Shown: one piece after another, positions 1-59,428 of the stretch
Numbering within the stretch: position 1 is the stretch's first letter
Layout of the letters: each line of letters opens with the position of its first letter
Assembly: GCA_001275005.1 (NCBI GenBank)
Contig: JWZX01003409.1
Location: forward strand, 62,001-121,428
DNA length: 59,428 bases
Direction of reading: 5' to 3'
Source: Chrysochromulina tobinii
Lineage: Eukaryota
Position numbers and translations under genes: made by a program
The notes under the pieces: model-generated
Databases searched by the model: none
The model's input: the letters and a program-made list of their open reading frames with translations, nothing else
What the model was told of the DNA's origin: nothing

Positions 1-305
1 TCGGTCGTGGCCGCTGCGTGCTCGCGATCGTCGTCTGAGCTGGTCACCGTCGCCAGGAGCATGAGCGATACCTGATAAATGACTGGTGTGGAGTGCGCGG
101 CTAGCTGGCAAATTCGTTCCATGGCACCACTATTACGCATGGTACTGCAAAGTGAAATGAGCTCAGAGCGTTCCTCCGTCGAATCAACCACTTGTGCGAG
201 TTGGATCAGGGCCTCCAAGGCCGCCTCGTCGGTTGTTGCGACAGTCAGCGCATTACAGAAGGCGTCAAAGGATGCTCCGAGCGACGCGCCAAAAGATTCT
301 GACAT
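1..305 (-). CDS. 5' part of an alpha-helical (ARM/HEAT-like) protein, runs off the window start
   Basis: Manual translation from ATG at 305 is open to position 1 (MSESFGASLGASFDAFCNALTVATTDEAALEALIQLAQVV...GAMERICQLAAHSTPVIYQVSLMLLATVT). The amphipathic helical pattern suggests ARM, but this is a weak inference. Confidence 0.45.
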   Translation of the reverse strand, partial: MSESFGASLGASFDAFCNALTVATTDEAALEALIQLAQVVDSTEERSELISLCSTMRNSGAMERICQLAAHSTPVIYQVSLMLLATVTSSDDDREHAAATT

Positions 306-735
306 CGAAAGAGGGCGAGGCGCCAGGCTCCAGCTGAGATCAGCTGGTGCGTTGTGCAGTGGGCCTTCGTTGGTACTTGTCGTGAACTGCTTTTCCTGTT
401 CCGGGTGCCTACGGGTGCATGCATTCGCCCCAAAAGTACGGACCACCTTGGCCCTTGCACGGGGCACCTCTCCATAAGTTCGCCATCACACGCCATTTCA
501 TGTATGAACCATGGGCGTTGGGCAATTGACCATTGTTAGAGACATGACACATGTAAGTGACTGATTTGATACGATAGAGAATATGCGCTCACTGGACACA
601 GACCAGCATAATTATCCGAAGCATGCTCAGTATACAGATGCGCGCGTCCACCGAGCACTTTCTCGAGTGTCGTCACTGCACTCTGTGCAAGGCGCGCCTG
701 GGCGCGCCACTCGTGACCGCCTCTGGCGAGCCCCC

Positions 736-2457
736 TCACTCGAGGTGAACAGGCGTGCTGAACGTGCGGCCGGCGACGCGATCGGCGAGGCCCTCGCCCT
801 GGTAGCTCGCCATGGGGGAGAGCTCCACGATTGCATCGCCGCGGATCGCGCCGCCCGCCGCGAGGATCCGGCGCTTGCTCAGCGCCGAGACGAGCGCGCG
901 CGCCGTGTCGGGCGAGTCGCTCTTGGCGCCGGGCTCGTTTTTGACGGGCGCGAACTCTTCGTCACGCGCCACCTGCAGCGCGGCCATCTGCTTGGCAAAG
1001 GGGAACGTGTCGAAGATGAAGAGCTCGAGCTTGATGCCGTTGTTGCTCGTGGGCGTGCGCCGCGTGCCGCTCGCGTCCGTGTACGGGATCTTCTTGTGCG
1101 CGACGTGCAACGGCAGCTGGATCCCAAACGGGCCCAGACGCGCGCAGAACGACTTGAGGAAGGGCACCGAGAAGAAGTTGACGCAGATGTGCGCGTCGCC
1201 GAAGAGCAGCCGGCCGTGCGCGTCCTTCGCCTCGGCCATCTCCCTGGAGATCTCGCTGTACTCGACGACGGCGGGCCGGCCGCCCGCGAGCGCGACGACA
1301 CCTACAGGCTCGTGCGCGTCGCGCTTGGGCACCGTCTTCGAGGCACAGTCCGCGTGGCGCGCAGAGCAGAAGCCCACAAAGGTTGGGTCCGCCACGTGGC
1401 ATAGGACGTTGTCGACGCCGAATTGGAAGATCGAGGTGACGCCGCTCGCGTCGAGCTGCTCGAGGAGCCGAGCATGCATTGGGATCAGGGTCAGGGACAG
1501 GGTGCAATCAGAGGTCATTAGCATGCGAGCATGCATTGGGATCAGGGTCAGGGACGGGGTGCAATCAGAGCTCATCAGCATGCGAGCATGCATTGGGATC
1601 AGGGTCAGGGACGGGGTGCAATCAGAGCTCATCAGCATGCGAGCATGCATTGGGATCAGGGTCAGGGACGGGGTGCAATCAGAGCTCATCAGCATGCAAT
1701 CCACACCTGCTCAAGGAGCCCGGAGTCGCGCAGCGAGACGTAGCAGCCGCCATTGCCGTTGGGCGCCATCGCGAGCAGCCCCGGCGCGTCCAAGATCAGC
1801 TTGCCTTCTGGTGTCAGGCATGGCAGCGCGCCCTGAGCGAAGAAGTGCACTTGATCCTCGGGCAGCCCGAAGAAGGCATGCTGGCGGAAGAAGGCGCGCG
1901 TATCGCTGTCGGTCGCGTCCGAGGTCATGATCAAAAAGGGCAGGCGCACGTCCGCCTCCCTCTTACCGGCGTGCGCGGCCGCGAGCTGCTTCACCTTGCG
2001 GATGCGCTCCGCATGGTACTGGAAGAGGCTCTTCCCCGATGGCAGCCCGATGTCGTAGCAGCCCTTGGGTATTTTGATGCCGAGGCGCGTGCCCTGCCCG
2101 CCGGCGAGCAGCAGCGCGGCAACTTCGCTGCGCGCGATCATGCTCAGCCCACGCTCGCGCAGCGCCACCGCCTCCGCCTCGGGCAGGTCGGCGAGCCGCT
2201 CCGCCTTGAAGGGCTCCACCTGTTTGTCGGCCACCGTCTGGGCATTCTCGAGGGAGGTCGCGAGCAGCTTCGGCAGGCCCCTCGAGGTCGAGCGAGCTCA
2301 GCTGGGTCAGGAAGGCCGCGCGGCGCTCGGGCGGTGGCGTTGGCATCAACACGTGCAGCTGGCCGGCGCGCTCGAGCCTTCGCTCCATATCGCGCCACAC
2401 CTCCGGAGTGTTGGCGGCCTCAGCGGAGGTACTGCCACCGCCGGCGTTGGTGACCAT
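736..2457 (-). CDS. UAP1: UDP-N-acetylglucosamine pyrophosphorylase; exons 2457-1707 and 1455-736; one apparent +1 frameshift at about 2277
   Basis: Motifs LLAGGQGTRLG, PKG, GKSLFQ, FFAQGALP, APNGNGG, GVDN, EPVGV, VVEYSE, KLELFIFD and EEFAPVKN. A GT-AG intron at 1706-1456 restores LLEQ|LDASG. Confidence 0.93.
1456..1706 (-). mobile_element. Introner-like intron (251 nt) containing 4 x 57-bp tandem repeat
   Basis: Donor CAG|GTGTGGATTGCATGC. The intron 3' end GGCTCCTCGAGCAG copies the upstream exon end GGCTCCTTGAGCAG. The repeat units carry TGATGAGCTCTGATTGC and TGCATGC motifs shared with other introns. Confidence 0.8.
1471..1698. repeat. Tandem repeat, 4 x 57 bp
   Basis: Unit agcatgcattgggatcagggtcagggacggggtgcaatcagagctcatcagcatgcg starts at 1471, 1528, 1585 and 1642. 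There are no spacers. Confidence 0.95.
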
Positions 2458-3172
2458 GGCGCGCAGCCACCTGGGAGGTGGCAGCGCGTCGCACGTGAGC
2501 AGCCGGTACCCTTGGAGGAGGCACGGCAACATGTACGGGTGACGCGCGAGTCGGAAAATCGGAGTGCCGATGGGACACACAAGCGTAAAGAGATGACGTG
2601 GCAGAACTTCAAGTACTTCGAACCCACACACAGCAAGCACAAGCATCACTACTTGTGTTGTTTCGACTAATTAGCTTGTTTGCTTGCTTACCCACATCGA
2701 AGTTATCAAACCCAAGATCGAACCTACCTCAAGTCCTCGTCGACGACTCTCAAAACAATGCGAGGTAGCGAGGATGCGACCAAATTTGGATGCGACAAGT
2801 ATCCGGTAACGGCCATTGACACAGTGATTCAGTGTGACACACCACTGAATAAACTCCGTGGACGCGTGAGAGAGTCTGGTGATCCGTGTGTCGAAAACGT
2901 CAAGACAGAACGCGCAGTGGCAACACGCACCGTCCACCGACACCGTGAAGTCTGAACATCACACAGGTCACAGCAAGGCGCGCGCGTCCGGTCGCCCCCG
3001 GCCTCGCACACAGAAAGCGACAACCACTATACGGACACAAACTCGAAACTGTGCTGAGTGGCTCTCTGCCTTCGCAACCAACGTGCCCTGTCTAATCCTG
3101 CGCCTTGGCATGCAGCACAGGACGAGGGACTGCTGAAATCAGATGGCGACACCCGGTTGCCGTCACCCGGCC

Positions 3173-3850
3173 TCACCTGCTTTGCAAGCAAGCTTCAATG
3201 AGCAGATCAAGCACATCATCAGGAAACTTCATGCTGTATTTGTTCAGCCACAGCAGCTGCACGACAAATCGCTGGGTGGTGGCGTTGAACATCAGATGAT
3301 CTTTGCGAGACCACTTGACCATATCCCAGACTTTGATCGTCTTGTCCCACGATCCCGACACAATCTTGGTCCCGTCGGGTGAAAACGCGACCGAGTAAAC
3401 TGTGCCGCTGTGGGCGTTCGTCTTCTCGCTCAACAGCTCCAGTTTGTCTGCCAGGCAAGCCAACAGGCGTCAGTTTTGGCCAAGGAGGGGCGATTCGTGG
3501 GCTCGCGGCACACCCGAATCCCAAACTTTGATCGTCTGGTCGCCCGATCCGGACACGATCTTGGTGCCATCCGGGGAAAACGCCACCGAGGGGATGTTGA
3601 AGCTGTGCGCGTTCGGCTTCTCGCTCAACAGTCCCAGCGCATCTGCCGGACAAGCCAGCACAGGCGTCAGTTTTGGCCAAGGAGGGGCGATTTTGAGGGC
3701 TCCGGCACACCCGAATCCCAGACTTTGAACGTCCCGTCTTCCGATCCCGACACGATCTTGGTCCCGTCCGGGGAAAACGCCACCGACAGGACCGAGCCGC
3801 TGTGGGCGCTGGCCTTCTCAGCTACACGGTTGATGAGCGTCGCGATCATC
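3173..3850 (-). CDS. WD40-repeat protein (3 near-identical repeats); exons 3850-3711, 3642-3514, 3447-3173; possible further upstream exon
   Basis: Three copies of [31 protein letters not shown]. Phase-1 GT-AG introns lie at 3710-3643 and 3513-3448. A pyrimidine-rich acceptor precedes 3850. Confidence 0.85.
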
Positions 3851-4419
3851 CTGCGAACAAGAGAGAAGAAGAGAGTCTTAGACTGCATGCGTGCATTCGG
3901 CAGCATGGAGATATGAGACTCTCTTGACAGCGGAAAGGCACGCGGAAAAAAACCACAGTCGTGAGAGAGAAAGAGGGAGACGCATGTGTGCTCCCTCCGG
4001 AGATGCAGGAGTGCCCGCGGGGCACCATGGAAGAAAGCTCCTGAGCGGACTCGATCGATTCCGTGCGCGAAGGCGGTGCGCGGTGCGCGTGCAGCGATGC
4101 AGCGATGCAGCGAGCGCTTGACGCACGTTGAGCACGAGGAGCGACGGAGCGCGACGATAAACAGGCACAGGAATCCGATTGTGGCACACGCTTCTCGTTC
4201 TTCTCGTGAAGGCAAAGTGCCAATTTCGTCAAAACCAAGTTCGACAAAAATTGACACATTATCCTGATGCTTGACAAGCCAGAAGTTCGGACTAATTTAG
4301 CCTATTAACAGCCAATTCACAGAACGGAGTAGCGTTCGCTCGCACTCGCGCCGCCCGCCCCCGCGCAGCGGCGCGCCGTGGGAGTCCGCGCACATTTGAC
4401 AGTATCAATCGACACAGAC

Positions 4420-7382
4420 ATGCCGGCTACTTTCAAGCAAATCCAGGAGCTGCAGGCGCTGTCGGGGCGCAACCTGAAAGACTGCAAGGAGGCGCTCAAC
4501 AATCACGACTGCGACATCAAGGCCGCGTTGCACGCGTTGAACTCCGGCAGCAACCCCGATGCGGCGGCGGCGGCACCCGAGAGTGCTGAGAGTGCTCCTG
4601 CGAGTGCATCGGACAGTGCTGCAAACGAAGCGAAGGCAGCGTCAGAGAAGGCAGCCGCGGAGGCCGCTGCAGCTGAAAAGGCGGCAGCAGACGAGGCGGC
4701 CGCAGAGCAGGCAGCGGCGGAGAAGGTGGCTGCGGAGGCTGCAGAGAAGGCGGCAGCCGAGAAGGCGGAGGCGGAGAAGGCGGAGGCGGAGAAGGCGGAG
4801 GCAGAGAGGGCGGCGGCTGAGGAGGCAGCGGCCGAGGCGGCAGCGACTGAAAAAGCAGCAGCTGAGGCGGCGGCGGCCGAGAAGGCGGCGGCAGAGGCGG
4901 CTGCTGGCGAGGCGGCCGAGGCGGCGGCAAAGGCGGCGGCCGAGAAGGCGGCTGCTGAGAAGGCGGCGGCCGAGGCGGCGGCGGCCGAGGCGGCGGCGGC
5001 TGAGAAGGCGGCGGCCGAGGCGGCGGCGGCCGAGAAGGCAGCGGCTGAGGCGGCGGCGGCCGAGAAGGCGGCGGCCGAGAAGGCGGCGGCCGAGAAGGCG
5101 GCGGCTGAGAAGGCAGCGGCTGACAAGGCAGCCGAGGAGGAGCTCGCTCGTACGCTGAGTGTCGACTCACTCGCGGCGCGGGCGGCGGCTGAGAAGGTCA
5201 GACAGGATGCGGAGGCGCGTGCGGCCAAAGCGGCGGCGCGCTCGCCCCCGTCCGCCCCGTCGCCGCCGTCGGCCGCGTCGGCCGCCCCCCCTGTTGACCT
5301 CTCCGCGGAGCATGCTCGCATCCGAGGGCTGGCGGACGAGGCCGAGGCGGAGGCGGCGGCGCGCGCGGCCGCGGACGCCGCAGACGCCGCCGACGAGGCA
5401 GCTATCGGCTCATTGCTGATCCCCGCTCTGTCGACAGCCCGGCCCTCCAGCGCCCCCGCCGCTGTCGGTTCGACCCCCGCGGCAGCGGCGGCGGCGCGCT
5501 TGCCCGACGTGCCCAAGACGGCGCCCGACGTGCGCTGGCCGGCGGCGTCGCTCCTCAACCCGAGTCAGGATGCGGGCTTCGAGGTGGCCCTCAGCGATCT
5601 CGAGCCCTCCGAGATTCGTCAACTGCTCAGCCAGGATGGCGTGTCGTACACGGCGGACGACGAGGGCGATCTGACGCCCTTGGCGGTCGAGCTGCGTGCG
5701 CGCCATGCCGAGAGCGTCGCTGCGTGGCTGGCTGAGCGCCCAGGGAAGCACGCGCAGCCGCCCACGCCCTCGCTCGCCACGTCCTTGTGCCGCGTGGGCA
5801 CACCGGTCGCGCACCGCTGGACGCTCTGGCAGCGCGCCCTCGGCATCCACGTGATGCCGAGGCTCAAGCAGCAGGCGCCGCAGCTGCGCGCACTGCTCAG
5901 CACGGCGCTGCCCAATCAGGCAGAGCTCGAGGCGGACGCACAGGCGGCCCTGCTAGGCGCGCTCGGCGAGCGGGTGAGCGCGCTGCCCGACGGCGCGCTC
6001 GCGCTCCTGTGCCAGGAGTTCGCCTTCCACTTACTCGTGCTGCTCAAAAAGGCGCGCCTGCCTTATTCGGCCGATTTGGCGATCGCTCCGTTGCTCGCGC
6101 CCGTGCTGCTGCTTGCGGTGTTGCATGCGGGCGACCCGGCCGACGGCGCCCTCGGCCGCATGCAACTCGCCCTTCACCGAGCGGAGACGCTCAACGCCAT
6201 GTCGGCCGTGCTCGCCAAGTTGACCCCCGCGGTGATCGCAGGCGCTCCCTGGGGACTCGGGCCGACGGGCGCGCCCGCGACGGCGCCCAATGAGACGCTC
6301 CTGAGCCACGTGATGCTCTTCCTTCGATGGGAGTCTCCCGCGCTCGCTGAGCACCTACACGCGGCGCCTGGGATCTTGAAGGCACTCTCCCGCCTGATGC
6401 TTGGGCTGCTGGCGCCCGCGGCGGCGCCCGCGGCGGTCGTGCGCTTCATCGAGCTTGCGCTGTGGGAGTCTCCGACCGTGCCCAAAAGCCAGCCTGTCCT
6501 GCTGCTGTGCGCGCTGCTGCTGCGGGAGGAGACGCGCCTCCTCGGCGTGCCTGCGAGCAGCCTCGCGGGCACGCTCAGTGCCCAGCTGAGCGTGCCGAGC
6601 GTCGTGGAGGCCGATCGATTGCATGCTGCGGCCGCCGTGCTCAATACGACGCTACCCGTGACGCTGCGCGCCGCGCTCGACGCGGCTTGGTGTGCGGCTC
6701 GTCCGCCAGCGGCGTGCTTCGCGTGCGCTTGGCTCGAGCCGCCTGAGGTGCTCAGCAGCGGGGTGTGGGTGATCGACTTGAGATCGCATCGAGATTTTGA
6801 GGCAGCGCACTTTGCACTCACGTCGCACCTGCCGCCAGCCGAGGCGCGCGGGGCTGACGCGCGCGAGGCCGTGCGCCAGGAGCTCTTCGACATCTGTGCA
6901 GAGGGCGGCTTTACTCTCGCCTTCGTCACCGCCAACGACCCGAACGACGCCTCCGGCTCCAAGAGCGTCGTCGGCGCCGTCAAGAAGGGCAGCGCTCAGG
7001 GCAGCGCGGCTCCTGATGCGGAGCGGCTCACCTCCGAAGAGGTGCGCCTGCTCGTCCTCGAGATGAGGGATGATGGCCACTGATGGTGATTGATGATGTT
7101 CTGATGACCTCTGATGAGCTCCCTCATCAGGTGCGCATGGTCGTCCTCGAGTTTGTGCGCGCGGGCTTCCGCCACGTGGGCATCCTACGCGGTGGCCTCG
7201 CGGCGCTCTCCCCGGAGCAGCGCGTAGCCCTCGTGGCCTCCGACGTGCGCGGAGTGACGGTGGACGCGTCGAGCGAGCAGAACCCGAGTCGCCCGAGCAC
7301 TGCGGCGGCGCTGCGTAGTATGATGCCGCGGCTGCCCTCCCTTACGGCAAAGAAGGCCAAGGCGCCCATCCAAACGCTTTGA
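4420..7382 (+). CDS. TBC1D23-like protein (divergent TBC domain + rhodanese) with N-terminal EF-Ts-type UBA domain and Ala/Glu/Lys linker; exons 4420-7041, 7131-7382
   Basis: N-terminus [25 protein letters not shown] (EF-Ts N-domain-like). TBC-like [11 protein letters not shown] and [12 protein letters not shown]. Rhodanese [14 protein letters not shown] and [15 protein letters not shown]. Phase-0 intron at 7042-7130. Confidence 0.7.
4630..5140 (+). repeat. Coding low-complexity AAAEK / AAAE repeats
   Basis: Recurrent 15-nt units like gagaaggcggcggcc. Confidence 0.9.
7042..7130 (+). mobile_element. Introner-like intron (89 nt)
   Basis: Starts GTGCGCCTGCTCGTCCTCGAG, a copy of the downstream exon start GTGCGCATGGTCGTCCTCGAG (21 nt, 2 mismatches). 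Ends CTGATGACCTCTGATGAGCTCCCTCATCAG. Confidence 0.85.
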
Positions 7383-8491
7383 CAGGACGGAAAGCATTGG
7401 CGGCGCCCATCCAAACGCTTTTACGGGCCGAGCGCGAACCGGCACCGCGGAGAGCGCGGCGCTCATGTGGTCGGTCGCGTAACGGTCGAGCGCTCCTCGG
7501 CGTACGAATCGAACGGTGGGGTCGTCCATGTTGGTACATCTCGAGCGCCATGTCGAGCGCTCGCAGGCGCGCGAATTCCGAAGGGTGGGGTCGTCCATGT
7601 TGGTACATGTTCTCGGGTGAGCGAGCGTGCGGGCCTTAGTGTGGGCCTCCAAGATCGACGCGGCTGAGGAGAGGCGCACGAGTGGGGACTATCCCGGGCT
7701 CTGAGTGGACCTGTGGCGTACTAGGGTCTATTGGGTCGCTATAGGGTCGCAGTGACGCAGTCGGCCGGCGCATGGGATAGCCCGCATAAACCATAATGCC
7801 GCATGGAGGTTGGAGCCATGGTCCCATGGTCGATGGTGCATGACTGCATAGACCGAACAATCATGGACCGCCTGGCGTGTATTTCGCGGTTTCCGGTTTG
7901 TTACGACTTGTACGATATCCCGCCCGCGCAGCGGCGCGGCAGCCGGGTTTCCGCGTACCGCTATCGCGCGACATAACGCCGGTCACGCGTCTAGCGCGTG
8001 GGTCAAGGCCGAACCGCGCGGCGCGGTCCGCGGTCTGACCGCTCCGGCCCGGCCGAACCGAACCGCCTGCGGGAGCGAGCAGGCGCGCAGCCTCGCCCCC
8101 TCGCGCACGGTCCGCGATCCGCGCGCGCCGCCCGCCCGCGCCGCCCGCGCGCGAGACTGCGACGGAACTCGGAACTCGGAAGGGCGAGTGCCGCGCGCGG
8201 CGCGCGGCCGCGGGCGCGCCACGTCGGCAGCGGTATATTAGCCGGTGCGCGAGGCGAGGCGACGCGGGCCGCGTCGGCCGCCGTCGCGCCGTATAATCTA
8301 TAAAATCAAGAATGCTACTATAGCATGTATTTGTGACGATCGCTCGGGCGCCGTCCAGCGCGCGACTGGCAGATTGACGTTAGACCGAGCCGGTGCGCGG
8401 CGTCAGCACACAACAGCACGACCCGGATAACTGATAAGAAACTGAGTACTGGTAACATCCGCGACAGCGTGCACTCAAACAAAAGGTCAAA

Positions 8492-9329
8492 CTATGCCTG
8501 CAACAGCGCCGCCTGCGCCCTTGGCTGGTGCATCTCGAGCTGCATGGATGCCCCCTGCTTCTCGAGGTGATCGAGGAGCAGCGGCTCGAGGTCCGAGAGT
8601 GCGACGCCGCCGTGCGCCGCCTTCTCCTTGAGCGCCCCAAGGTTGACGTCGGGGAAGCCCGCCAACAAGAAGGCCTCCGCCGCGCGCCATTCGGCCGTGT
8701 TAAGTCGCATCGTCTTGTCGAGGTCAAAGTGCTGGATGAGCTGCAGCAGGACGATGCGTCGCGTGCCCGCGCAGCAGCAGTGCGTGCCGGTCATTCTCGC
8801 GCTTCTGCGCCTTGTGCAGGAGCCGGAGGCTCTCGAGCCAGTCCTCGCCCCGGTTGCCGATCATGCCGATCGTGTCCTTGAGCATTTCGAGGTCGCTTCC
8901 GAGCCGCTTGTTTGAGGCCTGCAGAGACGCGTTCTCCTTTTCGAAGCGCGAGGCTGCCGCCTCGAGCGACGTGCGAGCGCGTAGCTCGCGATTCACCATC
9001 CACATCGCTAGCGCGATGAGCGTGAGGAATAAAAGCCCGTAGCCGCACAGCCAATCCTGCCGCACGCCCCACCACCACAGGAAGAAGGCGATGGTGCTGA
9101 GTGACAATAGCAGCGTGTCGACCAGCGTGCCGTGGTCGAGCAGCCCTCCGCAGTTGACGAAATGAAAGACGCGCTTGAAGAAGCTGCCACATTGAGCAGC
9201 AAAGCAGCGGTCCCACAGCTCGGCTGCCAACGCACTTGAGCAAGTACACAGCCGGCGGGCGGATTCGCTCATGCATTCAGGGCAGCTCAGAGGGCCCGAG
9301 CGCGAATCATCGATTGGCACGGCGATCAT
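8492..9329 (-). CDS. Hypothetical protein with 2 TM helices, coiled coil and possible EF-hand-like motif; apparent +1 frameshift at 8759
   Basis: Two hydrophobic segments followed by heptads. Removing one base joins LLLRGHA to RIVLLQLIQHFDLDKTMRL and runs to the stop at 8492. Confidence 0.6.
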
Positions 9330-9502
9330 TTGCGCTGGCCAAGACAGAGCGCACTGAGCTGGCCTCTGGAAATGCTGGGAGTTGACCAAATTTTCCCGCT
9401 TCGTGTGAATGATAACCATTGACTGTGAAAATATGCCTTGGCTGTGAATAGATGCTCCAAAGAAGATAACCCATTTATTCTCTCTTGGACAGCAGACAGA
9501 AT

Positions 9503-10355
9503 TTACAAGTGGGCGTTGTTGTACAGTCGGTCGTTCAAGTGCAGGTGGGAGAGGGAGAGGGGAGAGAGGGAGACAGCCTCGGAGGTAATCTGGACAACAG
9601 GCTCCTTTGCCAAGACGAATTTGTGCGTCAGGCCGGCGAGCAAGCCGCCGAAGAACTGTGCGGGCACGTAGACCCAGATATTGCCCAGATCGCAGCCGAA
9701 GACGATTGCAGGCCCCAGAAAGCGTGCCGGGTTGAAGAAGCCGCCCGTGATCTGTCCAACTGCGCCGACGGCCACACAAATCGAGGTACCTGCGAAGTGA
9801 GGTCGAACCCCGGACCATGAAAAGGCACTCGGTGGTAAGAGCCACTCCCTGGCGTTCAGTCCGTTGCCACGTGCCGATGTACGCCGGTGCGAAGTCACCA
9901 AAGCCAGGCTTCGCGACAGCCGTGGCGCAGACCGTGGACACGAGCAAGTAGGTTCCGAGGGATTCGAGAACGAAAACAGCGCCACGTGCCTTGTTGGGCA
10001 GCGCCCGATGGCAGCCTGGCTCCGTGTTTTCGCCTCCCCAATGGCCAAAGCCGACTGGGTCCAGGTTGTCATCAAGATCCACGACTCCGGCAAGGATAGC
10101 TCCACATAAAGCGCCGAGGACCTGGACGACGCCGTAGAGCACAGCCTTCATGGGTGGCAGTGCACCTACGACGGCCAGCCCAGCCGACACGGCTGGGTTC
10201 AAGTTTCCGCCAGAGGCCTTCGCGGTGATGACGATGCAAACTGCGAGAACCAAACCATTCTCGGCAGCAACCTGCTCAGTGCCGCCAAAGATTTGAAACA
10301 AGAAGGTTCCAACGAATTCAGCGAAGAGCGCGACGGCAAGCTCACGCTTGCTCAT
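9503..10355 (-). CDS. Aquaporin / MIP channel; exons 10355-9875, 9789-9503
   Basis: AEFVGTFLF, SGGNLNPAV, a second NPA in TGGFFNPARFLGPA, and WVYVPAQFFGG. A GC-AG intron at 9874-9790 joins AYIG|TSICV. Confidence 0.92.
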
Positions 10356-10969
10356 GTTGGCTCTGCCGAGACGGCCTTCGGGCTCTAACGCGCAAGGCCT
10401 CACGAACCTCCATCGCCAATGCGGGGCCCGAAGAACGGAGGGGGGGTGCACGAGAAGGGGGAGTTCATACTCGCCGCCTAGGTTGTTCATACTCGTCGCC
10501 CAAGGCGGGTACGCAGGATTAGGTGTTGAGGAGGGGCGGGCGTGGGGCCTCCAGGTTCAGGGGTACACACCCTGGTGAAGAGTGGGAGTCAGGGCTGTCA
10601 CGAGCATAGAGCACAAGCTCACGAGAAATTGCTCACGAGACACGTGTGCGGCCGTGGACCGGAGGAGTACATCAGGAGTGAGGGGTGACCCAGGCAGTAC
10701 TTTTCGGACGTACATGTACACACAAAGATGCCCAGGCGTAATTACTTCAAGATCAAGTCAAGGTTTAACGGGTGGCGCAGTTTGAATTTCCAAACCGCAA
10801 AGTCCGGGTTAGGCATGCCAATTCCCGGTCTTCACACCTCCGGATTCGTCTCCTTTTTAATCACATCCCTCATCAAATGTCCTCGGCTGCGTGCGCAGCC
10901 CACAAAGGTCTGCAGCCGAGAAAAGGGCTCCAGGATTCCTGCAGTACGAGGGCAAGGTCTGAAAGCTGA

Positions 10970-11884
10970 ATGGTTCGCGTCGCTCTTCGTCGCGTCGGCG
11001 CTGTCACCGGCAAGAAAGTCAGGCTGCCGGCTTCAATCGCTGAACTGCTTGAGCTCGCAACGAGCAAGCTCGAATTGCCGTCGCCGGCGACGAACATCTT
11101 CTTCAACGACGGAGATCAGTGCGATGACCTCGAGCTCGTTGATTCCGAAGAGCTGCTGTACATCTCATGCGGAGAACCGTTTGCGCCACCATCGGCCGAG
11201 CCCGAAGATGAGGGGAAGACATCGCTGAGCTCCCCACCTGCCGAGGCGCTGCCACCGCCACTTGCTGAATCGCTTTCACTGCCACCACCATTGTCACCTC
11301 TTGTGCTCAGTGCCGTGAGCCGTATGAGCGGCCGGGACCAGCTGGAACTCGATGAGCTCGCCCGGCTGCGCGAGGAGGTCTCCTTAGCGCAGGAGCAGCT
11401 GAAGTGCGCCAAAGACAACGCGGCTCGCTGGGAGGCAGAGGTGAGGGCGGCCAAGGACGTCGCGGCAGAGCGGAAGAAAATGGTGGTAGGCAGGGACGAC
11501 ACGGGAGGCGATGAGGTGGACATGGTTACGATGCTTTCCGAGCTACTCATCGAGGCGAGGATGTCGGCGGCGCAGTACGCCTTCGAACGCGATGAAGCTA
11601 AAGGCCAAGCACAGCGGCTGCAAGCGGAGGTCGAGCGCCAGGGAAACGCTGTGCGCCAGCTACAAGAGCACACTACGAGGCTCGAGGCCAAGTACGATGC
11701 GGAGCACAAGAAATACGCCAAGCTCGAGGCCAAGCACAAGGCCGTGTGCCAAAGGTATGAGGGTGACGTCGCCGGGCTGATCGAGCTTCGAGCGCAGGCG
11801 GACGAGGCGAATAGGCAACTCTCTATACACGAAAGCAAGCTCGGCATGCGGCGTGGGGTAGTTGGATTTGAAGGAGGCTGCTGA
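10970..11884 (+). CDS. KHA/doublecortin-like ubiquitin-fold domain + coiled-coil protein
   Basis: GKKVRLPASIAELLELATSKL...IFFNDG...DDLELVDSEELLYISCGEPF, then a Pro-rich linker and a long coiled coil. Confidence 0.65.
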   Translation: MVRVALRRVGAVTGKKVRLPASIAELLELATSKLELPSPATNIFFNDGDQCDDLELVDSEELLYISCGEPFAPPSAEPEDEGKTSLSSPPAEALPPPLAESLSLPPPLSPLVLSAVSRMSGRDQLELDELARLREEVSLAQEQLKCAKDNAARWEAEVRAAKDVAAERKKMVVGRDDTGGDEVDMVTMLSELLIEARMSAAQYAFERDEAKGQAQRLQAEVERQGNAVRQLQEHTTRLEAKYDAEHKKYAKLEAKHKAVCQRYEGDVAGLIELRAQADEANRQLSIHESKLGMRRGVVGFEGGC

Positions 11885-12370
11885 GCTTTGAGTGGATTGC
11901 ATGCCATATGCGCGGGTAGGGTTTGGCAGGAAGACTGCGCCGATTATGGCACAACGTACAGTGGGTATCCGCCCAGCAATCCGAGTGAGGATCAGGATGC
12001 CTGTGGCCACTCAATTTAAGCCACAATAAACCCAACCTCGACCAGGGGGGTGCGATTTGTGTGTTGCCCCTAGAGCCTGTACTTGGTACAAGGCCATGTA
12101 GTGTACATGTGACACTACTAAAACTAGGGGGGGTACTTACCTCTTGAAATACAATCTTACAAAATAATGTTGAAATAGCAAAACCAAAGAACGCAGAAGT
12201 AGAGCTCAATACTTTGTAGCCACCCCACGGAAGGAAGCTCCTCACCTGGAGACAACCATGCCTGTGGAACACTTCAGGCTCGTTCCGGTCCTAGCGGTGT
12301 GGGAACTACAGAAAGCGGCGTTTCGAGCTCTCTCTAAAAAGCGGACGATCTTGAGTTGACGGCGAGCTGC

Positions 12371-12986
12371 ATGCCCTCCAAGCACCCGCACCTAACCCAA
12401 CAGGAACTCACCGAGTTCCGCGAGATCTTCAATCTGGTGCGCTGTCGCTGCCGCTTCGAATCGCCGCACCGCTATTGAAGGCCAGCAGGGCCTCGCACGC
12501 CGGACTCAACTGGTGCACCTCTTGCTACTGCGGGAGGCTGCTGCAAATTGCTCACTGGCGGAGTGGCGCTGCGTCCTCAGGTGGATCTGGACAAGGGTGG
12601 CACAATATCTAAGGATGAGCTAGGGCAGCTGATGAAAACCCTCGGCCTGAAGCCGACGCAGGAGGAGCTCAATGCGATGGTCGCAGAGATTGATGCGGAT
12701 GGCAGTGGCGAGATCGACTTCGATGAGTTCGTGACGGTCATGTCTCGTAAGGTGAATACCTCCTACACGCCGAAGCAGGTTAAGGCCGCCTTCAAGGTCT
12801 TTGCAAAACAGACAGATCCCAACGGCATGATTTCGATGGCCACGCTCGAGCAGGCACTCACCACCTACGGCACCGAGAAGCTCTCGTTGAAGCGACGCGC
12901 AGGAGCTGCTTTCGCAGATCGAGCCGGACGAGAACGGCATGGTCAACTACTTAGAGTTCGTGGATATGATGACGCAAGGACGATGA
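12371..12986 (+). CDS. Calmodulin-like EF-hand protein; exons 12371-12436, 12581-12986; apparent +1 frameshift at 12890
   Basis: LTQQELTEFREIFNL|VDLDKGGTISKDEL and EIDADGSGEIDFDEF. After removing one base the sequence reads LSDAQELLSQIEPDENGMVNYLEFVDMM. GT-AG intron at 12437-12580. Confidence 0.88.
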
Positions 12987-13962
12987 TTGGCAGGCTTCAT
13001 GTTACCCTCAGCGAGTTCGTTTGTTCGTCGTCGTGGACAAGTGTGGGCTCATACAAGTGAGGGGCTCAGCGAGAGCCGCGACGTCGGCTCCGAGCGGTCC
13101 GAGTCGAAGTGGAAGTCTGAGAATGAATTACCTCCCAGATAGTCGCAGCTGGAACACTCGTGCTGGCCCAGAGTCGGCGGGGACATGATCAAGTAGGAGC
13201 TAGCCAGAGAGGTAATCGCCTCCCCGCCCGACACTGCACACCGTCGGGACCGTCGATCTCTCGAAGTACGAAGACGAACCGCACGTATTATGCATATATC
13301 GACGAAAGTATCGAACGAAAGTACAGGTAAATCGAGACGTAAGTCACGCCCACGCCTATCTCGGCAGCGCACACGCGGCGAGGGGGGAACCCAGGCAAAA
13401 ACAGCGTGGCGGAGGCGGTCGGCGCACGCGGCGGTGCCGGTGCCGTCTGCCGACGCGAGTGCGCGCCGGCGTGCACGGCCCCGGTGCGACAGTGCGGTGT
13501 GGCGCCGCGCGGGCCGCGGCCCGCGGCACGACGGGTCGACGCGACCGTCGATAAAATAATCGCTCGACCCGTGGAGGTCCCGGATATCACACGAATGCAC
13601 CGATACATTTCAGTGTTAACTCGACCGTCGATGCTCGATCACCGTGTACAACGTGCGGATCGGATTGTCGTTTGCTTCCCGCTTCCGCGGGCTTACCGCG
13701 GGCTACACGACCGCGGCAGAATACGGCCAAAGTGGTAAGTGGAGTTTGGACCGAGCGCGGCCCGGGGTCTCGGATAACCATAATGCGAACGCTCCCACGC
13801 GTCCTCTGCACCGGCTTCGGCAGAGGTTTTCCTTGTTGTACCGCGAAGCAGCGTTCTCCGCGTGATTCTGGCTGCCACGAGTCTCCATGATTCTGGCTGC
13901 CAACATGTCAACGTCTGTGCCCAAGCTCTTGTAACGTCGGGGTGCGCGACGGAAGCGGCAGG

Positions 13963-16381
13963 TCACCTCGTCCGAGAGGCTGGGTCGGCTCTCGGGCGAG
14001 GTGACCTGCCGATCGGCTGGGTTGACCTGCCGAGAGGCTGGGTCGGCTCGTCCTCGTCTGCGGCGGCGAGGACCTCGGCAAGGACTACCTCGGTGCCCTC
14101 CTGCTGGCGCACGCGCACGACGCCCGTGTGGTGCGGGCTGAGCGGCACTCCCGAGCCGCCATCGAGTCGGATCTGGACCACCTGAGCCACGGGCTGGCGG
14201 CACATGGGGCACTCGCGCCTCTTGCTGCGAAGGCAGCGGCGCGCGCACCCGTAGCAGATGCCGCCGTGGCCGCACTCGAGAAGGACGGCATCTCGCGGCT
14301 CCGTGAAGCAGATCAGACATTTGCTCTCATCGTCGAGATCGTCGAGATCGTCGTCGCCCGGCCCGTCGCCGCCCAGCCCGGCGCGACCGCCGTCTAGGCT
14401 GCCTGTCTCCACGGCAGCAAGCTGCTTGCGATCGCCCGCGGCCAACCCAGGCAAGGCGACCCCGCTCGCGACGGCGCTCTCGTCCGAGGCCGCCGCGAGT
14501 GGCAACGCGCCGAGCTCCACCTCAGCCGCAGGGGGACCTGGAGCGACAGCCTCGGCCTCGGATCGCCTGGCGCCGTCGCGGGCGCCGTCGCGGGCGCCGT
14601 CGCGCGTGCTGATCGACGGTGCCAGGCCCGCGGCGTTGTCGGCGTCCCAGCGGCCGGCCGGCGACGGCTTGCCCTTCGGGTGCGGCGAGTTGCCGGTCTC
14701 ACTCCAATTGCCGATGACGGAGCCGTGTTGCGAGTAGGCGCGCGTCGCTTCAGCGCACGCGGCAGCTGAGAGCTGCTCCTTGAGTGCAATGAGCCGACGC
14801 AGCTTGAGCTTGACCTCGGCAGGCAGCTTCGTCGAGTCGGCAGCCGCGGGCGAGACCGCCGCGCTCGTACGCCGCCCGGGGGGCGCTTGCGGCTTGCGCA
14901 CTCGCGCCCGATGCTGCTGCTGCTGGGTGCGGACCCACGACTCAATGTCCTTCTCGAGCGCCTCGTACTCGTCAGAGGAGGCGAAGCCCGCGCTCGCGGC
15001 CTCGCCCGACTCCGCCTCGGCCGCCTCCGCCTCGCCCGCCTCCACGTCCGCGACGCGCATCTCGGGTGAGGGCGACGCCGAGGAGCCCTCATTCACCTTG
15101 CCGGGAGTGCTTGGCGCCACGGGGACGGGCGCTGTGTTGGGCGCACCCATGAATCGCTCGAACATTGCCGTGTTGCCCATCCGACGGAAGAGCGTCGAGC
15201 TATGCTGCACCAGCACTGGGGGCGCGAGCTGCTGCGAGACCGCCTCGATGACGCCGCTCCCGCCGCCGGCCTCCTCCTCAGGCAACTCCTCCTCGTCGAC
15301 CGCCTGCGCGTTGATGTCGCGCAGGAGCAGCGGGGGCAGGAAGATGGTGAACACGAGGTACATGGCGAGCAGCAGCGAGTAGCCCACGATGAGCGGCGAG
15401 AGGATCGCCTCGTAAGGCACGCTCAGGTCGCCATCCAGGCGCTGCGCGAGCGCGACGAGGAACGTAAGCCCCGTCAAGGTCACTGTGAGCAGGAAGGCGT
15501 AGCAGAGGAAGAAGAGGGCACGCTGCCCCAAATCGGGCCGGTCGTGTGCGAGCACGATGCCCACCGCGAGCACCGTCGCGGCGATGGAAGCGAGGACGAG
15601 CAGGCCGAAGATGCACCACAGCGGCCAGAAGGTCGCCGTCCACGTGAGTTTGTTGAGTCCATCGGCGCGGCACGCGAGGAGGAGGACCACAGGGTGGGCT
15701 GGGTTAAATGGAGCCCCCGGCCGGCTCGGCTGGGAGCTCGAGCCGTCGGATGGCAAGACTGGCGTCTTGGCAAGATGCAGGCAGAAGCGCAGCACCGCGG
15801 CCACAAAGTAGGGCGAGCACACGATGAGCACCGACAGGCCCGGCCACAGGCCATCCTGACGCAACGCAAGCAGGATCTTGAAGACAGTGACGCACACGGA
15901 GCCCTTGAGCCGGCCGAGCTGCGCGATGACGCTGTTGCGCCGCGTGCTGCGGGCGCGAGAGGCAGAGCGGGCGGTCAGGCGTGCGATAGTCGCGGCAGGC
16001 GCGCTCTGCCGTGCGCTGCTGCCGCGGCGGCGCGTGTGCAGCCAGGGGAGTAACAACAGCGAGGGGCACTCACGTGTGGCCGATGGACTGCATGTTGTAG
16101 CAGCGGCGCAGCTCGAAGGTGCTCGTGAGCATGGTGATCGCGTCGGAGGCCCACAACGGAGCAAATACCCAGAACCACGAGTAGATGCCGACGTCGTTGA
16201 GCTTCCAGAGCAGCAGGAACAGGAAGCAGACCATCAAGAAGAGCTGCACGGAGTTGGCGACGACGACCAGCAGATGGGCGAGTGGGCAGCAGAGCGTCCA
16301 CTGGCTCGCTCGCGGCGCATTGGGCGGGTTCCCATCCCCCGGGACGCGTCGAGGCAAAGCCACAGGGATGGACAGGCGCAT
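13963..16381 (-). CDS. Multi-pass membrane (TMEM185/Fragile-X-F-like) RING-HC E3 ubiquitin ligase; exons 16381-16074, 15946-13963
   Basis: KLNDVGIYSWFWVFAPLW and LTWTATFWPLW TM repeats. C-terminal CLICFTEPRDAVLLECGHGGICYGCA...CPMCR. Phase-2 GTGAGT..CAG intron at 16073-15947. Confidence 0.85.
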
Positions 16382-16582
16382 CCGAGCCCCAAGCGAGCTT
16401 GACAAGCAGACCCGACTCGGACCCAGTTCTGACGACACGACAAAAACATGCACATGAATGCAACTAATTGGGCTTGCGAAACTTGTTCAACATCCGCATC
16501 CGGCGCGCCCCTTCACTGGGGCTCGTTTCTTCGTGAAAAAGGTTCAGGAATCGTCAGCAGCAGCGCGAGAAGCCTCGCGATC

Positions 16583-18416
16583 ATGTTCGGCTCCAAGAAG
16601 CGCGTTCCCGCCGTCCCAGTGTCCACGCAGTTGGTCTTGCACAAGGCCGGTGCGGCGGGCTTGCCGCCGGGCTCGCCCGGTGGCAACCTGACCGAGAAGC
16701 GGGTGGAGGAGGAGCGTCGACCCGGACGAAGTTGCCGAGATGCTGCCGATCCGCAAACCCAAGCACGTGGGCGAGGGCGTGACCAGCGCTCTAGGGCTGG
16801 TGACTGGCAGTGTGGTCGCCGGCGCGGCGGGCCTCGTAATTCTGCCCGCCAAGGGTGCCATGGAAGGCGGGGCGCGCGGCTTCGCAAGCGGCCTGGCGAT
16901 GGGCGCACTTGGCGCTGTCGTGCTGCCGACTATGGGCGTGGTGGCCGGCTCAGTGCAGGTCATGCGGGGCATCGCGCAGACGCCCTTTTCGGCGGCCGCG
17001 GCCATGGAGGGCAAGACCTGGGACAAGGAGAAGCGCTCGTGGAAGCACTACAGCCTGCCCACCGAGGAGATTGAGGTGGCAGCCGCCGAGGCGGAGTGGA
17101 ACGCCAAGCTTGCTGAGAAACGCAAGGAGCGCCAGAAGAGGAAGGGCAACGGCGGCGCGGTCGAAGACCGGACCTTCTACGAGCTGCTCGGCGTCGCTCC
17201 CGAGGCGACCGCTGCCGAGATCAAAGTGGCCTACCGCACGGCCGCGCGCCGGCTGCACCCCGATAAGAACCCCGACGATCCCAATGCGAACCTCAAGTTC
17301 CAAAAGCTGGGCGAGGCGTACCAGGTGCTTTCGAATGAGGACGCGCGCGCCAAGTACGACGCCAAGGGCCTCGACGGTCTCAAAGACACGCAGTTGATGG
17401 ACGCGTCTACGATGTACGCGATGCTGTTCGGCTCGGAACAATTCGAAGACCTCATTGGCGAGCTGCAGATTGCAGCGATGCTGCAGCAGGCCGAGGCGAG
17501 TGGAGACCCGTCGGACGTGTCGCTCAAGCACCTGGGCCACAAGCAGCGCCAGCGCGAGGTCGCGTGCGCCGCCAAGCTCGCGGCCAAGCTGCAGCCGTAC
17601 GTCGACTGCCAACAGAGCCTCGTCGATTTCGAGGCGCAAGTGCGCGAACAGGCCAAGGAGCTCGCGACCTCGGCCTTCGGAGAGCTTCTCACGCATACGA
17701 TCGGCGCCGTGTACGTGTACAAGGCGTCGCAGGCGCTCAAGCTCAACCTGGGCGCGGCCATGCGACAGAAGGGCCATACGATGCAGACGAACACGCGCAT
17801 GCTGGGCGCCATCCTCAATATGATCAAGGTCGCGCGCGCTGCCCACAGCCTTAAAGAGGAGGACCAGGCGAAGATGATGCATAGCCAGATGGGGTCGTTC
17901 CTCGAGGGTGCGTGGTACGTGTCCGTCGTTGACGTCGAGACGACGGTAAGGCACGTGTGCCGGAAGGTGCTCGGAGACAACTCACTTGCCAAGGAGGGCC
18001 GCAGGAAGCGAGCGGCTGCGCTCAAGCGCATTGGAGAGCTCTTCCTTGAGGCAGCCTCGGCCGACGGCAAGGACGGCGAGGGCAAGGCGAAGACGCTGCG
18101 CGAGCGGCTCAAGGCCTTTCTGCCGCCCGAGGCCGCCGCGGGCGCTTGCTCGCCCGCCGACGCCGCCGAGGCCGGCGGCGGCGATGACGACGACGACGAC
18201 GTACCTGATCTGAGCGACCCGACGGATGCGCAGCCGCCACAGCCGCCGCCGAAGCCGCCGTCGGAGGTTGCCCTCGATCGCGAGACGCTGCTGGTGATGA
18301 GCATGAAGGAGCTGCGGGCCATCATGAAAGCGCGGGGATTGTCCACTGACGGCTTACTCGAAAAGACTGAGTTTGTCGACGCGATCTGCGCGCACGCGGC
18401 GGAACCGCCGCCATGA
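16583..18416 (+). CDS. DnaJ co-chaperone with DnaJ-X domain and C-terminal SAP/HeH-like motif; apparent +1 frameshift at 16715
   Basis: FYELLGV...LHPDKNP...FQKLGEAYQVLS...YD J-domain; X-domain-like VVDVETTVRHVCRKVL; terminal MSMKELRAIMKARGLSTDGLLEKTEFV. Confidence 0.88.
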
Positions 18417-18824
18417 TCGATGCTGAATGCAATCCCATCATCCTTCACAACTCCTGCACAATCATCCCATGCGATCGGTCTCGCCCAGCACTACCGGGTC
18501 CGGTCGACCTCCGACGCCATAGAAGAGGGGCACCGCGCCTTCCACGCGGGTCGTTACGCGATTTTGCGCGGGATCTGGGCGCCTGAGGGCGATGGGCGAA
18601 CCTGCTTAGCCCGTGCTTAATTTACGCAGTGTGTCAGTTTTATACAGTGTGTCAGTTTGAATATAATCTCAGTGTAGTTGCCTAACAGTCCTAACAGTCG
18701 AGATGGTAACGTGGTTTCGCCGATCGTTTACGGCTGAACGCTGAACGTTGAAAGCTCACATTCCGACGAGCGCGACGTCGACGCTCGGACCACATCGATC
18801 ATCCGGTTGGATCGTCGTTTTGAG

Positions 18825-21020
18825 CTATTCGATTCCAGAATCAGAGCTGGACGCCTCCTCAAAGTCTTCGTCCTCTCCCTGCTCAACCTCGTTCCTCCTG
18901 GAGAAGGACCAGCTCCGAGTGGGTCCAACTTGAGGATCGTCCTCTCCTTCTCCTTCGTCGACGTCGTCGCTCTCGTCGTCTTCGACCCACTCACCTGCGT
19001 GCTCGAGCTCGTCGGCCTCCAGCTGGGCCGCAGCCTCGGCTGCCTCCTCGGCCGCCACCGCTGCCTCGGCGAATGCAGACGCCGTGCGCGTATCGAGCTT
19101 CGGAAATCCAGGCGGCGTGCTTGGCGGCGTCATCGGTGGCGACCGATCTCGGAAGCTGGTGTCGACGACGTCTCCATAACGCAAGAGGAACTCGGTTGTT
19201 GCGACCGGCCGAAAGAACATGTCACCCACCTGCACGAAGCTGTCGGCACAGAGGTCCTTGACCTCGAACTCATCAAATTCGGCGTGGGTGAACTCCGATT
19301 TCTCCTGTAGCGCCTCTGAGAGCGCTTCGCTGACGAGCTCGGTGCCCATAGTAGGCCTCATACTCCCCGCGAGCTCCCACTTCACCAAGCTCGAGTCTTC
19401 ATAGTCCCTGATGGACTCGTCGTCCTCGTGCCCACCAACGTAAACGATCTCTTCAGCATATCCTGCTTTTCGATCCTCTTCCTCGGTAACAATCGACATT
19501 GCATAGGAGAGGCTATCAACCTCGTCTGCTGCGATCCTTGCAGCCGCGGCCCGTTCTGCTGCCGCGTTCGCAGCCCCTGACCGGTCGGCCAGCAGCCCCG
19601 ACTCGAACTCCTCGCGCGTAATGTGCGCATCGCCATCTTGGTCGAGCTCGCCTGTCTCCTCGAGCATCCGCATGACCCGAACCACCTGTGGAATGGACGT
19701 AGCATCTGCGATGCCAAGAAGAGCTTCGAATTCACCGTCGGCTCGGAGCTTGGCTGCAAGCTCTTTGCGAGAGATCTGGCCACTGCCATCCGTGTCCATA
19801 GATTCGAACAGCGCATGTATCCTTGCCTTCGTGGCAGCCAGATGGGCTTCTAAAGGTGCCGCTGTAGTCGTGGCATACGCCCCCTCCGAGTACGAGACGA
19901 ACAAGGGGGCAAACGGAGTGTCGGCGTACGAGACGAAGCCACAAGATCGGACGTGACCCGATGTATGCAGGCTCGCAGCTGGGAGTTCCACATCAGCAGG
20001 AGCCTCGTGAGTGGAATACGCCGTCGAAAGGGCCTCATCCGTCTCTTGATGACCTGTTGGAGCCGCATCGGAGCCAGGCTCGAGGTGCTCGCTTGGTGGG
20101 TCACCGTCGTTTGGCGAGCCGGACTCAGATGGCGAGCCAGGCTCAGTAGCATGGGCTGTACGACTTTTGGCGAGCCAGTGCACCGCATGTGAATGAACGT
20201 GTGTGCTGGAGTATACAGCGAGCCAGTGCAGCGCATACGGCCGAACGCGAACCGAGTCGCGCACCATTTTCCAGAAGAACTGTGTCAGTGCAGCACCGCG
20301 GAGTCCGCCTCGTCGCTTCATGATTTCAGCCCAGCTCAGCAAGCGCACGCATTCTTGCCAGTCGCCGGCCAGTCTCAGCTTGGAGAGCTCGGCATGGCCC
20401 TGTATGGCCCGGTCGAGCGGTGTCGCCTTGCCGAGCGTACCGCCCTGGTGTGATGCCTCTATCGAGGCGCCCTTCTCCAGCAGTAGAGCGACCACGATCG
20501 CGTTGCCAAAGTAGGCCGATCGGCCAAGAAGCGTCTCACCTTCTGGCGCCACGTAGTCCAACCTTGCATTGCGGCGCAAGAGCTCCTTGACGATAGCAAC
20601 GTCGCCGTTTTCACACGCTAGGTAGATGGGCGCGAGCGTTACAATTTTAATGGGATGCACCGCAGCTCCGTGCAGCAAGAGCAGCTTCGCAGCTTCGATG
20701 TGGCCACCGAGGCATGCACATCCGAGCGCCTCGTTGAGCGTGGCTGCCAGTGGCCAGCTACGCACGAGCAGGCTCTCGAGTTCCGCGAGATGGCCATTCC
20801 TGGCAGCATTCAACAAAGGGTCCATCTGCACTGCCATGCCATAAGGGTTTGGCGATCGCTGCGCAGCCTGGGCATCTGATGGCCGGGTAGAGGCTCGGCC
20901 TAAGCTCGGGACACAGTCGACAGTATCGCCTCTCCCTCGAAATCGCCTGGTGGTCTTCTTGGCAGGCCCAACCATACTTATTGGGGCTCGCGGACTGCCC
21001 CATGAAGCCTTCTCGTCCAT
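18825..21020 (-). CDS. Ankyrin-repeat + EF-hand pair protein with acidic tail (start uncertain)
   Basis: Ankyrin motifs LLNAARNGH, ACLGGHIEAAKLLL, LACENGD and SAYFGNAIVVALLLEKGA. EF-hands DTDGSGQISRKE and DQDGDAHITREE. Confidence 0.8.
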   Translation of the reverse strand: MDEKASWGSPRAPISMVGPAKKTTRRFRGRGDTVDCVPSLGRASTRPSDAQAAQRSPNPYGMAVQMDPLLNAARNGHLAELESLLVRSWPLAATLNEALGCACLGGHIEAAKLLLLHGAAVHPIKIVTLAPIYLACENGDVAIVKELLRRNARLDYVAPEGETLLGRSAYFGNAIVVALLLEKGASIEASHQGGTLGKATPLDRAIQGHAELSKLRLAGDWQECVRLLSWAEIMKRRGGLRGAALTQFFWKMVRDSVRVRPYALHWLAVYSSTHVHSHAVHWLAKSRTAHATEPGSPSESGSPNDGDPPSEHLEPGSDAAPTGHQETDEALSTAYSTHEAPADVELPAASLHTSGHVRSCGFVSYADTPFAPLFVSYSEGAYATTTAAPLEAHLAATKARIHALFESMDTDGSGQISRKELAAKLRADGEFEALLGIADATSIPQVVRVMRMLEETGELDQDGDAHITREEFESGLLADRSGAANAAAERAAAARIAADEVDSLSYAMSIVTEEEDRKAGYAEEIVYVGGHEDDESIRDYEDSSLVKWELAGSMRPTMGTELVSEALSEALQEKSEFTHAEFDEFEVKDLCADSFVQVGDMFFRPVATTEFLLRYGDVVDTSFRDRSPPMTPPSTPPGFPKLDTRTASAFAEAAVAAEEAAEAAAQLEADELEHAGEWVEDDESDDVDEGEGEDDPQVGPTRSWSFSRRNEVEQGEDEDFEEASSSDSGIE

Positions 21021-21161
21021 TTGTTTCGAGGGGGAGTTCTATCGCGCCGCGCACATATAGACTTCCGGTCGCCTCCCCGAGCGCGGCGTCGTTCCCAGAG
21101 GAAAGCACTGTGCGTGTCCCATCACCTTTTTGACGTATGCTCGCGACGGCGCTCGATCGCA

Positions 21162-23351
21162 ATGCGAGCCGACCGGCGGCGCTCGTGGCGGCTTTCATCG
21201 CTCGAACTGTGCATTCTCTTGTGCATCGTTGTGCGACTCACACTTCTTTTGGTTGACAAAGGGGGCACTGGACTTCGAGTCATCCAAGCAGACTCCGTAG
21301 TCGAGTCGCGGAATGCACCGCGAGAGCTGTCTGTCAATGAGGCCATACGTCCAGCTCTGCCATCACTGTTGCCGCCTCCGCCGCCACCATCGCCCGAATC
21401 GAGCCCTGCCGTTATGCTCCTCGCAACCAGTCACGTGGCCAACACCATGGACCGTCGAGCACATCAGGCAGGTCCAGATGATGGTGCAACGGGGCCGCGT
21501 GAGCGTGAGCGAGAGGTGGGCACACTTGCTGGGTCGGAGCATGAGTACCGGAGCTGCTGTGCTCGCGCTTGGCGTGATCCATCAAGAAATGCGGCCATCG
21601 AGTTTTGCGACCAGGAAACGGACGCCACCGGCGATCGAGCAACGTCACAGCTCACGTGCTTCAGTGCTCCTTCCCTCAAGGCAACAGGCCACAGCTCTTC
21701 CTCGACCCCTGCCTGGTACTGTGACGCGCGACGTCTCGTGGTGAACACCAGCGCCGTGTCCATCGGCTCTGATGACCTCACCATCCCGACGCCCTCACAA
21801 AAGGGCCTCTGGCAGCGGCGCGCGCTGCTGCTCGACTGCCCGTTGCGTACGAGCGCGCTTAGCGAGCCGAGGCGCTTCGGGATGCTCCTGCGCCAACTGC
21901 TGCCCGTGCCGCTCGCGGAGCTCAGGGCCTCGTCTGTGGGGCGCGACGTGCTGGCGGGCGTGCTGGCGCGCCTCGGAACCGATGCGCACGGCGGCCAGGA
22001 CGAGGACAGTGAGGACGAGCCGACGATTGTCTTCGTGGCGCGCTACTCGGTCAAAAACTTCTTTCTGGCCCATTACGATCTTCTGCAGGTGCGTTGATTG
22101 CCACTGATGACCTGCCTTGCATGCAAGTGCTCATTCTGGCCCATTACGATCTTCTGCAGGTGCGTTGATTGCCACTGATGACCTGCCTTGCATGCAAGTG
22201 CTCATCGCCGCGCGTCCGACTCCCTCGAGCCTCTTCATCACGATCTTCTGCAGGTGGCGTCGATTGTTCTGCACGCACTCGGGCCGGAGCCGCGAGCGCG
22301 CACGCGCCTCGTCTTCATCCCTCCCGACAAGGCCAACCACGGCTGGTGGGGCCCGCAGAGGCTGCTCTGGGCGAGCTTCAGCGAGATTCCACCAGTCTCG
22401 TATGTGGAATGGCTTGCTGAGGAAAGGGCCCTGAGCGGCGCGGCAGGCGGCGGCGCGGGAGGCGGCGGCGCGGCGTTGAGTCATCGATCCGGAGCGCCGC
22501 AGACGCTGCTGCCGGTCCGCCGCGCAATCTTTGCCCTATCAGGCCTTCATTCCGTCTATGGTCGCGGATCGATCGGGCGTGCACTCGAAGGGGTCTGTGC
22601 GCCGTGCGCGGCAGCGGACGGCGCGACGAAGCGCCTCACGCGCGTCTCGGCGTTCTACCGGCTTTTCATCCAAGCGGTGCTGCACCGGACGGGCCTCTTC
22701 CAGCTGCCAGCGCCGCCGGCGCCGCTCGCCGCCACGGCTGCCGACGGCGGCGGTGGGAGAGACGCCCGAGACGACGCGTGGCTCGAAGGCGGGCTGTTGC
22801 GTGGCGTGTGGATCTCTCGGGGGAAGGGGCTCGGGCACGGGTACGGCAAGACTGTCGGCCGCCGGTGCCTCAACGAGCCCGAGGTGCTGCAGGCGCTCAA
22901 GAGCGCAGCCGTGGGACTCGCCCTCACGCCGCTCGAGCTGGCTGACGTGCCTTTCGCCGAGCAGCTGCAGCACTTTCGGCGAGCGGCGGTGGTGACCGGC
23001 ATGCACGGCGCCGGCTACGCGAACATCATCTTCCTCGCGCCGCGGGCGGTGGTCGCCGAGCTGTGCCCGCTGGGCTACTGCACCAAGTCGTACGAGCGCA
23101 TGTCCGCGCGCCTCGACCTCATCTACATGCGTTGGACCAACACGATCGCCGAGAACGCGAAACCAGGCTACGACACGGTCGTCGACGTGGGACAGTTCAC
23201 CAAGCTGATGCAACAAGCGGTGAGTGCGTTTCGGAGTGAGTCGCCTTCAGTAGCGTCGGACGAAGAACGCGGCGGCGCTGGGCACGTCGAGAAGGAGGAG
23301 GAGGAGGAGGAGGCAGAGACGACGTTCCTGATCGGATCGGATGATGACTAG
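21162..23351 (+). CDS. Glycosyltransferase family 61 (type II membrane); exons 21162-22088, 22254-23351
   Basis: N-terminal TM helix. RRCLNEPEV and PFAEQLQHFRRAAVVTGMHGAGYANIIFL..VVAELCP match the GT61 signature. Phase-0 intron. Confidence 0.85.
22089..22253 (+). mobile_element. Introner-like intron (165 nt) with 71-bp tandem duplication of the exon/intron junction
   Basis: GTGCGTTGATTGCCACTGATGACCTGCCTTGCATGCAAGTGCTCA occurs twice. The 3' end CATCACGATCTTCTGCAG copies the exon end CATTACGATCTTCTGCAG. Confidence 0.88.
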
Positions 23352-23641
23352 TGAACACACGCTCTCAGTTAACCGGCTCACAAGTCGATATTTGAGATTT
23401 GTGAAGAATCTTAATAAAGTGTGAAAACAACAAAACACGCACGCGCTCGGCCCGCCGGCACACCGCGCCTCCCGGCGCGGCTCGCGCGGCGGCCTCGGAG
23501 CGCGTCCCCATGCGCGGAGCATGCATGAAAGATGAATGCGGCAAGCACTCATGCTCACCCCATCCACCGCACCGAGCCACCGACTCGCCGGGCCGTGTGC
23601 TTGTCCGATCACAGTCAGACGTCGGGTCAGTCATAGGTCAG

Positions 23642-24611
23642 TCAGTGGGGCTCATTGCCGTCGGCCTGCGCAGCAAGAAGCGCGCCAATGTGCTCCGCAG
23701 CAGAAGTATGCGCTGCTTGCTCGCCCCCCACCTCGCCTTCCTCCTCGCCCTCCTCCTCCCCCTCATCCTCGACGTCCTCGCCCTCCTCCTCGCCCTCGTC
23801 GTCGGCCGTCGCGCTGCGCCTCCTCCGCAGCCTCGTTGAAGAGCACGCGCATCATGGAGTCAATGCGGCGTGTCGTGCGCAGCCGATCGGCCGCGAGACG
23901 CTCCCGGTTGTGCAGCTGCTCGGCCGTGGCGCGCCGCTCGCGAAGGTTGGTGACGATGAGCCCATGGAATCCATGGCTCTGTCCGAGATGATCTTCCACG
24001 CGAAAGTTGCGCGCGGCCTCGCGAAATGCGTCCCTGTGCGAGAGCTCGGGCTGCGCGGCCTTTATGCGTGCGACCTCGGTCCTCAAAAAGAGGTTGTACG
24101 CGCTCGTCCTCGACGGCGAGGTGAACGACCAGCCGAGATGCGCTCCGCAGCAGCAGTGAGCCATGCGCCACTCAAAGGGAGGGAACCAGCTGTGATCCGG
24201 CGACGGACGGCCCGAGAGGATGATGTGAGGTACGGGCACCGTGCGCACCACATCGAACCGCACAGCCCCGGGATTTGTCGCGCTGTAGGCCCAGTACTCC
24301 CGATCGAGCATGTCGAGCTCATACGAGAAGACGGCCGACTCGAGCGTCGTGGCCCGCTCGATCAAGAGCTCCTCTCGGGACACGATGGGGATGTTGCACG
24401 CGGCGCAGGAGAGCACCGGAATGTCGGCCTCCGGAATGTCGGGCACCGGAACCGCGTGCCCTGCGTCAATAAGAACAACCTGCCTCTGCAAATCTTCAAT
24501 CTGCTCTCTGAGCTCGATAAGTTGCTCTCGAGCCATGCCCTCAATCACGCCCTCAATCGCATCGTCAGATGACTGAAGCACGCGCACAACGTAATTGCCT
24601 GCAGGACCCAT
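23642..24611 (-). CDS. Cereblon-like CULT (Yippee/Mis18-fold) protein with inserted YABBY/HMG-like box and acidic tail; apparent +1 frameshift at 23816; start uncertain
   Basis: LSCAAC, NPGAVRFDVV, GRPSPDHSWFPPFEW, HCCCGAHLGWSF and FHGL match CULT. SAYNLFLRTEVARIKAAQPELSHRDAFREAARNF lies between GWSF and FHGL. The frame-corrected tail DDEGEEEGE... stops at 23642. Confidence 0.8.
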
Positions 24612-24780
24612 GGTGAGGCGCGCCTCGAACTCATGCTGCGGTACGTACTCCCCGTTAACATTATCCCCGACAGGACCAGGTTCTCCCCGACTGCCGTTAA
24701 CCTTCTCCCCGACTCCCCGACTGCCATCGCCAGCTCCGAGCCCGCTTGCGTGTCGACTATGAATTCGTCCGTCATTTCCC

Positions 24781-24843
24781 AAGTCAAGAAGTCAAGACAA
24801 GTCAAGTCAAGTCAACCTAAGCCTTGACTTGACTTTCACTTGA
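24781..24843. repeat. CAAGT / ACTTG pentamer repeats in inverted arrangement
   Basis: aagtcaagaagtcaagacaagtcaagtcaagtcaa is followed by cttgacttgact, between two divergent genes. Confidence 0.7.
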
Positions 24844-25018
24844 GCCCAGCAGATGTAACAGAAAACCCCTCATAACTTTCAAAGTGGTGTCGCCAATTGC
24901 CAAAATAGGCAGGCGATCACTCTGCCGTCCAGAGAACAAAATCGCGAGCACCCGACGGCCAAAATCCAGACCAACGCACTCCAATGGTGCGTCCTCCTCA
25001 GCGTATCGCCACCGCCAG

Positions 25019-26668
25019 ATGCTCACGATTCGTCTCCCGACCTCCACCCCCACCCCGACGCAGGCTCTCTCGTCGATCCTCAACTCTTTGTCAAGCACGC
25101 CGACCGGGCAGGAGCGAGACTTGTGCGCGTCCGCGACGCCGCGCGATGAGAATGCGGGGAAAAAGAGCGTGCGACGAAGCTTCAGCTGGGGCAAGAGCAA
25201 AAAGCGCGCGGAGAAGCGTGCGACCACTTCGCAGCCTGGGAAGACGGAGGTGATCTCGGTGGTGCTCTCTCGCGCACAGGCGACGAGCGAGCTCGGGCTT
25301 GAGCTGCACGAGGTGACCGGCGACGTGATCGTGAGCTACGTTGGCTCCATCCCCGACATCTCAATTGGTGACTGCATCCTTGCGATCGAGGGCCTCGAGC
25401 TGCTCTACCCGGGCGGCCCGGAGAAGCTGGAGGCGGCGCGCCAGGTGCTGGCAGATCCGACCGAGGGGGAGGAGGACCCGCACGCGCCCCAGCAGACAGT
25501 GGAGCTGACGGTCGAGAAGAACAGCATTCGCACAGAAGTGCTCAAGCGGCATGCGGCGCTGCGCGGCACGTCGCTCGACAGACTCGGCCTCACGCTCTGC
25601 CTCGAGGACTCGCACATAGTTGTGTCCGAAATGGACCCCAAGGGACTTGCAAGCAAGCAAGGGCGGATTGCGACAGGTGACCGTCTGGTGGGGATCAACG
25701 GGCGGGCGGTCAAGGACCTGGAGCACGCGATCGAGCTGCTGCAGAGCGACGACGCGAGCGAGCTCGAGGTTGAGCTCGATCTCATGTACGGCTTCCTCGT
25801 CCCCGAGAACCACGAGTTCAGCACTGAGCTAGGCTGCTATGTGCCCGCGAAGAAACCGCTGTGCGGGCTAGCGCGCGTGAAGCGCAGCCTGAGCTTCGGC
25901 AAGAAGAAGAAGCCCCCTCCCGCGCCGGAGCCGACGCCGCGCACCGCCGAGTCCGCCTCCACCGCGCCCGAGCTCAGCAGCCCGGACCCCGACTTCATCC
26001 CCGAGCCGAATCTGGAGCCGCGGCTCCTCCTGATCCCCAAGAACGAGGAGGGGCGAATCTGCGTCACGTTCCGCGCGCACGAGGTGACGGGCGAGCTGAT
26101 CATCTCGCAGATCGGCTCCAACTCGCCTGCGCAGATCGCGGGCGCCGAGGTGGGCGACCGCGTGCTCGCGCTCCAGGGCTCCATCTTCGAGCAGGGGGGC
26201 GAGGAGGACCTCGAGAACGCGCGCGTGGTCCTCGAGCAGTCCGCAAGCTCCCCGACCATTGAGATGATCGTCCAGACACGCGTGCGCACGGAGCGGCTCG
26301 AGTTTGGTCAGGAGTTTGTCGGCGGCCCCAAGAATAAGCTCGGCCTCACCTTCTACTCCTTCCCGAACGACGAGTTCGTGCGCATCACCAAGATGGTTGG
26401 AGCTGCGGCCAAGTCAGGCAAATTCGCCCTCGGTGATCGAATCGTTGCGGTGAACGGAATCCGCGTCAACCACGCGGAGACGCTCCAGGCCCACATCGCC
26501 GAGTTCTGCAAGCGCGACGAGTATGTCGACTTCGAGGTCGCTCTCGGCTACCAGCCCGAGGAGGGCTTGTGGTATGGCAAGGATGTGTCCGTGGGCTCTG
26601 ATGAGCAGCCGGAGGAAAAGAAGAAGCCCAAGCGCAGCTTCTCATTTGGCCGACGCACGGTGCACTGA
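25019..26668 (+). CDS. Multi-PDZ scaffold protein (about 4 PDZ domains as 2 duplicated tandems)
   Basis: LGLEL, LGLTL and LGLTF carboxylate-binding loops. GDCILAIEG, GDRLVGING, GDRVLALQG and GDRIVAVNG. HEVTG is repeated. Confidence 0.85.
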   Translation: MLTIRLPTSTPTPTQALSSILNSLSSTPTGQERDLCASATPRDENAGKKSVRRSFSWGKSKKRAEKRATTSQPGKTEVISVVLSRAQATSELGLELHEVTGDVIVSYVGSIPDISIGDCILAIEGLELLYPGGPEKLEAARQVLADPTEGEEDPHAPQQTVELTVEKNSIRTEVLKRHAALRGTSLDRLGLTLCLEDSHIVVSEMDPKGLASKQGRIATGDRLVGINGRAVKDLEHAIELLQSDDASELEVELDLMYGFLVPENHEFSTELGCYVPAKKPLCGLARVKRSLSFGKKKKPPPAPEPTPRTAESASTAPELSSPDPDFIPEPNLEPRLLLIPKNEEGRICVTFRAHEVTGELIISQIGSNSPAQIAGAEVGDRVLALQGSIFEQGGEEDLENARVVLEQSASSPTIEMIVQTRVRTERLEFGQEFVGGPKNKLGLTFYSFPNDEFVRITKMVGAAAKSGKFALGDRIVAVNGIRVNHAETLQAHIAEFCKRDEYVDFEVALGYQPEEGLWYGKDVSVGSDEQPEEKKKPKRSFSFGRRTVH

Positions 26669-26931
26669 GGGCGTGAGGCCGACGGGAACCGACAGCTTGG
26701 CCGTTGTATGTAGTCGTTGGGTGCGTGTCGCAGTCCGGGGCGGTTGGGCCGTCTGCCCGTCTCCTTTATTCGCCCGTGGGGGCGTCGTCGTTCGTTATGT
26801 TCGTTTTGGCGAGAAGCAGAGCTTCCGGGGGCATGTAGAACGGTTAAAGTGATGAATGAGGTTTTTTGAGCCGACTCTTAACAGCCAGTTCACACTTCCA
26901 CTTTCCCAGAACCTACCTGTCGACGGCGCCC

Positions 26932-29035
26932 ATGCCTGAGAAGCAACTCGAGAAGCCTCTTCCTGACAGCAGTATCAGCAGCGACGAAAGTGTCAACGCG
27001 GTTCGCTCGCCCCAAAGGCGAGCCGTGGGAGCCGAGACAGCCGGTGACACTGTGACCGGGCTCGAGGACCTGACGCCTGCTGAGCTGGAAAGTGTTTACG
27101 TCGTTCAGGCGGACGCCGAAAATGATGCGCACGTTACCGGCGCGATGGAGGAGCCGCCTCCGGGCATCGTTATCTCGTACATGCTGCAGGAGGAGATCCG
27201 TGAGTCGGAGCTGCTCGATGACAAAGATCTCAACGAGGTGGACAGGCTCACCTCGTTGATTGATGAAGAGTTACACGATGAGCCCGTCGAAGCTATCACA
27301 CTCGAGGAAGCTTCGCAGGTTGACAAGCAGATCATCGAGGAGAAGCTTGAGCAGATGATCGAGCTGTACGACAACAAGGAGCTCATGGGGTCCATGCTCG
27401 AGTCCACGCTGCAGCCTGAGGATGCTATCCCGTACACGCTCGACGAGCTCACGGTGAAAGACCCTGCAGTTGCAGAAAGCCTGCCGCCCGCGGTTGCTGC
27501 GGCAGTCTACGAAAAGTACGGCTGCCTTCCGATCGCCGCCGGTGGACCCTTGGCGATCAGAGAGCTCGCTCAATCGTACATCGCATCGTCCGACATCGAC
27601 GACTCGTTTTACATCATGGACCTCGGCAACGTCCAGCGCTTGTACGACTCGTGGCACACGGCGATGCCACGCGTCACGCCATTCTACGCGATGAAGTGCT
27701 CGCCGATGCCCGCCCTGATCGACGTCCTTGCGGTGAACGGCTGCGGCTTTGATTGTGCCTCGGCGGCTGAGATCCAGCTCGCGCTCGACGCCGGCGTCTC
27801 GCCCGACCGCATCATCTTCGCGCACCCGGCCAAGCGGCCGTTTGACATCCGTTTCGCGGCGTCCAAGGGCGTGTGCATGACCACGTTCGACTCCATCGTT
27901 GAGCTCGACAAGATTGCCAAGTGGCACCCGAACGCGCAGTGCGTCCTCCGCATCCGTGCCGATGACCCGCTCCGCGCTGCATGCAAGTGCTCACCACGAC
28001 GCCCCCTCCTCTCCCCACAGGTGCGTCCTGCGCATCCGCGCCGATGACCCCGAGGCTGGCATCTCGTTTGGCATCAAGTACGGTGCGAACCTCGACGAGT
28101 ACGAGACGCTCATCTCCCACGCGAAAGACATCGGCCTCGACATGATCGGAGTTTCGTTCCACGTCGGCTCGCTTGCCAAGTCTGGCAAGGCCTTCTACCG
28201 CGCCATCGAGTGCGCGCGCAAGGCCTTCGACGTTGGCACCGCCTGCGGTTTCCACTTTTCGCTCCTCGACATCGGCGGCGGCTTCACGGGGCGCTTCAAC
28301 TCGTTTGGAATCGTCCAGTCGATGGTCGGCGAGATCCCGGCCTACATCAACGAGGCGCTCGAGAAATTCTTCGGCGCGGACACGCCCTTCGGCGACCTGA
28401 GGGTCATCGCTGAGCCCGGCCGCTTCTTCGCCGAAGCGTCGATGCATCTTGCCTGCCACGTGCACTCCGTGCGCAACCGCGTCGATCGAGCCTCGGCCGA
28501 CGACCCCGAAACGCTCGTCCCGACGTGTGACTACCTCATCTCCGACGGCCTGTACGGCTCGTTCAACTGCGTCGTCTACGATGGGGCAAAGCCCCGAGCT
28601 TGGCTCCTCCCGGGGCCCAACCTGCCCCCGATGGACACCGAGCTCAAGCGCTCCACAGGTCAGTACCACTGATTATCACTGATCACCACATGCGACTCGA
28701 TGGGCTGCGTCTTCACTCTGATTGCCATTGATTGCCATTGATTTCCTCCCTCATCACTGATTGCCTCCCTCATCACAGTCTTCGGCCCCACATGCGACTC
28801 GATGGACTGCGTCTTCAAGGACGTCATGCTGCCCCAGCTGCGCGTGGGCGACTGGCTCCTCTTTCCGCACTTTGGAGCGTACACCCTCGCCGGTGCCACC
28901 AACTTCAACGGCATCCAAAATGCCAACCCGAGAATCTTTTACGTCTGCTCGCAGTCTTCGGTTGACCAGGAAAACGCGGTGGTCATGTGGGCGTGCGAGA
29001 TGGAGAAGGCGCCCTCCTCGATCGTCGCCACGTAA
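26932..29035 (+). CDS. ODC: Ornithine decarboxylase (fold III PLP); exons 26932-27938, 28021-28658, 28779-29035
   Basis: PFYAMKC (PLP lysine), GFDCAS, VLRIRADD, VSFHVGS, LLDIGGGF, IAEPGRFF, DGLYGSFNC, FGPTCDSMD and GAYT. Confidence 0.93.
27939..28020 (+). mobile_element. Introner-like intron (82 nt)
   Basis: The first 30 nt copy the next exon start (2 synonymous-position mismatches), followed by TGCATGCAAGTGCTCACCAC...CCCCACAG. Confidence 0.88.
28659..28778 (+). mobile_element. Introner-like intron (120 nt) with internal 30-nt copy of downstream exon
   Basis: 28696-28725 matches exon 28788-28817 (1 mismatch). It carries iterated CTGATTGCC and CCTCCCTCATCAC modules. Confidence 0.85.
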
Positions 29036-29380
29036 AAATTTTTCGCTCGCGTGCATTCAGGTGAACGCGCGGATCTCTAGCAACCGGGAAAAACTGGCCC
29101 ATCCCTACTTTTTCCCGGTTGCTAAACAGATCCTAGATGCTAGATCTCGCGGTTGTTCATCGTTGGTCGTTGAGGAGCACAACCTCACGTCTGAGAAGAG
29201 AGAAGTACATTCAAGAAACTACAGTTTGGGCCTGACTCGACGTGTGTGCTTGTGTGTTAAGCGACCCGGATCCGTGAAACGGGAGCGCTTCACAGAAGGT
29301 CCAGAGCTGCAGTCCAGACGCTCAGTCCATCGCGGCTGTCAGGAAGTGACGAAACTGACTGACTGACTGTCGAAGCATAA

Positions 29381-30781
29381 TTGGCGTCCGTCTGGCATCA
29401 AACGCGTCGGCTCGCTCGCCGCATTTCGCGCGTTCACACCGGCTCGCGTGCGAGCAGCACTGCCATCTCCGCCGATCTCGATGAGGCCGCGCGGCTGATA
29501 TCGCTCGAGGAGGCGCACGGCGCGTTCAACTACGCGCCGCTGCCAGTTGTGCTTGAGCGCGGCCTGGGCGTGCACGTCTGGGACATCTCCGGGCGCCGCT
29601 ATCTCGACTTCCTCTCAGCATACTCGGCTGTCAACCAAGGCCATTCGCACCCCAAGATCCTTGACGCCTTGCAGCGGCAGGCGGCCAAGCTGACGCTCAC
29701 ATCGCGTGCCTTCCACAACAACGTGCTTGGCGAGTACGAGCGTTTCGTGACCGAGTATTTTGGCTACGACCGCGTGCTCCCGATGAATACCGGTGTCGAG
29801 GGCGGCGAGACCGCGCTCAAGCTCGCGCGCCGCTGGGGCTACGACGTCAAGGGCATCGCCAAGGACGAGGCTCTGGTACTCTTCTGCACCCACAACTTTT
29901 GGGGGCGCACGATCTCTGCGTGCTCGTCGTCGTCCGACCCGAGCTGCCGTGCCGGCTTCGGCCCCTACCTACCCGGCGTCCCCTTGGTGCCGTACAATGA
30001 CCTTGCGGCGCTCGAGGCCGCCTTCGCCCAGGACGGGGCGCGCATCGCTGGCTTTATGCTCGAGCCGATCCAGGTGCGTTGATTGCCAATGATGACCTGC
30101 CTTGCATGCAAGTGCTCACCACAGCGCATTGGACTCCCTCGAGCCATCCAGGGCGAGGCGGGCGTGGTGGTGCCTCACGAGGGCTACCTCCGAGGCGTGC
30201 GCGAGCTGTGCACGCGCTACAACGTGCTGATGATCGCCGACGAGGTGCAGACGGGGCTGTGCCGCACGGGCAAGATGCTCGCCTGTGACCACGAGCACGT
30301 GAAGCCGGACCTCCTCATCCTCGGCAAGGCGCTCTCGGGTGGCGTGTATCCAGTGAGCGCAGTGCTCTCGAGCGACGAGGTGATGCTCACGCTCCGCCCG
30401 GGTGAGCACGGTTCCACGTTTGGTGGCAACCCTCTCGGGTGCGCCGTGGCCATGGCGGCGCTCGAGGTGCTACGCGAGGAGCGGCTCGCCGAGAACGCGG
30501 CCCTCATGGGGGAGAGGCTGCGCGCGGGGCTCGCGGCGATCGGGAGCGATGCGGTCACAACGGTGCGCGGCCGGGGGCTGCTCAACGCGATCGTGATTCG
30601 ACCAGAGGGCGAGAAGCGGAATGCGGGCGCGCTCTGCTATGCGCTCAAGGACGTGGGGCTTCTTGCCAAGCCCACGCACGAGCACATCATCCGACTGGCG
30701 CCGCCGCTCATCATCACGGGCGCGCAGATCGACGAGGCCGTCGAGATTATCGCCAAGGAGACGCGCCGCATGTTTGGATGA
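29381..30781 (+). CDS. OAT: Ornithine aminotransferase (class III), mitochondrial-type leader; exons 29381-30073, 30152-30781
   Basis: [81 protein letters not shown] and [10 protein letters not shown]. Confidence 0.95.
30074..30151 (+). mobile_element. Introner-like intron (78 nt)
   Basis: The first 45 nt match the GT61 intron with one mismatch. The end CTCGAGCCATCCAG resembles the exon end CTCGAGCCGATCCAG. Confidence 0.9.
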
Positions 30782-31392
30782 ATCGGAAGCGTGGGAAGAG
30801 GAGTGGGAGAGTCTTGTTCGGTGGTCGAGAGAACCGCGGCGGAATTCAGACACGCAATCTGCTTCACGTTAAAAAAAACGCGGGGGGCGTCAGGTGGGCT
30901 TCAGACCTCAGCGTAGAGGCTGACTTTAAAGGCCGGACAGGTTAAACGAAGGTGTCTCACGACTCACCTGTGGCTGCGTGCTGCTGAGCGAGCGAGTACT
31001 CAGTACTTGTGTTGACCGAGGGGAGCGGAGCCGCCCTTGAAGAGCGCGGGGGGACCGACGACCGCGACGAAACTGACTGGCTGACTGACGTGTGGGAATT
31101 CGCAATTCGGTGATCGCATCTCAAAGTCCACGAATCGACGGAGCGCCGGCCGCGCCCCACTCCTTGAGGGTGGGCTCGCGGAGCACCGGTTGCTCTAACT
31201 CTCACCGCTTAAGCTCCTGAGTTTCCAAGAGATTTGGTTGCAGTTCTTCTCTGTGTCTCGTTTCACTGTTAACAAGTAAGCCCAAAGTCCACATCGCTCT
31301 CCCGCGTCAACACACCACGCCCATTGCCGGGCGGTCTATAGTGGTAGGTGGGTACTGGAGAGGAGCGGCGGCGCGTCGCCCAGCACGTCCCC

Positions 31393-34354
31393 ATGCTCCT
31401 GCTCTTTGGCTTTGTCGCAGCCATCTCGAGCTTCACGCACATCGCACGCCTCACGCCGGCTACGTGCAGTGGTCGCGGCGCTCCGCAGAGGCGTGCAACG
31501 ACCGGCGTGGCGGCGAGACTGAACGCAGGCGACGACACTGCGCCTGGCTTGTCAATATCTGGCGCCTTCGATTCGGGCAACATTAAGCTCGTGGAGGTGC
31601 AGGGGCGTGAGGCTGTTCGTCTGCGCATCATGTACGACCCTCGCACGGAGCTCGAGGGGTGCAACCACATGCAGTGGTTCGCCTTCCGCTCGACGGTGCT
31701 CCACCCTTATGCGGCCGCCGACGCGTGGTCGACGACTTACGAGATCGTCAACGCTGGCCTGTGCTCCTACATGAAAGGATGGGACGGGCTCGAGGTCTGC
31801 GTTTCGCACGACCTCCAGACCTGGCGGCGCGTGCCGTCGACGCGGTACGATGCGCCGAGCGGCACGCTCCGCTGGAGCTGGATGCACAATGCCGCGCAGC
31901 CGACGACGTTCTTCGCGTACTTTGAGCCGTACCCGTACGATCGGCAGCTGGCGTTGGTGATGCGGTGCGCGTCCGCGACGGCGCCCGGCCTCGAGGTGAG
32001 CTCGCTCGGCCAGAGCCTTGCATGCATGTGCTCACCACGGCGCCATGCCTTCCCCACAGGTGAGCTCGCTCGGCCAGAGCCTCGGCGGACGCGAGATCGA
32101 CGTGATCACGGTCGGCACTGGCCCGTTGCATGCGTGGATCATCCATCGGCAGCACCCGGGGGAGCCGCAGGCGGCCTTTTTCGCCGAGGGGCTGCTGGCG
32201 CGCCTTCTCGGGCTCGAGCGGCAGGGTTCCATCGACGGCCTCACCGCGCAGATGCTCGAGGCCTTCACGTGGCACGTCGTCCCATCGATGAATCCGGATG
32301 GCGGTAGCGCCGGCCACCTGCGCACCAACCTCGCCGGCGCCAACCTGAATCGTGAGTGGGCTCCTACAGGCAGTTACGAGGCGCCGTCCCTCGAGCGCTC
32401 GCCCGAGGTCTACCACGTGCTTCGAGCCATGCAGAGGACAGGCGTCGACTTTTTCTGCGACGTGCACGGCGACGAGGGCCTTCCGTTTTGCTTCTGCGCG
32501 GGCAATGAGGGCACGCCCAACTGGGGGCCGCGGCTGCGCGCGCTGCACGGCGCCTTTGTGGGCGCGTATGCGCGCGCCAACCCGGACATGCAAGCTCGGT
32601 TTGGGTACGAGCCCGACTCTCCTGGAGGAGCGAACCCGGCCGTTGGTGGGAATCAGGTCGGCATGCGCTTTGACTGCCTCGCTGTCACGTTGGAGATGCC
32701 GTTCAAGGACAATGCGGCCAATGCGGCCGCACGCCGCAGCGGCAAGGCATTCGACGGGCACCGATGCGCGATGCTCGGCGCCTCTCTTGTCGACGCGCTC
32801 GCCCACGTGCACACGGCTCTGCGCGGAGTGCCCGTGCCGCGCTTCGAGCTGCCAGACGATGCGTACGTGCGCCCGACTGAAGACGTGAATGAGATTCGGG
32901 CCTTCCTCGACGCTCAGGCGCGCGCAGGTGAGCAGGCGGCACGCGGCAGTGCGGCAGCGCCCGCGGCAGCGCGTGAGACGGCCAGTGCGGGGATGGCGTG
33001 GGCGTCGACGGCTCCTGTTGAAGCGGCGCCCGCGGCGGCGCCCGTGGCGACGGTTCCAATGCAGTCGGGCTTTGGAGCCGCCGCTCTGGCAAAGGCGGTG
33101 GAGGCGGCAGTGGCGCCGGCGGCGGTGGCGACTGGCGCGTCCGCGCAGCCCGAGGCGCCGCCAGGTGTGGCGGCGCCCCGGGTCTCCCTTGGAGATGGCG
33201 AGGAATCCTCCAAGGAGGATGCGACGGGGCGGCCGGTGGTGGAGGCGGCGGAGAGAGAGGAAGGCACCGTTCAACGCGCAGTCAATCCCGCGGGCCAGCC
33301 CGCGGTCACGCCCGCGGTCAGTCCCTATCCCGCGATGTCGTCGACCACGATGAGCAGGGACGGGCAAGGCGAGGGGGCGGGCGGGGGCGCGCAAGGGAAT
33401 GAAACCACCATCCTGTGGTCGAACAACGATATGAAGGGGACGCTCTGGACGAGCGCCGAGCAGCGCGAGCAGTGGTATGACCGCTCCAAGGCGTACTGGG
33501 AATGGGATGGGTTGCATGGGAAGGGCAAGACCAACGACGGTGTGATGAGCGGCATTGGGCCTCTGCACGACGCTGACATTGCGGACTCGCTCGCTTTCAT
33601 CACGGGCGGCCTGCAACCCATCTGGCCAGCGCCCTTCTTCTTCCCAGACGCGCGCGCTCTCGATGTAGGTGCCGGGATAGGGCGTGTGGCGGGCGCGCTG
33701 CTGCTCGACCTCTGCGGCGAGGTCGACCTGGTCGATGGCTCCGCGTCCCATCTTCATGAGGCCCGCGCGGCGCTGGGCGAGCCGCTGGGCGAGCCGTTGG
33801 CGCCGGGGACGTCCGAGCCGATCGGAGGCAGGCGCGAGACGATCGGTCGCGGGCGGGTGGGCCGTTATCTGTGCTCGGACCTGCAGGACTTTGTGCCGCT
33901 CGCGTCGCACCCTTACGACCTGATCTGGATCCAATGGACGACCATGTACTTGACCGATGCTGACCTCACGCGCCTGCTGCGCGACTGCCGTGAGGCGCTC
34001 GCGCCGGGCGGTGTGATCGTGCTCAAGGACAATGTGATCGATGAGCTCAAGGGACCGAAGGGTCTTGTGGACGGACGGTATGTCGTCGATGAGCTCGATG
34101 CGAGCGTGAGCCGCACGCGCTCGCACTTGCTTGACCTGGTGAACGAGGCAGGCCTGGCGATTGTGGCCTCGGCCACGGCCAACCTCAAGTCCGAGGAACT
34201 TGACGGCCTCCTCAAGAACAATGGATGGTCCGAGATGCACCCAGTCGCGATGCTCGCGCTTCGGTCCGCAGAGGGCCCGCAGGTTGCGAGATCCGAAGAT
34301 GGCATTGACAATGGCGACGGTGGAGGCAGTGTGTTTGGATGGGTGTTTAGGTGA
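31393..34354 (+). CDS. M14 (Nna1/CCP-type) zinc carboxypeptidase fused to an NTMT1-like alpha-N-methyltransferase; signal peptide; exons 31393-31995, 32060-34354
   Basis: Peptidase: FDSGNI, QWFAF, FAYFEPY, RQHPGE, MNPDG, RTNLAGANLNREW, DVHGDE, TLEMPF. Methyltransferase: YWE..TNDGVMSG, ALDVGAGIGRV, LQDFVP, YDLIWIQW, YLTDADL, GVIVLKDN. Confidence 0.85.
31996..32059 (+). mobile_element. Introner-like intron (64 nt)
   Basis: The first 23 nt (GTGAGCTCGCTCGGCCAGAGCCT) are identical to the next exon start, followed by TGCATGCATGTGCTCACCACGG...CCCCACAG. Confidence 0.9.
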
Positions 34355-34524
34355 ACCACTAAATGTGAAGAGGCGAAGCCCCACGAAACAACAAACGTAA
34401 CGCGTGATAACGTACCTCGCAAATGTCATTTCAAACAGGTGTTCTCGTCTTCCATCGGAGCCAGGTGAGTTTGAGGGTGATCGGTGGGCGGGCGGGGACG
34501 CTCGGGAGGCTCGCCCTCTCGTTC

Positions 34525-34620
34525 AGCCTTACGACTGTGAGTGTGACCCCCCCGTCATCGACTGTGAGTGTGAGCCTTAAGACTGTGAGTGTGAACCCCC
34601 CGTCATCGACTGTGAGTGTG
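34525..34620. repeat. 2 x 48-bp tandem repeat (4 x GACTGTGAGTGTG) overlapping a stop codon
   Basis: Units at 34525 and 34573; they encode the GGSHSQS repeats at the end of the minus-strand ORF. Confidence 0.85.
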
Positions 34621-37600
34621 ACCCACCCGCCGTCGGGATCGGCTCCCATCTCAACGATCGTTTCGCGCGAGCCTCGCCCCCGTAAGCCTCCCGAATCTCA
34701 GCCAGCAGCGGCAGGATGGTCGTCGGCTCGCCGCGCACGACCCGGGGTGCCGAGTAGAGGTGCGTGATCGGCATCTGCTTGCGCAATCGAAGCGCCTCCA
34801 TCGCCTTCTCAACGTTGCGCCGGCAGTGCGCCGTGGACCGCGGCTGCCGCTCCACGCCGAGCAGTGTGCGGCGCTCGAGGGTTTCGACGAGCGCGACCAG
34901 CTGCAGCCCATCGCGCCATGGGACGAGGGAAGCAGGCTCACGGACGCTCAGCTGCGTCGCGTGCTCCGGTACTCCGACCGCCCGCAGCCAGGCACCAAGG
35001 CGCGGCAAGTTGAGACCCTCAAGCTTGCTCATTGTGGCAGCCGCCTGGGCGGCAGTGGCCTCCGCCTCCTCCGCCTCCTCACTTCTCTGCTCAGCGCTCA
35101 GGGAGGCAAGTGCGGCAAGCGCGGCCTCCATAGACTCGGCGCGGCGCGCCACCGCCGACGGAGACTCGACGGATGGTGGCGGCGGCTGCTGCTGCTGCTG
35201 CGGCGGCGGCGGCTGCGAGGTCGCGGGCAGATACCACGACGTCGATGACGATGGCGGTGGCGGTGAGCCCAACGTCACCGAGCGCGAGGCGATCCAGGCG
35301 GCATTGACCGCGTCGGCTGAGAGGTCTGCTGCATCGGCGGCAAGGCCGGCGCTACGCCCACTACGGTGCGCCTGACGCACCGTAGCCTCCCCGCCGACGG
35401 CCGTGGCGCCTGTCCCCGCGACAGGATCGGTTCGAAAAGGTCGGTCGGGGAGCGTAACGGCCGTCGGGTAGTAGAGAGGATTGAATGGAGGGCCGGTGCT
35501 CGCCGGCGCTGATGAGCCGCCTCCCCCGGCAGCAGCGTACTGGCCCAACGTACGAACCACGGCGGCGCGAGCGCGAGCCTCGTCCGTCCCTCTGCCGGGG
35601 CTGCTTGGTCGTAGACTCGTAGTAGAAGTAGTGGTAGAATACTCTTTGGGCGGTGGCTCCTTGGCCCACGCCTCGAGGGACGCGAGGGCACCGTCCTTTG
35701 GCGATGTGGGCCGAGAGTGCGGCCTTGGCGGCGCCGACGTTGACGGCTCGGCGGTGCGCGCTCGGTGCAGAGCGATGCGCCGCGCTGCTAGTAGCCAGCT
35801 GAGGGCAGCGGCGCGATCCCCATGGAGCAGCTCGGCCTCGAGACCGATCTCCGCGTGCGAGGGCATCGCCGCACCACCGAGGGCCGCGTCCCTTAACCGC
35901 CGGGTGGCCTTGCGGATATTGGAGAGCGCGGTCGCGCAAGTGTACGGAGGGCGGAAGATGCACAAAATGGGCGCGCCCGAAACGTACGCGGCGACGTCAC
36001 AGAGCAGCTCACCGCTCGCCACGGCAGGCATGATCAAATCGAGTGTCGGCAGGCGCAGCGTCGAGGACGGCGGTGCGCGCGCGCGCGAGGAGTACAAGGC
36101 TCGACGGAGCCGGCCGCTCATGCCGCCGCCATCCACTGAGCGCGCAGGTGAGCGCTCGCCAGGACGCGGCGGCGAGGAGGAGGAGGCGCGTCCTGGCGAG
36201 CGCGGCGAATGCGGCGAATGCGGCGAGCGCGGCGAGCGCGGCGAGCATGGGGCGAGTGCGGCGAGCGGCGCGGAGCGCGGCGGCGAGAGAGAACTCGAGC
36301 GTGCGAGTGTCCGGCCCGCGGGAGATGCGACGAGATCGCGACCTCGCTCCGGGGAGATGCCACGGCTGCTGGGGCGTGCGGGCGAGGCGAAAGGGGAGGC
36401 GCCGCCCGACGGCCCATGTATCGTCCATGGGCTCAGCGGCGAGCGGCCTGGCGTGAGCGGCAGGCTCGAGCGACGACCGTCACCCTCGGCACCGCCTGCG
36501 CCGTTGCCTCCGCCGCCTGCGCTGTAGCCTCCGCCGCTGAGCCTGTCGGTTGGGGGCACGTGGACGGTGCGGATCAGGAGAGCCTCATGCAGCCAGTGCA
36601 TCAACTTGAATTCCGTCAGCGCGCCGACCACCCGCCCACCGGCGCGCCTCTCGTGATTGGCTCGCTGATCGCGCTCCTCACGCCAGCGCCGCCGAGGCTC
36701 AGGGTGAGGCTCAGGGTGGGCCTCGGTGGGGGAGCGACGGCCCGACGACGACGACGTATCGGCAGGTGGGCTCTCCCCGCGCAGGGGAGGGTAGGCGGAG
36801 CGGGCTGGCTCGGGCTCGCCATTGGGCAGGTAGCGCACATGAGGCGTCGCTTCCGCTGCTTCCGCTGCTTCCTCATCCGTCGCCGCCTGTGAGTGTGTGG
36901 CACGGCGCGGCGCGTCGTGGTGGGCACGACGGGACGCGCGTCGTGGCGGCGCGGCGGCGGGCGGCGCGGGGTTGAACTTGCGAAGCCACGAGAGCAGCCG
37001 CCACACGGGCTGTGTGTCTCCCGCCGTCACGGAGGCCACTGCCCTTCGCAGGAGGACGAGCTCCGCGCGCGGGACGACGACACGGCCCCCCGTCACGCCC
37101 CGCCGCAGCTCGTCGACCGCAGCCAGCAAGTTGGCCTCGCTGTGCATGGGCGCCCTCGGCTTCGGATACGGCGGGCGCCGCCGGCGTGGGCCCGCAGCGA
37201 GGCCCTCACGCGCCGCCTCCTCGGCCAGTCGAAGTGCAGGGTCGGCGAGGCGTGTGGCGACCTCGAAGAGGAGGGTGCCGTTGCAGATGGGGCTCTGCTC
37301 GGGCGAAAGGGAGAGGCACTCATCCGGTGCGTCGGGGCAGGCTGCTTGCCGACGCAGCGGCGCCGGCTCCGCCACATCGATCAGAAAGGAGCGCCGCAGC
37401 CACGTGTGCACGAGCGCGCGGCCGGCCTCGGTCTCCCAGAGCGCTGCCTCGGCGGCCTTCTCGGCGGTCACCTCGGCTGCCGCGATCGCCCAAGACGGCG
37501 CCGCAATCTCGGCCGCCACCTGCACGGAGATGCCTCGCATGCTGGCCGGCAGCCTGAGCCGCTCATCGCTCGCCGTCCTTGGCAGCGAGGCGGGCAGCGA

Positions 37601-40220
37601 GGTGGGCGGCGGCACCACGGCGGTAAGCATGGTGAGATGCTCGACGGCGGCATTGATCAGGCTTAAAGGTACACCTGCCACCCTCGCCGCATGCAACGCT
37701 TGCTGCAGAGCCGCGGGCTGTGCACGTCCCATTGCCTTCTCCAACTGCTTCATGCTCGCCGCACGCAGATGCGCGCACAGCGACGACGCATGGGCAGACG
37801 CGAGCGCGTTCAGCCAAGCCGCAAAGTTCGAGGCGGCGGCGTGCTCATCATGGTGCTTGTCCTCGGTGGAGTCCTCGGGAATCTCGCCCAGGCCCGCGGC
37901 CAGCTCGTCGGTGAGCTTGTCGGGAATGGCCGCCGCCAGCGTGCTCAGCACATGCAGCACTACCGGCTCGCCACCCCGCTTGAACAGAGCGTCGAGCTCG
38001 GAGATGGCGCCGGACACCCCGACATCCGCTGCAGCCTCTGCGGCGGGACGTGCACGTGCTGACAAGAGAGCCGGGATCAGGTGGGCCACGCGCGCGTCCA
38101 GGCGGAGACGCTCACCCGCCGCCGCCACCCTTTCCGCGGCGCCTTCTCGCGTCAAGCTGGAGGCCTCCGCCGTGTGTCTCCTCGGGGAGTTGGGGTCCGT
38201 TGGCGGCGGCGGCGTTGCCGGGTCGCTCGCACCGGTAGACGAATGTGACCGGTCGCTCGCACAGGCCCAGCGCACCGTGGCCTGCGAGCCCATCCGTGAC
38301 ATCCGCGAGGTCGAGGGTGGCCGCAGAGCCGACGGCAGTTGCGAAGGTGGCGGTGGCGGCGGCGGCGGCGGCGCGCGCGATGTGGCACCTTCGGTGACGG
38401 CCGCCCGCTTTGCTGCGAGCGCGGCAGCCGCATCGATCCGGTCCACCGCGCGGCGCTGCCGGAGCGTTTGCGGCGCCTCGGCGCGCGGGAGCGCGTACGT
38501 CGCGTACAGGTACGTAAGCAGCGACCAGAGCACCTCGGCCTGGCCGGTGGCAAGTGCGGTCGCCGACCAACGGAGATCGCCGCGAGGGAGAGGACCTTGC
38601 TGACGGAGCGCGCTGAGGGCCGCTTCGAAATTGGACACGCGCGCCGCGAGCGAGCGAGGGCGCAGATCGATGCCCGGGATGCGCCCGACGGTCTGCACCG
38701 TAGCGGGCGTCGACAGCCAGTCGCCCCGCAGCCGCTCCACCATCAAGCAAAGCAGCACACCCGACTCAAAGGCGGCAGGAACGTCAGCCGGGCGGTAGAT
38801 GGACGAGAAAGGCGTGCGCCGACGCGTGGGTGCGCTGCTCGCCCGTCGCGGCTGGTCCGTTGCACCATTCGAGGCCACAGCGCCGCCGCCGCCGCCGCTC
38901 AGCACGTCGCGCGTCGTGGAGAGGGTGGCATACATCTCATGCAAGGGAGGTCGGGCAAGCGAACCGGCGCAGTCGTGAGCGGGCCACGAAGAGCGCGCCT
39001 CTTCGGGCGCGAGTGGGAGCGCGAGCTCGCGCATCCAGCTCACGATCTCCTCGCGCGAGATCGGGGCGCGGCGGCCGCCACGTGGCGTCAGCCCCGGCGG
39101 CCGCCGCCACGAGGGCATGGACGGTATGCGGCGCGTCCATTTCACCGCGTGGGTTGGCGGCGCGGCGTCTGCGCTCCTTCACGCCGCTGTCCTCGTCCGC
39201 CCACGAGCCGTCCTTCCAAAAGAAGAGCGACGCCATCGGCCGCGGCAGCGTTGCATGCGTCATCGAGAGCCGACGGCCCGCGCTCCGTCCGGCTGCCGCC
39301 GCTCTGGCCGCCGCCGCTGCCGCATCGTAGCCCACTGCCCATGCGGGGTCGGTGAACAGTCGGCGCGCCGGGAAGGCACGCTCGAGCGTCGCGAGCAGTT
39401 CAGCGCGCTCCGAGGCGGCAGTGGAGGCGGAGGCGGCGCCAGCGGCGCGCGCGGCAGCGTGGGCGGCGACGCGGGTGGCAGCAGTGGTGTCCCCACCTCT
39501 CGTTTGCGCGTCCGCCTGTTTCAATGCGGAGGCGGCATCCCTACAAACAGGTGCAGCAAGATGGCTGGCGGCGGGTGCCGGCACCGTGGCGCCCGTGGAT
39601 TTCTGCGCCGCTCCCGCCGCCTCCACCGAATCCTCGGGCCGCGCGCGCATCACAGCCATAAAGTGGCGCTCGCCTCGCACAGCCACGAGCCTGCCACCGC
39701 GCTTAGCCGAAGACGTGGGCACAACACTGCTCGGAGACGACTCATCGACGCCACTCTTGGTGACGGCCGTGCAGAGCACGCGCGCAAGCACAGATAGATG
39801 CCTTGCGTCGCCCGCGTGCATCGCGTCGGCCGCACCTGGCGAACGCAGCTTGGCGGCTGCTGGAGGCCAGGCGTCCAAAAGAGCATCACGCGAGAGCCCC
39901 AGCAGACGCTTCTCCAGCTCGTCGAGGACGCCGTTCAAGCGATCAACCGGCCGCACGTCTGGGGCGATGAGTCGGCGCGCGGCCGCGCGTTGCGCGGACG
40001 TTTTTGCGATCGCGATCAGCATCTCTGCAAAGGTCTTGCCATCTCTCAACTCGTCCAGGCTGTTGACGAGTGCGCAGCAGTTGAGCGGCATGGCGTTGAG
40101 CTCAAAGACGGCAGCCTCATGCGACAGGTCGTCGGCGGACGGTAGCGTGGACCAGCAACGCCCGTCGTCGTTGGAGGGACCAGGGTCGCTGGGCGGAGAG
40201 TAAGAAGGGTTGAGGGGCAT
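34577..40220 (-). CDS. Large protein with about 5 calponin-homology-like domains; frame break (+1) around 39060-39175
   Basis: CH-like motifs LDELRDGKTFAEML, FESGVLLCLMVERL..NFEAALSAL, CNGTLLFEVATRL..NLLAAV, ASGELLCDV..NIRKA and WRDGLQLVALVETL..NVEKAMEAL..VVRGE. The two ORFs differ by one frame. Confidence 0.7.
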
Positions 40221-40362
40221 TTCTTTTGCCGCCACTCGTGGCGCCGTATCGCGCGCACTTATTTCCAAGAGGGGAGGCGGACCGCGGCGCGCCGCGCCGA
40301 TCTTCTCTCGCTCGGCCTGGAAACCACAATGTGTGCCGAATTCCGCAGACGATTGAATGCAT

Positions 40363-42213
40363 ATGGCGCGAAGGCGCCCGCCCGACATCGACGCGGCCAA
40401 CCGGCACATCTTCGGCCACGCTTCCTTCCGCACCGCGCAGCGCGACATCGTCATCGACATACTCGATGATAAGGACGTCTTCGTGCTGCTGCCGACCGGC
40501 GGTGGCAAGTCCCTTTGCTTCCAGCTCCCAGCGGTTCTCTCGTACGGGGTAACGATCGTCGTGTGTCCGCTGCTCGCGCTCATGCAGGACCAGGTGCAGG
40601 CGCTCGTGCGCGGCGCGGACGCAGCCGACCCGGCGCTGCGCGGCGTGCCTGCCACGTTCCTGTCGTCGACAGCAAAGGTGGGCCACGCCAATGCCGTCTT
40701 CGCGGACCTGGAACGTGGCACCTACGGCGACGGGCAGGAGCCGATCACCAAGTGCCTGTACGTGACGCCCGAGCAGCTCGCAAGCAGCGGTCGGCTGCGC
40801 AGCGCACTGCAGAAGCTGGCGAGCTGCCAGCCGCGGCTGCTCGCGCGCATCGTGGTGGACGAAGCGCACTGCGTGAGCGGCTGGGGCCACGACTTCCGAC
40901 CGGACTACAAGGAGCTCGGCGGGCTGCGCCAGCTGCTCCCGGGCGTACCCATCGTCGCGCTCACCGCCACCGCCACCGCCAAGTGCGTCGTGGACATCCG
41001 CAAGATGCTCAAGATGCGCCCGACGACCGCCATGCACCAGACCTCCTTCAACCGGTCCAATCTGCGTTACGAGGTGCGCCGAAAGGCGCCGAAGGACAAG
41101 GAGCGGAGTGCTGAGCAGGCGGCGTGCGCGCAGCTCGTCGCGTACATCAAGACGTGGCCGCCGCGCACGTGTGGCATCGTCTACTGCCTCTCGCAGGCGG
41201 ACACCGAGAAGTATTGCGACGTGCTGCTCCATGCGGGCCTGTCCGCCGGCGCGTACCATGCCGGCATGAGTGCCTCAGGACGGCGCGCCGCGCAGTCCGC
41301 GTGGATGCGCGGCGAGGCGGCTGGCGGCTTCGCGGTCATGTGCGCTACGATTGCGATGGGGATGGGCATCGACCAGAGCTGCGTGCGCTTCGTCGCGCAC
41401 GTGTGCCTGCCGAAGTCCCTCGAGGCGCTCTACCAAGAGAGCGGGCGCGCTGGCCGGGACGGCGCCTACGCAGAGTGTGTCATCTTCTACGCCCCGAAGG
41501 ACTACGCCCGCGTCGTGCACATGTGCCGCATGGGCAAGGGCACGCGCGCCGCGAAGGCGAAAGACAAGGAGCGCGCGAAGCAGGTCAAGGCTTACTGCGA
41601 GGCCTCCGACGGTTGCTGCCGTCGCGTGTCTTTACTGGAGCACTTTGGCGAGGTGGCGAGTGCGCAGCTCTGTCGATTCGAGGGGCACTCGGGCATGTGC
41701 GACGTGTGCGCGCCCCGCCCCGCCGAGGGTGAGGAGGCCGCGGCGGCGGTACCAGGGGCCAGAGGTGGCGGCGGCGCGCAGGGCGACGACGCCGACGACG
41801 GCTTCCGCCCGAAGAAGCGGAAACGCCTTGAAGCTATCGCCGAGGGCAAGACAGGCGCCATCGGCCCGGCCATGCAGCAGGTGGCTGCGGCAGCAGCATC
41901 CTCGGGCGCCGGAAGCCGTCCTGCGCTCCCAGGTGACGCAGCCCGAAGGAAAGCGAGCGCTGCGGCCAAGGGTGCGGTGCCTGCGCCGCCCGCCGTGGCC
42001 AACCCGTGGGAAGCAGCGAGGATAGCCGCGCCGCGCCCCGCCGCTCCCGTTGCGCCCGCTGCAAATGCGCTCCACTTTCGCGGGTCAGCGCTGGTGAACG
42101 CGGTTAGGGTGGGCGACAAGCGCAAGCAACCCTTCGCAGCGACTGTGCCAGCCGCTCGCGGCCGCGCTGGCGAGGATGTGATTACCATCTCGGATAGCGA
42201 TCTCAGTGATTGA
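40363..42213 (+). CDS. RecQ-family DNA helicase
   Basis: [71 protein letters not shown] and a Zn module [12 protein letters not shown]...CDVC. Confidence 0.95.
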
Positions 42214-42969
42214 TGGGGTTTTTTCCGGCTGCTAGCTAGTATCTGACCAAACACGGCAGCAACCCCTCGTGCGCCGTCGTGGCGTACGATAATCGATATC
42301 GAGAGTGACCGACCCTTGAAACCCTCTCCGCGTTACCCCGACGCTTGCGCTTTGATCATCATCCCGATCGCGTATGGTATCGTAGTATTCATTGTTCAAT
42401 CTTCAAATATACCGCGCCTCGACGTGCTTTATAAGTAAACGAAACCGGGGTCACCGTCTGAACATCTCGCTCAGCTCGTCGGACGTGCCCAGGGGAGTAT
42501 ATTCTTCCAGGTGCGGATGGAGCCGGTACGGTCCTTCTTGCCCTTCTCGGCGTCGGCCCGCTCCTTCGCAGCCTTGAGTTCGGCCACCTGTACGCTCCTT
42601 GCGCTTGGCGAGCTCGTACTTGCCGCGCAAATTTCGCTTGACAGCTCCTCCTGTAGCTGGGTCCCCTGCGGCACGCGCTCCTGCCGCCAGAGAGCGCGCA
42701 CCTCCTCGATGGCTGGCCGGCCCGGCGGCATCGCGAAGAGCAGGAAATCGGTGTGCCTCTTGTCCAACGGCTCGACGCGCGCGACGCGCCCCTCGGCGAG
42801 AAGCTCGTCCACGTCGACGACCTAAAAGGCCTCTGAGGTGAAAACCCGCAGATGATCTGAAATTTGGCCGCGCGCCCGATCATTCTGACTCGTGGCTTTG
42901 CATGTGAGCCAGGGCGAGCGTGTGCGATCTTGGTGTTCTCGGCTGCGATCGTCCAAGGGATGGCCAACT

Positions 42970-44262
42970 CTACCCTTCGATCTTTTTGGCGATGTGCTCG
43001 GCGAGCGGTTGGATCGTGAATTTTCCATCGACAGTGATACCTCTCCCCTCCGAGTTGCGCAGGTCTTCGATTGGCGTCCTGACTCTTCGGTTACCGGGTT
43101 GAGAGCCGTAGAGCCTGCCAACTTTCTGCCTGGTGAGCAGCGCGTGAAATAGCAAATCGGCGCCAACGTCGTAGGGGCCGGGAAGGCACCAATGCCCGCA
43201 ATCCGAAGGCATGTGCCCATCGGAGCGATCGTGCAGCGGTGTCGTCATGTCGATGTACGTGAAGCCATTCTCTTCGACGGCGACCTTGCCTGCCGCGTGC
43301 ATGAGCTGCGACACGTGAATCTGCGTATCATTCGGCCCCAAGGGTGGGATCACCACGCCGTAGCCGGTAGTCGAGCGGCAGTTATGGTGACCGCGGCTGG
43401 GCGACATGAAGTACACTTGCTGCCTGGGGTTGCGCATTTGACGTTGCACTTCCTTGGCGATCACGCGTATGCGCTCGTTCAAGGCGCGTACATCATGTCC
43501 CAACCACGCCGTGACTTGTGCCACCAGGATCGTGTTGCGTTTCACGTGCGGCAACCAAGCGTACCCATGCCTGTAGCCTGACGTACTGCTCTTGTTTTCA
43601 GGAAGAATGAACTCGTTGCGTCGAAAGGAGATGCGCAGAGGCGGCCGCTGCAGCTTGCCCCGTGTGGTCTCATCCACGCAAGCGATCGCGTCGGCCCGGA
43701 GCTCAGAGATGGGTATGAAGCTGGTGTCGCTCCCTGTGCGAAATCTCCCTGGTGTTGGTTCACCCACCTTCACCCATGCTCCGGTTGGCAACGTCCGTGG
43801 GGCGTCGCCCTCGTTGCGCCATATGGATCCTTTCATGAGCGATACGAAGCTGATGAAGAGCTCTCCAGTGTAGCTGTCACCGATGAAGAGGATTTCGGGG
43901 TTGTCATGGATGCGTTGAGGCACGAGGTGGTCGCATAGCTTCGCTGGATCGAAGCGAAACAGTTTGCAATCACTCGGCTCCCACCGGCTCGTCGCTTCTG
44001 CACGCGAGACATTATCTGGGAGGCCCTCGTCACACATGCCCCAAAACCGACGCATGCCGAAGGCCCAGCCTTTGACGAGCGGATTGCGTTGCAGGTCCCG
44101 GTACAGCCGATAGCGCGCTGATTGTTCGGTGGGCACCCATGTGCCGTTCGAAGCGCTCAAGTCGGCCAAGCTGCAGTATCCTCGGCTCTTGAGCCAGTTG
44201 GCGCGCCCGGAGGAATCGGCGTCAAGCAGAATCGGCGAGAGCAGCACGAGGCTGACACGCAT
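42970..44262 (-). CDS. TBL / PC-esterase-like (SGNH) polysaccharide O-acyltransferase
   Basis: WEPSDCKLFRFDP, ILFIGDS (GDS motif) and DCGHWCLPGPYD (DxxH motif); hydrophobic N-terminus. Confidence 0.8.
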   Translation of the reverse strand: MRVSLVLLSPILLDADSSGRANWLKSRGYCSLADLSASNGTWVPTEQSARYRLYRDLQRNPLVKGWAFGMRRFWGMCDEGLPDNVSRAEATSRWEPSDCKLFRFDPAKLCDHLVPQRIHDNPEILFIGDSYTGELFISFVSLMKGSIWRNEGDAPRTLPTGAWVKVGEPTPGRFRTGSDTSFIPISELRADAIACVDETTRGKLQRPPLRISFRRNEFILPENKSSTSGYRHGYAWLPHVKRNTILVAQVTAWLGHDVRALNERIRVIAKEVQRQMRNPRQQVYFMSPSRGHHNCRSTTGYGVVIPPLGPNDTQIHVSQLMHAAGKVAVEENGFTYIDMTTPLHDRSDGHMPSDCGHWCLPGPYDVGADLLFHALLTRQKVGRLYGSQPGNRRVRTPIEDLRNSEGRGITVDGKFTIQPLAEHIAKKIEG

Positions 44263-44670
44263 TGCGTGCGGGACCGTTACCGGTACACAGTACTAGGTAA
44301 CCAACACGACGCGTTGGAAAGGGGGAGCGACAGACGCCGACACACCACGGGCACCTTCCTTGCTCACCATCGCGCGGCCATCTCGGCAGCCGTCGTTCTC
44401 GCGGACGCAACTACCATACTCCTCGCCGCTCCCGCCATGAGCTTCAAGCTCACCCTGGGCATGTCGCCCTTCTAAACCGCCCCCGCGCGGTACCCGCCTT
44501 GGTGTGAATGTGTGTGTGTGAATGTGAATGTGTGTCTGTGTGACTTCTAACACACACGGCGGACGTACTTTGCCGCCGTCAGTCCCGTCGATGAAAAGCA
44601 ATCGGGGTAAAAATTCCCACGATCGCCCCCGCCGCGCGCACCGGCTACCGACCTCCGTGGCAGGAGCAGC

Positions 44671-47600
44671 ATGCCACCGACAGTGATCAGCCGCGCAAAG
44701 GCCAACGCGGGCAGAGGCGCTCCTGTCGAGTCCTCTTCTGCCGCCGCCATTCCCGACTCGTCGACCGACGCTCTCGAAAAGGTCCGTCAGCAAGCCCGCC
44801 GCCTCGTCGAGCAGCAGCAGCAGCTGCAATGCGCCCTGGCCTATGGCAAGCTGTGTGAGCGTCGGATCTTGCAACTGCAGCCCGACCACGCCCTACCTCT
44901 GACCGCCGAGCACATAAAGCAGCAGCAGGAGGAGCCGCGGCCAAGGCCGGGGCTCCCACCCAAGCCGCAGCCGAGCGGCGGCGGCGGCAGCGAGACAGTG
45001 CCGAGCAGCGAGCTGGACGCCATGCGCGAGCGAGCCGAGCTCGCTGAGGCGGCGTTAGCCCGCGCCAGAGGGAGACTTCCAGCCCGCCGCTCTCCGACAC
45101 GCGCCGCCAACGCGGGCGAGCCGTCCACCAGCGGCGCTGACGGCAGCAGCGGCAGCAGCGGCAGGACTGCCACCGCTGAGGATCAGCTGCAGATCGCGAG
45201 CGTCGAGGCGCTGCGCGAGGCGCTGCGCGCGGCGCGCGAGGAGACGGAACGCCAGCGCAAGGTGGCGGCCACGGCGGCGCGCGAGTCGATGAAAGCGCTC
45301 GAGGAGGCGGCGCGCACGGCGGGAATGCCCAACGGGAGCGCGCAAGTGCTACGAGCGCATGCGGCGAGCGAGCGCACCATCAACGAGCTCAAGGCACGTG
45401 TCGCCGCCGTCGAGAGTGCCGACGCGGCTCTTCGCGAGCAGCTGAGGAGCGCGCATGCGGACGCGCAGCTCGCTGCGGGAGCCCTCAAAGCCGAGCGCGA
45501 AGGGCACCAGGCGACGATGGCGAAGCTGGCGGACGCCGAGGCGGCCGCACGCGAGGCTACGAAGCAAATGGCCGCCGCGGCCAGCGCACGCACGCAGCAC
45601 GAGGTGGAGCGCGCTGCGTTGCTCGAAGCGTACGAGGAGCTCGAGGGCACGGCCCGCAGGGCTGCGAGCAAAGCCGAGCAGACGGAGAGCGCGGCAGCGG
45701 AGGCGGCGACAACGCGCGATCAGGCTGTGGTGGCGCTGAAGCGGGCGGAGGCGGCGCGCGAGGCGGCCGAGAAAGAGGCGGCCGCGCTGCGCCTCGAGAT
45801 GCAGAGTGCTCAGTACAGCGCGGCCACAGAGCTACAGAGTGCTCAGCGCTCGCTAGCCGAAGCCGTTGAGAGGGAGAGGGCGGCCGAGGCGAAGGCGAGC
45901 AAGGCGGCGGCGGCGGCAGCGGCCGTGCTGGAGGCGGCGGACAGTGCAGCGAAGGAGCGGCGCGCCCTCGAGAGCCTGCATGACGAGGCGAGCACCGCGC
46001 TCGAGACGGCGCGTGCCCAGCTCGCGCACGCGCGCAAGCAGGTTCTCGAGGCGGAGGCGGGCGCAGCTGCGGCGAAGGCGAAGGCTGAGGAGGCCATCGC
46101 CGAGGCGCAAGAGCAAGCGAATGCCGCGAAGGCGCAGGCCAAGGCGGCCATCGCCCAAGCGCGGATGGAGGCAGAGGTGGCCATCAGTGAGACGCAGGCG
46201 CAGTACAAGGCGGCGATCGCCGCCGCGCAGGCACCGACCAAGGCGGCGATTGCCGAGGCGCAGGCAGAGGCGAAGGCGGCCATGAACGAGGCGAAGGCGG
46301 AGACGATCAAGGCGCGCTCGGAGACGGCAGAGGCGGCGGCCAAAGCGAGCGCGGCGCGGGCTCAGGCGGAGTCATGGGCGCGGGCGGAGGCAAAGGCAGC
46401 GGTCGAGGCGGCGGATGCAAAGGCAAAGGCGGCTGTCGAGGCGGCGGAGGCGAAGGCGAAGGCGGCTGTCGAGGCGGCGGAGGCGAAGGCGAAGGCGGCT
46501 GTCGAGGCGGCGGAGGCAGCATCCAAGGCGACCAGCGCGCGGGCGCAGGCGGAGGCCAAGGCGGCCATCGAGGCGGCAGAGGCGGCCTCCGCGCGGGCGC
46601 AGGCCGACGCGTTGCGCAGGGCGTCCGAGGAGGCCGAGCGAGCTCTGGCGGCGCTCCGAGCCCAGCTCACTGAAGCGCACGCGCAGGCGGCGGTGGCGGC
46701 CGCGAACGCCGCCGCGAGCGAGAAACGCGCCGAGGCGGCGGAGGCGGCGGCCGTGACCGCGGGCCAGGGCGCGGCTGCCGCGGCCGCGAGCCAGAACGCG
46801 ACGGCGTCGGCGATCGCCTCGGTGGCCGAGACGGAGGCGCGGCTGCGAGCGCGCGCCGAGGCAGCGGAGGGGGCGCTCGCGGCGGCGCAGGCGGAGGCGG
46901 CGAGCGCGCGCGACGAGCAGTCGATTGAGCGCAAGGGTCTCCTCTCGGAGCTGCATGCTCTCCATTTGCAAGCCTCCAAGCTCGACGAACAGGTGCGCCT
47001 TGGGCAGCAAGCGCGGCTCGTTGAGGAACAGAAGCGCCAAGCGGTGCTCGGTGAGCGAGAGGCGGAGCAACGGCAGGCGACGCAGCTTCGTGCGCAGCTC
47101 GACGACTCTCATCGAGTGCTGATGACCAATGATGACCAATGATGACCAATGATGACCACTGATTGCTTCCCTCATCAGGTGCGCAGCTCGACGATCTGCA
47201 GCAGCAGCTCGAGGCAGCGCGCGCCGCCCATGCCGCTGAGCTCGCTGCCGTCGAGATCAAGCTGTCCGCCGAGCGTGCCGACTCGCAACGCTCAGCGATT
47301 GGCGCGGCGGCAGCGCAAGCGGCGCAGCTGCGCGCGGCGGCCGAGATGGCGGCGGCGCAGGCGTCGGAGAGGGCAGCTCGCAAGGAGCTTGATGCCGCCG
47401 CCGAGGCGCGAAAGGCCGCCGTCGAGCGCGCGCTTAGTGAAGCGAAGCGAGAGGCGGCGGAGGCTGCGGCGGCGGCAGTGCGCAAGGCAGTCTCGGACGC
47501 GGAGGTGCTCGCGCAGGCGGCCGAAGCGCGACCCTGATGACGTCTGATTGCCTCGCTCTGATGACGTCTGATTGCCCCCCTCATCAGGTGCTCGCGCAGG

Positions 47601-50600
47601 CGGCCGAGGCGCGACTGCGTCGAGCGAACGCAGAGGCGGAGCGGGCAGCGGAGGAGGCCACCGCGGAGGCAGAGCGCGGTCGTCGCGACGCGGAGGCGCA
47701 GGCGCAGGCAGCCGAGCTGCGACTCGCGAGTGCGCTCGCGTCCGAGGCCGCCGAACGCGAGGCCGCCGACGCGCGCCGCCAGCACGACGCGAAGCGCCTC
47801 GCCGCGGTCGAGCACGAGCTCAGCACGGCGCGAGCCGAGTTGCGCGCGGCGCGTGACGCGGCGATGCAGGCGGAGATGCGCGAGCGGGCGGCGCAGGCGG
47901 AGGCGGAGGGTATGCAGGGTGTGCGACTCAGCCGTCTTCAAGCCGAGCTCGCCGATGCGCTCGCCCTCGCTGACCGGCGGCAGCTGGCGCTCGCGACGGC
48001 CCAGAGCGACGCGGACGAGGCGATCGCGGAGCGGCGGCGCGCGATCGCGGCCAAAGAAGAGTCGGACGAGCGCCTACGTCTGCGAGACGCACGGAGCCAG
48101 CAAGCGCTCGACGAGGCGCTCGGCGCCGCGGAGCATACGAACAAGATGCAGGCGAGCGCGCACGCGGACGAGGTGCAGGCGCTGCACCGGCGGCATGCAG
48201 CCGAGCTCGACGAGGCCAGGGCGGCCATGGAGCGCGCGCTGGCCGCGGCACGCGCCGAGGCGGAGCGGCGCGCAGAGGCGGCCGCGCTCGAGGCCGTCAG
48301 GCAGCGTGGCGACGACTCGCTCGCCGCGATAGAGGAGCTGCGTGCCACGGCCGCGGAGCGATCCCGACTCGCCGAGGAGCGGATGCGTCAGCAAGCGGCC
48401 GACGAACGTACGAAGCTGGTCGAGGCTCATAAGCGCGAGCTCCGGGCGATCCAAGAAGCCGCGGCGCGCCAGCTCGCGAGCGCAGGTGCCGAGGTCCGCA
48501 AGGTCAAGGAGGGCCTTGAGGCGGAACGGCGTGAGGGCGCCGGGCGCGAGGCGAGGGCGGCCGAGCGTGCCGCGGCGCTCACGGCCTCTGAGGTGGAGGT
48601 GCGGGTGGAGCGCCGACGCTCGGGGCTTCTCCACGTTGGTGCCGCGCGCCAACGGGCGAGGCTGAGCGAACTGGGTGCCGAGCATGCAGCCAAACTCGAG
48701 CGCGCGATGGTCGAGGTCGAATCTGCCGGAGCGCTCGCCGAGAACGCCCGACGCGCCGTCGACCGTCGTCTCCTCTCCCTCGGCGGGATGGCGGCAGAGA
48801 CGATCACACCCGCCCGGCCGGCAGCGGGCGGCGAGAGGGGGGCGTCCGGCATGATGTCGCCGTATGTGCCGCACGTGCCGTACATTGAGTCGCCCTCGGC
48901 TGGCGGCGCACTCGCGACCGCGAGGGCGGCGCCGGCGACGCCGGGCGGCGCGGCGATGGCGATGTTCGAGGCGGAGCTGAGCAAGCTTCGTCAAGAGGTC
49001 TATCAGGCAGGCGCGGCGGCGGCGCGAGAGGCGAGTGCGGCGCGCCAAGCGCTCGCTCAGGTGACGGCAGACGTGGAGGCGCGCATCGAGGCGGCGCTGA
49101 GCGCCGCTGCCGCCGAGGCCGAGGCAGAGCTCGCGCGCATGGATGCGGAGGCCGAGGCGCGCTTGGCCACCGCCACCGCGGCGGCGGCGACCGCGGCGGC
49201 CGCGAGGGAGCAGCAGGCCGCGGAGGCACGCTTGAGCGACGAGCGAGCCTACTACGAGGCGGCCGCGCGCGAAAGCGTCGAGGCAGAGGTCGCCGCGGCG
49301 CTCGCTCATGCGCGGCAGGAGCATCGCGCCGAGCTGAGCAACCAGCTGCACGCGGCGCGCGCCGAGGCAGCGCGCGAGGCGGCGCAGGCCGCCCGTCAGG
49401 ACGCTGAGCGCGAGCATCGCGCTGAGCTGAGCATTCAGCTGAACGCCGCGCGCGCCGAGGCAGCGCGCGAGGCGGCGCAGGCGGCGCAGGCCGCCCGTCA
49501 GGACGCTGAGCGCGAGCATCGCGCTGAGCTGAGCATTCAGCTGAACGCCGTGCGTGCCGAGGCAGCGCGCGAGGTGGCGCAGGCGGCACAGGCCGCTCGT
49601 CAGGACGCCGAGCGCGAGTATCGCTCGGCGCGCGCCGAGGCAGCGCGCGAGGCGGCGCAGGCGGCACAGGCCGCCCGTCAGGACGCCGAGCGAGAGCATC
49701 GCGCTGAGCTGAGCATTCAGCTGAACGCCGTGCGCGCCGAGGCAGCGCGCGAGGCGGCGCAGGCGGCACAGGCCGCCCGTCAGGACGCCGAGCGAGAGCA
49801 TCGCGCTGAGCTGAGCATTCAGCTGAACGCCGCGCGCGCCGAGGCAGCGCGCGAGGCGGCGCAGGCCGCCCGATACGACGCCGAGCGCCGTATCGAGCGC
49901 ACGCAGTCGACGCTGGGCGCTGAGGCAGCCTCGAGCAAGGCAGCCGCGGCCGCGAACGCGTCGGGCATGGCGGAGCTGCAGAGCCGGCTGGACAGTGCGC
50001 GCGCGGCCGCCCTTGCCGAACGGAGTGCCCACGCAGCCGCTCTCGAGCAGCTCGAGAGACGAAGCGCGGACGAGCTCGCACGCGCCGTGGCGGCGGCGCG
50101 GGCGGAGGCGCGGGCGGAGGCGGAGGCGGCGGGCGCGGCGGCCGGTGCCGAGGCGCAGGCGGAGGCCGCACGGAGATTGGATCTCGCGGAGGCGGAGGCG
50201 GCTCGGAGATTAAATCTGGCTGAGGCGGAGGCCGCACGGAGATTGGATCTCGCGGAGGCGGAGGCTGCTCGGGCGCGCGCCGAGGCCGCGGCGGCAGAGG
50301 CGCAGGTAGCGCAGGTGCTCAGGGCCGCGGCGGCAGAGGCGGAGGTGGCCAGGTCACGTCAGCAGGAGGCCGCCGACGCAGCCGCTGCGGCGGCCCAGGC
50401 GGAGGTGGCCAGGGCGCATCAGCAGATGAGGGAGCACGCAGCGGCCACGTCAGCCGATGAGCGAGCTCGGCTGGAGTCGAGCGCCGAGTCGAGCGTGAGC
50501 GAGCACGCCGTGGCCGCGGCAACGGCCAAGCTGTCTCATGCGCAGGACCAGCTCGCGAGGGCGCACGCGCATGCGAGCGATCTCGTGCGCGAGCTCACGC

Positions 50601-51580
50601 TCGAGCGGGAGCGCTCTGCGGAGCTCACGCGTCAGCTGCAGCGCTCGGAGCCCGAGAGGCGAGATCGAGATCGGTTCGAGATCGAGAGGCTGCGAGCCGA
50701 GGTGCACTCGGCGCGCACCGAGCTCGAGACGGCGCGTTTCGAGCTCGAGACGGCGCGTCGGGACGCTAGCCAGGCGCGCACCGAGCTCGAGACGGCGCGT
50801 CAGGACGCTAGCCAGGCGCGCACCGAGCTCGAGACGGCGCGCACCGAGCTCGAGACGGCGCGACGGGACGCGAGCCAGGCACGCTGGCATCATGAGTCGC
50901 TTCGCTCGCAGCACGAAGCGCTAGTCGCCTCATCACAGCACGAGGTTCATTCGCTCCTCGCCCAACTCCGATCGGAACGGCAGGCGCGTCTGAAAGCCGA
51001 CGAGGCCCTCGCGGAAGCACGCGTGCATGCGGCGAGCTACACTTCCCTTTCGGTTTCGCCGCAGCCGCCGCAGCCGCCGCAGCCGCCGCAGCCGCCGCAG
51101 CCGCAGCCGCAGCCGCAGCCCGCTTATGTGCCGCCAGCTGCCGCCGCTGGCAGCAGCACCAACGCCACTGCTTCCGCACCCACTCATCCCCCCGCCGCCG
51201 TCGCCGCACCCACCCCCGCTGAGCGCCACAGGGCCGTGCGCACGCCGCAGACGACGCCATACACGGGCGGTTCGCGCTACACGAGCGGCCTGTCGCCGGC
51301 CAGCAGCGCGGCCTTCTCATACGGTCGCGCAGACTCGCCGCCACAAGACTTGGGTGAGCTCGCAGCCTACACGCGGCGCGAGCGCGAAAAGTTCGAGGCG
51401 CTCAACGCGGCGCACCAGCAGCGCATGCAGCAGCTGATGGGCCCTGAGCTGCCGCTCTCGCCCGACGTGGCGCCCAACGCCAACCGGCACAAGCTCGAGG
51501 CTCTGCAGCGCCACTTTGATGAGAGTCGCCAATCGGCGGTGAGCCGCCGGTGGCAGCAGCCGCCGTCGCACGCTCGTTGA
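44671..51580 (+). CDS. Giant Ala/Glu/Arg-rich coiled-coil protein (about 2240 aa); exons 44671-47089, 47179-47504, 47588-51580
   Basis: Three ORFs are joined in frame by two GT-AG introns; the coiled-coil composition is continuous. Confidence 0.8.
47090..47178 (+). mobile_element. Introner-like intron (89 nt)
   Basis: The first 16 nt (GTGCGCAGCTCGACGA) copy the next exon. It contains 4 x GATGACCAAT and ends CTGATTGCTTCCCTCATCAG. Confidence 0.87.
47505..47587 (+). mobile_element. Introner-like intron (83 nt)
   Basis: The first 28 nt copy the next exon (1 mismatch). It contains 2 x CTGATGACGTCTGATTGCC and ends CCCTCATCAG. Confidence 0.88.
49320..49880 (+). repeat. Coding tandem repeat EHRAELSIQLNAARAEAAREAAQAA(QAA)RQDAER, about 6 copies
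   Basis: Near-identical DNA units (gagcatcgcgctgagctgagcattcagctgaacgcc...), with one internally deleted copy. Confidence 0.9.
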
Positions 51581-51869
51581 CATTATATGACGAGGAAGGG
51601 AAGCCAGAGCCAGAACCAGAGGGCCTGCTCCGATGTGAGTTGCCGTCCCGGGATATCAGCGCAGGCCACTGGCGAGGACGAGAGTGAAAGTTAAAGCATA
51701 AGCGCAAGAGGCGCGAAAAACGCTGCGATCCCCGTCTGGGACGTCAACTTACAGAACCGGCTGTAGTACTACCTCGGTTTGTACATGCCAAAACGTACAA
51801 AATCATAACTAAAATGGGACGTATCCGGATACACGGGATGTTCTTCCTCTAGAGTGATTATGGTTTATG

Positions 51870-54800
51870 CTACCCGAGCCGGTTGCCAAGCTTACTTGCG
51901 CCAGCGGGCTTAGATGCCGCACGAGACCCAGGTGCTTGATGAGCAAGATCGTCATCCATTGGAATTGCACCATCGCCCTCATCATCTGCGACGCCTCCGA
52001 GCTCTTCTGACTCAAGGAGCGCATCAGCGACGTTGGTTGTAGGTGCTGAGGGCTTGCGGTTCTTGCTCTTCGCTTTGAGGGGGCTAGCAGTTTGCGAGTC
52101 CATACCGGCGCCATCCTTTGTCGGTGTAGCTGAAGATGGCTCGCGCTTTAGCTGCCGAGGCTTGGTCGCTGAGGTTTTGAACAAGTTCTTCACGGTGTCC
52201 GCCGGTATTGCCTGGGCCTCTTCCTTGTCTTTGACCACGCTGCTTGGCGTACCCTTGACCTTGAGGCCGTCGATTCGCACCTCAACCTGGTACGACCCGG
52301 TTGAGTTGACGGTAAAATGCAAGCTATAGGTGCCGTCCTTGTGGTCAACGACGGTGCACGGCGCACTCGCACCAATCACCTTGACCTCAACCCTCGCTCC
52401 GCCGCTGCTGAGTTTGTTGCCATATCTGTCGACGGCGTGAAGCGTGAGCTCGTAGGGCAGCTTTACGAGCGCCGGCTGGTCAGGCGCGACGATGAAGCTG
52501 TTCTTTCCCGAGGGGGCCGCCGCGTTCACCTTGAATGACACTGGCGAGCCTGCGATGGGAACGCCATTGAGCGCGAAGTGTGCCTCATAACTGCCCTGCA
52601 GGGTGATCGTCTGGTTGCGCACCTCGAACTGTCCAAGTTTGTCTGTCCTCTGTAGAAGAAGCGGCGTCGACCCCTTGGGACCAACCACCCAACCGGTCAG
52701 CTCGGGAGTAACGCTATCTTCGCTCGCCTTTCGGCGCAGAGAAGACGACGAGCTATCGCGCGCGCCAGTGACTTTGCGTCGAGTGAACAGCTCCGGGCTG
52801 CCAAGCCCGCGCGTGGGAGTTGACTCGTTCAGCTGATCGTCCCAACCGGACGCCTGTCCAAACGGGTCTTTGACAAAAGACTTGATGCCGTCCGCAACCT
52901 TGAGCATCGCCTGCATTGCCCGATCGCCGATGCGATCACCATGCTGCGCGAGCATCTCCTTCATGATGACTTCTGCGGCTGACCCTCCTGACAGATTGGA
53001 GTTGCTGGTGCGGTCCACGATGGCACAAGGATTGCCAAACTGATCACGCAATTGCGGCGTGAACTCTATCCTCTCCCCAGCACTGTACTTAAGCTTTTCT
53101 ATGTTGCCGATCAGTGAGCCGCTTGCCGACGGCTGCGCTGCGCTCACGGTGACGCGGAACGGAGAGCCAGGAAGACGCTGACGCTCGCCATCGCCCTCCA
53201 CATCGCACCAGACGTGCAAGTCAAAGTGGCCCGCCTCCTTCCACATGTAGCGGATCTCGTACTCGCCGCCGGGCCGCCACACACCCTGAAAGGGCATGGA
53301 CGGCACCGTGGCAGCCTTGGCGGTAACCACAACCTGCAGCTTGGCGCTGGCTTGTGCCTCAGCCGCGGCCTTGGCAACCTTAGCCACCTCTTCCGCAGCG
53401 GCTTGAACCGCTTTCTTTCTCTCCTCGGCCTCTTCCTTAGACTCCTTGCCACCATCTTTGCCACCTTTCTTTGCTTTCAATTTCTCTATCACGCTTGTCG
53501 CGATCGCCTTCTCCCTCTCCTCCTTCTTCAACTCTGGTATCTCCTTGGAGTCCTCCCGCACATCTTTCTTTGCTAACAGTGCAGCAGCGCCCAGGAGCTT
53601 CTTCAGATTGGGCTTGCCAGCATCTTTGTCCGCAGGAGACTCGCCGGTCGCAGGCGCCATGGGCGCAGGCTCAGAAGCAGCCTTGCCAAGCTGCTTTGAG
53701 GCAGTTTCCATAGCTAGCAGTTCTTTGAGCTTTTCCGCGTGCTCTTTCGCGGCAGCGGCTTTGGTGATGCCATAAATCTCGTCGTTGGTATACTTCGGCT
53801 TAAAATTTACGGGTGCGGCCGTTGCGGCTTCTTCAGCAGTGAGGAGATGGGCCGGGAGGATGACTGCAGCTGGAATGGCACAGAGTCCAAACTTCATCTT
53901 GCCTTTGTCTTGAACAGATCTATCTGGTGTCTGAGTTGGGTTGGAATACCTATCCCTCGACTTGACCCGGAACACCGCCAAGCGTCCAGCGAGCACCCTC
54001 TGCAAGCCTGTACCGGTGCAGGCACATTTACTGACGTCTGGATTGGCCGGGAGCATTGTCAGCTCGACTGGAGAGTTGTAGACTTGCGTGCCTCCGACAG
54101 TGACGTGTAGCTGATACAAACCGCTCGCCTTGGCACTCCAGTTGATACGGTATCGTCCATCCCCAAGATCCGTGGTTGTGCACTCGACGGTCCGTGTCGG
54201 TTCCATGGCATCGAGGGGGTCGCCCCCACTCGCACAAAGATTGCCCACACGGTCAGCTGCGTGGACAACGAGACTACCCGTCTCTCCCACAACCGTTCTG
54301 AGCGGCAGCGCCTCAGTGGGTAAGCGTGTGGAGAGGGCATGCGCATGACCAGGCAGCACCTTGAGCGCAAAGGGCGATCCTGGCAAAGGAAGGCCCGAGC
54401 TGCGCAGCCCAACGTGCAGGTAGTAGCAACCAGCCCGTCCTATGGAAAAACTGACGGTGTGCGTCTCCCACAGCTTGCCATGCGCATGGATCGTCCCTGG
54501 GTAGATCCCACCGTACGCAAATCCGTTTGGTCTGCTTCGCGGCGAAACGTTGGCCTCGCTCGCGATCTCGCTGGCAAAGCTGGGTCCAGCAGCCGCGGCA
54601 TGAATGGCCGCCTGCGCCTCTGCATCGCCTTCTTGTGCCCGAGCACCAAGCATCTGCACCGCATGAGCCTCCGCCTTGATGCGCGACTGCTCGTCTGCGA
54701 GCTGCTTAGCCCACAGCCGCAGGTGGCGTTGGCGCTCAGCACCGTCCAGCTTGGCCCCCTCCTTCTTGGACGCATCCTTTCTTGACGCGGCTGCCTCTTG

Positions 54801-56642
54801 AGCATGGGCTACCTTGGGACTGAGAGGGCTAGCAGCCATGGCAACCACCGCCGCCTCCGCAGGCGTTGCCGAAGCAGGCAACTTCATGACTGCAGAAAGC
54901 GTCTCCCCGAGTCGATGCTCTTGAGAGTTGATGCTCTGTCGTCGGGACGAGGGCGAGAGACTCCTTTCCGTCTGCGCCGTGACAAGTTGCCGTCCAGACC
55001 CGATCGCGAGATCGCGAGGAGCGCGAAAGCTGCGCATACCGCCGCCTGCCTTGTGACCTAGGAGGTCGCCCGACAGCTTGACGTCTCCCATCTCATCAGC
55101 GTCGATCACAAGAATTGCATCTGCTCCTTTGCCATTCGTTCCCAAAGTGTCATTCAACTGGTTCGAGCGTACAGTGCCATTCTCGGTGGGCGATGTCTGC
55201 GCCACCTTGAACCGTCGATCGAAATTCAATGAAAACTCATCCCGAAGGCGCCTTTGGAGCTCCCGACCTCGCTCAGCACTGAGTGCTCGCTCAGCTCCGG
55301 GCGAAGCTCGTGCGCTGGATGGCCCTCGCTGCTTGGCCGAAGTAGGGCGTCCTGCTGATGGAGTTGCCGCCACAACTGACGCTGACGCTGAGGAGGTGGA
55401 CGGCTCCGTGGTGGCAGGTTGCCCTTCGAGATGCGGAGCTGGAGCTGGAGCTGGAGCTGCTGCTGCTGCTCCTGCTGCCCTGCCAGACTTTGGCGATGCC
55501 CGGCCAGACTTTGGCGTTGCCCTGCCAGACTTGGGCGTGCCCAACGTCGGTGCAGCCGCTTCAGAAGCAGAGGACGAAAGCGGCGGCACTGGTGCTGACG
55601 CAAGTTCCAGGGTGTTGCTCCTGCTTCGACCTGATACTGCCGGTGCTCCTGCTGCGACTGCCGGCGCAATCGCTTCTTCCTGTTCCAGGGCCGGCGCGGG
55701 AGGCGGTGCCGGCGGTGGCACGGGCTCAGCAGATGGCGCACTCGAAACGGGCACGGGCTTAACAGGCTTCTGCCAAGGCTGCGGATTCTTTTTGTCTTCC
55801 TGCTGCTTCTTGCGGCGGAGGCGCGCGGCTTCTGCAGCAGCTGCGAGCGCAGCAGCCGTAGCTTGCGCTTCCGCCTCTGCTGCCTCTGCTGCCTCTGCTG
55901 CCGCTATTGCTGTCGCCCTCTCCTCTTCCTCTCGGAGCAAGCGGGCCTCCTCAGCGAGCTCCGCCTGAGTGGTTCCCTTAGGGGTCAAGGGTCCCTCGTC
56001 GCGAGCTAGCACGAAGACATCGAGCTCCTCTGCATGGGTGACGTTGCCAAGGGCATCCTTGAAGTCCACGAGAAAGGTTGACGGTACCCTGGCAGTAACA
56101 CGCTGGAGACCGTCGCCATGTAGGATACACTTCCCAGCGTCCGCGCACGGTGTGAGCACGTGGACGGAGAAGGGGCTATCAGGCAGTTGAATGCCAGCGA
56201 GGGATACAGAAATGTAGTAGAGCCCTGAGACGGACGGACGGTACTCGCACGTGTACTCGCCGTTCTTGTGGTCGACCAAACGTGGTTTGACGGTGGAGGC
56301 ACCTCGCACTGAAATCTGGAAGTGGTCTCCACCGGTCGTTCGTCTCCCCTCACTCTCGGTCCGGGCGATGATGGTGAAGACGGCGAGCTGCCGCGCCATG
56401 CCCATCTTGAGGCCGTCGCCTGAGACGAGACACTTCTCCGGTTTGGTCGGAGGCTCTATCTGTGCTGCTGCGGCGGCCGCTTCGAACCGCTTCTGCTCAT
56501 CAGCTTTCCTTTCCTCGGTGGCCATCTTCGAGGCACCAGCCTTCACTCCAAGAACACCTTTGCCCTTGAAGTTTGAGCTTCCACCCGCCACCTCGTCGTG
56601 CCGCGCTTCGGCAACTGGTCGACCATCGAGCAGTGCCATCAT
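51870..56642 (-). CDS. Filamin/ABP280 Ig-repeat protein
   Basis: Repeated CLVSGDGL / DHKNGEYTCEY..SGLYYISV..LPDSPFSV, LPGSPF, DLGDGRYRI, IAGSPVSF and DHKDGTYSLHF motifs. Confidence 0.88.
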   Translation of the reverse strand: MMALLDGRPVAEARHDEVAGGSSNFKGKGVLGVKAGASKMATEERKADEQKRFEAAAAAAQIEPPTKPEKCLVSGDGLKMGMARQLAVFTIIARTESEGRRTTGGDHFQISVRGASTVKPRLVDHKNGEYTCEYRPSVSGLYYISVSLAGIQLPDSPFSVHVLTPCADAGKCILHGDGLQRVTARVPSTFLVDFKDALGNVTHAEELDVFVLARDEGPLTPKGTTQAELAEEARLLREEEERATAIAAAEAAEAAEAEAQATAAALAAAAEAARLRRKKQQEDKKNPQPWQKPVKPVPVSSAPSAEPVPPPAPPPAPALEQEEAIAPAVAAGAPAVSGRSRSNTLELASAPVPPLSSSASEAAAPTLGTPKSGRATPKSGRASPKSGRAAGAAAAAPAPAPAPHLEGQPATTEPSTSSASASVVAATPSAGRPTSAKQRGPSSARASPGAERALSAERGRELQRRLRDEFSLNFDRRFKVAQTSPTENGTVRSNQLNDTLGTNGKGADAILVIDADEMGDVKLSGDLLGHKAGGGMRSFRAPRDLAIGSGRQLVTAQTERSLSPSSRRQSINSQEHRLGETLSAVMKLPASATPAEAAVVAMAASPLSPKVAHAQEAAASRKDASKKEGAKLDGAERQRHLRLWAKQLADEQSRIKAEAHAVQMLGARAQEGDAEAQAAIHAAAAGPSFASEIASEANVSPRSRPNGFAYGGIYPGTIHAHGKLWETHTVSFSIGRAGCYYLHVGLRSSGLPLPGSPFALKVLPGHAHALSTRLPTEALPLRTVVGETGSLVVHAADRVGNLCASGGDPLDAMEPTRTVECTTTDLGDGRYRINWSAKASGLYQLHVTVGGTQVYNSPVELTMLPANPDVSKCACTGTGLQRVLAGRLAVFRVKSRDRYSNPTQTPDRSVQDKGKMKFGLCAIPAAVILPAHLLTAEEAATAAPVNFKPKYTNDEIYGITKAAAAKEHAEKLKELLAMETASKQLGKAASEPAPMAPATGESPADKDAGKPNLKKLLGAAALLAKKDVREDSKEIPELKKEEREKAIATSVIEKLKAKKGGKDGGKESKEEAEERKKAVQAAAEEVAKVAKAAAEAQASAKLQVVVTAKAATVPSMPFQGVWRPGGEYEIRYMWKEAGHFDLHVWCDVEGDGERQRLPGSPFRVTVSAAQPSASGSLIGNIEKLKYSAGERIEFTPQLRDQFGNPCAIVDRTSNSNLSGGSAAEVIMKEMLAQHGDRIGDRAMQAMLKVADGIKSFVKDPFGQASGWDDQLNESTPTRGLGSPELFTRRKVTGARDSSSSSLRRKASEDSVTPELTGWVVGPKGSTPLLLQRTDKLGQFEVRNQTITLQGSYEAHFALNGVPIAGSPVSFKVNAAAPSGKNSFIVAPDQPALVKLPYELTLHAVDRYGNKLSSGGARVEVKVIGASAPCTVVDHKDGTYSLHFTVNSTGSYQVEVRIDGLKVKGTPSSVVKDKEEAQAIPADTVKNLFKTSATKPRQLKREPSSATPTKDGAGMDSQTASPLKAKSKNRKPSAPTTNVADALLESEELGGVADDEGDGAIPMDDDLAHQAPGSRAASKPAGASKLGNRLG

Positions 56643-57286
56643 GCGCTCTCCAATCTGTGAGACAGGACGCGCCGACTGTCAGCGTTAGGGCTGCGAAAAG
56701 TGCAAGGGGCGCTGTGCAGCATATCAGGCAGCGCCCAGGGAGCAGCTTCCCACCTCAGTGTCGGCAGCTCGTTGAACGTGACTCAAAAATGACAGAGCAA
56801 TGCTGTTATGGGTGACCGTTTTCATGCCGCAGCTTTCCACATTTACAGGGAGTTGGTCGGCGTAAAACGGTGTGACGGCCTTGGCTGTCGTGTGATTCAG
56901 GCCGTCGGTCGCTGACGTCTCCGACATTGCCGGCTACGACGCGGAAGGCTACCCAGCCTACCGCCGTCCACAAATAGAGGAACGCCCAACACAAGCAGAG
57001 CCAAAAATCAATCCGTGTCCAAGGAAGTTGCGCAATTCGCTCGGCGTGCATATCAATCTGCCGGCTCGACGCGACGTGCTGACCACGCCCCTCCTCAATA
57101 TCCTGCAACTCCTCAATCCCTGTGTGCCCCTCCTGAGTATCTGCTCAAAAGTACTGCCCCCCAGAACCCCGAATCATCGATGGGTGGGTAATCATCTCGC
57201 TCTTCGAGGTGGCGACTCGAGGCGGCGGCCGACGTACGTCCGCGGCGACGCGCAGCCAAAGACGTGGTGGGCGTGCTGAAGAGCAG

Positions 57287-59428
57287 ATGCAGATCGCGTT
57301 CGCTCTGCTCGTGGCACAAACTTTCGGAGCGCTAGTGATCACCCCGAGCCATGCACCTGCAGTTCTCCTTGGCCCTGCCGGACGCCACGTTCCCTCTCCA
57401 CGTGTGATCGCACGCCACGCGGCACCACATTGCATGACGCCAAAGGAAGCTGATGCGGTCGATCCTGTCGCGTCCCGAGCACCAATCGCGTCAGGGGGAG
57501 ACATTCCACGCGTCCAGCGCTGGCATCAGCGTGTTCTGGCCGCAGGCCGACGGGTCCGCCATCTCTTTGGCACCACTGCCCGTGCGGCGCTCATTGCAGC
57601 AGTGTTCATTTTGCCCGCGCGCGGCGGCGGCAGCGTGGGCGGCCCGTTGGGAGCGCAGCCCGCGCATGCGACTACGCGTGTGGCCAAAAATGCCCAGGCA
57701 GCCGACGAGCTCGATTTCGCACAAACGCAGCTGCGCAGCTCAGGCTCGCCGCTCGTGATCAAGGTAATCCAGGGGGCGGCGGTCGCGGGCACCGCGGGCG
57801 CGAGCATCGCGTATGTGCTCGCGCAGCAGCGCAAAGCCGATGAGACAAAGAAGCGCGAGGCACAGGAGTACCTCAACATGGTCATGCAAGCGGAGCAGAA
57901 GATCGTCGACGGCGATGGCGGTAAGAGCATCGGCGCCACAGTTGCCGAGGACGACCCCTTTGCCATCGCTGCGCTGCGCGAGCCTGTGGCGCCGCCGCCG
58001 CTCGAGCCGCCGCCGCTCGAGCCGCCGCCCAAGAAAAGTCTGCTCAACCTGTTCGGCACACGAAAGCCAACGGTCAGCGTACCGACGGTGGATGATCTCA
58101 CCATGGCAAGCACGCCTCAGGCCGCCCTCTGCAAGACGCTCGCTTGGTCGCTACGCGCGCCGATCGACATCGCAGCGGCGAGTACACCAGAGGAGGGCAC
58201 CGAGCTCAACCTGGATGAGGACGGCCCCGCGGCGCTCGCCATCTCCATTCTCGAGGAGCTCGATGCCGCCAAGAACGAGACGATCGGCGCCGGGCTCAGC
58301 CTGAGGGAGGTGGGCAGCTGCCTCGAGCAAGTGGGGCGTGCGATGCTGCTGCAGCGCGTCGACGCGGCGATCGCGGTGCTCAACCAGCCCGAGGCGTTCG
58401 CCGAGCAGGCAAAGTTCCTCTGCCTCTTTGCCCAGAATGCCGAGGCCGTGGCTACCTTCATGGGCGTCGAGCGGCTTGTCGGCGAAGTGCTCTACGAGGG
58501 CGCCGAGGGACGTCGTCCTCTCGAAAGGTTGTATGCGGGCTGCCTTCGGCTCGCTGCTCCCGAGCTGCTCGCGTCGATGGGGATGGGACTGGGCGGCGAA
58601 GATGGCGAGGGGGCGGCGAGCACCGGCGTGGGCCTCGATACCGTGGAGAAGCTTCGCCCGCTGCTCAAGGTGAGTGACCAGAAGGGCGAGAAGCTCGTGC
58701 AGGAGGTGATGCAGCAACAGATGATGGCGGCGATGGGACCCACGGCCGAAGGCGATGAGACGAAACAGATCGCGCAGTCGGTCGCGATGCTCGAGACACT
58801 GATCGACTCGGGCTCGATGCAGCCCGAGGACCTCGCCTCCCTCAAGGGCATGATCTCCCAATCCATGGGCATGCCTGTCGAGGAGCTCCTTCGCCGTAAG
58901 GATGAGCTTCAACAAGGGCTCCCCGAGGAAGGGAAGAAGCTCTTCACACTCCTCGAGCGTCTCTTCGGCGACGGCGCCAAGACCAAAGGCGCCAAGACCG
59001 GTGGCGCGGGCGGCAAGTCCGACAAGCTCAAGTCCGCCGGAGCTGGCAAGGGTGCTGCGGACCTGCCGGACGACCTCGAGGACGACATGAAAGTCACGGT
59101 TCGGGCGGGCGCGCTGCCGCCAACGCCGCCGGCGCCGGCTGCACTCGGGATGAAGAGTCCCGTCGCGACACCCAAAAGCAAGGCCAAAATCTCGATCAAG
59201 AAGGCGACGGACAAGGCGCCCGCCGCGGCGGCGGCCACCCCGGCGCCAGCGCCGCCGCCGACCTCGATGTGGGAAGAGCTGAAAAAGTCCGCAGAGGCGG
59301 AGAAGCCGATCTCGATTACGGAGAAGACGGCCGAGGAGCTACTGAACGAGGCGGAAGAGGCTTTTGGCTTTACGCAGCCTTCGCCTCCTCCTCCTCCTCC
59401 TCCTCCTCCTCCTCCTCCTCCTCCTCCT
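57287..59428 (+). CDS. Putative plastid-targeted membrane protein of unknown function, 3' truncated
   Basis: Manual translation MQIAFALLVAQTFGALVITPSHAP... appears open to the window end. It has a signal peptide, a basic transit-like region, a hydrophobic segment (IQGAAVAGTAGASIAYVLA) and a helical body. Confidence 0.7.
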   Translation, partial: MQIAFALLVAQTFGALVITPSHAPAVLLGPAGRHVPSPRVIARHAAPHCMTPKEADAVDPVASRAPIASGGDIPRVQRWHQRVLAAGRRVRHLFGTTARAALIAAVFILPARGGGSVGGPLGAQPAHATTRVAKNAQAADELDFAQTQLRSSGSPLVIKVIQGAAVAGTAGASIAYVLAQQRKADETKKREAQEYLNMVMQAEQKIVDGDGGKSIGATVAEDDPFAIAALREPVAPPPLEPPPLEPPPKKSLLNLFGTRKPTVSVPTVDDLTMASTPQAALCKTLAWSLRAPIDIAAASTPEEGTELNLDEDGPAALAISILEELDAAKNETIGAGLSLREVGSCLEQVGRAMLLQRVDAAIAVLNQPEAFAEQAKFLCLFAQNAEAVATFMGVERLVGEVLYEGAEGRRPLERLYAGCLRLAAPELLASMGMGLGGEDGEGAASTGVGLDTVEKLRPLLKVSDQKGEKLVQEVMQQQMMAAMGPTAEGDETKQIAQSVAMLETLIDSGSMQPEDLASLKGMISQSMGMPVEELLRRKDELQQGLPEEGKKLFTLLERLFGDGAKTKGAKTGGAGGKSDKLKSAGAGKGAADLPDDLEDDMKVTVRAGALPPTPPAPAALGMKSPVATPKSKAKISIKKATDKAPAAAAATPAPAPPPTSMWEELKKSAEAEKPISITEKTAEELLNEAEEAFGFTQPSPPPPPPPPPPPPPPP
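59385..59428. repeat. (CCT)n microsatellite at the window end
   Basis: About 14 perfect CCT units running to the last base. Confidence 0.95.

Follow-up and report, generated by a model that had tools for sequence, protein, structure and literature searches.

The origin of new introns has occupied biologists for a long time. Bursts of gain are explained by transposon introners, and for the break-repair model of intron gain no donor sequence has been identified. Introners (Gozashti 2022, PMC9860276; 2025, PMC12130899) are, like the introns described here, repeated short introns in unrelated genes that carry one splice site and take the other from a duplication; 72% of their families are unclassified, and the 2025 catalogue lists Chrysochromulina tobinii with 0 introner families (PMC12130899). 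Family 5 of a Chrysochromulina sp. MAG is ~72 nt long and TIR-less, carries its 5' splice site and co-opts the 3' one, with a described duplication of 4 bp. New introns of Daphnia pulex, attributed to repair of staggered double-strand breaks, share with those described here presence/absence polymorphism, exon repeats at the far intron end, parallel gains, internal repeats and multi-step histories (PMC4202315); the exon repeats are 4-12 bp, and the filler source is stated to be unclear in PMC4540971. Replitron-1 and Replitron-N1 of Chlamydomonas reinhardtii (0.9-3.6 kb; PMC10288648) insert after RG with a parent-derived fuzzy end and a variable duplication. In the model of tandem genomic duplication and intron transfer (PMC3443670), a duplicated exon stretch gives splice sites and introns may move between related gene copies, as here. 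Synthesis-dependent MMEJ, templated insertion by polymerase theta and tandem duplication arising from breaks (PMC2943611, PMC8355091) likewise yield templated fillers, short junction homology and duplications at staggered breaks.

The window, which is the whole 59,428-nt stretch of C. tobinii DNA analysed, holds nine introns in seven genes, as originally predicted; all nine start with GT and end with AG on the coding strand, and their removal restores ORFs of 436-1935 codons in the seven genes. The host genes belong to different Pfam families, and Pfam profiles continue over the junctions (UDPGP 17-182|185-337; ornithine decarboxylase 2-104|108-246; aminotransferase III 14-200|201-401). The inserts amount to intron halves of two classes. 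In class I (Type I), the exon copy gives GT and the insert brings a putative branch point (CTCAC within module B), a pyrimidine tract and CAG; in class II (Type II), the insert brings a fixed 53-nt 5' piece and the exon copy gives AG.

The exon-X-insert-X-exon geometry that had been claimed for eight of the introns was recovered in register. On the minus strand, intron 1456..1706 in a UDPGP-family (nucleotide-sugar pyrophosphorylase) gene has its donor in the insert and its acceptor from the exon copy, with a 14-nt duplication (1456-1469 versus 1707-1720, 1 mismatch) and four A-like units of ~57 nt each. The other introns lie on the plus strand. Among those of Type I, 7042..7130 (module A) opens with a 21-nt copy (7042-7062) of the following exon (7131-7151, 2 mismatches), with no Pfam family on the exon either side, and 27939..28020 in an ornithine decarboxylase gene has module B at 27978-27997 and a 30-nt duplication (27939-27968 versus 28021-28050, 2 mismatches). 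Intron 31996..32059 in an M14 carboxypeptidase gene has module B at 32019-32038 between exact 23-nt copies (31996-32018 and 32060-32082). Introns 47090..47178 (a module A array; exact 16-nt duplication, 47090-47105 versus 47179-47194) and 47505..47587 (two copies of module A; 28-nt duplication, 47505-47532 versus 47588-47615, 1 mismatch) share an alanine/glutamate-rich, coiled-coil-like host gene. Two introns are of Type II. Intron 22089..22253 in a glycosyltransferase-61 gene has an 18-nt duplication (22071-22088 versus 22236-22253, 1 mismatch) and an exact internal 71-nt re-duplication (22063-22133 = 22134-22204). Intron 30074..30151 in an ornithine aminotransferase gene carries the fixed 53-nt 5' piece, including module B at 30103-30122; its duplication (30059-30073 versus 30138-30151) is exact over 6 nt in the window, and the predicted length of about 15 nt stands because DNA runs X1 and X7 have one extra base at 30145, which brings the match to 14/15. 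The ninth intron, 28659..28778 (module A), outside the eight originally predicted duplication cases, carries, out of place, a copy of 30 nt of the downstream exon (28686-28715 versus 28788-28817, 1 mismatch), and its ends share a 5-nt repeat.

Module B has five matches in the window at ≤2 mismatches (0.10 expected by chance) and the module A 5' word has 12 (0.16 by chance), and every one falls within the nine introns on the gene sense strand. Intron 1456 has A-like words and GCATGC and lacks both full modules. The five further introns originally listed for the window have no match to the two patterns. Across the window Rfam gave 0 matches, and viral contigs held 0 exact matches to either module. 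Telomere-like words were seen in 15 of 362 clusters.

These introns were then compared over a census of 127 related loci plus the window, with 196 module-B and 82 module-A sites anchored. A flanking duplication of 12-46 nt occurs at 141/196 module-B sites, compared to 1.9% in chimeric controls and 7.2% in the other control, and a duplication occurs at 43/82 module-A sites compared to about 2% in chimeric controls; duplications are well above the control levels. GT..AG stands in register with the duplication at 80/129 sites, against 4-17 in six shifted registers. Shared-module introns with flanking duplications are therefore real and general. The 118 single-B sites comprise 55 of class I, 14 of class II, 5 spliced from the middle of the duplication and 44 without an in-register GT-AG. 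In class I, the A of CTCAC is never closer than 22 nt to the acceptor or 39 nt to the donor, and both floors are hard. Class II copies have 53 nt in common, with likeness over the whole intron in some subfamilies, while class I copies are alike over only 25-45 nt of 64-95. Class II duplications run continuously from 0 to 29 nt at 32/35 sites, the other three being tandem re-duplications. There are inserts that lack splice sites, and some of these consist of just module B plus 2-8 nt; a length that is a multiple of 3 is found in 10/13 inserts without splice sites compared to 32/80 GT-AG inserts. Module types are not clustered among neighbouring introns (64/114 of the same type versus 50% expected).

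Set against the described systems, these introns resemble introners in the broad sense, as they occur at many unrelated loci, are spliced and were recently gained at sites with empty counterparts. They differ in having two mirror classes on one core, copies that are often not alike end to end, donors that are often local, unspliced in-frame copies and duplications of 0-51 nt rather than 4 bp. Class II, which like family 5 brings its 5' site and co-opts the 3' one, may be kin to it. Compared to Daphnia, the far-end exon repeat is again above background, but it is longer here, and the filler can be recognised as a fragment of other introns, with 83/138 isolated duplication-filler events holding a module against 8% expected from nearby DNA. 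Unlike Replitron-1 and Replitron-N1, the inserts are 25-55 nt long and have no terminal direct repeat, class I does not fit, and neither a transposase nor any other responsible enzyme was found in this material. Unlike the tandem duplication model, usually one splice site comes from the duplication and a shared filler gives the rest; where that model expects both sites from a duplicated AGGT, only 5/74 GT-AG single-B sites are cut in the middle of the duplication. What separates them from plain break repair is a strong bias toward one core, and neither MMEJ nor polymerase theta repair is known to yield a genome-wide, self-amplifying intron family.

RNA was compared for introns 22089, 27939, 28659, 30074 and 31996, and RNA contigs from three runs cross three of these five junctions, in keeping with the predicted splicing. 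Skips of 82 nt at intron 27939 and of 78 nt (GT..AG) at intron 30074 are present in RNA runs X13, X15 and X16 and absent from DNA run X7, and loose contig ends in the same RNA runs read over the junction of intron 28659. A further RNA joint over intron 28659 in run X12 was rejected as splicing evidence, its depth being that of an intron-less paralog. For introns 22089 and 31996, where coverage was low, there was no RNA junction among the matches listed. Depth reaches 5,000-38,000 over modules and 65-110 alongside, values that are not a copy number.

Some of these introns are present in one gene copy and missing from a near-identical copy in DNA. Empty sites were found in gene copies 85-94% identical, contrary to what ancient, conserved positions would give. 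The window has a single 37-nt exon stretch at 28324..28360 (plus strand) which, in the L048 allele, is duplicated around a module-B insert to form a new 84-nt intron. DNA run X7, and probably also X1, has a divergent gene copy without intron 28659; a further empty-site case, L035, has a patchwork insert with a displaced exon copy like that of 28659. L048 is a mosaic in which identity blocks surround shared introns. An origin of the intronic copy in a different allele was also considered. Counted by codon position (1/2/3), mismatches number 30/19/43, and 42/92 are synonymous against 25% at random. This origin was rejected because ordinary drift, with the exon copy under constraint, accounts for the pattern; in L048, moreover, both duplication copies bear that allele's own letters.

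At 27.5/115 sites the insert has its closest relative on the same contig, compared to 3.0 expected (0/5000 permutations; 12 contigs), which is nine times chance and concerns only about a quarter of sites. One donor could be traced: intron 22089 holds a remnant (22218-22231) of intron 30074's own duplication, a word otherwise confined to 30074 in the window and 578 kb of sequence. An intron of 74 nt recurs, whole or as its 3' end, in five loci, and the targets resemble its 3' end, over 9-16 nt in four. Microhomology at module A junctions averages 2.7 nt versus 0.43 nt (15 scorable of 39). Related pairs share 2.9-3.1 nt of donor-exon letters after the acceptor versus 2.5 nt, a difference that is not decisive between a DNA and an RNA template.

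Our preferred reading, held tentatively and with somewhat less than even confidence, is that these are recently gained spliceosomal introns in which a piece of another intron lies between two copies of 0-51 target-exon bases, and that they likely arose when repair of a staggered break switched onto an existing, often nearby intron. A staggered DNA break would form at the target exon and its repair would duplicate 0-51 bases, while repair synthesis would switch momentarily to an existing, often neighbouring intron and copy its branch-point core. Selection would retain inserts that stay in frame or are exactly spliced out. The palindromic front of module B (GCATGC) may favour copying, with the core acting as a selfish element that has no transposon ends, and long duplications would then permit re-duplication of units via slippage. 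In favour of break repair are the duplication enrichment, the in-register GT..AG, the make-up of the two classes with the continuous class II duplication lengths, the local relatives, the traced donor in 22089, the recurrent 74-nt intron, the module A junction microhomology, the unspliced in-frame inserts and the class I distance floors. The patchwork structure of 28659 and L035, with exon copies out of place, fits iterative synthesis. Against it, microhomology at the class I module B junction is not significant (p=0.18), and the pairwise locality signal drops to p=0.14 without the two richest loci. The surplus of intron-like fillers (83/138) and the pile-up of insert 5' edges at the start of module B (81/211) are not predicted by plain repair, whereas a dedicated enzyme or an RNA template predicts both; excised intron RNA, too, would give ends fixed at exactly GT and CAG.

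The original interpretation of these introns is supported, including its view that they are not DNA transposons with short, fixed TSDs; of the three refuting conditions it set (ancient positions, duplications at control level, unspliced junctions), none was borne out. Both mechanisms that it put forward, target-primed reverse transcription (TPRT) and staggered-break repair with a templated filler, are retained here, with templated break repair ranked above TPRT. In the latter, a LINE/Penelope-type RT or a repair polymerase would copy excised intron RNA. Class I would result when copying is primed at the 3' end and soon breaks off, class II when priming is internal and synthesis runs off at the 5' GT, and the varying length of the duplication would depend on the second nick. 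We consider this unlikely, though the strongest of the rivals. It accommodates the variable duplications, insert ends that are intron RNA ends, the prevalence of class I (55 versus 14), the strong surplus of intron-like fillers even among unspliced inserts, and local donors if RNA is released at the gene. Orientation is strongly sense (B 91 versus 14, A 43 versus 5; random 399 versus 379), but the bias in unspliced inserts is just 11/13 (p=0.058) and selection accounts for the rest. No poly(A) or fixed tail was seen on the inserts, many are cut at both sides, and class II mirrors the fixed-3'-end expectation that class I fits. Displaced exon patches require additional template jumps, and a weak test, on 8 ORFs of the loci selected by motif, found no RT family.

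It is more doubtful that an HUH (Replitron- or Helitron-like) transposase moves the core as a tiny non-autonomous element by nicking the palindrome, leaving fuzzy ends and duplications of variable length. The Replitron-1 traits of insertion after RG, a parent-derived fuzzy right end and a variable duplication including RG (PMC10288648) match class II, down to the fuzzy end traced at 22089, and a single Replitron protein has been reported from C. tobinii. The clustering of 5' edges at GCATGC and the 176/188 module B copies that extend through to GCGC point the same way. However, AG ahead of GT is needed for splicing regardless, which confounds the RG fit of class II; terminal direct repeats were absent by eye in 20-35 class II copies; in class I the fixed end is the opposite one and there is no RG target; 8 sequences gave no significant fold (z -1.42 to +1.46); and in the case described, each Replitron end requires about 53 bp.

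A two-step history, with tandem duplication of an exon stretch (the Rogers model) and later filling by gene conversion from neighbouring introns, appears very unlikely. In its favour, tandem re-duplication is common at module introns (e.g. 22063-22204), L048 is a mosaic, and a few introns draw both sites from the duplication (5/74), but a bare 12-46 nt duplication is under the 64-nt floor and mostly frameshifting and therefore could not have persisted, and several sites combine perfect duplications with full inserts. Hardly tenable, and already largely refuted, is descent from a classical MITE-type introner that once had terminal inverted repeats and a fixed short duplication and has since decayed: marine Chrysochromulina MAGs have introner families of 58-108 nt (one of 618 copies; TSD yes, TIR no) and module A has an internal inverted repeat of 7-8 bp, but the ends of the nine introns lack TIRs (the longest inverted matches, of 5-9 nt, are internal), duplications vary continuously in length between 0 and 51 nt, and the copies differ by only 4.3% (150/3482 nt), which makes them too young for such decay.

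Returning to templated break repair, the present analysis adds two points to the original prediction: donors are in many cases local, and the inserts are halves of introns. In a bolder form, which we regard as possible and hold with a little less confidence again, existing introns would give rise to new ones with no transposon involved: a branch-point core of 25 nt, palindromic at its front, would be actively copied, plus chance flank, from neighbours into staggered breaks, and this chain reaction would have made a large share (perhaps half) of the introns of a cultured, sequenced alga, invisible to introner pipelines. If true, such copying would give the break-repair model its missing donor. 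Copying of intron pieces into breaks, the likely origin of these introns, would be a route of intron gain that differs from the transposon route already known. At nine such introns per 59 kb there would be several thousand in the genome (59 Mb, about one intron per gene; PMC4580454), as extrapolated from one selected window, and introner screens that require copies alike from end to end and duplications of fixed length can find no introners in such a genome. With traceable donors, coexisting empty and filled alleles and a host near a cultured, sequenced species, the mechanism is directly testable. The E. huxleyi genome paper reportedly describes intron repeats of 10-11 bp.

The nine introns, named here by their start positions in the window (1456, 7042, 22089, 27939, 28659, 30074, 31996, 47090 and 47505), all start with GT and end with AG when read on the coding strand, and excising them restores long ORFs in seven genes, with Pfam matches running on over the junctions almost residue for residue in three of them. 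Module B occurs five times in the window (0.10 by chance) and module A 12 times (0.16 by chance), both only inside these introns. The originally described duplication lengths were recovered in register within the window, and the "about 15" nt at intron 30074 holds (14 of 15 with a one-base insertion in two DNA runs, versus 6 exact letters in the window itself). Intron 28659, the ninth, additionally contains a displaced 30-nt exon copy. The 57-nt units of the intron at 1456-1706 contain TCAGGG/ACAGGG words, which we take to resemble a telomere repeat.

RNA contigs were compared over 21000-33000 and 27400-30900, which covers five of the nine introns, and they cross three of these five junctions, in line with the predicted splicing. 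Introns 27939 and 30074 are skipped in RNA runs X13, X15 and X16 but not in DNA run X7 (for 27939, the X16 contig is otherwise difference-free), and loose ends of RNA contigs cross the 28659 junction in the same three RNA runs. Among the matches listed there were no RNA joints for introns 22089 and 31996, where cover was low.

An exact scan for module B yielded at least 127 loci (L numbers below) over 578 kb of other assemblies, a biased sample of several strains; among the listed loci, 196 B sites are distinct by flank, a few being the same site in two assemblies. In a test named beforehand, a direct repeat of 12-46 nt spanning the module (score at least 12) was found at 141 of these 196 sites, versus 1.9% of chimeric controls (n = 1000) and 7.2% of random ones (n = 1500), and 43 of 82 module A sites among the listed loci had a duplication, versus 2.4% in controls. 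At a score of at least 14 (n = 129 B sites, listed loci), GT..AG stands in register at 80 sites, GC..AG alone at 21 (some by chance) and neither pair at 28; shifted registers of the same sites give GT..AG in only 4-17. GC donors are apparently used by several module introns (L035, L029, L040, L044, L058 and L061).

The 118 single-B sites of the listed loci comprise 55 of class I (exon copy supplying GT, insert bringing the 3' half), 14 of class II (insert bringing a 5' piece, exon copy supplying AG), 5 cut mid-duplication and 44 without in-register GT-AG. Class II inserts share a conserved 5' piece of 53 nt, and their duplications span 0-29 nt. The A of the CTCAC inside module B lies 22-33 nt upstream of the acceptor in class I, never less than 22 in any class of the listed loci, and at least 39 nt downstream of the class I donor. 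Introns are no shorter than 64 nt, and duplication length trades off against insert length (rho -0.60); judged from sequence, these distances and this floor would reflect a branch point and the limits that the spliceosome sets on intron size. Inserts without a splice signal fall under the floor (45-63 nt) and are multiples of three in 10 of 13 cases (p=0.0016), versus 32 of 80 GT-AG inserts, suggesting that selection filters a process that itself needs no splice sites. Long duplications appear intrinsic to this process, since the class that lacks in-register sites has a median duplication length of 24. One splice-signal-less insert (L028) spans an apparent stop codon and seems unspliced in RNA contigs (loose ends).

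Locus L048 is ~94% identical to the window ornithine decarboxylase (26931-29035). At a stretch that is single-copy in the window (28324-28360), it carries a B intron of 84 nt flanked by a 37-nt duplication, both copies bearing L048's own letters. L035 (~85% identical) has modules inserted at four internal places and again at each end of the contig, all absent from the window, and the two genes have only site 27939 in common. A divergent gene copy in DNA run X7 lacks intron 28659, in agreement with the uninterrupted proteins P0002, P0003 and P0244. These empty sites indicate that the introns are recent and their positions not ancient; duplicated copies are 4.3% different from each other. Module-like translations enter predicted proteins of other assemblies at reference positions 258, 304, 341, 433, 455, 481 and 543. 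These translations point to two possible parallel gains, one at position 433 (A type in one record, B type in L048) and another at the aminotransferase junction of 30074-30151, where protein P0266 has a different module-B tail. Against window 27843-29030, L048 shows 0-2 differences per 50 nt around two shared introns and up to 8 per 50 nt elsewhere; the locus combines two gene types in a mosaic, as do proteins P0252, P0253 and P0255 with the same two. These mosaics may stem from co-conversion accompanying intron transfer, from ordinary recombination or from assembly chimeras. Module arrays are still changing, as the same intron differs among assemblies in module A unit number or whole re-duplicated units (L078 versus L101, L041 versus L089, L067 versus L118).

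The most similar insert lies on the same contig in 27.5 cases versus 3.0 expected (115 sites with a partner on the contig; 0 of 5000 permutations). These closest relatives come from 12 contigs, 125-7914 nt apart, on the same strand in all but two of the listed pairs; a pairwise locality test was significant within 1.5 kb (p=0.14 once the two richest loci were removed). Intron 22089 reproduces intron 30074 from GT into the latter's own exon-derived duplication, and these exon-derived letters give the direction of copying, over 8 kb and between different genes. A 74-nt subfamily occurs in five loci on different contigs at targets resembling its 3' end, so homology also guides events at a distance. 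Junction microhomology was 2.7 versus 0.43 nt at module A (of 39, 15 could be scored, including one outlier) and not significant at module B (p=0.18).

Among isolated duplication-filler events (499 kb), 83 of 138 contain a module versus 8% expected. Core copies anchored on the 3' half have their 5' edge at the GCATGC front of module B in 81 of 211 cases, and 176 of 188 anchored on the 5' half extend to GCGC. This excess and edge pile-up indicate that the core is favoured more than generic repair would give. The remaining 55 events are multiples of three in 40 cases and include several decayed modules or units of other short repeats; 34 of the 55 were picked by eye for closer inspection, leaving out decayed modules and low-complexity cases. 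Duplications surround fillers made of other short repeat units at L012 12895 (0-based starts, here and below); L013 7651 and 11761; L018 494; L020 12684; L032 8164; L040 11412; L053 10427 and 18245; and L057 2418. Mostly multiples of three without in-register GT-AG, they could also have arisen by the process that makes the module introns and be translated into protein.

The intron-making process is real, young and abundant; its duplications are long and variable and its donors can be traced, features that support the original inference of a mechanism different from fixed-TSD transposon introners. We tentatively favour repair of a staggered break, in which synthesis would switch template to an existing intron and the core sequence would promote the switch. 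Target-primed reverse transcription templated by excised intron RNA would explain the fixed ends and intron bias as well as break repair does, and we regard it as somewhat unlikely. An HUH element closely fits class II but not class I and seems improbable. A MITE-type introner was rejected as the identity of the window introns. No RT or transposase families were found in 8 motif-selected ORFs, a weak test of <1% of the genome. In its workings the system resembles break-repair intron gain, with an introner-like core as what feeds it. If a transposase-free chain reaction is true, it would be a categorically new intron-making process.

The 59-Mb C. tobin genome holds 16,777 genes with about one intron each, according to the main text of PMC4580454, which mentions "intron" once and "transpos" never. 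The accessible text of Gozashti 2022 (PMC9860276) describes Chrysochromulina MAG introners with a 4-bp TSD and no TIR, and the examined part of its supplementary file 1 showed none of the module words; the accessible text of Gozashti 2025 (PMC12130899) gives 0 introner families for C. tobinii and 3 for E. huxleyi. Comparisons also drew on parts of Craig 2023 (PMC10288648) for Replitrons, reviews (PMC11282704, PMC3443670), work on Daphnia (PMC4202315) and Micromonas (PMC4540971), and papers on templated insertion and tandem duplication in break repair (PMC2943611, PMC8355091). Within the openly accessible literature, we found no description of the modules or exon-copy geometry in haptophytes.

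A decarboxylase 94% identical to the second exon of the window ornithine decarboxylase clusters with KOO21555.1 (Chrysochromulina tobinii). For the 26931-29035 gene, a pelagophyte supplies the closest named homolog outside the Chrysochromulina cluster (70%, P0005), above green algal ones, and the sequence is compatible with possible acquisition by lateral transfer. A calmodulin-like EF-hand gene, identified by eye at 12370-12985, seems to have an intron without modules around 12439-12580, and its frame may shift near 12890. In DNA run X1, the intergenic segment 30624-31425 reaches a summed depth of 5,500-9,500, versus ~65, and is an abundant repeat unrelated to modules A and B, with no Rfam match.

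What the first reader, a model, noticed from the sequence alone, without database searches (positions are those of the whole stretch)
7042..47587. Two complementary splice-site recruitment modes
In 5 introns (7042, 27939, 31996, 47090, 47505) the duplicated exon segment begins with GTG and supplies the donor, while the insert supplies the acceptor (CCCTCATCAG or CCCCACAG). In 3 introns (1706, 22089, 30074) the duplicated segment ends in CAG and supplies the acceptor, while the insert supplies the donor (GTGCGTTGATTGC or GTGTGGATTGC). Either way splicing removes one duplicate plus the insert and restores the coding sequence exactly. Donors at 27939 (CA|GT) and 47090 (TC|GT) lack an AG|GT proto-splice site, so plain tandem duplication of AGGT cannot explain them.
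Basis: partly seen in the sequence, partly recalled or inferred. Interest (0 to 1): 0.8.

Follow-up and report, generated by a model that had tools for sequence, protein, structure and literature searches.

The report
Half-copied introns with duplicated exon ends
In a freshwater alga, many short introns are made of a shared sequence that carries one splice site plus an 11-44 base duplicate of the host exon that supplies the other, and they likely spread by being partly copied from existing introns, a route to new introns that a published survey of the closest sequenced species did not list.

Summary
Real. All 8 introns sit at the stated coordinates. The host is Chrysochromulina tobinii or a close relative. 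RNA contigs splice the CA|GT donor at 27939. In 129 family elements from metagenomes, 54 were type A (duplicate gives the donor) and 15 type B; duplication side predicts which splice site the shared module carries (p=3e-12). 54 stayed below threshold. Exclusivity is strong, not absolute: window intron 28659 carries both sites.

Taking one splice site from a target duplication is known for introners. New here: duplications are long and variable (11-44 nt), there are no terminal inverted repeats, copies resemble each other at one end only, neighbours resemble each other most, and some introns carry exon pieces from other genes. Empty alleles are implied by public proteins. A 2025 survey lists C. 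tobinii with 0 introner families.

Best model (0.5, inferred): template switching onto an existing intron, then re-entry upstream. RNA versus DNA template is unresolved. The scan had no look-alike of this DNA; one note reports flank-duplicated introns in another protist (untested).

The parts
1456..1706 (-). Type B intron, 251 nt, in a UDPGP-family (PF01704) gene; module donor, four 57-nt tandem units, acceptor in a 14-nt copy of the upstream exon end
7042..7130 (+). Type A intron, 89 nt; donor in a 21-nt copy (7042-7062) of the downstream exon start (7131-7151); satellite-like insert ending in the CCCTCATCAG acceptor
22089..22253 (+). Type B intron, 165 nt, in a glycosyltransferase-61 gene; holds a 71-nt tandem duplication (exon end plus 5' module) that leaves an inner CAG|GT at 22159/22160
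27939..28020 (+). Type A intron, 82 nt, in ornithine decarboxylase; CA|GT donor in a 30-nt copy of the downstream exon; core and CCCCACAG acceptor from the insert
   Evidence: RNA joint GT..AG in X14 and X15, absent from DNA run X7; same intron in metagenome locus L064; position empty in proteins P0001, P0090, P0095
28659..28778 (+). Ninth family intron (not in the finding), 120 nt, in ornithine decarboxylase: donor and acceptor both from the insert, 5-nt flanking repeat, and a copy of about 30 nt of the downstream exon in the middle (28686-28715)
   Evidence: loose ends in 3 of 3 RNA runs read across the splice; intron-less homolog in DNA runs X3 and X7
30074..30151 (+). Type B intron, 78 nt, in ornithine aminotransferase; module donor and core, acceptor in a copy of the upstream exon end (6 nt exact, about 15 with one gap); in-frame stop if unspliced
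   Evidence: RNA pieces stop at 30074 and restart at 30146; position empty in P0087
31996..32059 (+). Type A intron, 64 nt, in a zinc carboxypeptidase (M14) gene; donor in an exact 23-nt copy of the downstream exon
   Evidence: no RNA joint among rows shown
47090..47178 (+). Type A intron, 89 nt; TC|GT donor in an exact 16-nt exon copy; 10-nt tandem satellite; CCCTCATCAG acceptor
   Evidence: no RNA joint among rows shown
47505..47587 (+). Type A intron, 83 nt; donor in a 28-nt exon copy (1 mismatch); CCCTCATCAG acceptor
   Evidence: no RNA joint among rows shown

Best explanation
These are spliceosomal introns of one high-copy family, each built from part of a shared module plus an 11-44 nt duplicate of the host exon, and they likely arise when a repair or replication polymerase copies an exon stretch, likely switches by short homology onto an existing family intron, copies one end of it, and likely re-enters the gene upstream so the stretch is written twice. 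Shown: the anatomy, the side-to-site association, splicing at 27939 and 28659, variable duplication length, lack of inverted ends, resemblance between neighbours, exon pieces carried between genes. Inferred: the switch itself, the enzyme (Pol theta-like end joining or aborted synthesis-dependent annealing), and that exons keep mainly those products that splice out exactly, namely duplicate beginning at a usable GT plus the intron's 3' end (A), or the intron's 5' end plus duplicate ending in AG (B). A and B behave as sister lineages that tend to beget their own type. Whether the template is DNA or intron RNA is open.
For: Duplications 11-44 nt, median 24, no fixed length, in 65 clean elements. 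No inverted ends: best 2-7 of 14 matches. Inner junction varies; the 10 of 53 type A copies joined directly share 3.1 nt on average against 0.73 expected (p=2e-4). Passengers: the L117 intron holds the 5' part of the L069 intron, which is a copy of L069's own exon; L099/L100, L005/L006, and window 22089/30074 share non-consensus pieces. Copies on one contig are more alike than copies on different contigs (45 vs 9271 pairs, p=1.6e-4). The variant after the core tracks type: 4 of 53 A vs 8 of 12 B (p=4e-5). Tandem arrays of exon end plus intron part (1706 x4, 22089 x2, L124, L138, L023, L126) and the patchwork intron 28659. Positions are empty in orthologous proteins and in the paralog on long genomic contigs, which favours gain. 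Tandem duplications with microhomology and templated, patchwork insertions are the published signature of Pol theta end joining (PMC8654963, passages).
Against: 43 of 53 type A inner junctions have 1-28 extra bases, mostly of untraced origin, so microhomology is measured on 10 only. The test for homology at the outer junction was not significant (p=0.08-0.10). Outer ends fall exactly at splice sites, which an RNA template explains without selection. Mismatches between the two copies avoid codon position 2 (24/8/30, p about 0.02), which suggests some duplicates came from a diverged allele or paralog. The prediction that non-spliceable copies in coding DNA have 3n length was not supported (1 of 5 vs 3 of 10). 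Generic repair does not by itself explain why this one family reaches so many copies. Duplications in PMC8654963 are about 100 bp to 10 kb, far longer. Same-contig pairs are not independent.
Confidence: 0.5

Rival explanations
1. Target-primed reverse transcription of excised intron RNA by a non-LTR retrotransposon enzyme: type A is a 5'-truncated copy primed at the intron's AG end, type B an internally primed copy that runs to the GT end; the duplicate is a variable target-site duplication.
For: Variable duplication length; fixed outer end with variable inner end; L117 holds the L069 intron from its GT to its AG; sense orientation in 58 of 65 by codon score; about 5% of classified introners are non-LTR derived (PMC12130899).
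Against: No A-rich tail at the 3' end of inserts; mirror-image type B needs a second priming mode; local resemblance and tandem arrays that include exon are not typical of it (own knowledge); no partner enzyme could be sought (no genome).
Confidence: 0.22
2. In-place remodelling: a full two-ended family intron is already at the site, and misaligned recombination with an intron-less allele, paralog or cDNA replaces one end with exon sequence. The duplicates would then not mark the insertion event.
For: Position-2 deficit and symmetric GC/AT changes (22 vs 22) between copies; 4.2% mismatch, close to the divergence of a second homolog in RNA contigs (15 of 556, 30 of 636); intron-less homologs exist; mosaic protein P0107 suggests exchange between paralogs; back-to-back introns at one junction (L023, L126).
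Against: Two-ended copies are rare (2 of 130); for 27939, 28659 and 30074 only empty or same-type forms were seen; it does not explain exon pieces carried to other genes (L069/L117).
Confidence: 0.18
3. Classic MITE-type DNA-transposon introner with one carried and one co-opted splice site.
For: Same logic of splice-site recruitment (PMC9860276; bioRxiv 2020.10.14.339549).
Against: No inverted ends, no fixed 3-9 nt duplication, variable inner end.
Confidence: 0.03
4. Plain tandem duplication of AGGT-containing exon, with later filling by repeats; or an assembly artefact.
For: AG|GT is enriched at type A donors (23 of 53 vs 8% background); 6 of 129 elements have the duplicate on both sides of the junction.
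Against: 30 of 53 A and 10 of 12 B lack AG|GT; the acceptor or donor comes from a shared module; the 27939 intron recurs in a separate metagenome (L064) and is spliced in RNA.
Confidence: 0.04

Closest known systems
Introners with one carried and one co-opted splice site (Symbiodinium carries the acceptor; marine Chrysochromulina sp. TARA_PON_109 family 5 carries the donor; PMC9860276 Fig. 2, read in parts 1-2 and passages)
   Same: One splice site from the insert, the other from a target duplication; mRNA restored; both polarities known; aquatic protist host of the same genus name.
   Different: Published duplications are 3-9 nt and fixed per family, with similarity to near both ends; here 11-44 nt, variable, similarity at one end only, both polarities around one core, no inverted ends.
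Polarella glacialis introner-like classes (bioRxiv 10.1101/2020.10.14.339549, parts 1-2 read)
   Same: One class can make introns in several frames and orientations.
   Different: Flexibility there is a shift of a few bases around a fixed 3-8 nt duplication of an intact element; here the element itself is one-ended and the duplicate replaces a third to a half of the intron.
Intron gain by tandem genomic duplication and by double-strand-break repair (Daphnia direct repeats), as reviewed in PMC3443670 (passages)
   Same: Direct repeats of host exon flank or form the new intron.
   Different: Most copies lack AGGT, and the insert is a repeated family with branch-site-like core and splice site, not a one-off filler.
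Pol theta end joining with tandem duplication and templated insertion (PMC8654963, passages); small duplications at 3' overhangs (PMC8355091, abstract)
   Same: Duplication with microhomology and patchwork templated inserts at the junction.
   Different: Not described there as a source of introns or of a self-propagating family; enzyme involvement is untested here.

Membership tests
Introner (Gozashti 2022 working definition) | Many similar introns in unrelated genes | tested here: met
   9 in the window in 7 genes; 139 distinct elements in 140 loci, scan stopped at its limit
Introner (Gozashti 2022 working definition) | Similarity extends to near both splice boundaries | tested here: not met
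   Of 130 elements: 73 acceptor end only, 22 donor end only, 2 both, 33 neither; definition
Introner (Gozashti 2022 working definition) | New positions, absent from orthologs or paralogs | tested here: met
   Read from protein translations only: 27939 empty in P0001/P0090/P0095, 28659 in P0104/P0109, 30074 in P0087, both ODC sites in the paralog; DNA joint across 28659
Introner (Gozashti 2022 working definition) | Spliced so that the mRNA is restored | tested here: met
   RNA joint at 27939, loose ends at 28659, pieces at 30074; the other six by open frame only
MITE-type DNA-transposon introner | Terminal inverted repeats | tested here: not met
   2-7 of 14 terminal matches in 65 inserts
MITE-type DNA-transposon introner | Fixed short target-site duplication (3-9 nt) | tested here: not met
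   11-44 nt, 28 different lengths in 65; the score threshold excludes shorter ones
MITE-type DNA-transposon introner | Autonomous transposase in the genome | not testable with these tools
   No genome held
Non-LTR (TPRT) insertion | Variable-length target duplication | tested here: met
Non-LTR (TPRT) insertion | Fixed 3' end with 5' truncation | tested here: inconclusive
   True of type A, mirror image in type B
Non-LTR (TPRT) insertion | A-rich or simple-repeat 3' tail | tested here: not met
   Inserts end in a pyrimidine tract and AG (read by eye)
Non-LTR (TPRT) insertion | Partner reverse transcriptase | not testable with these tools
   No genome held
Tandem AGGT duplication | AG|GT inside the duplicated segment supplies both sites | tested here: not met
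   23 of 53 A and 2 of 12 B have it
Pol theta-type templated duplication | Junction microhomology | tested here: inconclusive
   Excess in 10 direct joins of 53; outer junction p=0.08-0.10
Pol theta-type templated duplication | Templated or patchwork inserts | tested here: met
   28659, L069/L117, L099/L100, L005/L006; a handful of cases
Pol theta-type templated duplication | Dependence on the enzyme | not testable with these tools
   Needs genetics

The most novel reading that the evidence does not exclude
A transposase-free, self-propagating intron lineage: existing introns act as templates that are half-copied into new exon sites, each birth building a new chimeric intron whose exon-derived end can be passed on to daughters, so thousands of introns descend from one another with a readable pedigree and escape introner screens.
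Probability: 0.4. Interest if true: 0.88.

Novelty: new variant of a known kind. Interest (0 to 1): 0.7.

Why it matters
How new spliceosomal introns arise is a long-standing question, and large-scale gain is now credited mostly to transposon-like introners found by requiring similarity at both intron ends. This family fails that filter by its build, and the closest named genome is scored as having none, so such screens may undercount a route to intron gain. The alga is cultured and sequenced, positions look polymorphic between strains, and carried exon pieces mark parent and daughter introns, which makes the mechanism directly testable.

Tried and rejected
No whole genome or record handles were available, so the genome-wide count rests on one metagenome scan selected on a 20-nt core. 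Core in viral contigs: 0. Core in prokaryote genomes: 4 stretches, about 2 expected by chance, none with family flanks. Rfam on 21500-32500: 0. Outer-junction homology test: not significant. Mismatch excess at donor positions 3-6: none (12/212 vs 48/1060). 3n length of non-spliceable copies: not supported. Donor-side test on 28 donor matches: null spoiled by same-locus tandem pairs, no result. Protein P0092 looked like a different intron end at the 30074 site, but it cannot be told from a diverged copy at protein level. Antisense or intergenic copies: 15 elements have a duplication and no splice option, several in non-coding-like DNA, but some are repeats inside larger introns and strand could not be assigned. 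Huff et al. 2016 was not held; it is known here only through PMC11282704 and the Polarella preprint. Literature searches listed no paper on this family; most subscription papers are outside the library, the 2022 supplement was cut when stored, 2 of 14 files of the 2025 supplement were not searched, and bioRxiv supplements are closed.

Full report
Observation. The window is GC-rich eukaryotic DNA. A paralog of its ornithine decarboxylase clusters with a Chrysochromulina tobinii protein, so the host is that species or a close relative; no genome was held. Five start with a 16-30 nt copy of the downstream exon; against random pairings (maximum score 7 in 158) they score 15-25. Three end in a copy of the upstream exon (14, 18-26 and 6 nt ungapped). 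Hosts are unrelated housekeeping genes (Pfam hits for 6 of 8 pieces). A ninth intron, 28659-28778, has both sites from the insert and a copy of the downstream exon in its middle.

Splicing. Laying contigs of three RNA runs and one DNA run on 27700-30300 gave the joint 27938->28021, GT..AG, in two RNA runs and not in DNA, so the CA|GT donor is used; loose ends in all three RNA runs read across 28659; RNA pieces stop at 30074 and restart at 30146. These are contigs, and some come from a second homolog. One search covered 31996, 47090 and 47505 but showed no joint among 15 of 111 rows. The summed depth over the core in the DNA run is about 90,000 against about 40 for single-copy pieces; the tool warns this is no copy number, so I take it only as a sign of many hundreds to thousands of copies.

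Beyond the window. One metagenome scan for the 20-nt core shared by both types returned 140 loci and stopped at its limit: 169 matches, 151 elements, 139 after dropping 12 duplicates, 129 after dropping 10 near an edge. With a threshold above the 99th percentile of 638 permuted pairings, 54 were type A, 15 type B, 6 had the duplicate on both sides, and 54 stayed below threshold, among them gapped, short or tandem cases. One permuted pair scored 211, so de-duplication was imperfect. Duplication side predicts the module end (53 of 54 A acceptor, 12 of 15 B donor; p=2.6e-12). Ignoring duplications, 73 of 130 elements have only the module acceptor, 22 only the donor, 2 both, 33 neither (p=4e-8). 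A second acceptor subfamily picked up in the flanks, not selected on the core, was type A in 8 of 19. The sample mixes repeat assemblies of cultures with lake samples and cannot contain copies cut inside the core.

Anatomy. In 65 clean elements (53 A, 12 B) duplicates are 11-44 nt, median 24, with 70 mismatches in 1656 nt. Introns are mostly 62-92 nt; 29 of 53 type A keep none of the type B 5' module. There are no inverted ends. Only 23 of 53 A donors are AG|GT and 2 of 12 B acceptors precede GT, though G and AG before the donor are enriched over background. The five bases after the core differ by type (p=4e-5), so A and B look like sister lineages.

Clues to mechanism. Direct inner joins show excess microhomology, but only 10 of 53 are direct. 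Copies on one contig are more alike (p=1.6e-4, 9 of 45 pairs above the 95th percentile). The L117 intron contains the start of the L069 intron, itself a copy of the L069 exon; L008 and L084 share an intron end that matches both target exon ends. Arrays of exon end plus intron part are common. Translations of public contigs imply empty alleles at 27939, 28659 and 30074 and family introns at other positions of the same genes; I saw proteins, not DNA, and a partly spliced transcript could mimic an empty allele, though one such contig is 7.4 kb. Against my reading: the outer-junction test and the 3n test were negative, and mismatches avoid codon position 2, which fits copying from a diverged allele.

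Mechanism. I favour template switching onto an existing intron with re-entry upstream, filtered by splicing (0.5), over reverse transcription of intron RNA (0.22) and in-place remodelling (0.18). The switch, enzyme and filter are inferred.

Comparison. Recruiting donor or acceptor from a 3-9 nt duplication is known across introner families (PMC9860276: parts 1-2, passages, one supplement searched) and flexibly within Polarella classes (preprint parts 1-2). PMC11282704, PMC12130899, PMC3443670 and PMC8654963 were seen as passages; PMC8355091 and PMC12403724 as abstract and outline. The 2022 screen required similarity near both boundaries; C. tobinii appears once in its stored supplement, in the genome list, and the 2025 dataset gives it 0 families. 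So this works like an introner but fails the two-ended, inverted-repeat and fixed-duplication tests. Searches listed no description of it. The scan's own notes held no look-alike by sequence or place; by words they gave other protist families.

Verdict. Observation confirmed, interpretation supported with exceptions; new variant of a known kind; interest 0.7.

Noticed in passing
window 22063-22253: A 71-nt duplication puts CAG|GT inside the intron, so it could be removed in two steps with a zero-length exon; similar back-to-back introns in L023, L058, L066, L126.
   Followed up: partly
window 26933-29035 (ornithine decarboxylase): DNA depth suggests about three homologous copies; protein P0107 looks like a mosaic of this copy and its paralog, hinting at gene conversion or a chimeric assembly.
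   Followed up: partly
window 29400-30780: A second homolog 3-5% diverged is present in RNA and DNA contigs while 35227-42480 is one 7 kb piece without variants: ploidy or haplotype structure is uneven.
   Followed up: no
window 4590-5130 and 45700-51130: Long alanine/glutamate-rich coding repeats (15, 33 and 102 nt periods) in coiled-coil-like genes.
   Followed up: no
window 3268-3819 (minus strand): Three 195-nt repeats that look like WD40 units, apparently broken in frame (reading by eye).
   Followed up: no
window 30988-31038 and 31211-31222: Short stretches shared with other loci: RNA loose ends at 30988/31038 and DNA depth near 3000 at 31211, suggesting another dispersed repeat between two genes.
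   Followed up: no
L010, L004, L091: Tandem arrays of core plus flank with 45 or 39 nt period lying in stop-free frames, possibly translated.
   Followed up: partly
L142:3001-3032: In an actinobacterial genome the core motif sits at the centre of a long palindrome; probably chance.
   Followed up: no

What the first reader, a model, noticed from the sequence alone, without database searches (positions are those of the whole stretch)
22089..30151. Near-identical introns in a glycosyltransferase and in ornithine aminotransferase
GTGCGTTGATTGCCA[C/A]TGATGACCTGCCTTGCATGCAAGTGCTCA (45 nt, 1 mismatch) and a downstream GACTCCCTCGAGCC are shared between the 22160-22253 segment and 30074-30151. This is direct evidence of recent copying between non-homologous genes. 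These copies join modules A and B and may approximate the master element.
Basis: seen in the sequence. Interest (0 to 1): 0.75.

Follow-up and report, generated by a model that had tools for sequence, protein, structure and literature searches.

The report
Introns copied between neighbouring algal genes
In a haptophyte alga two unrelated genes 8 kb apart share an almost identical intron, and one intron holds a short piece matching the other gene's coding sequence, so new introns here likely arise by copying a nearby existing intron while duplicating the landing site, which would let parent and daughter introns be traced.

Summary
The shared sequence is real: 44/45 nt, with a third copy made by a 71-bp tandem repeat. 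Both segments are introns. The 45-mer alone does not single out this pair: it heads a high-copy intron family, and an unrelated locus also matches 44/45. After GACTCC, family members usually end in a copy of their own upstream exon (9 of 11 vs 0 of 110 controls). CTCGAGCC(T) is the OAT exon copy, yet it sits in the glycosyltransferase intron: a carried-over donor flank. A mirror class starts with a copy of the downstream exon (39 of 61; 12-58 nt). Another locus holds 32 nt of an unrelated gene's exon copy in two assemblies and lacks it in a third. Most-similar introns tend to lie in the same region. Best reading: existing introns are copied locally by two template switches that duplicate the target; there is no master element. 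The copying enzyme and template (DNA or RNA) are unknown. The link looks older than the OAT duplication; direction OAT to GT about 70%. Closest known: introners with fixed 3-8 nt duplications, and Replitron-1 fuzzy ends.

The parts
21414..22088 (+). Glycosyltransferase 61 gene, exon 1 (start at first ATG of the open frame, inferred)
   Evidence: Open frame joins exon 2 in frame; homologs align up to the junction
22089..22253 (+). GT intron, 165 nt, 'element supplies 5' splice site' class
   Evidence: In-frame stop if retained; homologs contiguous across it; no RNA cover
22063..22204 (+). Two perfect 71-bp tandem units (26 nt of exon end + 45-nt element head); three units in L017/L019
22160..22223 (+). 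Family head and core ending in GACTCC
22224..22232 (+). 9-mer equal to the start of the OAT exon copy (9/9 to OAT copy 2, 8/9 to the window's copy): likely carried-over donor flank
   Evidence: longest shared prefix after GACTCC among 10 introns; background P about 1e-3 given the first three bases
22236..22253 (+). Copy of the GT gene's own upstream exon end (22071-22088), 17/18; supplies the 3' splice site
22254..23351 (+). Glycosyltransferase 61 gene, exon 2
   Evidence: PF04577 E 4.7e-12
27939..28020 (+). ODC intron 1, mirror class: starts with a 30-nt copy (28/30) of the downstream exon, then core and CCCCACAG
   Evidence: spliced in RNA contigs of X14 and X17
28659..28778 (+). ODC intron 2: TGATTGCC-type repeats with an internal 30-nt copy (29/30) of the downstream exon; absent from a paralog
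   Evidence: RNA loose ends show the splice, and a DNA contig at single-copy depth joins 28644 to 28778 without it
30059..30073 (+). OAT exon end (codons L-E-P-I-Q), source of the duplicated target
   Evidence: motif EPIQGEAG in 10 of 10 closest homologs shown
30074..30151 (+). OAT intron, 78 nt, same class as the GT intron
   Evidence: exact skip in RNA contigs of 3 of 4 runs, carrying paralog variants; same intron in paralog L037
30104..30122 (+). Sharply bounded conserved core GCATGC..GTGCTCACCAC with a likely branch site (CTCAC; yUnAy consensus recalled)
30138..30151 (+). Copy of the OAT exon end (14 of 15 nt here; perfect 15/15 in paralog L037); supplies the 3' splice site
30299..30322 (+). 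Empty site: single copy of a 24-nt stretch that in paralog L037 flanks an extra 193-nt intron on both sides
31996..32059 (+). Carboxypeptidase-gene intron, mirror class, 23-nt exon copy
   Evidence: spliced in X17
7042..7130 (+). Mirror-class intron, 21-nt exon copy, CCCTCATCAG end
47090..47178 (+). Mirror-class intron, 16-nt exon copy
47505..47587 (+). Mirror-class intron, 28-nt exon copy
1456..1706 (-). UDPGP-domain gene intron with 57-bp tandem repeats, ending in a 14-nt copy of the upstream exon
   Evidence: removal gives an open frame; PF01704 on both sides

Best explanation
These are two members of a large spliceosomal intron family in a haptophyte alga that likely spreads by copying part of a nearby existing intron into an exon while duplicating 8-40+ bases of the landing site. 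Shown: each intron has a shared core, one splice site from the family sequence, and the other from a copy of its own flanking exon. Two mirror-image classes exist; the GT intron holds 9 nt equal to the OAT exon copy; similar introns cluster locally. Inferred mechanism: DNA synthesis at a nick or break switches to a donor intron at the AG|GT microhomology, copies 40-75 nt, sometimes running into the donor's own exon copy, and returns to the recipient at a second microhomology up- or downstream of where it left, so the target is duplicated. Only products that keep the branch-site core and one splice site are spliced cleanly and survive. The direct repeats would then promote tandem expansion and precise loss. 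No dedicated transposase or master copy is needed. For this pair, an ancestral OAT intron was probably the donor (about 70%; reverse direction about 25%).
For: Own-exon copy at the 3' end in 9 of 11 curated introns vs 0 of 110 mismatched pairs. Downstream-exon copy at the 5' end in 45 of 70 vs 0.7% of 1,500 random pairs; 39 of 61 after dropping 9 in tandem arrays, 12-58 nt, median 24, 95% identical. Filled vs empty site in the OAT paralogs shows a 24-nt duplication. L002/L035 hold 97 nt more than L009 (98% identical locus): 42 nt from unrelated L030, including 32 nt equal to L030's exon end, flanked by two heads that both bear L002's own variant, as a double template switch predicts. L001 intron 1207 carries 4 nt of neighbour intron 441's exon copy, joined at a 4-nt microhomology. 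Junction microhomologies of 5-7 nt in L003, L036b and L036c. The most similar intron lies in the same region in 15 of 35 (4.9 expected, p 2e-4) and 10 of 29 (3.3 expected, p 0.004). Tandem expansions of whole units vary between assemblies.
Against: No enzyme or template was observed. All 78 adjacent module pairs share orientation, and 67 of 80 scorable clusters lie in sense-coding flanks with no clear antisense case; an RNA-templated process explains this as well or better. One boundary is always exactly a donor splice site. Only 5 of 24 mirror-class B introns show 2 or more nt of overlap with the consensus at the variable junction (true donors unseen). In the 13-nt middle stretch GT is closer to the family consensus than to OAT (all 6 differences lie there, chance about 1e-5 if evenly spread), so a simple one-step copy does not account for everything. 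Mean same-region similarity was not significant for the B class (p 0.12). 8 of the 11 curated introns were picked by a pattern requiring GACTCC, and their boundaries were set by hand. The 9-mer could be a return microhomology (reverse direction) or, at roughly 1% across the loci compared (my estimate), chance.
Confidence: 0.5

Rival explanations
1. RNA-templated copying: a reverse transcriptase (from a non-LTR or Penelope-like element, or a repair polymerase) primes at a staggered target cut and copies excised intron or pre-mRNA, starting at the intron's 3' end (mirror class) or internally and running to its 5' end (GT/OAT class).
For: Variable-length target duplications are the mark of non-LTR insertion (PMC9977147, passages). 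Strict sense orientation, exact splice-site boundaries and same-gene bias follow naturally. The tract copied into L002 ends exactly at the donor's 3' splice site.
Against: No poly(A) or tail at the constant end. Two priming modes are needed for one core. In L002 the switch points lie in long homology and the recipient head is duplicated. No RT domain in 125 ORFs scanned (a small part of the genome).
Confidence: 0.27
2. Non-autonomous HUH (Replitron- or Helitron-like) elements that happen to be spliceable: a Rep transposase pastes the left end after AG and terminates imprecisely, carrying parent flank.
For: The GT/OAT class shows three of the four Replitron-1 signatures: insertion after RG, a fuzzy end from the parent's flank, and a variable duplication including RG (PMC10288648 section 9). 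Putative Replitrons are reported in two haptophytes. The core has a sharp boundary and a possible 4-bp hairpin.
Against: No terminal direct repeats (alignment). The same core occurs with the fuzzy end on either side. AG is forced by splicing anyway. Replitron-1 avoids coding sequence and introns. Hairpin support is weak: 5 stem changes, none two-sided, and folding is no better than shuffles. No Rep domain was found.
Confidence: 0.14
3. Classical introner: a MITE-like DNA transposon with one master sequence that includes CTCGAGCC and a short fixed duplication.
For: Haptophyte introner families of 70-110 nt are catalogued, and one Chrysochromulina family carries the 5' site and takes the 3' site from a 4-bp duplication.
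Against: Duplications here are 8-58 nt and variable; sequence after GACTCC is locus-specific; no terminal inverted repeat.
Confidence: 0.04
4. Old introns homogenised by gene conversion plus independent local tandem duplications; or assembly chimera.
For: Tandem copy number differs between assemblies; the uneven spread of GT-OAT differences suggests patchy conversion.
Against: Paralogs lack two of the introns at otherwise matching sites; RNA splicing is exact; the OAT intron recurs in a separate contig (L037); duplications abut splice sites far above chance.
Confidence: 0.05

Closest known systems
Introners / introner-like elements (Gozashti et al. 2022, PMC9860276; Roy et al. 2020, 10.1101/2020.10.14.339549; Gozashti et al. 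2025, PMC12130899)
   Same: Families of similar short introns in unrelated genes; one splice site carried and the other taken from the target duplication; reported in Chrysochromulina, Prymnesium, Phaeocystis and Haptolina genomes.
   Different: In the passages read, duplications are fixed per class (3-8 nt; 4 nt in the Chrysochromulina example). Here they are 8-58 nt and variable, lie on either side of one core, and copies carry parent flank and cluster locally.
Replitron-1 / Replitron-N1 of Chlamydomonas reinhardtii (Craig 2023, PMC10288648)
   Same: Insertion right after RG, variable target duplication including RG, fuzzy end derived from the parent copy's flank that lets parents be traced.
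   Different: Replitrons are 0.9-3.6 kb with terminal direct repeats and a Rep transposase, and are scarce in coding sequence. These are 55-100 nt introns without terminal repeats, with mirror-image polarity and no transposase found.
Intron gain by double-strand-break repair (Daphnia), tandem genomic duplication and intron transposition (review PMC3443670, passages; PMC4202315, search listing only)
   Same: Direct repeats flanking new introns; duplicated exon sequence supplying splice sites; introns homologous to other introns.
   Different: Here these features occur together in one high-copy family: a long duplication plus an insert templated from another intron, in about two thirds of family introns sampled.

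Membership tests
Introner (broad definition) | Similar introns in non-homologous genes, many copies | tested here: met
   (150 module hits in 233,842 non-redundant bp)
Introner (broad definition) | Precisely spliced | tested here: met
   OAT (paralog variants), ODC intron 1 and 31996-32059 skipped exactly in RNA contigs; GT by homolog continuity only
Introner (broad definition) | Recent gain shown by empty orthologous sites | tested here: inconclusive
   Empty sites seen only in paralogs; gain vs precise loss not polarised; no whole-intron presence/absence between close assemblies
MITE-type introner | Fixed short target duplication | tested here: not met
   8-58 nt, variable
MITE-type introner | Terminal inverted repeats | tested here: not met
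   No stable end pairing, z 0.1-1.7; one end is always locus-specific
Replitron | Rep HUH transposase or cognate autonomous element | not testable with these tools
   No whole genome held; none among 125 ORFs scanned
Replitron | Short direct repeats at both termini | tested here: not met
   Alignment of 12 introns shows none
Replitron | Fuzzy end from parent flank plus variable duplication after RG (Replitron-1 only) | tested here: met
   GT/OAT and L002/L030; AG is also required for splicing
Replitron | Hairpin near the terminus | tested here: inconclusive
   4-bp stem: 5 changes in stem vs 15 in loop over 44 copies, none two-sided
Non-LTR retroposon (SINE or truncated LINE/PLE) | Variable target duplication | tested here: met
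Non-LTR retroposon (SINE or truncated LINE/PLE) | 3' poly(A) or simple tail at the constant end; tRNA- or 5S-derived head | tested here: not met
   Constant ends are splice sites; no Rfam match in 21500-32500 at E up to 1
Non-LTR retroposon (SINE or truncated LINE/PLE) | Partner reverse transcriptase | not testable with these tools
   No whole genome; none in the ORFs scanned
Tandem genomic duplication introns | Intron made only of duplicated exon containing AGGT | tested here: not met
   Every intron also holds family sequence foreign to the host gene; many mirror-class targets lack an upstream AG

The most novel reading that the evidence does not exclude
This alga makes most of its introns by a transposase-free chain reaction: any intron can serve as template for a new one nearby, each event leaving a long duplication of the recipient exon and a barcode of the parent's flank, so the whole intron genealogy of a genome, with direction and distance of each jump, can be read from sequence.
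Probability: 0.4. Interest if true: 0.85.

Novelty: new variant of a known kind. Interest (0 to 1): 0.68.

Why it matters
How new spliceosomal introns arise is still open; published introner work attributes mass gain to transposons with fixed short duplications. Here gain looks like local copying from ordinary introns, in two mirror-image forms, with parent tags that give direction. That makes intron transposition directly measurable (parent, distance, age from decay of the duplication). It also predicts reversible gain and loss through the flanking repeats. Scans that test duplications only at fixed short offsets, or demand end-to-end identity, would undercount or misclassify such families.

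Tried and rejected
Whole-genome analysis was not possible: no genome is held and the loci's records are not searchable, so counts come from the window plus 40 metagenome loci chosen by one pattern. CTCGAGCC as element sequence: rejected, because what follows GACTCC is locus-specific, and the similar CTCG in L009 is its own exon copy. A third carry-over, L001 to L003 (8 of 9 nt), was dropped because L003's own exon explains it by a 7-nt microhomology. The first donor-anchored null was contaminated by an internal tandem and a compound intron, and was redone on 11 curated loci. Stable secondary structure: none beyond shuffles. Known RNA family: none. Viral carriers: 1 hit in viral contigs, GC-rich with a family acceptor near the contig end and no Pfam match in 3 ORFs, read as host DNA. 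Prokaryotic genomes: 2 hits without family context, read as chance, as is L027. Mobilising enzyme: no transposase, Rep or RT domain in 49 of 63 window ORFs and 76 of 173 locus ORFs of 200 aa or more that were scanned. The GT gene has no RNA cover around its intron, which proves nothing. A DNA contig that seems to lack the second OAT-paralog intron (run X7) looks like a paralog mosaic and was not used. Shared filler upstream of the core was only marginally enriched in same-region pairs (2 of 83 vs 0 of 512 at 8 or more matches, p 0.02; 2 of 83 vs 2 of 512 at 5 exact, p 0.10). Literature: nine searches listed no paper on long variable-duplication introns in haptophytes.
Full report
Setting. The window is GC-rich eukaryotic DNA. 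The closest named OAT homolog among those looked up is from Phaeocystis cordata at 80% identity, so the organism is most likely a haptophyte; the genus was not determined. Runs holding the stretch are labelled mixed-culture metagenomes and metatranscriptomes. No whole genome was available.

Observation. A third 45-mer at 22089 belongs to a 71-bp tandem unit spanning the GT exon-intron junction; L017 and L019 have three units. Removing 22089-22253 and 30074-30151 restores open frames with Glyco_transf_61 and Aminotran_3 domains. RNA contigs skip the OAT intron exactly in 3 of 4 runs, with variants of the second OAT copy on both sides. GT homologs are contiguous across the junction.

The 45-mer is not pair-specific. 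Summed contig depth at the module is about 500 times single-copy depth in two DNA runs (not a copy number). One metagenome scan gave 41 stretches, 40 of family type, falling into about 15 distinct regions. The family head runs from GT to GACTCC, about 65 nt. L030, an unrelated gene, matches the GT 45-mer at 44/45, as well as the window's OAT copy does; the second OAT copy (L037) matches 45/45.

Anatomy. In the GT/OAT class the family supplies the 5' splice site and the intron ends with a copy of its own upstream exon: 9 of 11 curated loci score 8 or more, against 0 of 110 mismatched pairs. Eight of the 11 were selected by a GACTCC pattern. In the mirror class the family supplies the 3' end (CCCCACAG or CCCTCATCAG) and the intron starts with a copy of the downstream exon: 45 of 70 vs 0.7% of random pairs, or 39 of 61 outside tandem arrays, 12-58 nt, median 24. 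L025 position 770 has family sequence at both ends, so both classes look like truncations of one ~75-nt intron that keep the same core. Over 45 copies that core is 96-100% conserved from its first G, apart from two variable positions (89% and 73%), and at most 62% conserved upstream. It contains a likely branch site (consensus recalled). The OAT paralog L037 has an extra intron flanked by a 24-nt repeat that is single at window 30299-30322, and an ODC paralog lacks ODC intron 2. Gain versus precise loss is not polarised.

The specific link. CTCGAGCC(T) is the start of the OAT exon copy: L037 has a perfect 15-nt repeat, and the codons L-E-P are conserved OAT sequence. Among 10 introns with GACTCC, only GT-OAT (8-9 nt) and L002-L030 (25 nt) share a long prefix across different genes; L003-L028a share 6 and the rest at most 4. 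GT then continues with 3 unexplained bases and its own 18-nt exon copy. GT and both OAT copies also share G at +3, which gives a 6-nt CAGGTG match to the GT target. Against a simple copy, all 6 GT-OAT2 differences fall in one 13-nt stretch where GT is nearer the consensus. Because 5-7 nt return microhomologies occur elsewhere (L003, L036b, L036c), the reverse direction remains possible. The two OAT introns differ at 3 positions, so the link likely predates the OAT duplication.

Independent precedent. L002 and L035 hold 97 nt that the 98%-identical L009 lacks. It consists of 42 nt from the L030 intron, including 32 nt equal to L030's exon end, plus a repeat of the recipient's own head with its private variant. 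L002 and L030 share no flanking homology. This is the pattern of leaving the recipient at a homologous core, copying the donor to its AG, and returning upstream. Within L001, intron 1207 carries part of intron 441's exon copy. Nearest-neighbour introns lie in the same region three times more often than expected: 15 of 35, p 2e-4, and 10 of 29, p 0.004. Mean similarity was significant only for the second class.

Mechanism. Shown: shared core, long variable duplications, mirror classes, carried flank, local bias, splicing of several members. Inferred: two template switches during DNA synthesis at a nick or break, with selection keeping spliceable products (0.5). RNA-templated copying (0.27) better explains the strict sense orientation (78 of 78 adjacent pairs; 67 of 80 clusters, with 16 of 96 dropped for lack of clean flanks and partial overlap with the training genes). 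An HUH element (0.14) matches three of four Replitron-1 signatures but not the terminal repeats or the two polarities. No mobilising enzyme was found in 125 ORFs.

Comparison with print. Gozashti 2022 (passages; 30 of 155 haptophyte supplement rows) lists haptophyte introners, with a 4-bp duplication in its Chrysochromulina example. Roy 2020 (parts 1-2 of 4) has fixed 3-8 nt duplications per class. Gozashti 2025 (passages) does not mention haptophytes or Replitrons in its main text. Craig 2023 (passages and section 9) describes fuzzy ends and variable duplications for Replitron-1, cause unknown. PMC9977147 and PMC3443670 were read as passages. An earlier AI note on the same genome (e1-2577349) reported the mirror class; it is a lead, not support. 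Its summary does not mention the 5'-carrying class, carried flanks or local bias.

Verdict. A real feature and a new variant of introner-like intron gain.

Noticed in passing
window:30986-31033: Intergenic 48-bp stretch, identical in L013 and 92% in L016; the bin holding it has mean DNA depth about 11,000 vs 62 single-copy, so it is likely a very high-copy repeat unrelated to the introns.
   Followed up: partly
window:31131-31286: About 155-bp dispersed intergenic repeat, 91% to L033, possibly a MITE.
   Followed up: partly
window:26932-30781: Ornithine decarboxylase and ornithine aminotransferase genes lie next to each other on the same strand, and each has a further copy elsewhere.
   Followed up: partly
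window:29381-29383: The OAT open frame starts with TTG where an ATG would begin a transit-peptide-like stretch; the first in-frame ATG lies deep inside the enzyme domain. Non-ATG start, unseen upstream exon or decaying copy.
   Followed up: no
window:24987-25063: A spliced 77-nt intron near the 5' end of the PDZ gene, in which no family module or exon copy was detected, so not every intron belongs to the family.
   Followed up: partly
L013, L016, L023, L034, L036, L039: Whole units of exon copy plus intron are tandemly repeated 2-6 times with different counts between assemblies, giving back-to-back introns with zero-length exons.
   Followed up: partly
L013:17653-19267: 1,615-bp AT-rich insertion absent from the otherwise identical L024; may be an alignment-end effect or a polymorphic element.
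   Followed up: no
window:23766-24791: Minus-strand ORF with a YABBY C-terminal domain match, E 1e-10.
   Followed up: no
window:24780-24815: AAGTC microsatellite, also in L013 and L030.
   Followed up: no
window:30104-30115: The core starts with (T)GCATG, which equals the animal RBFOX motif (recalled), and can fold as a 4-bp stem with a GCAA loop; variation concentrates in two loop positions.
   Followed up: partly
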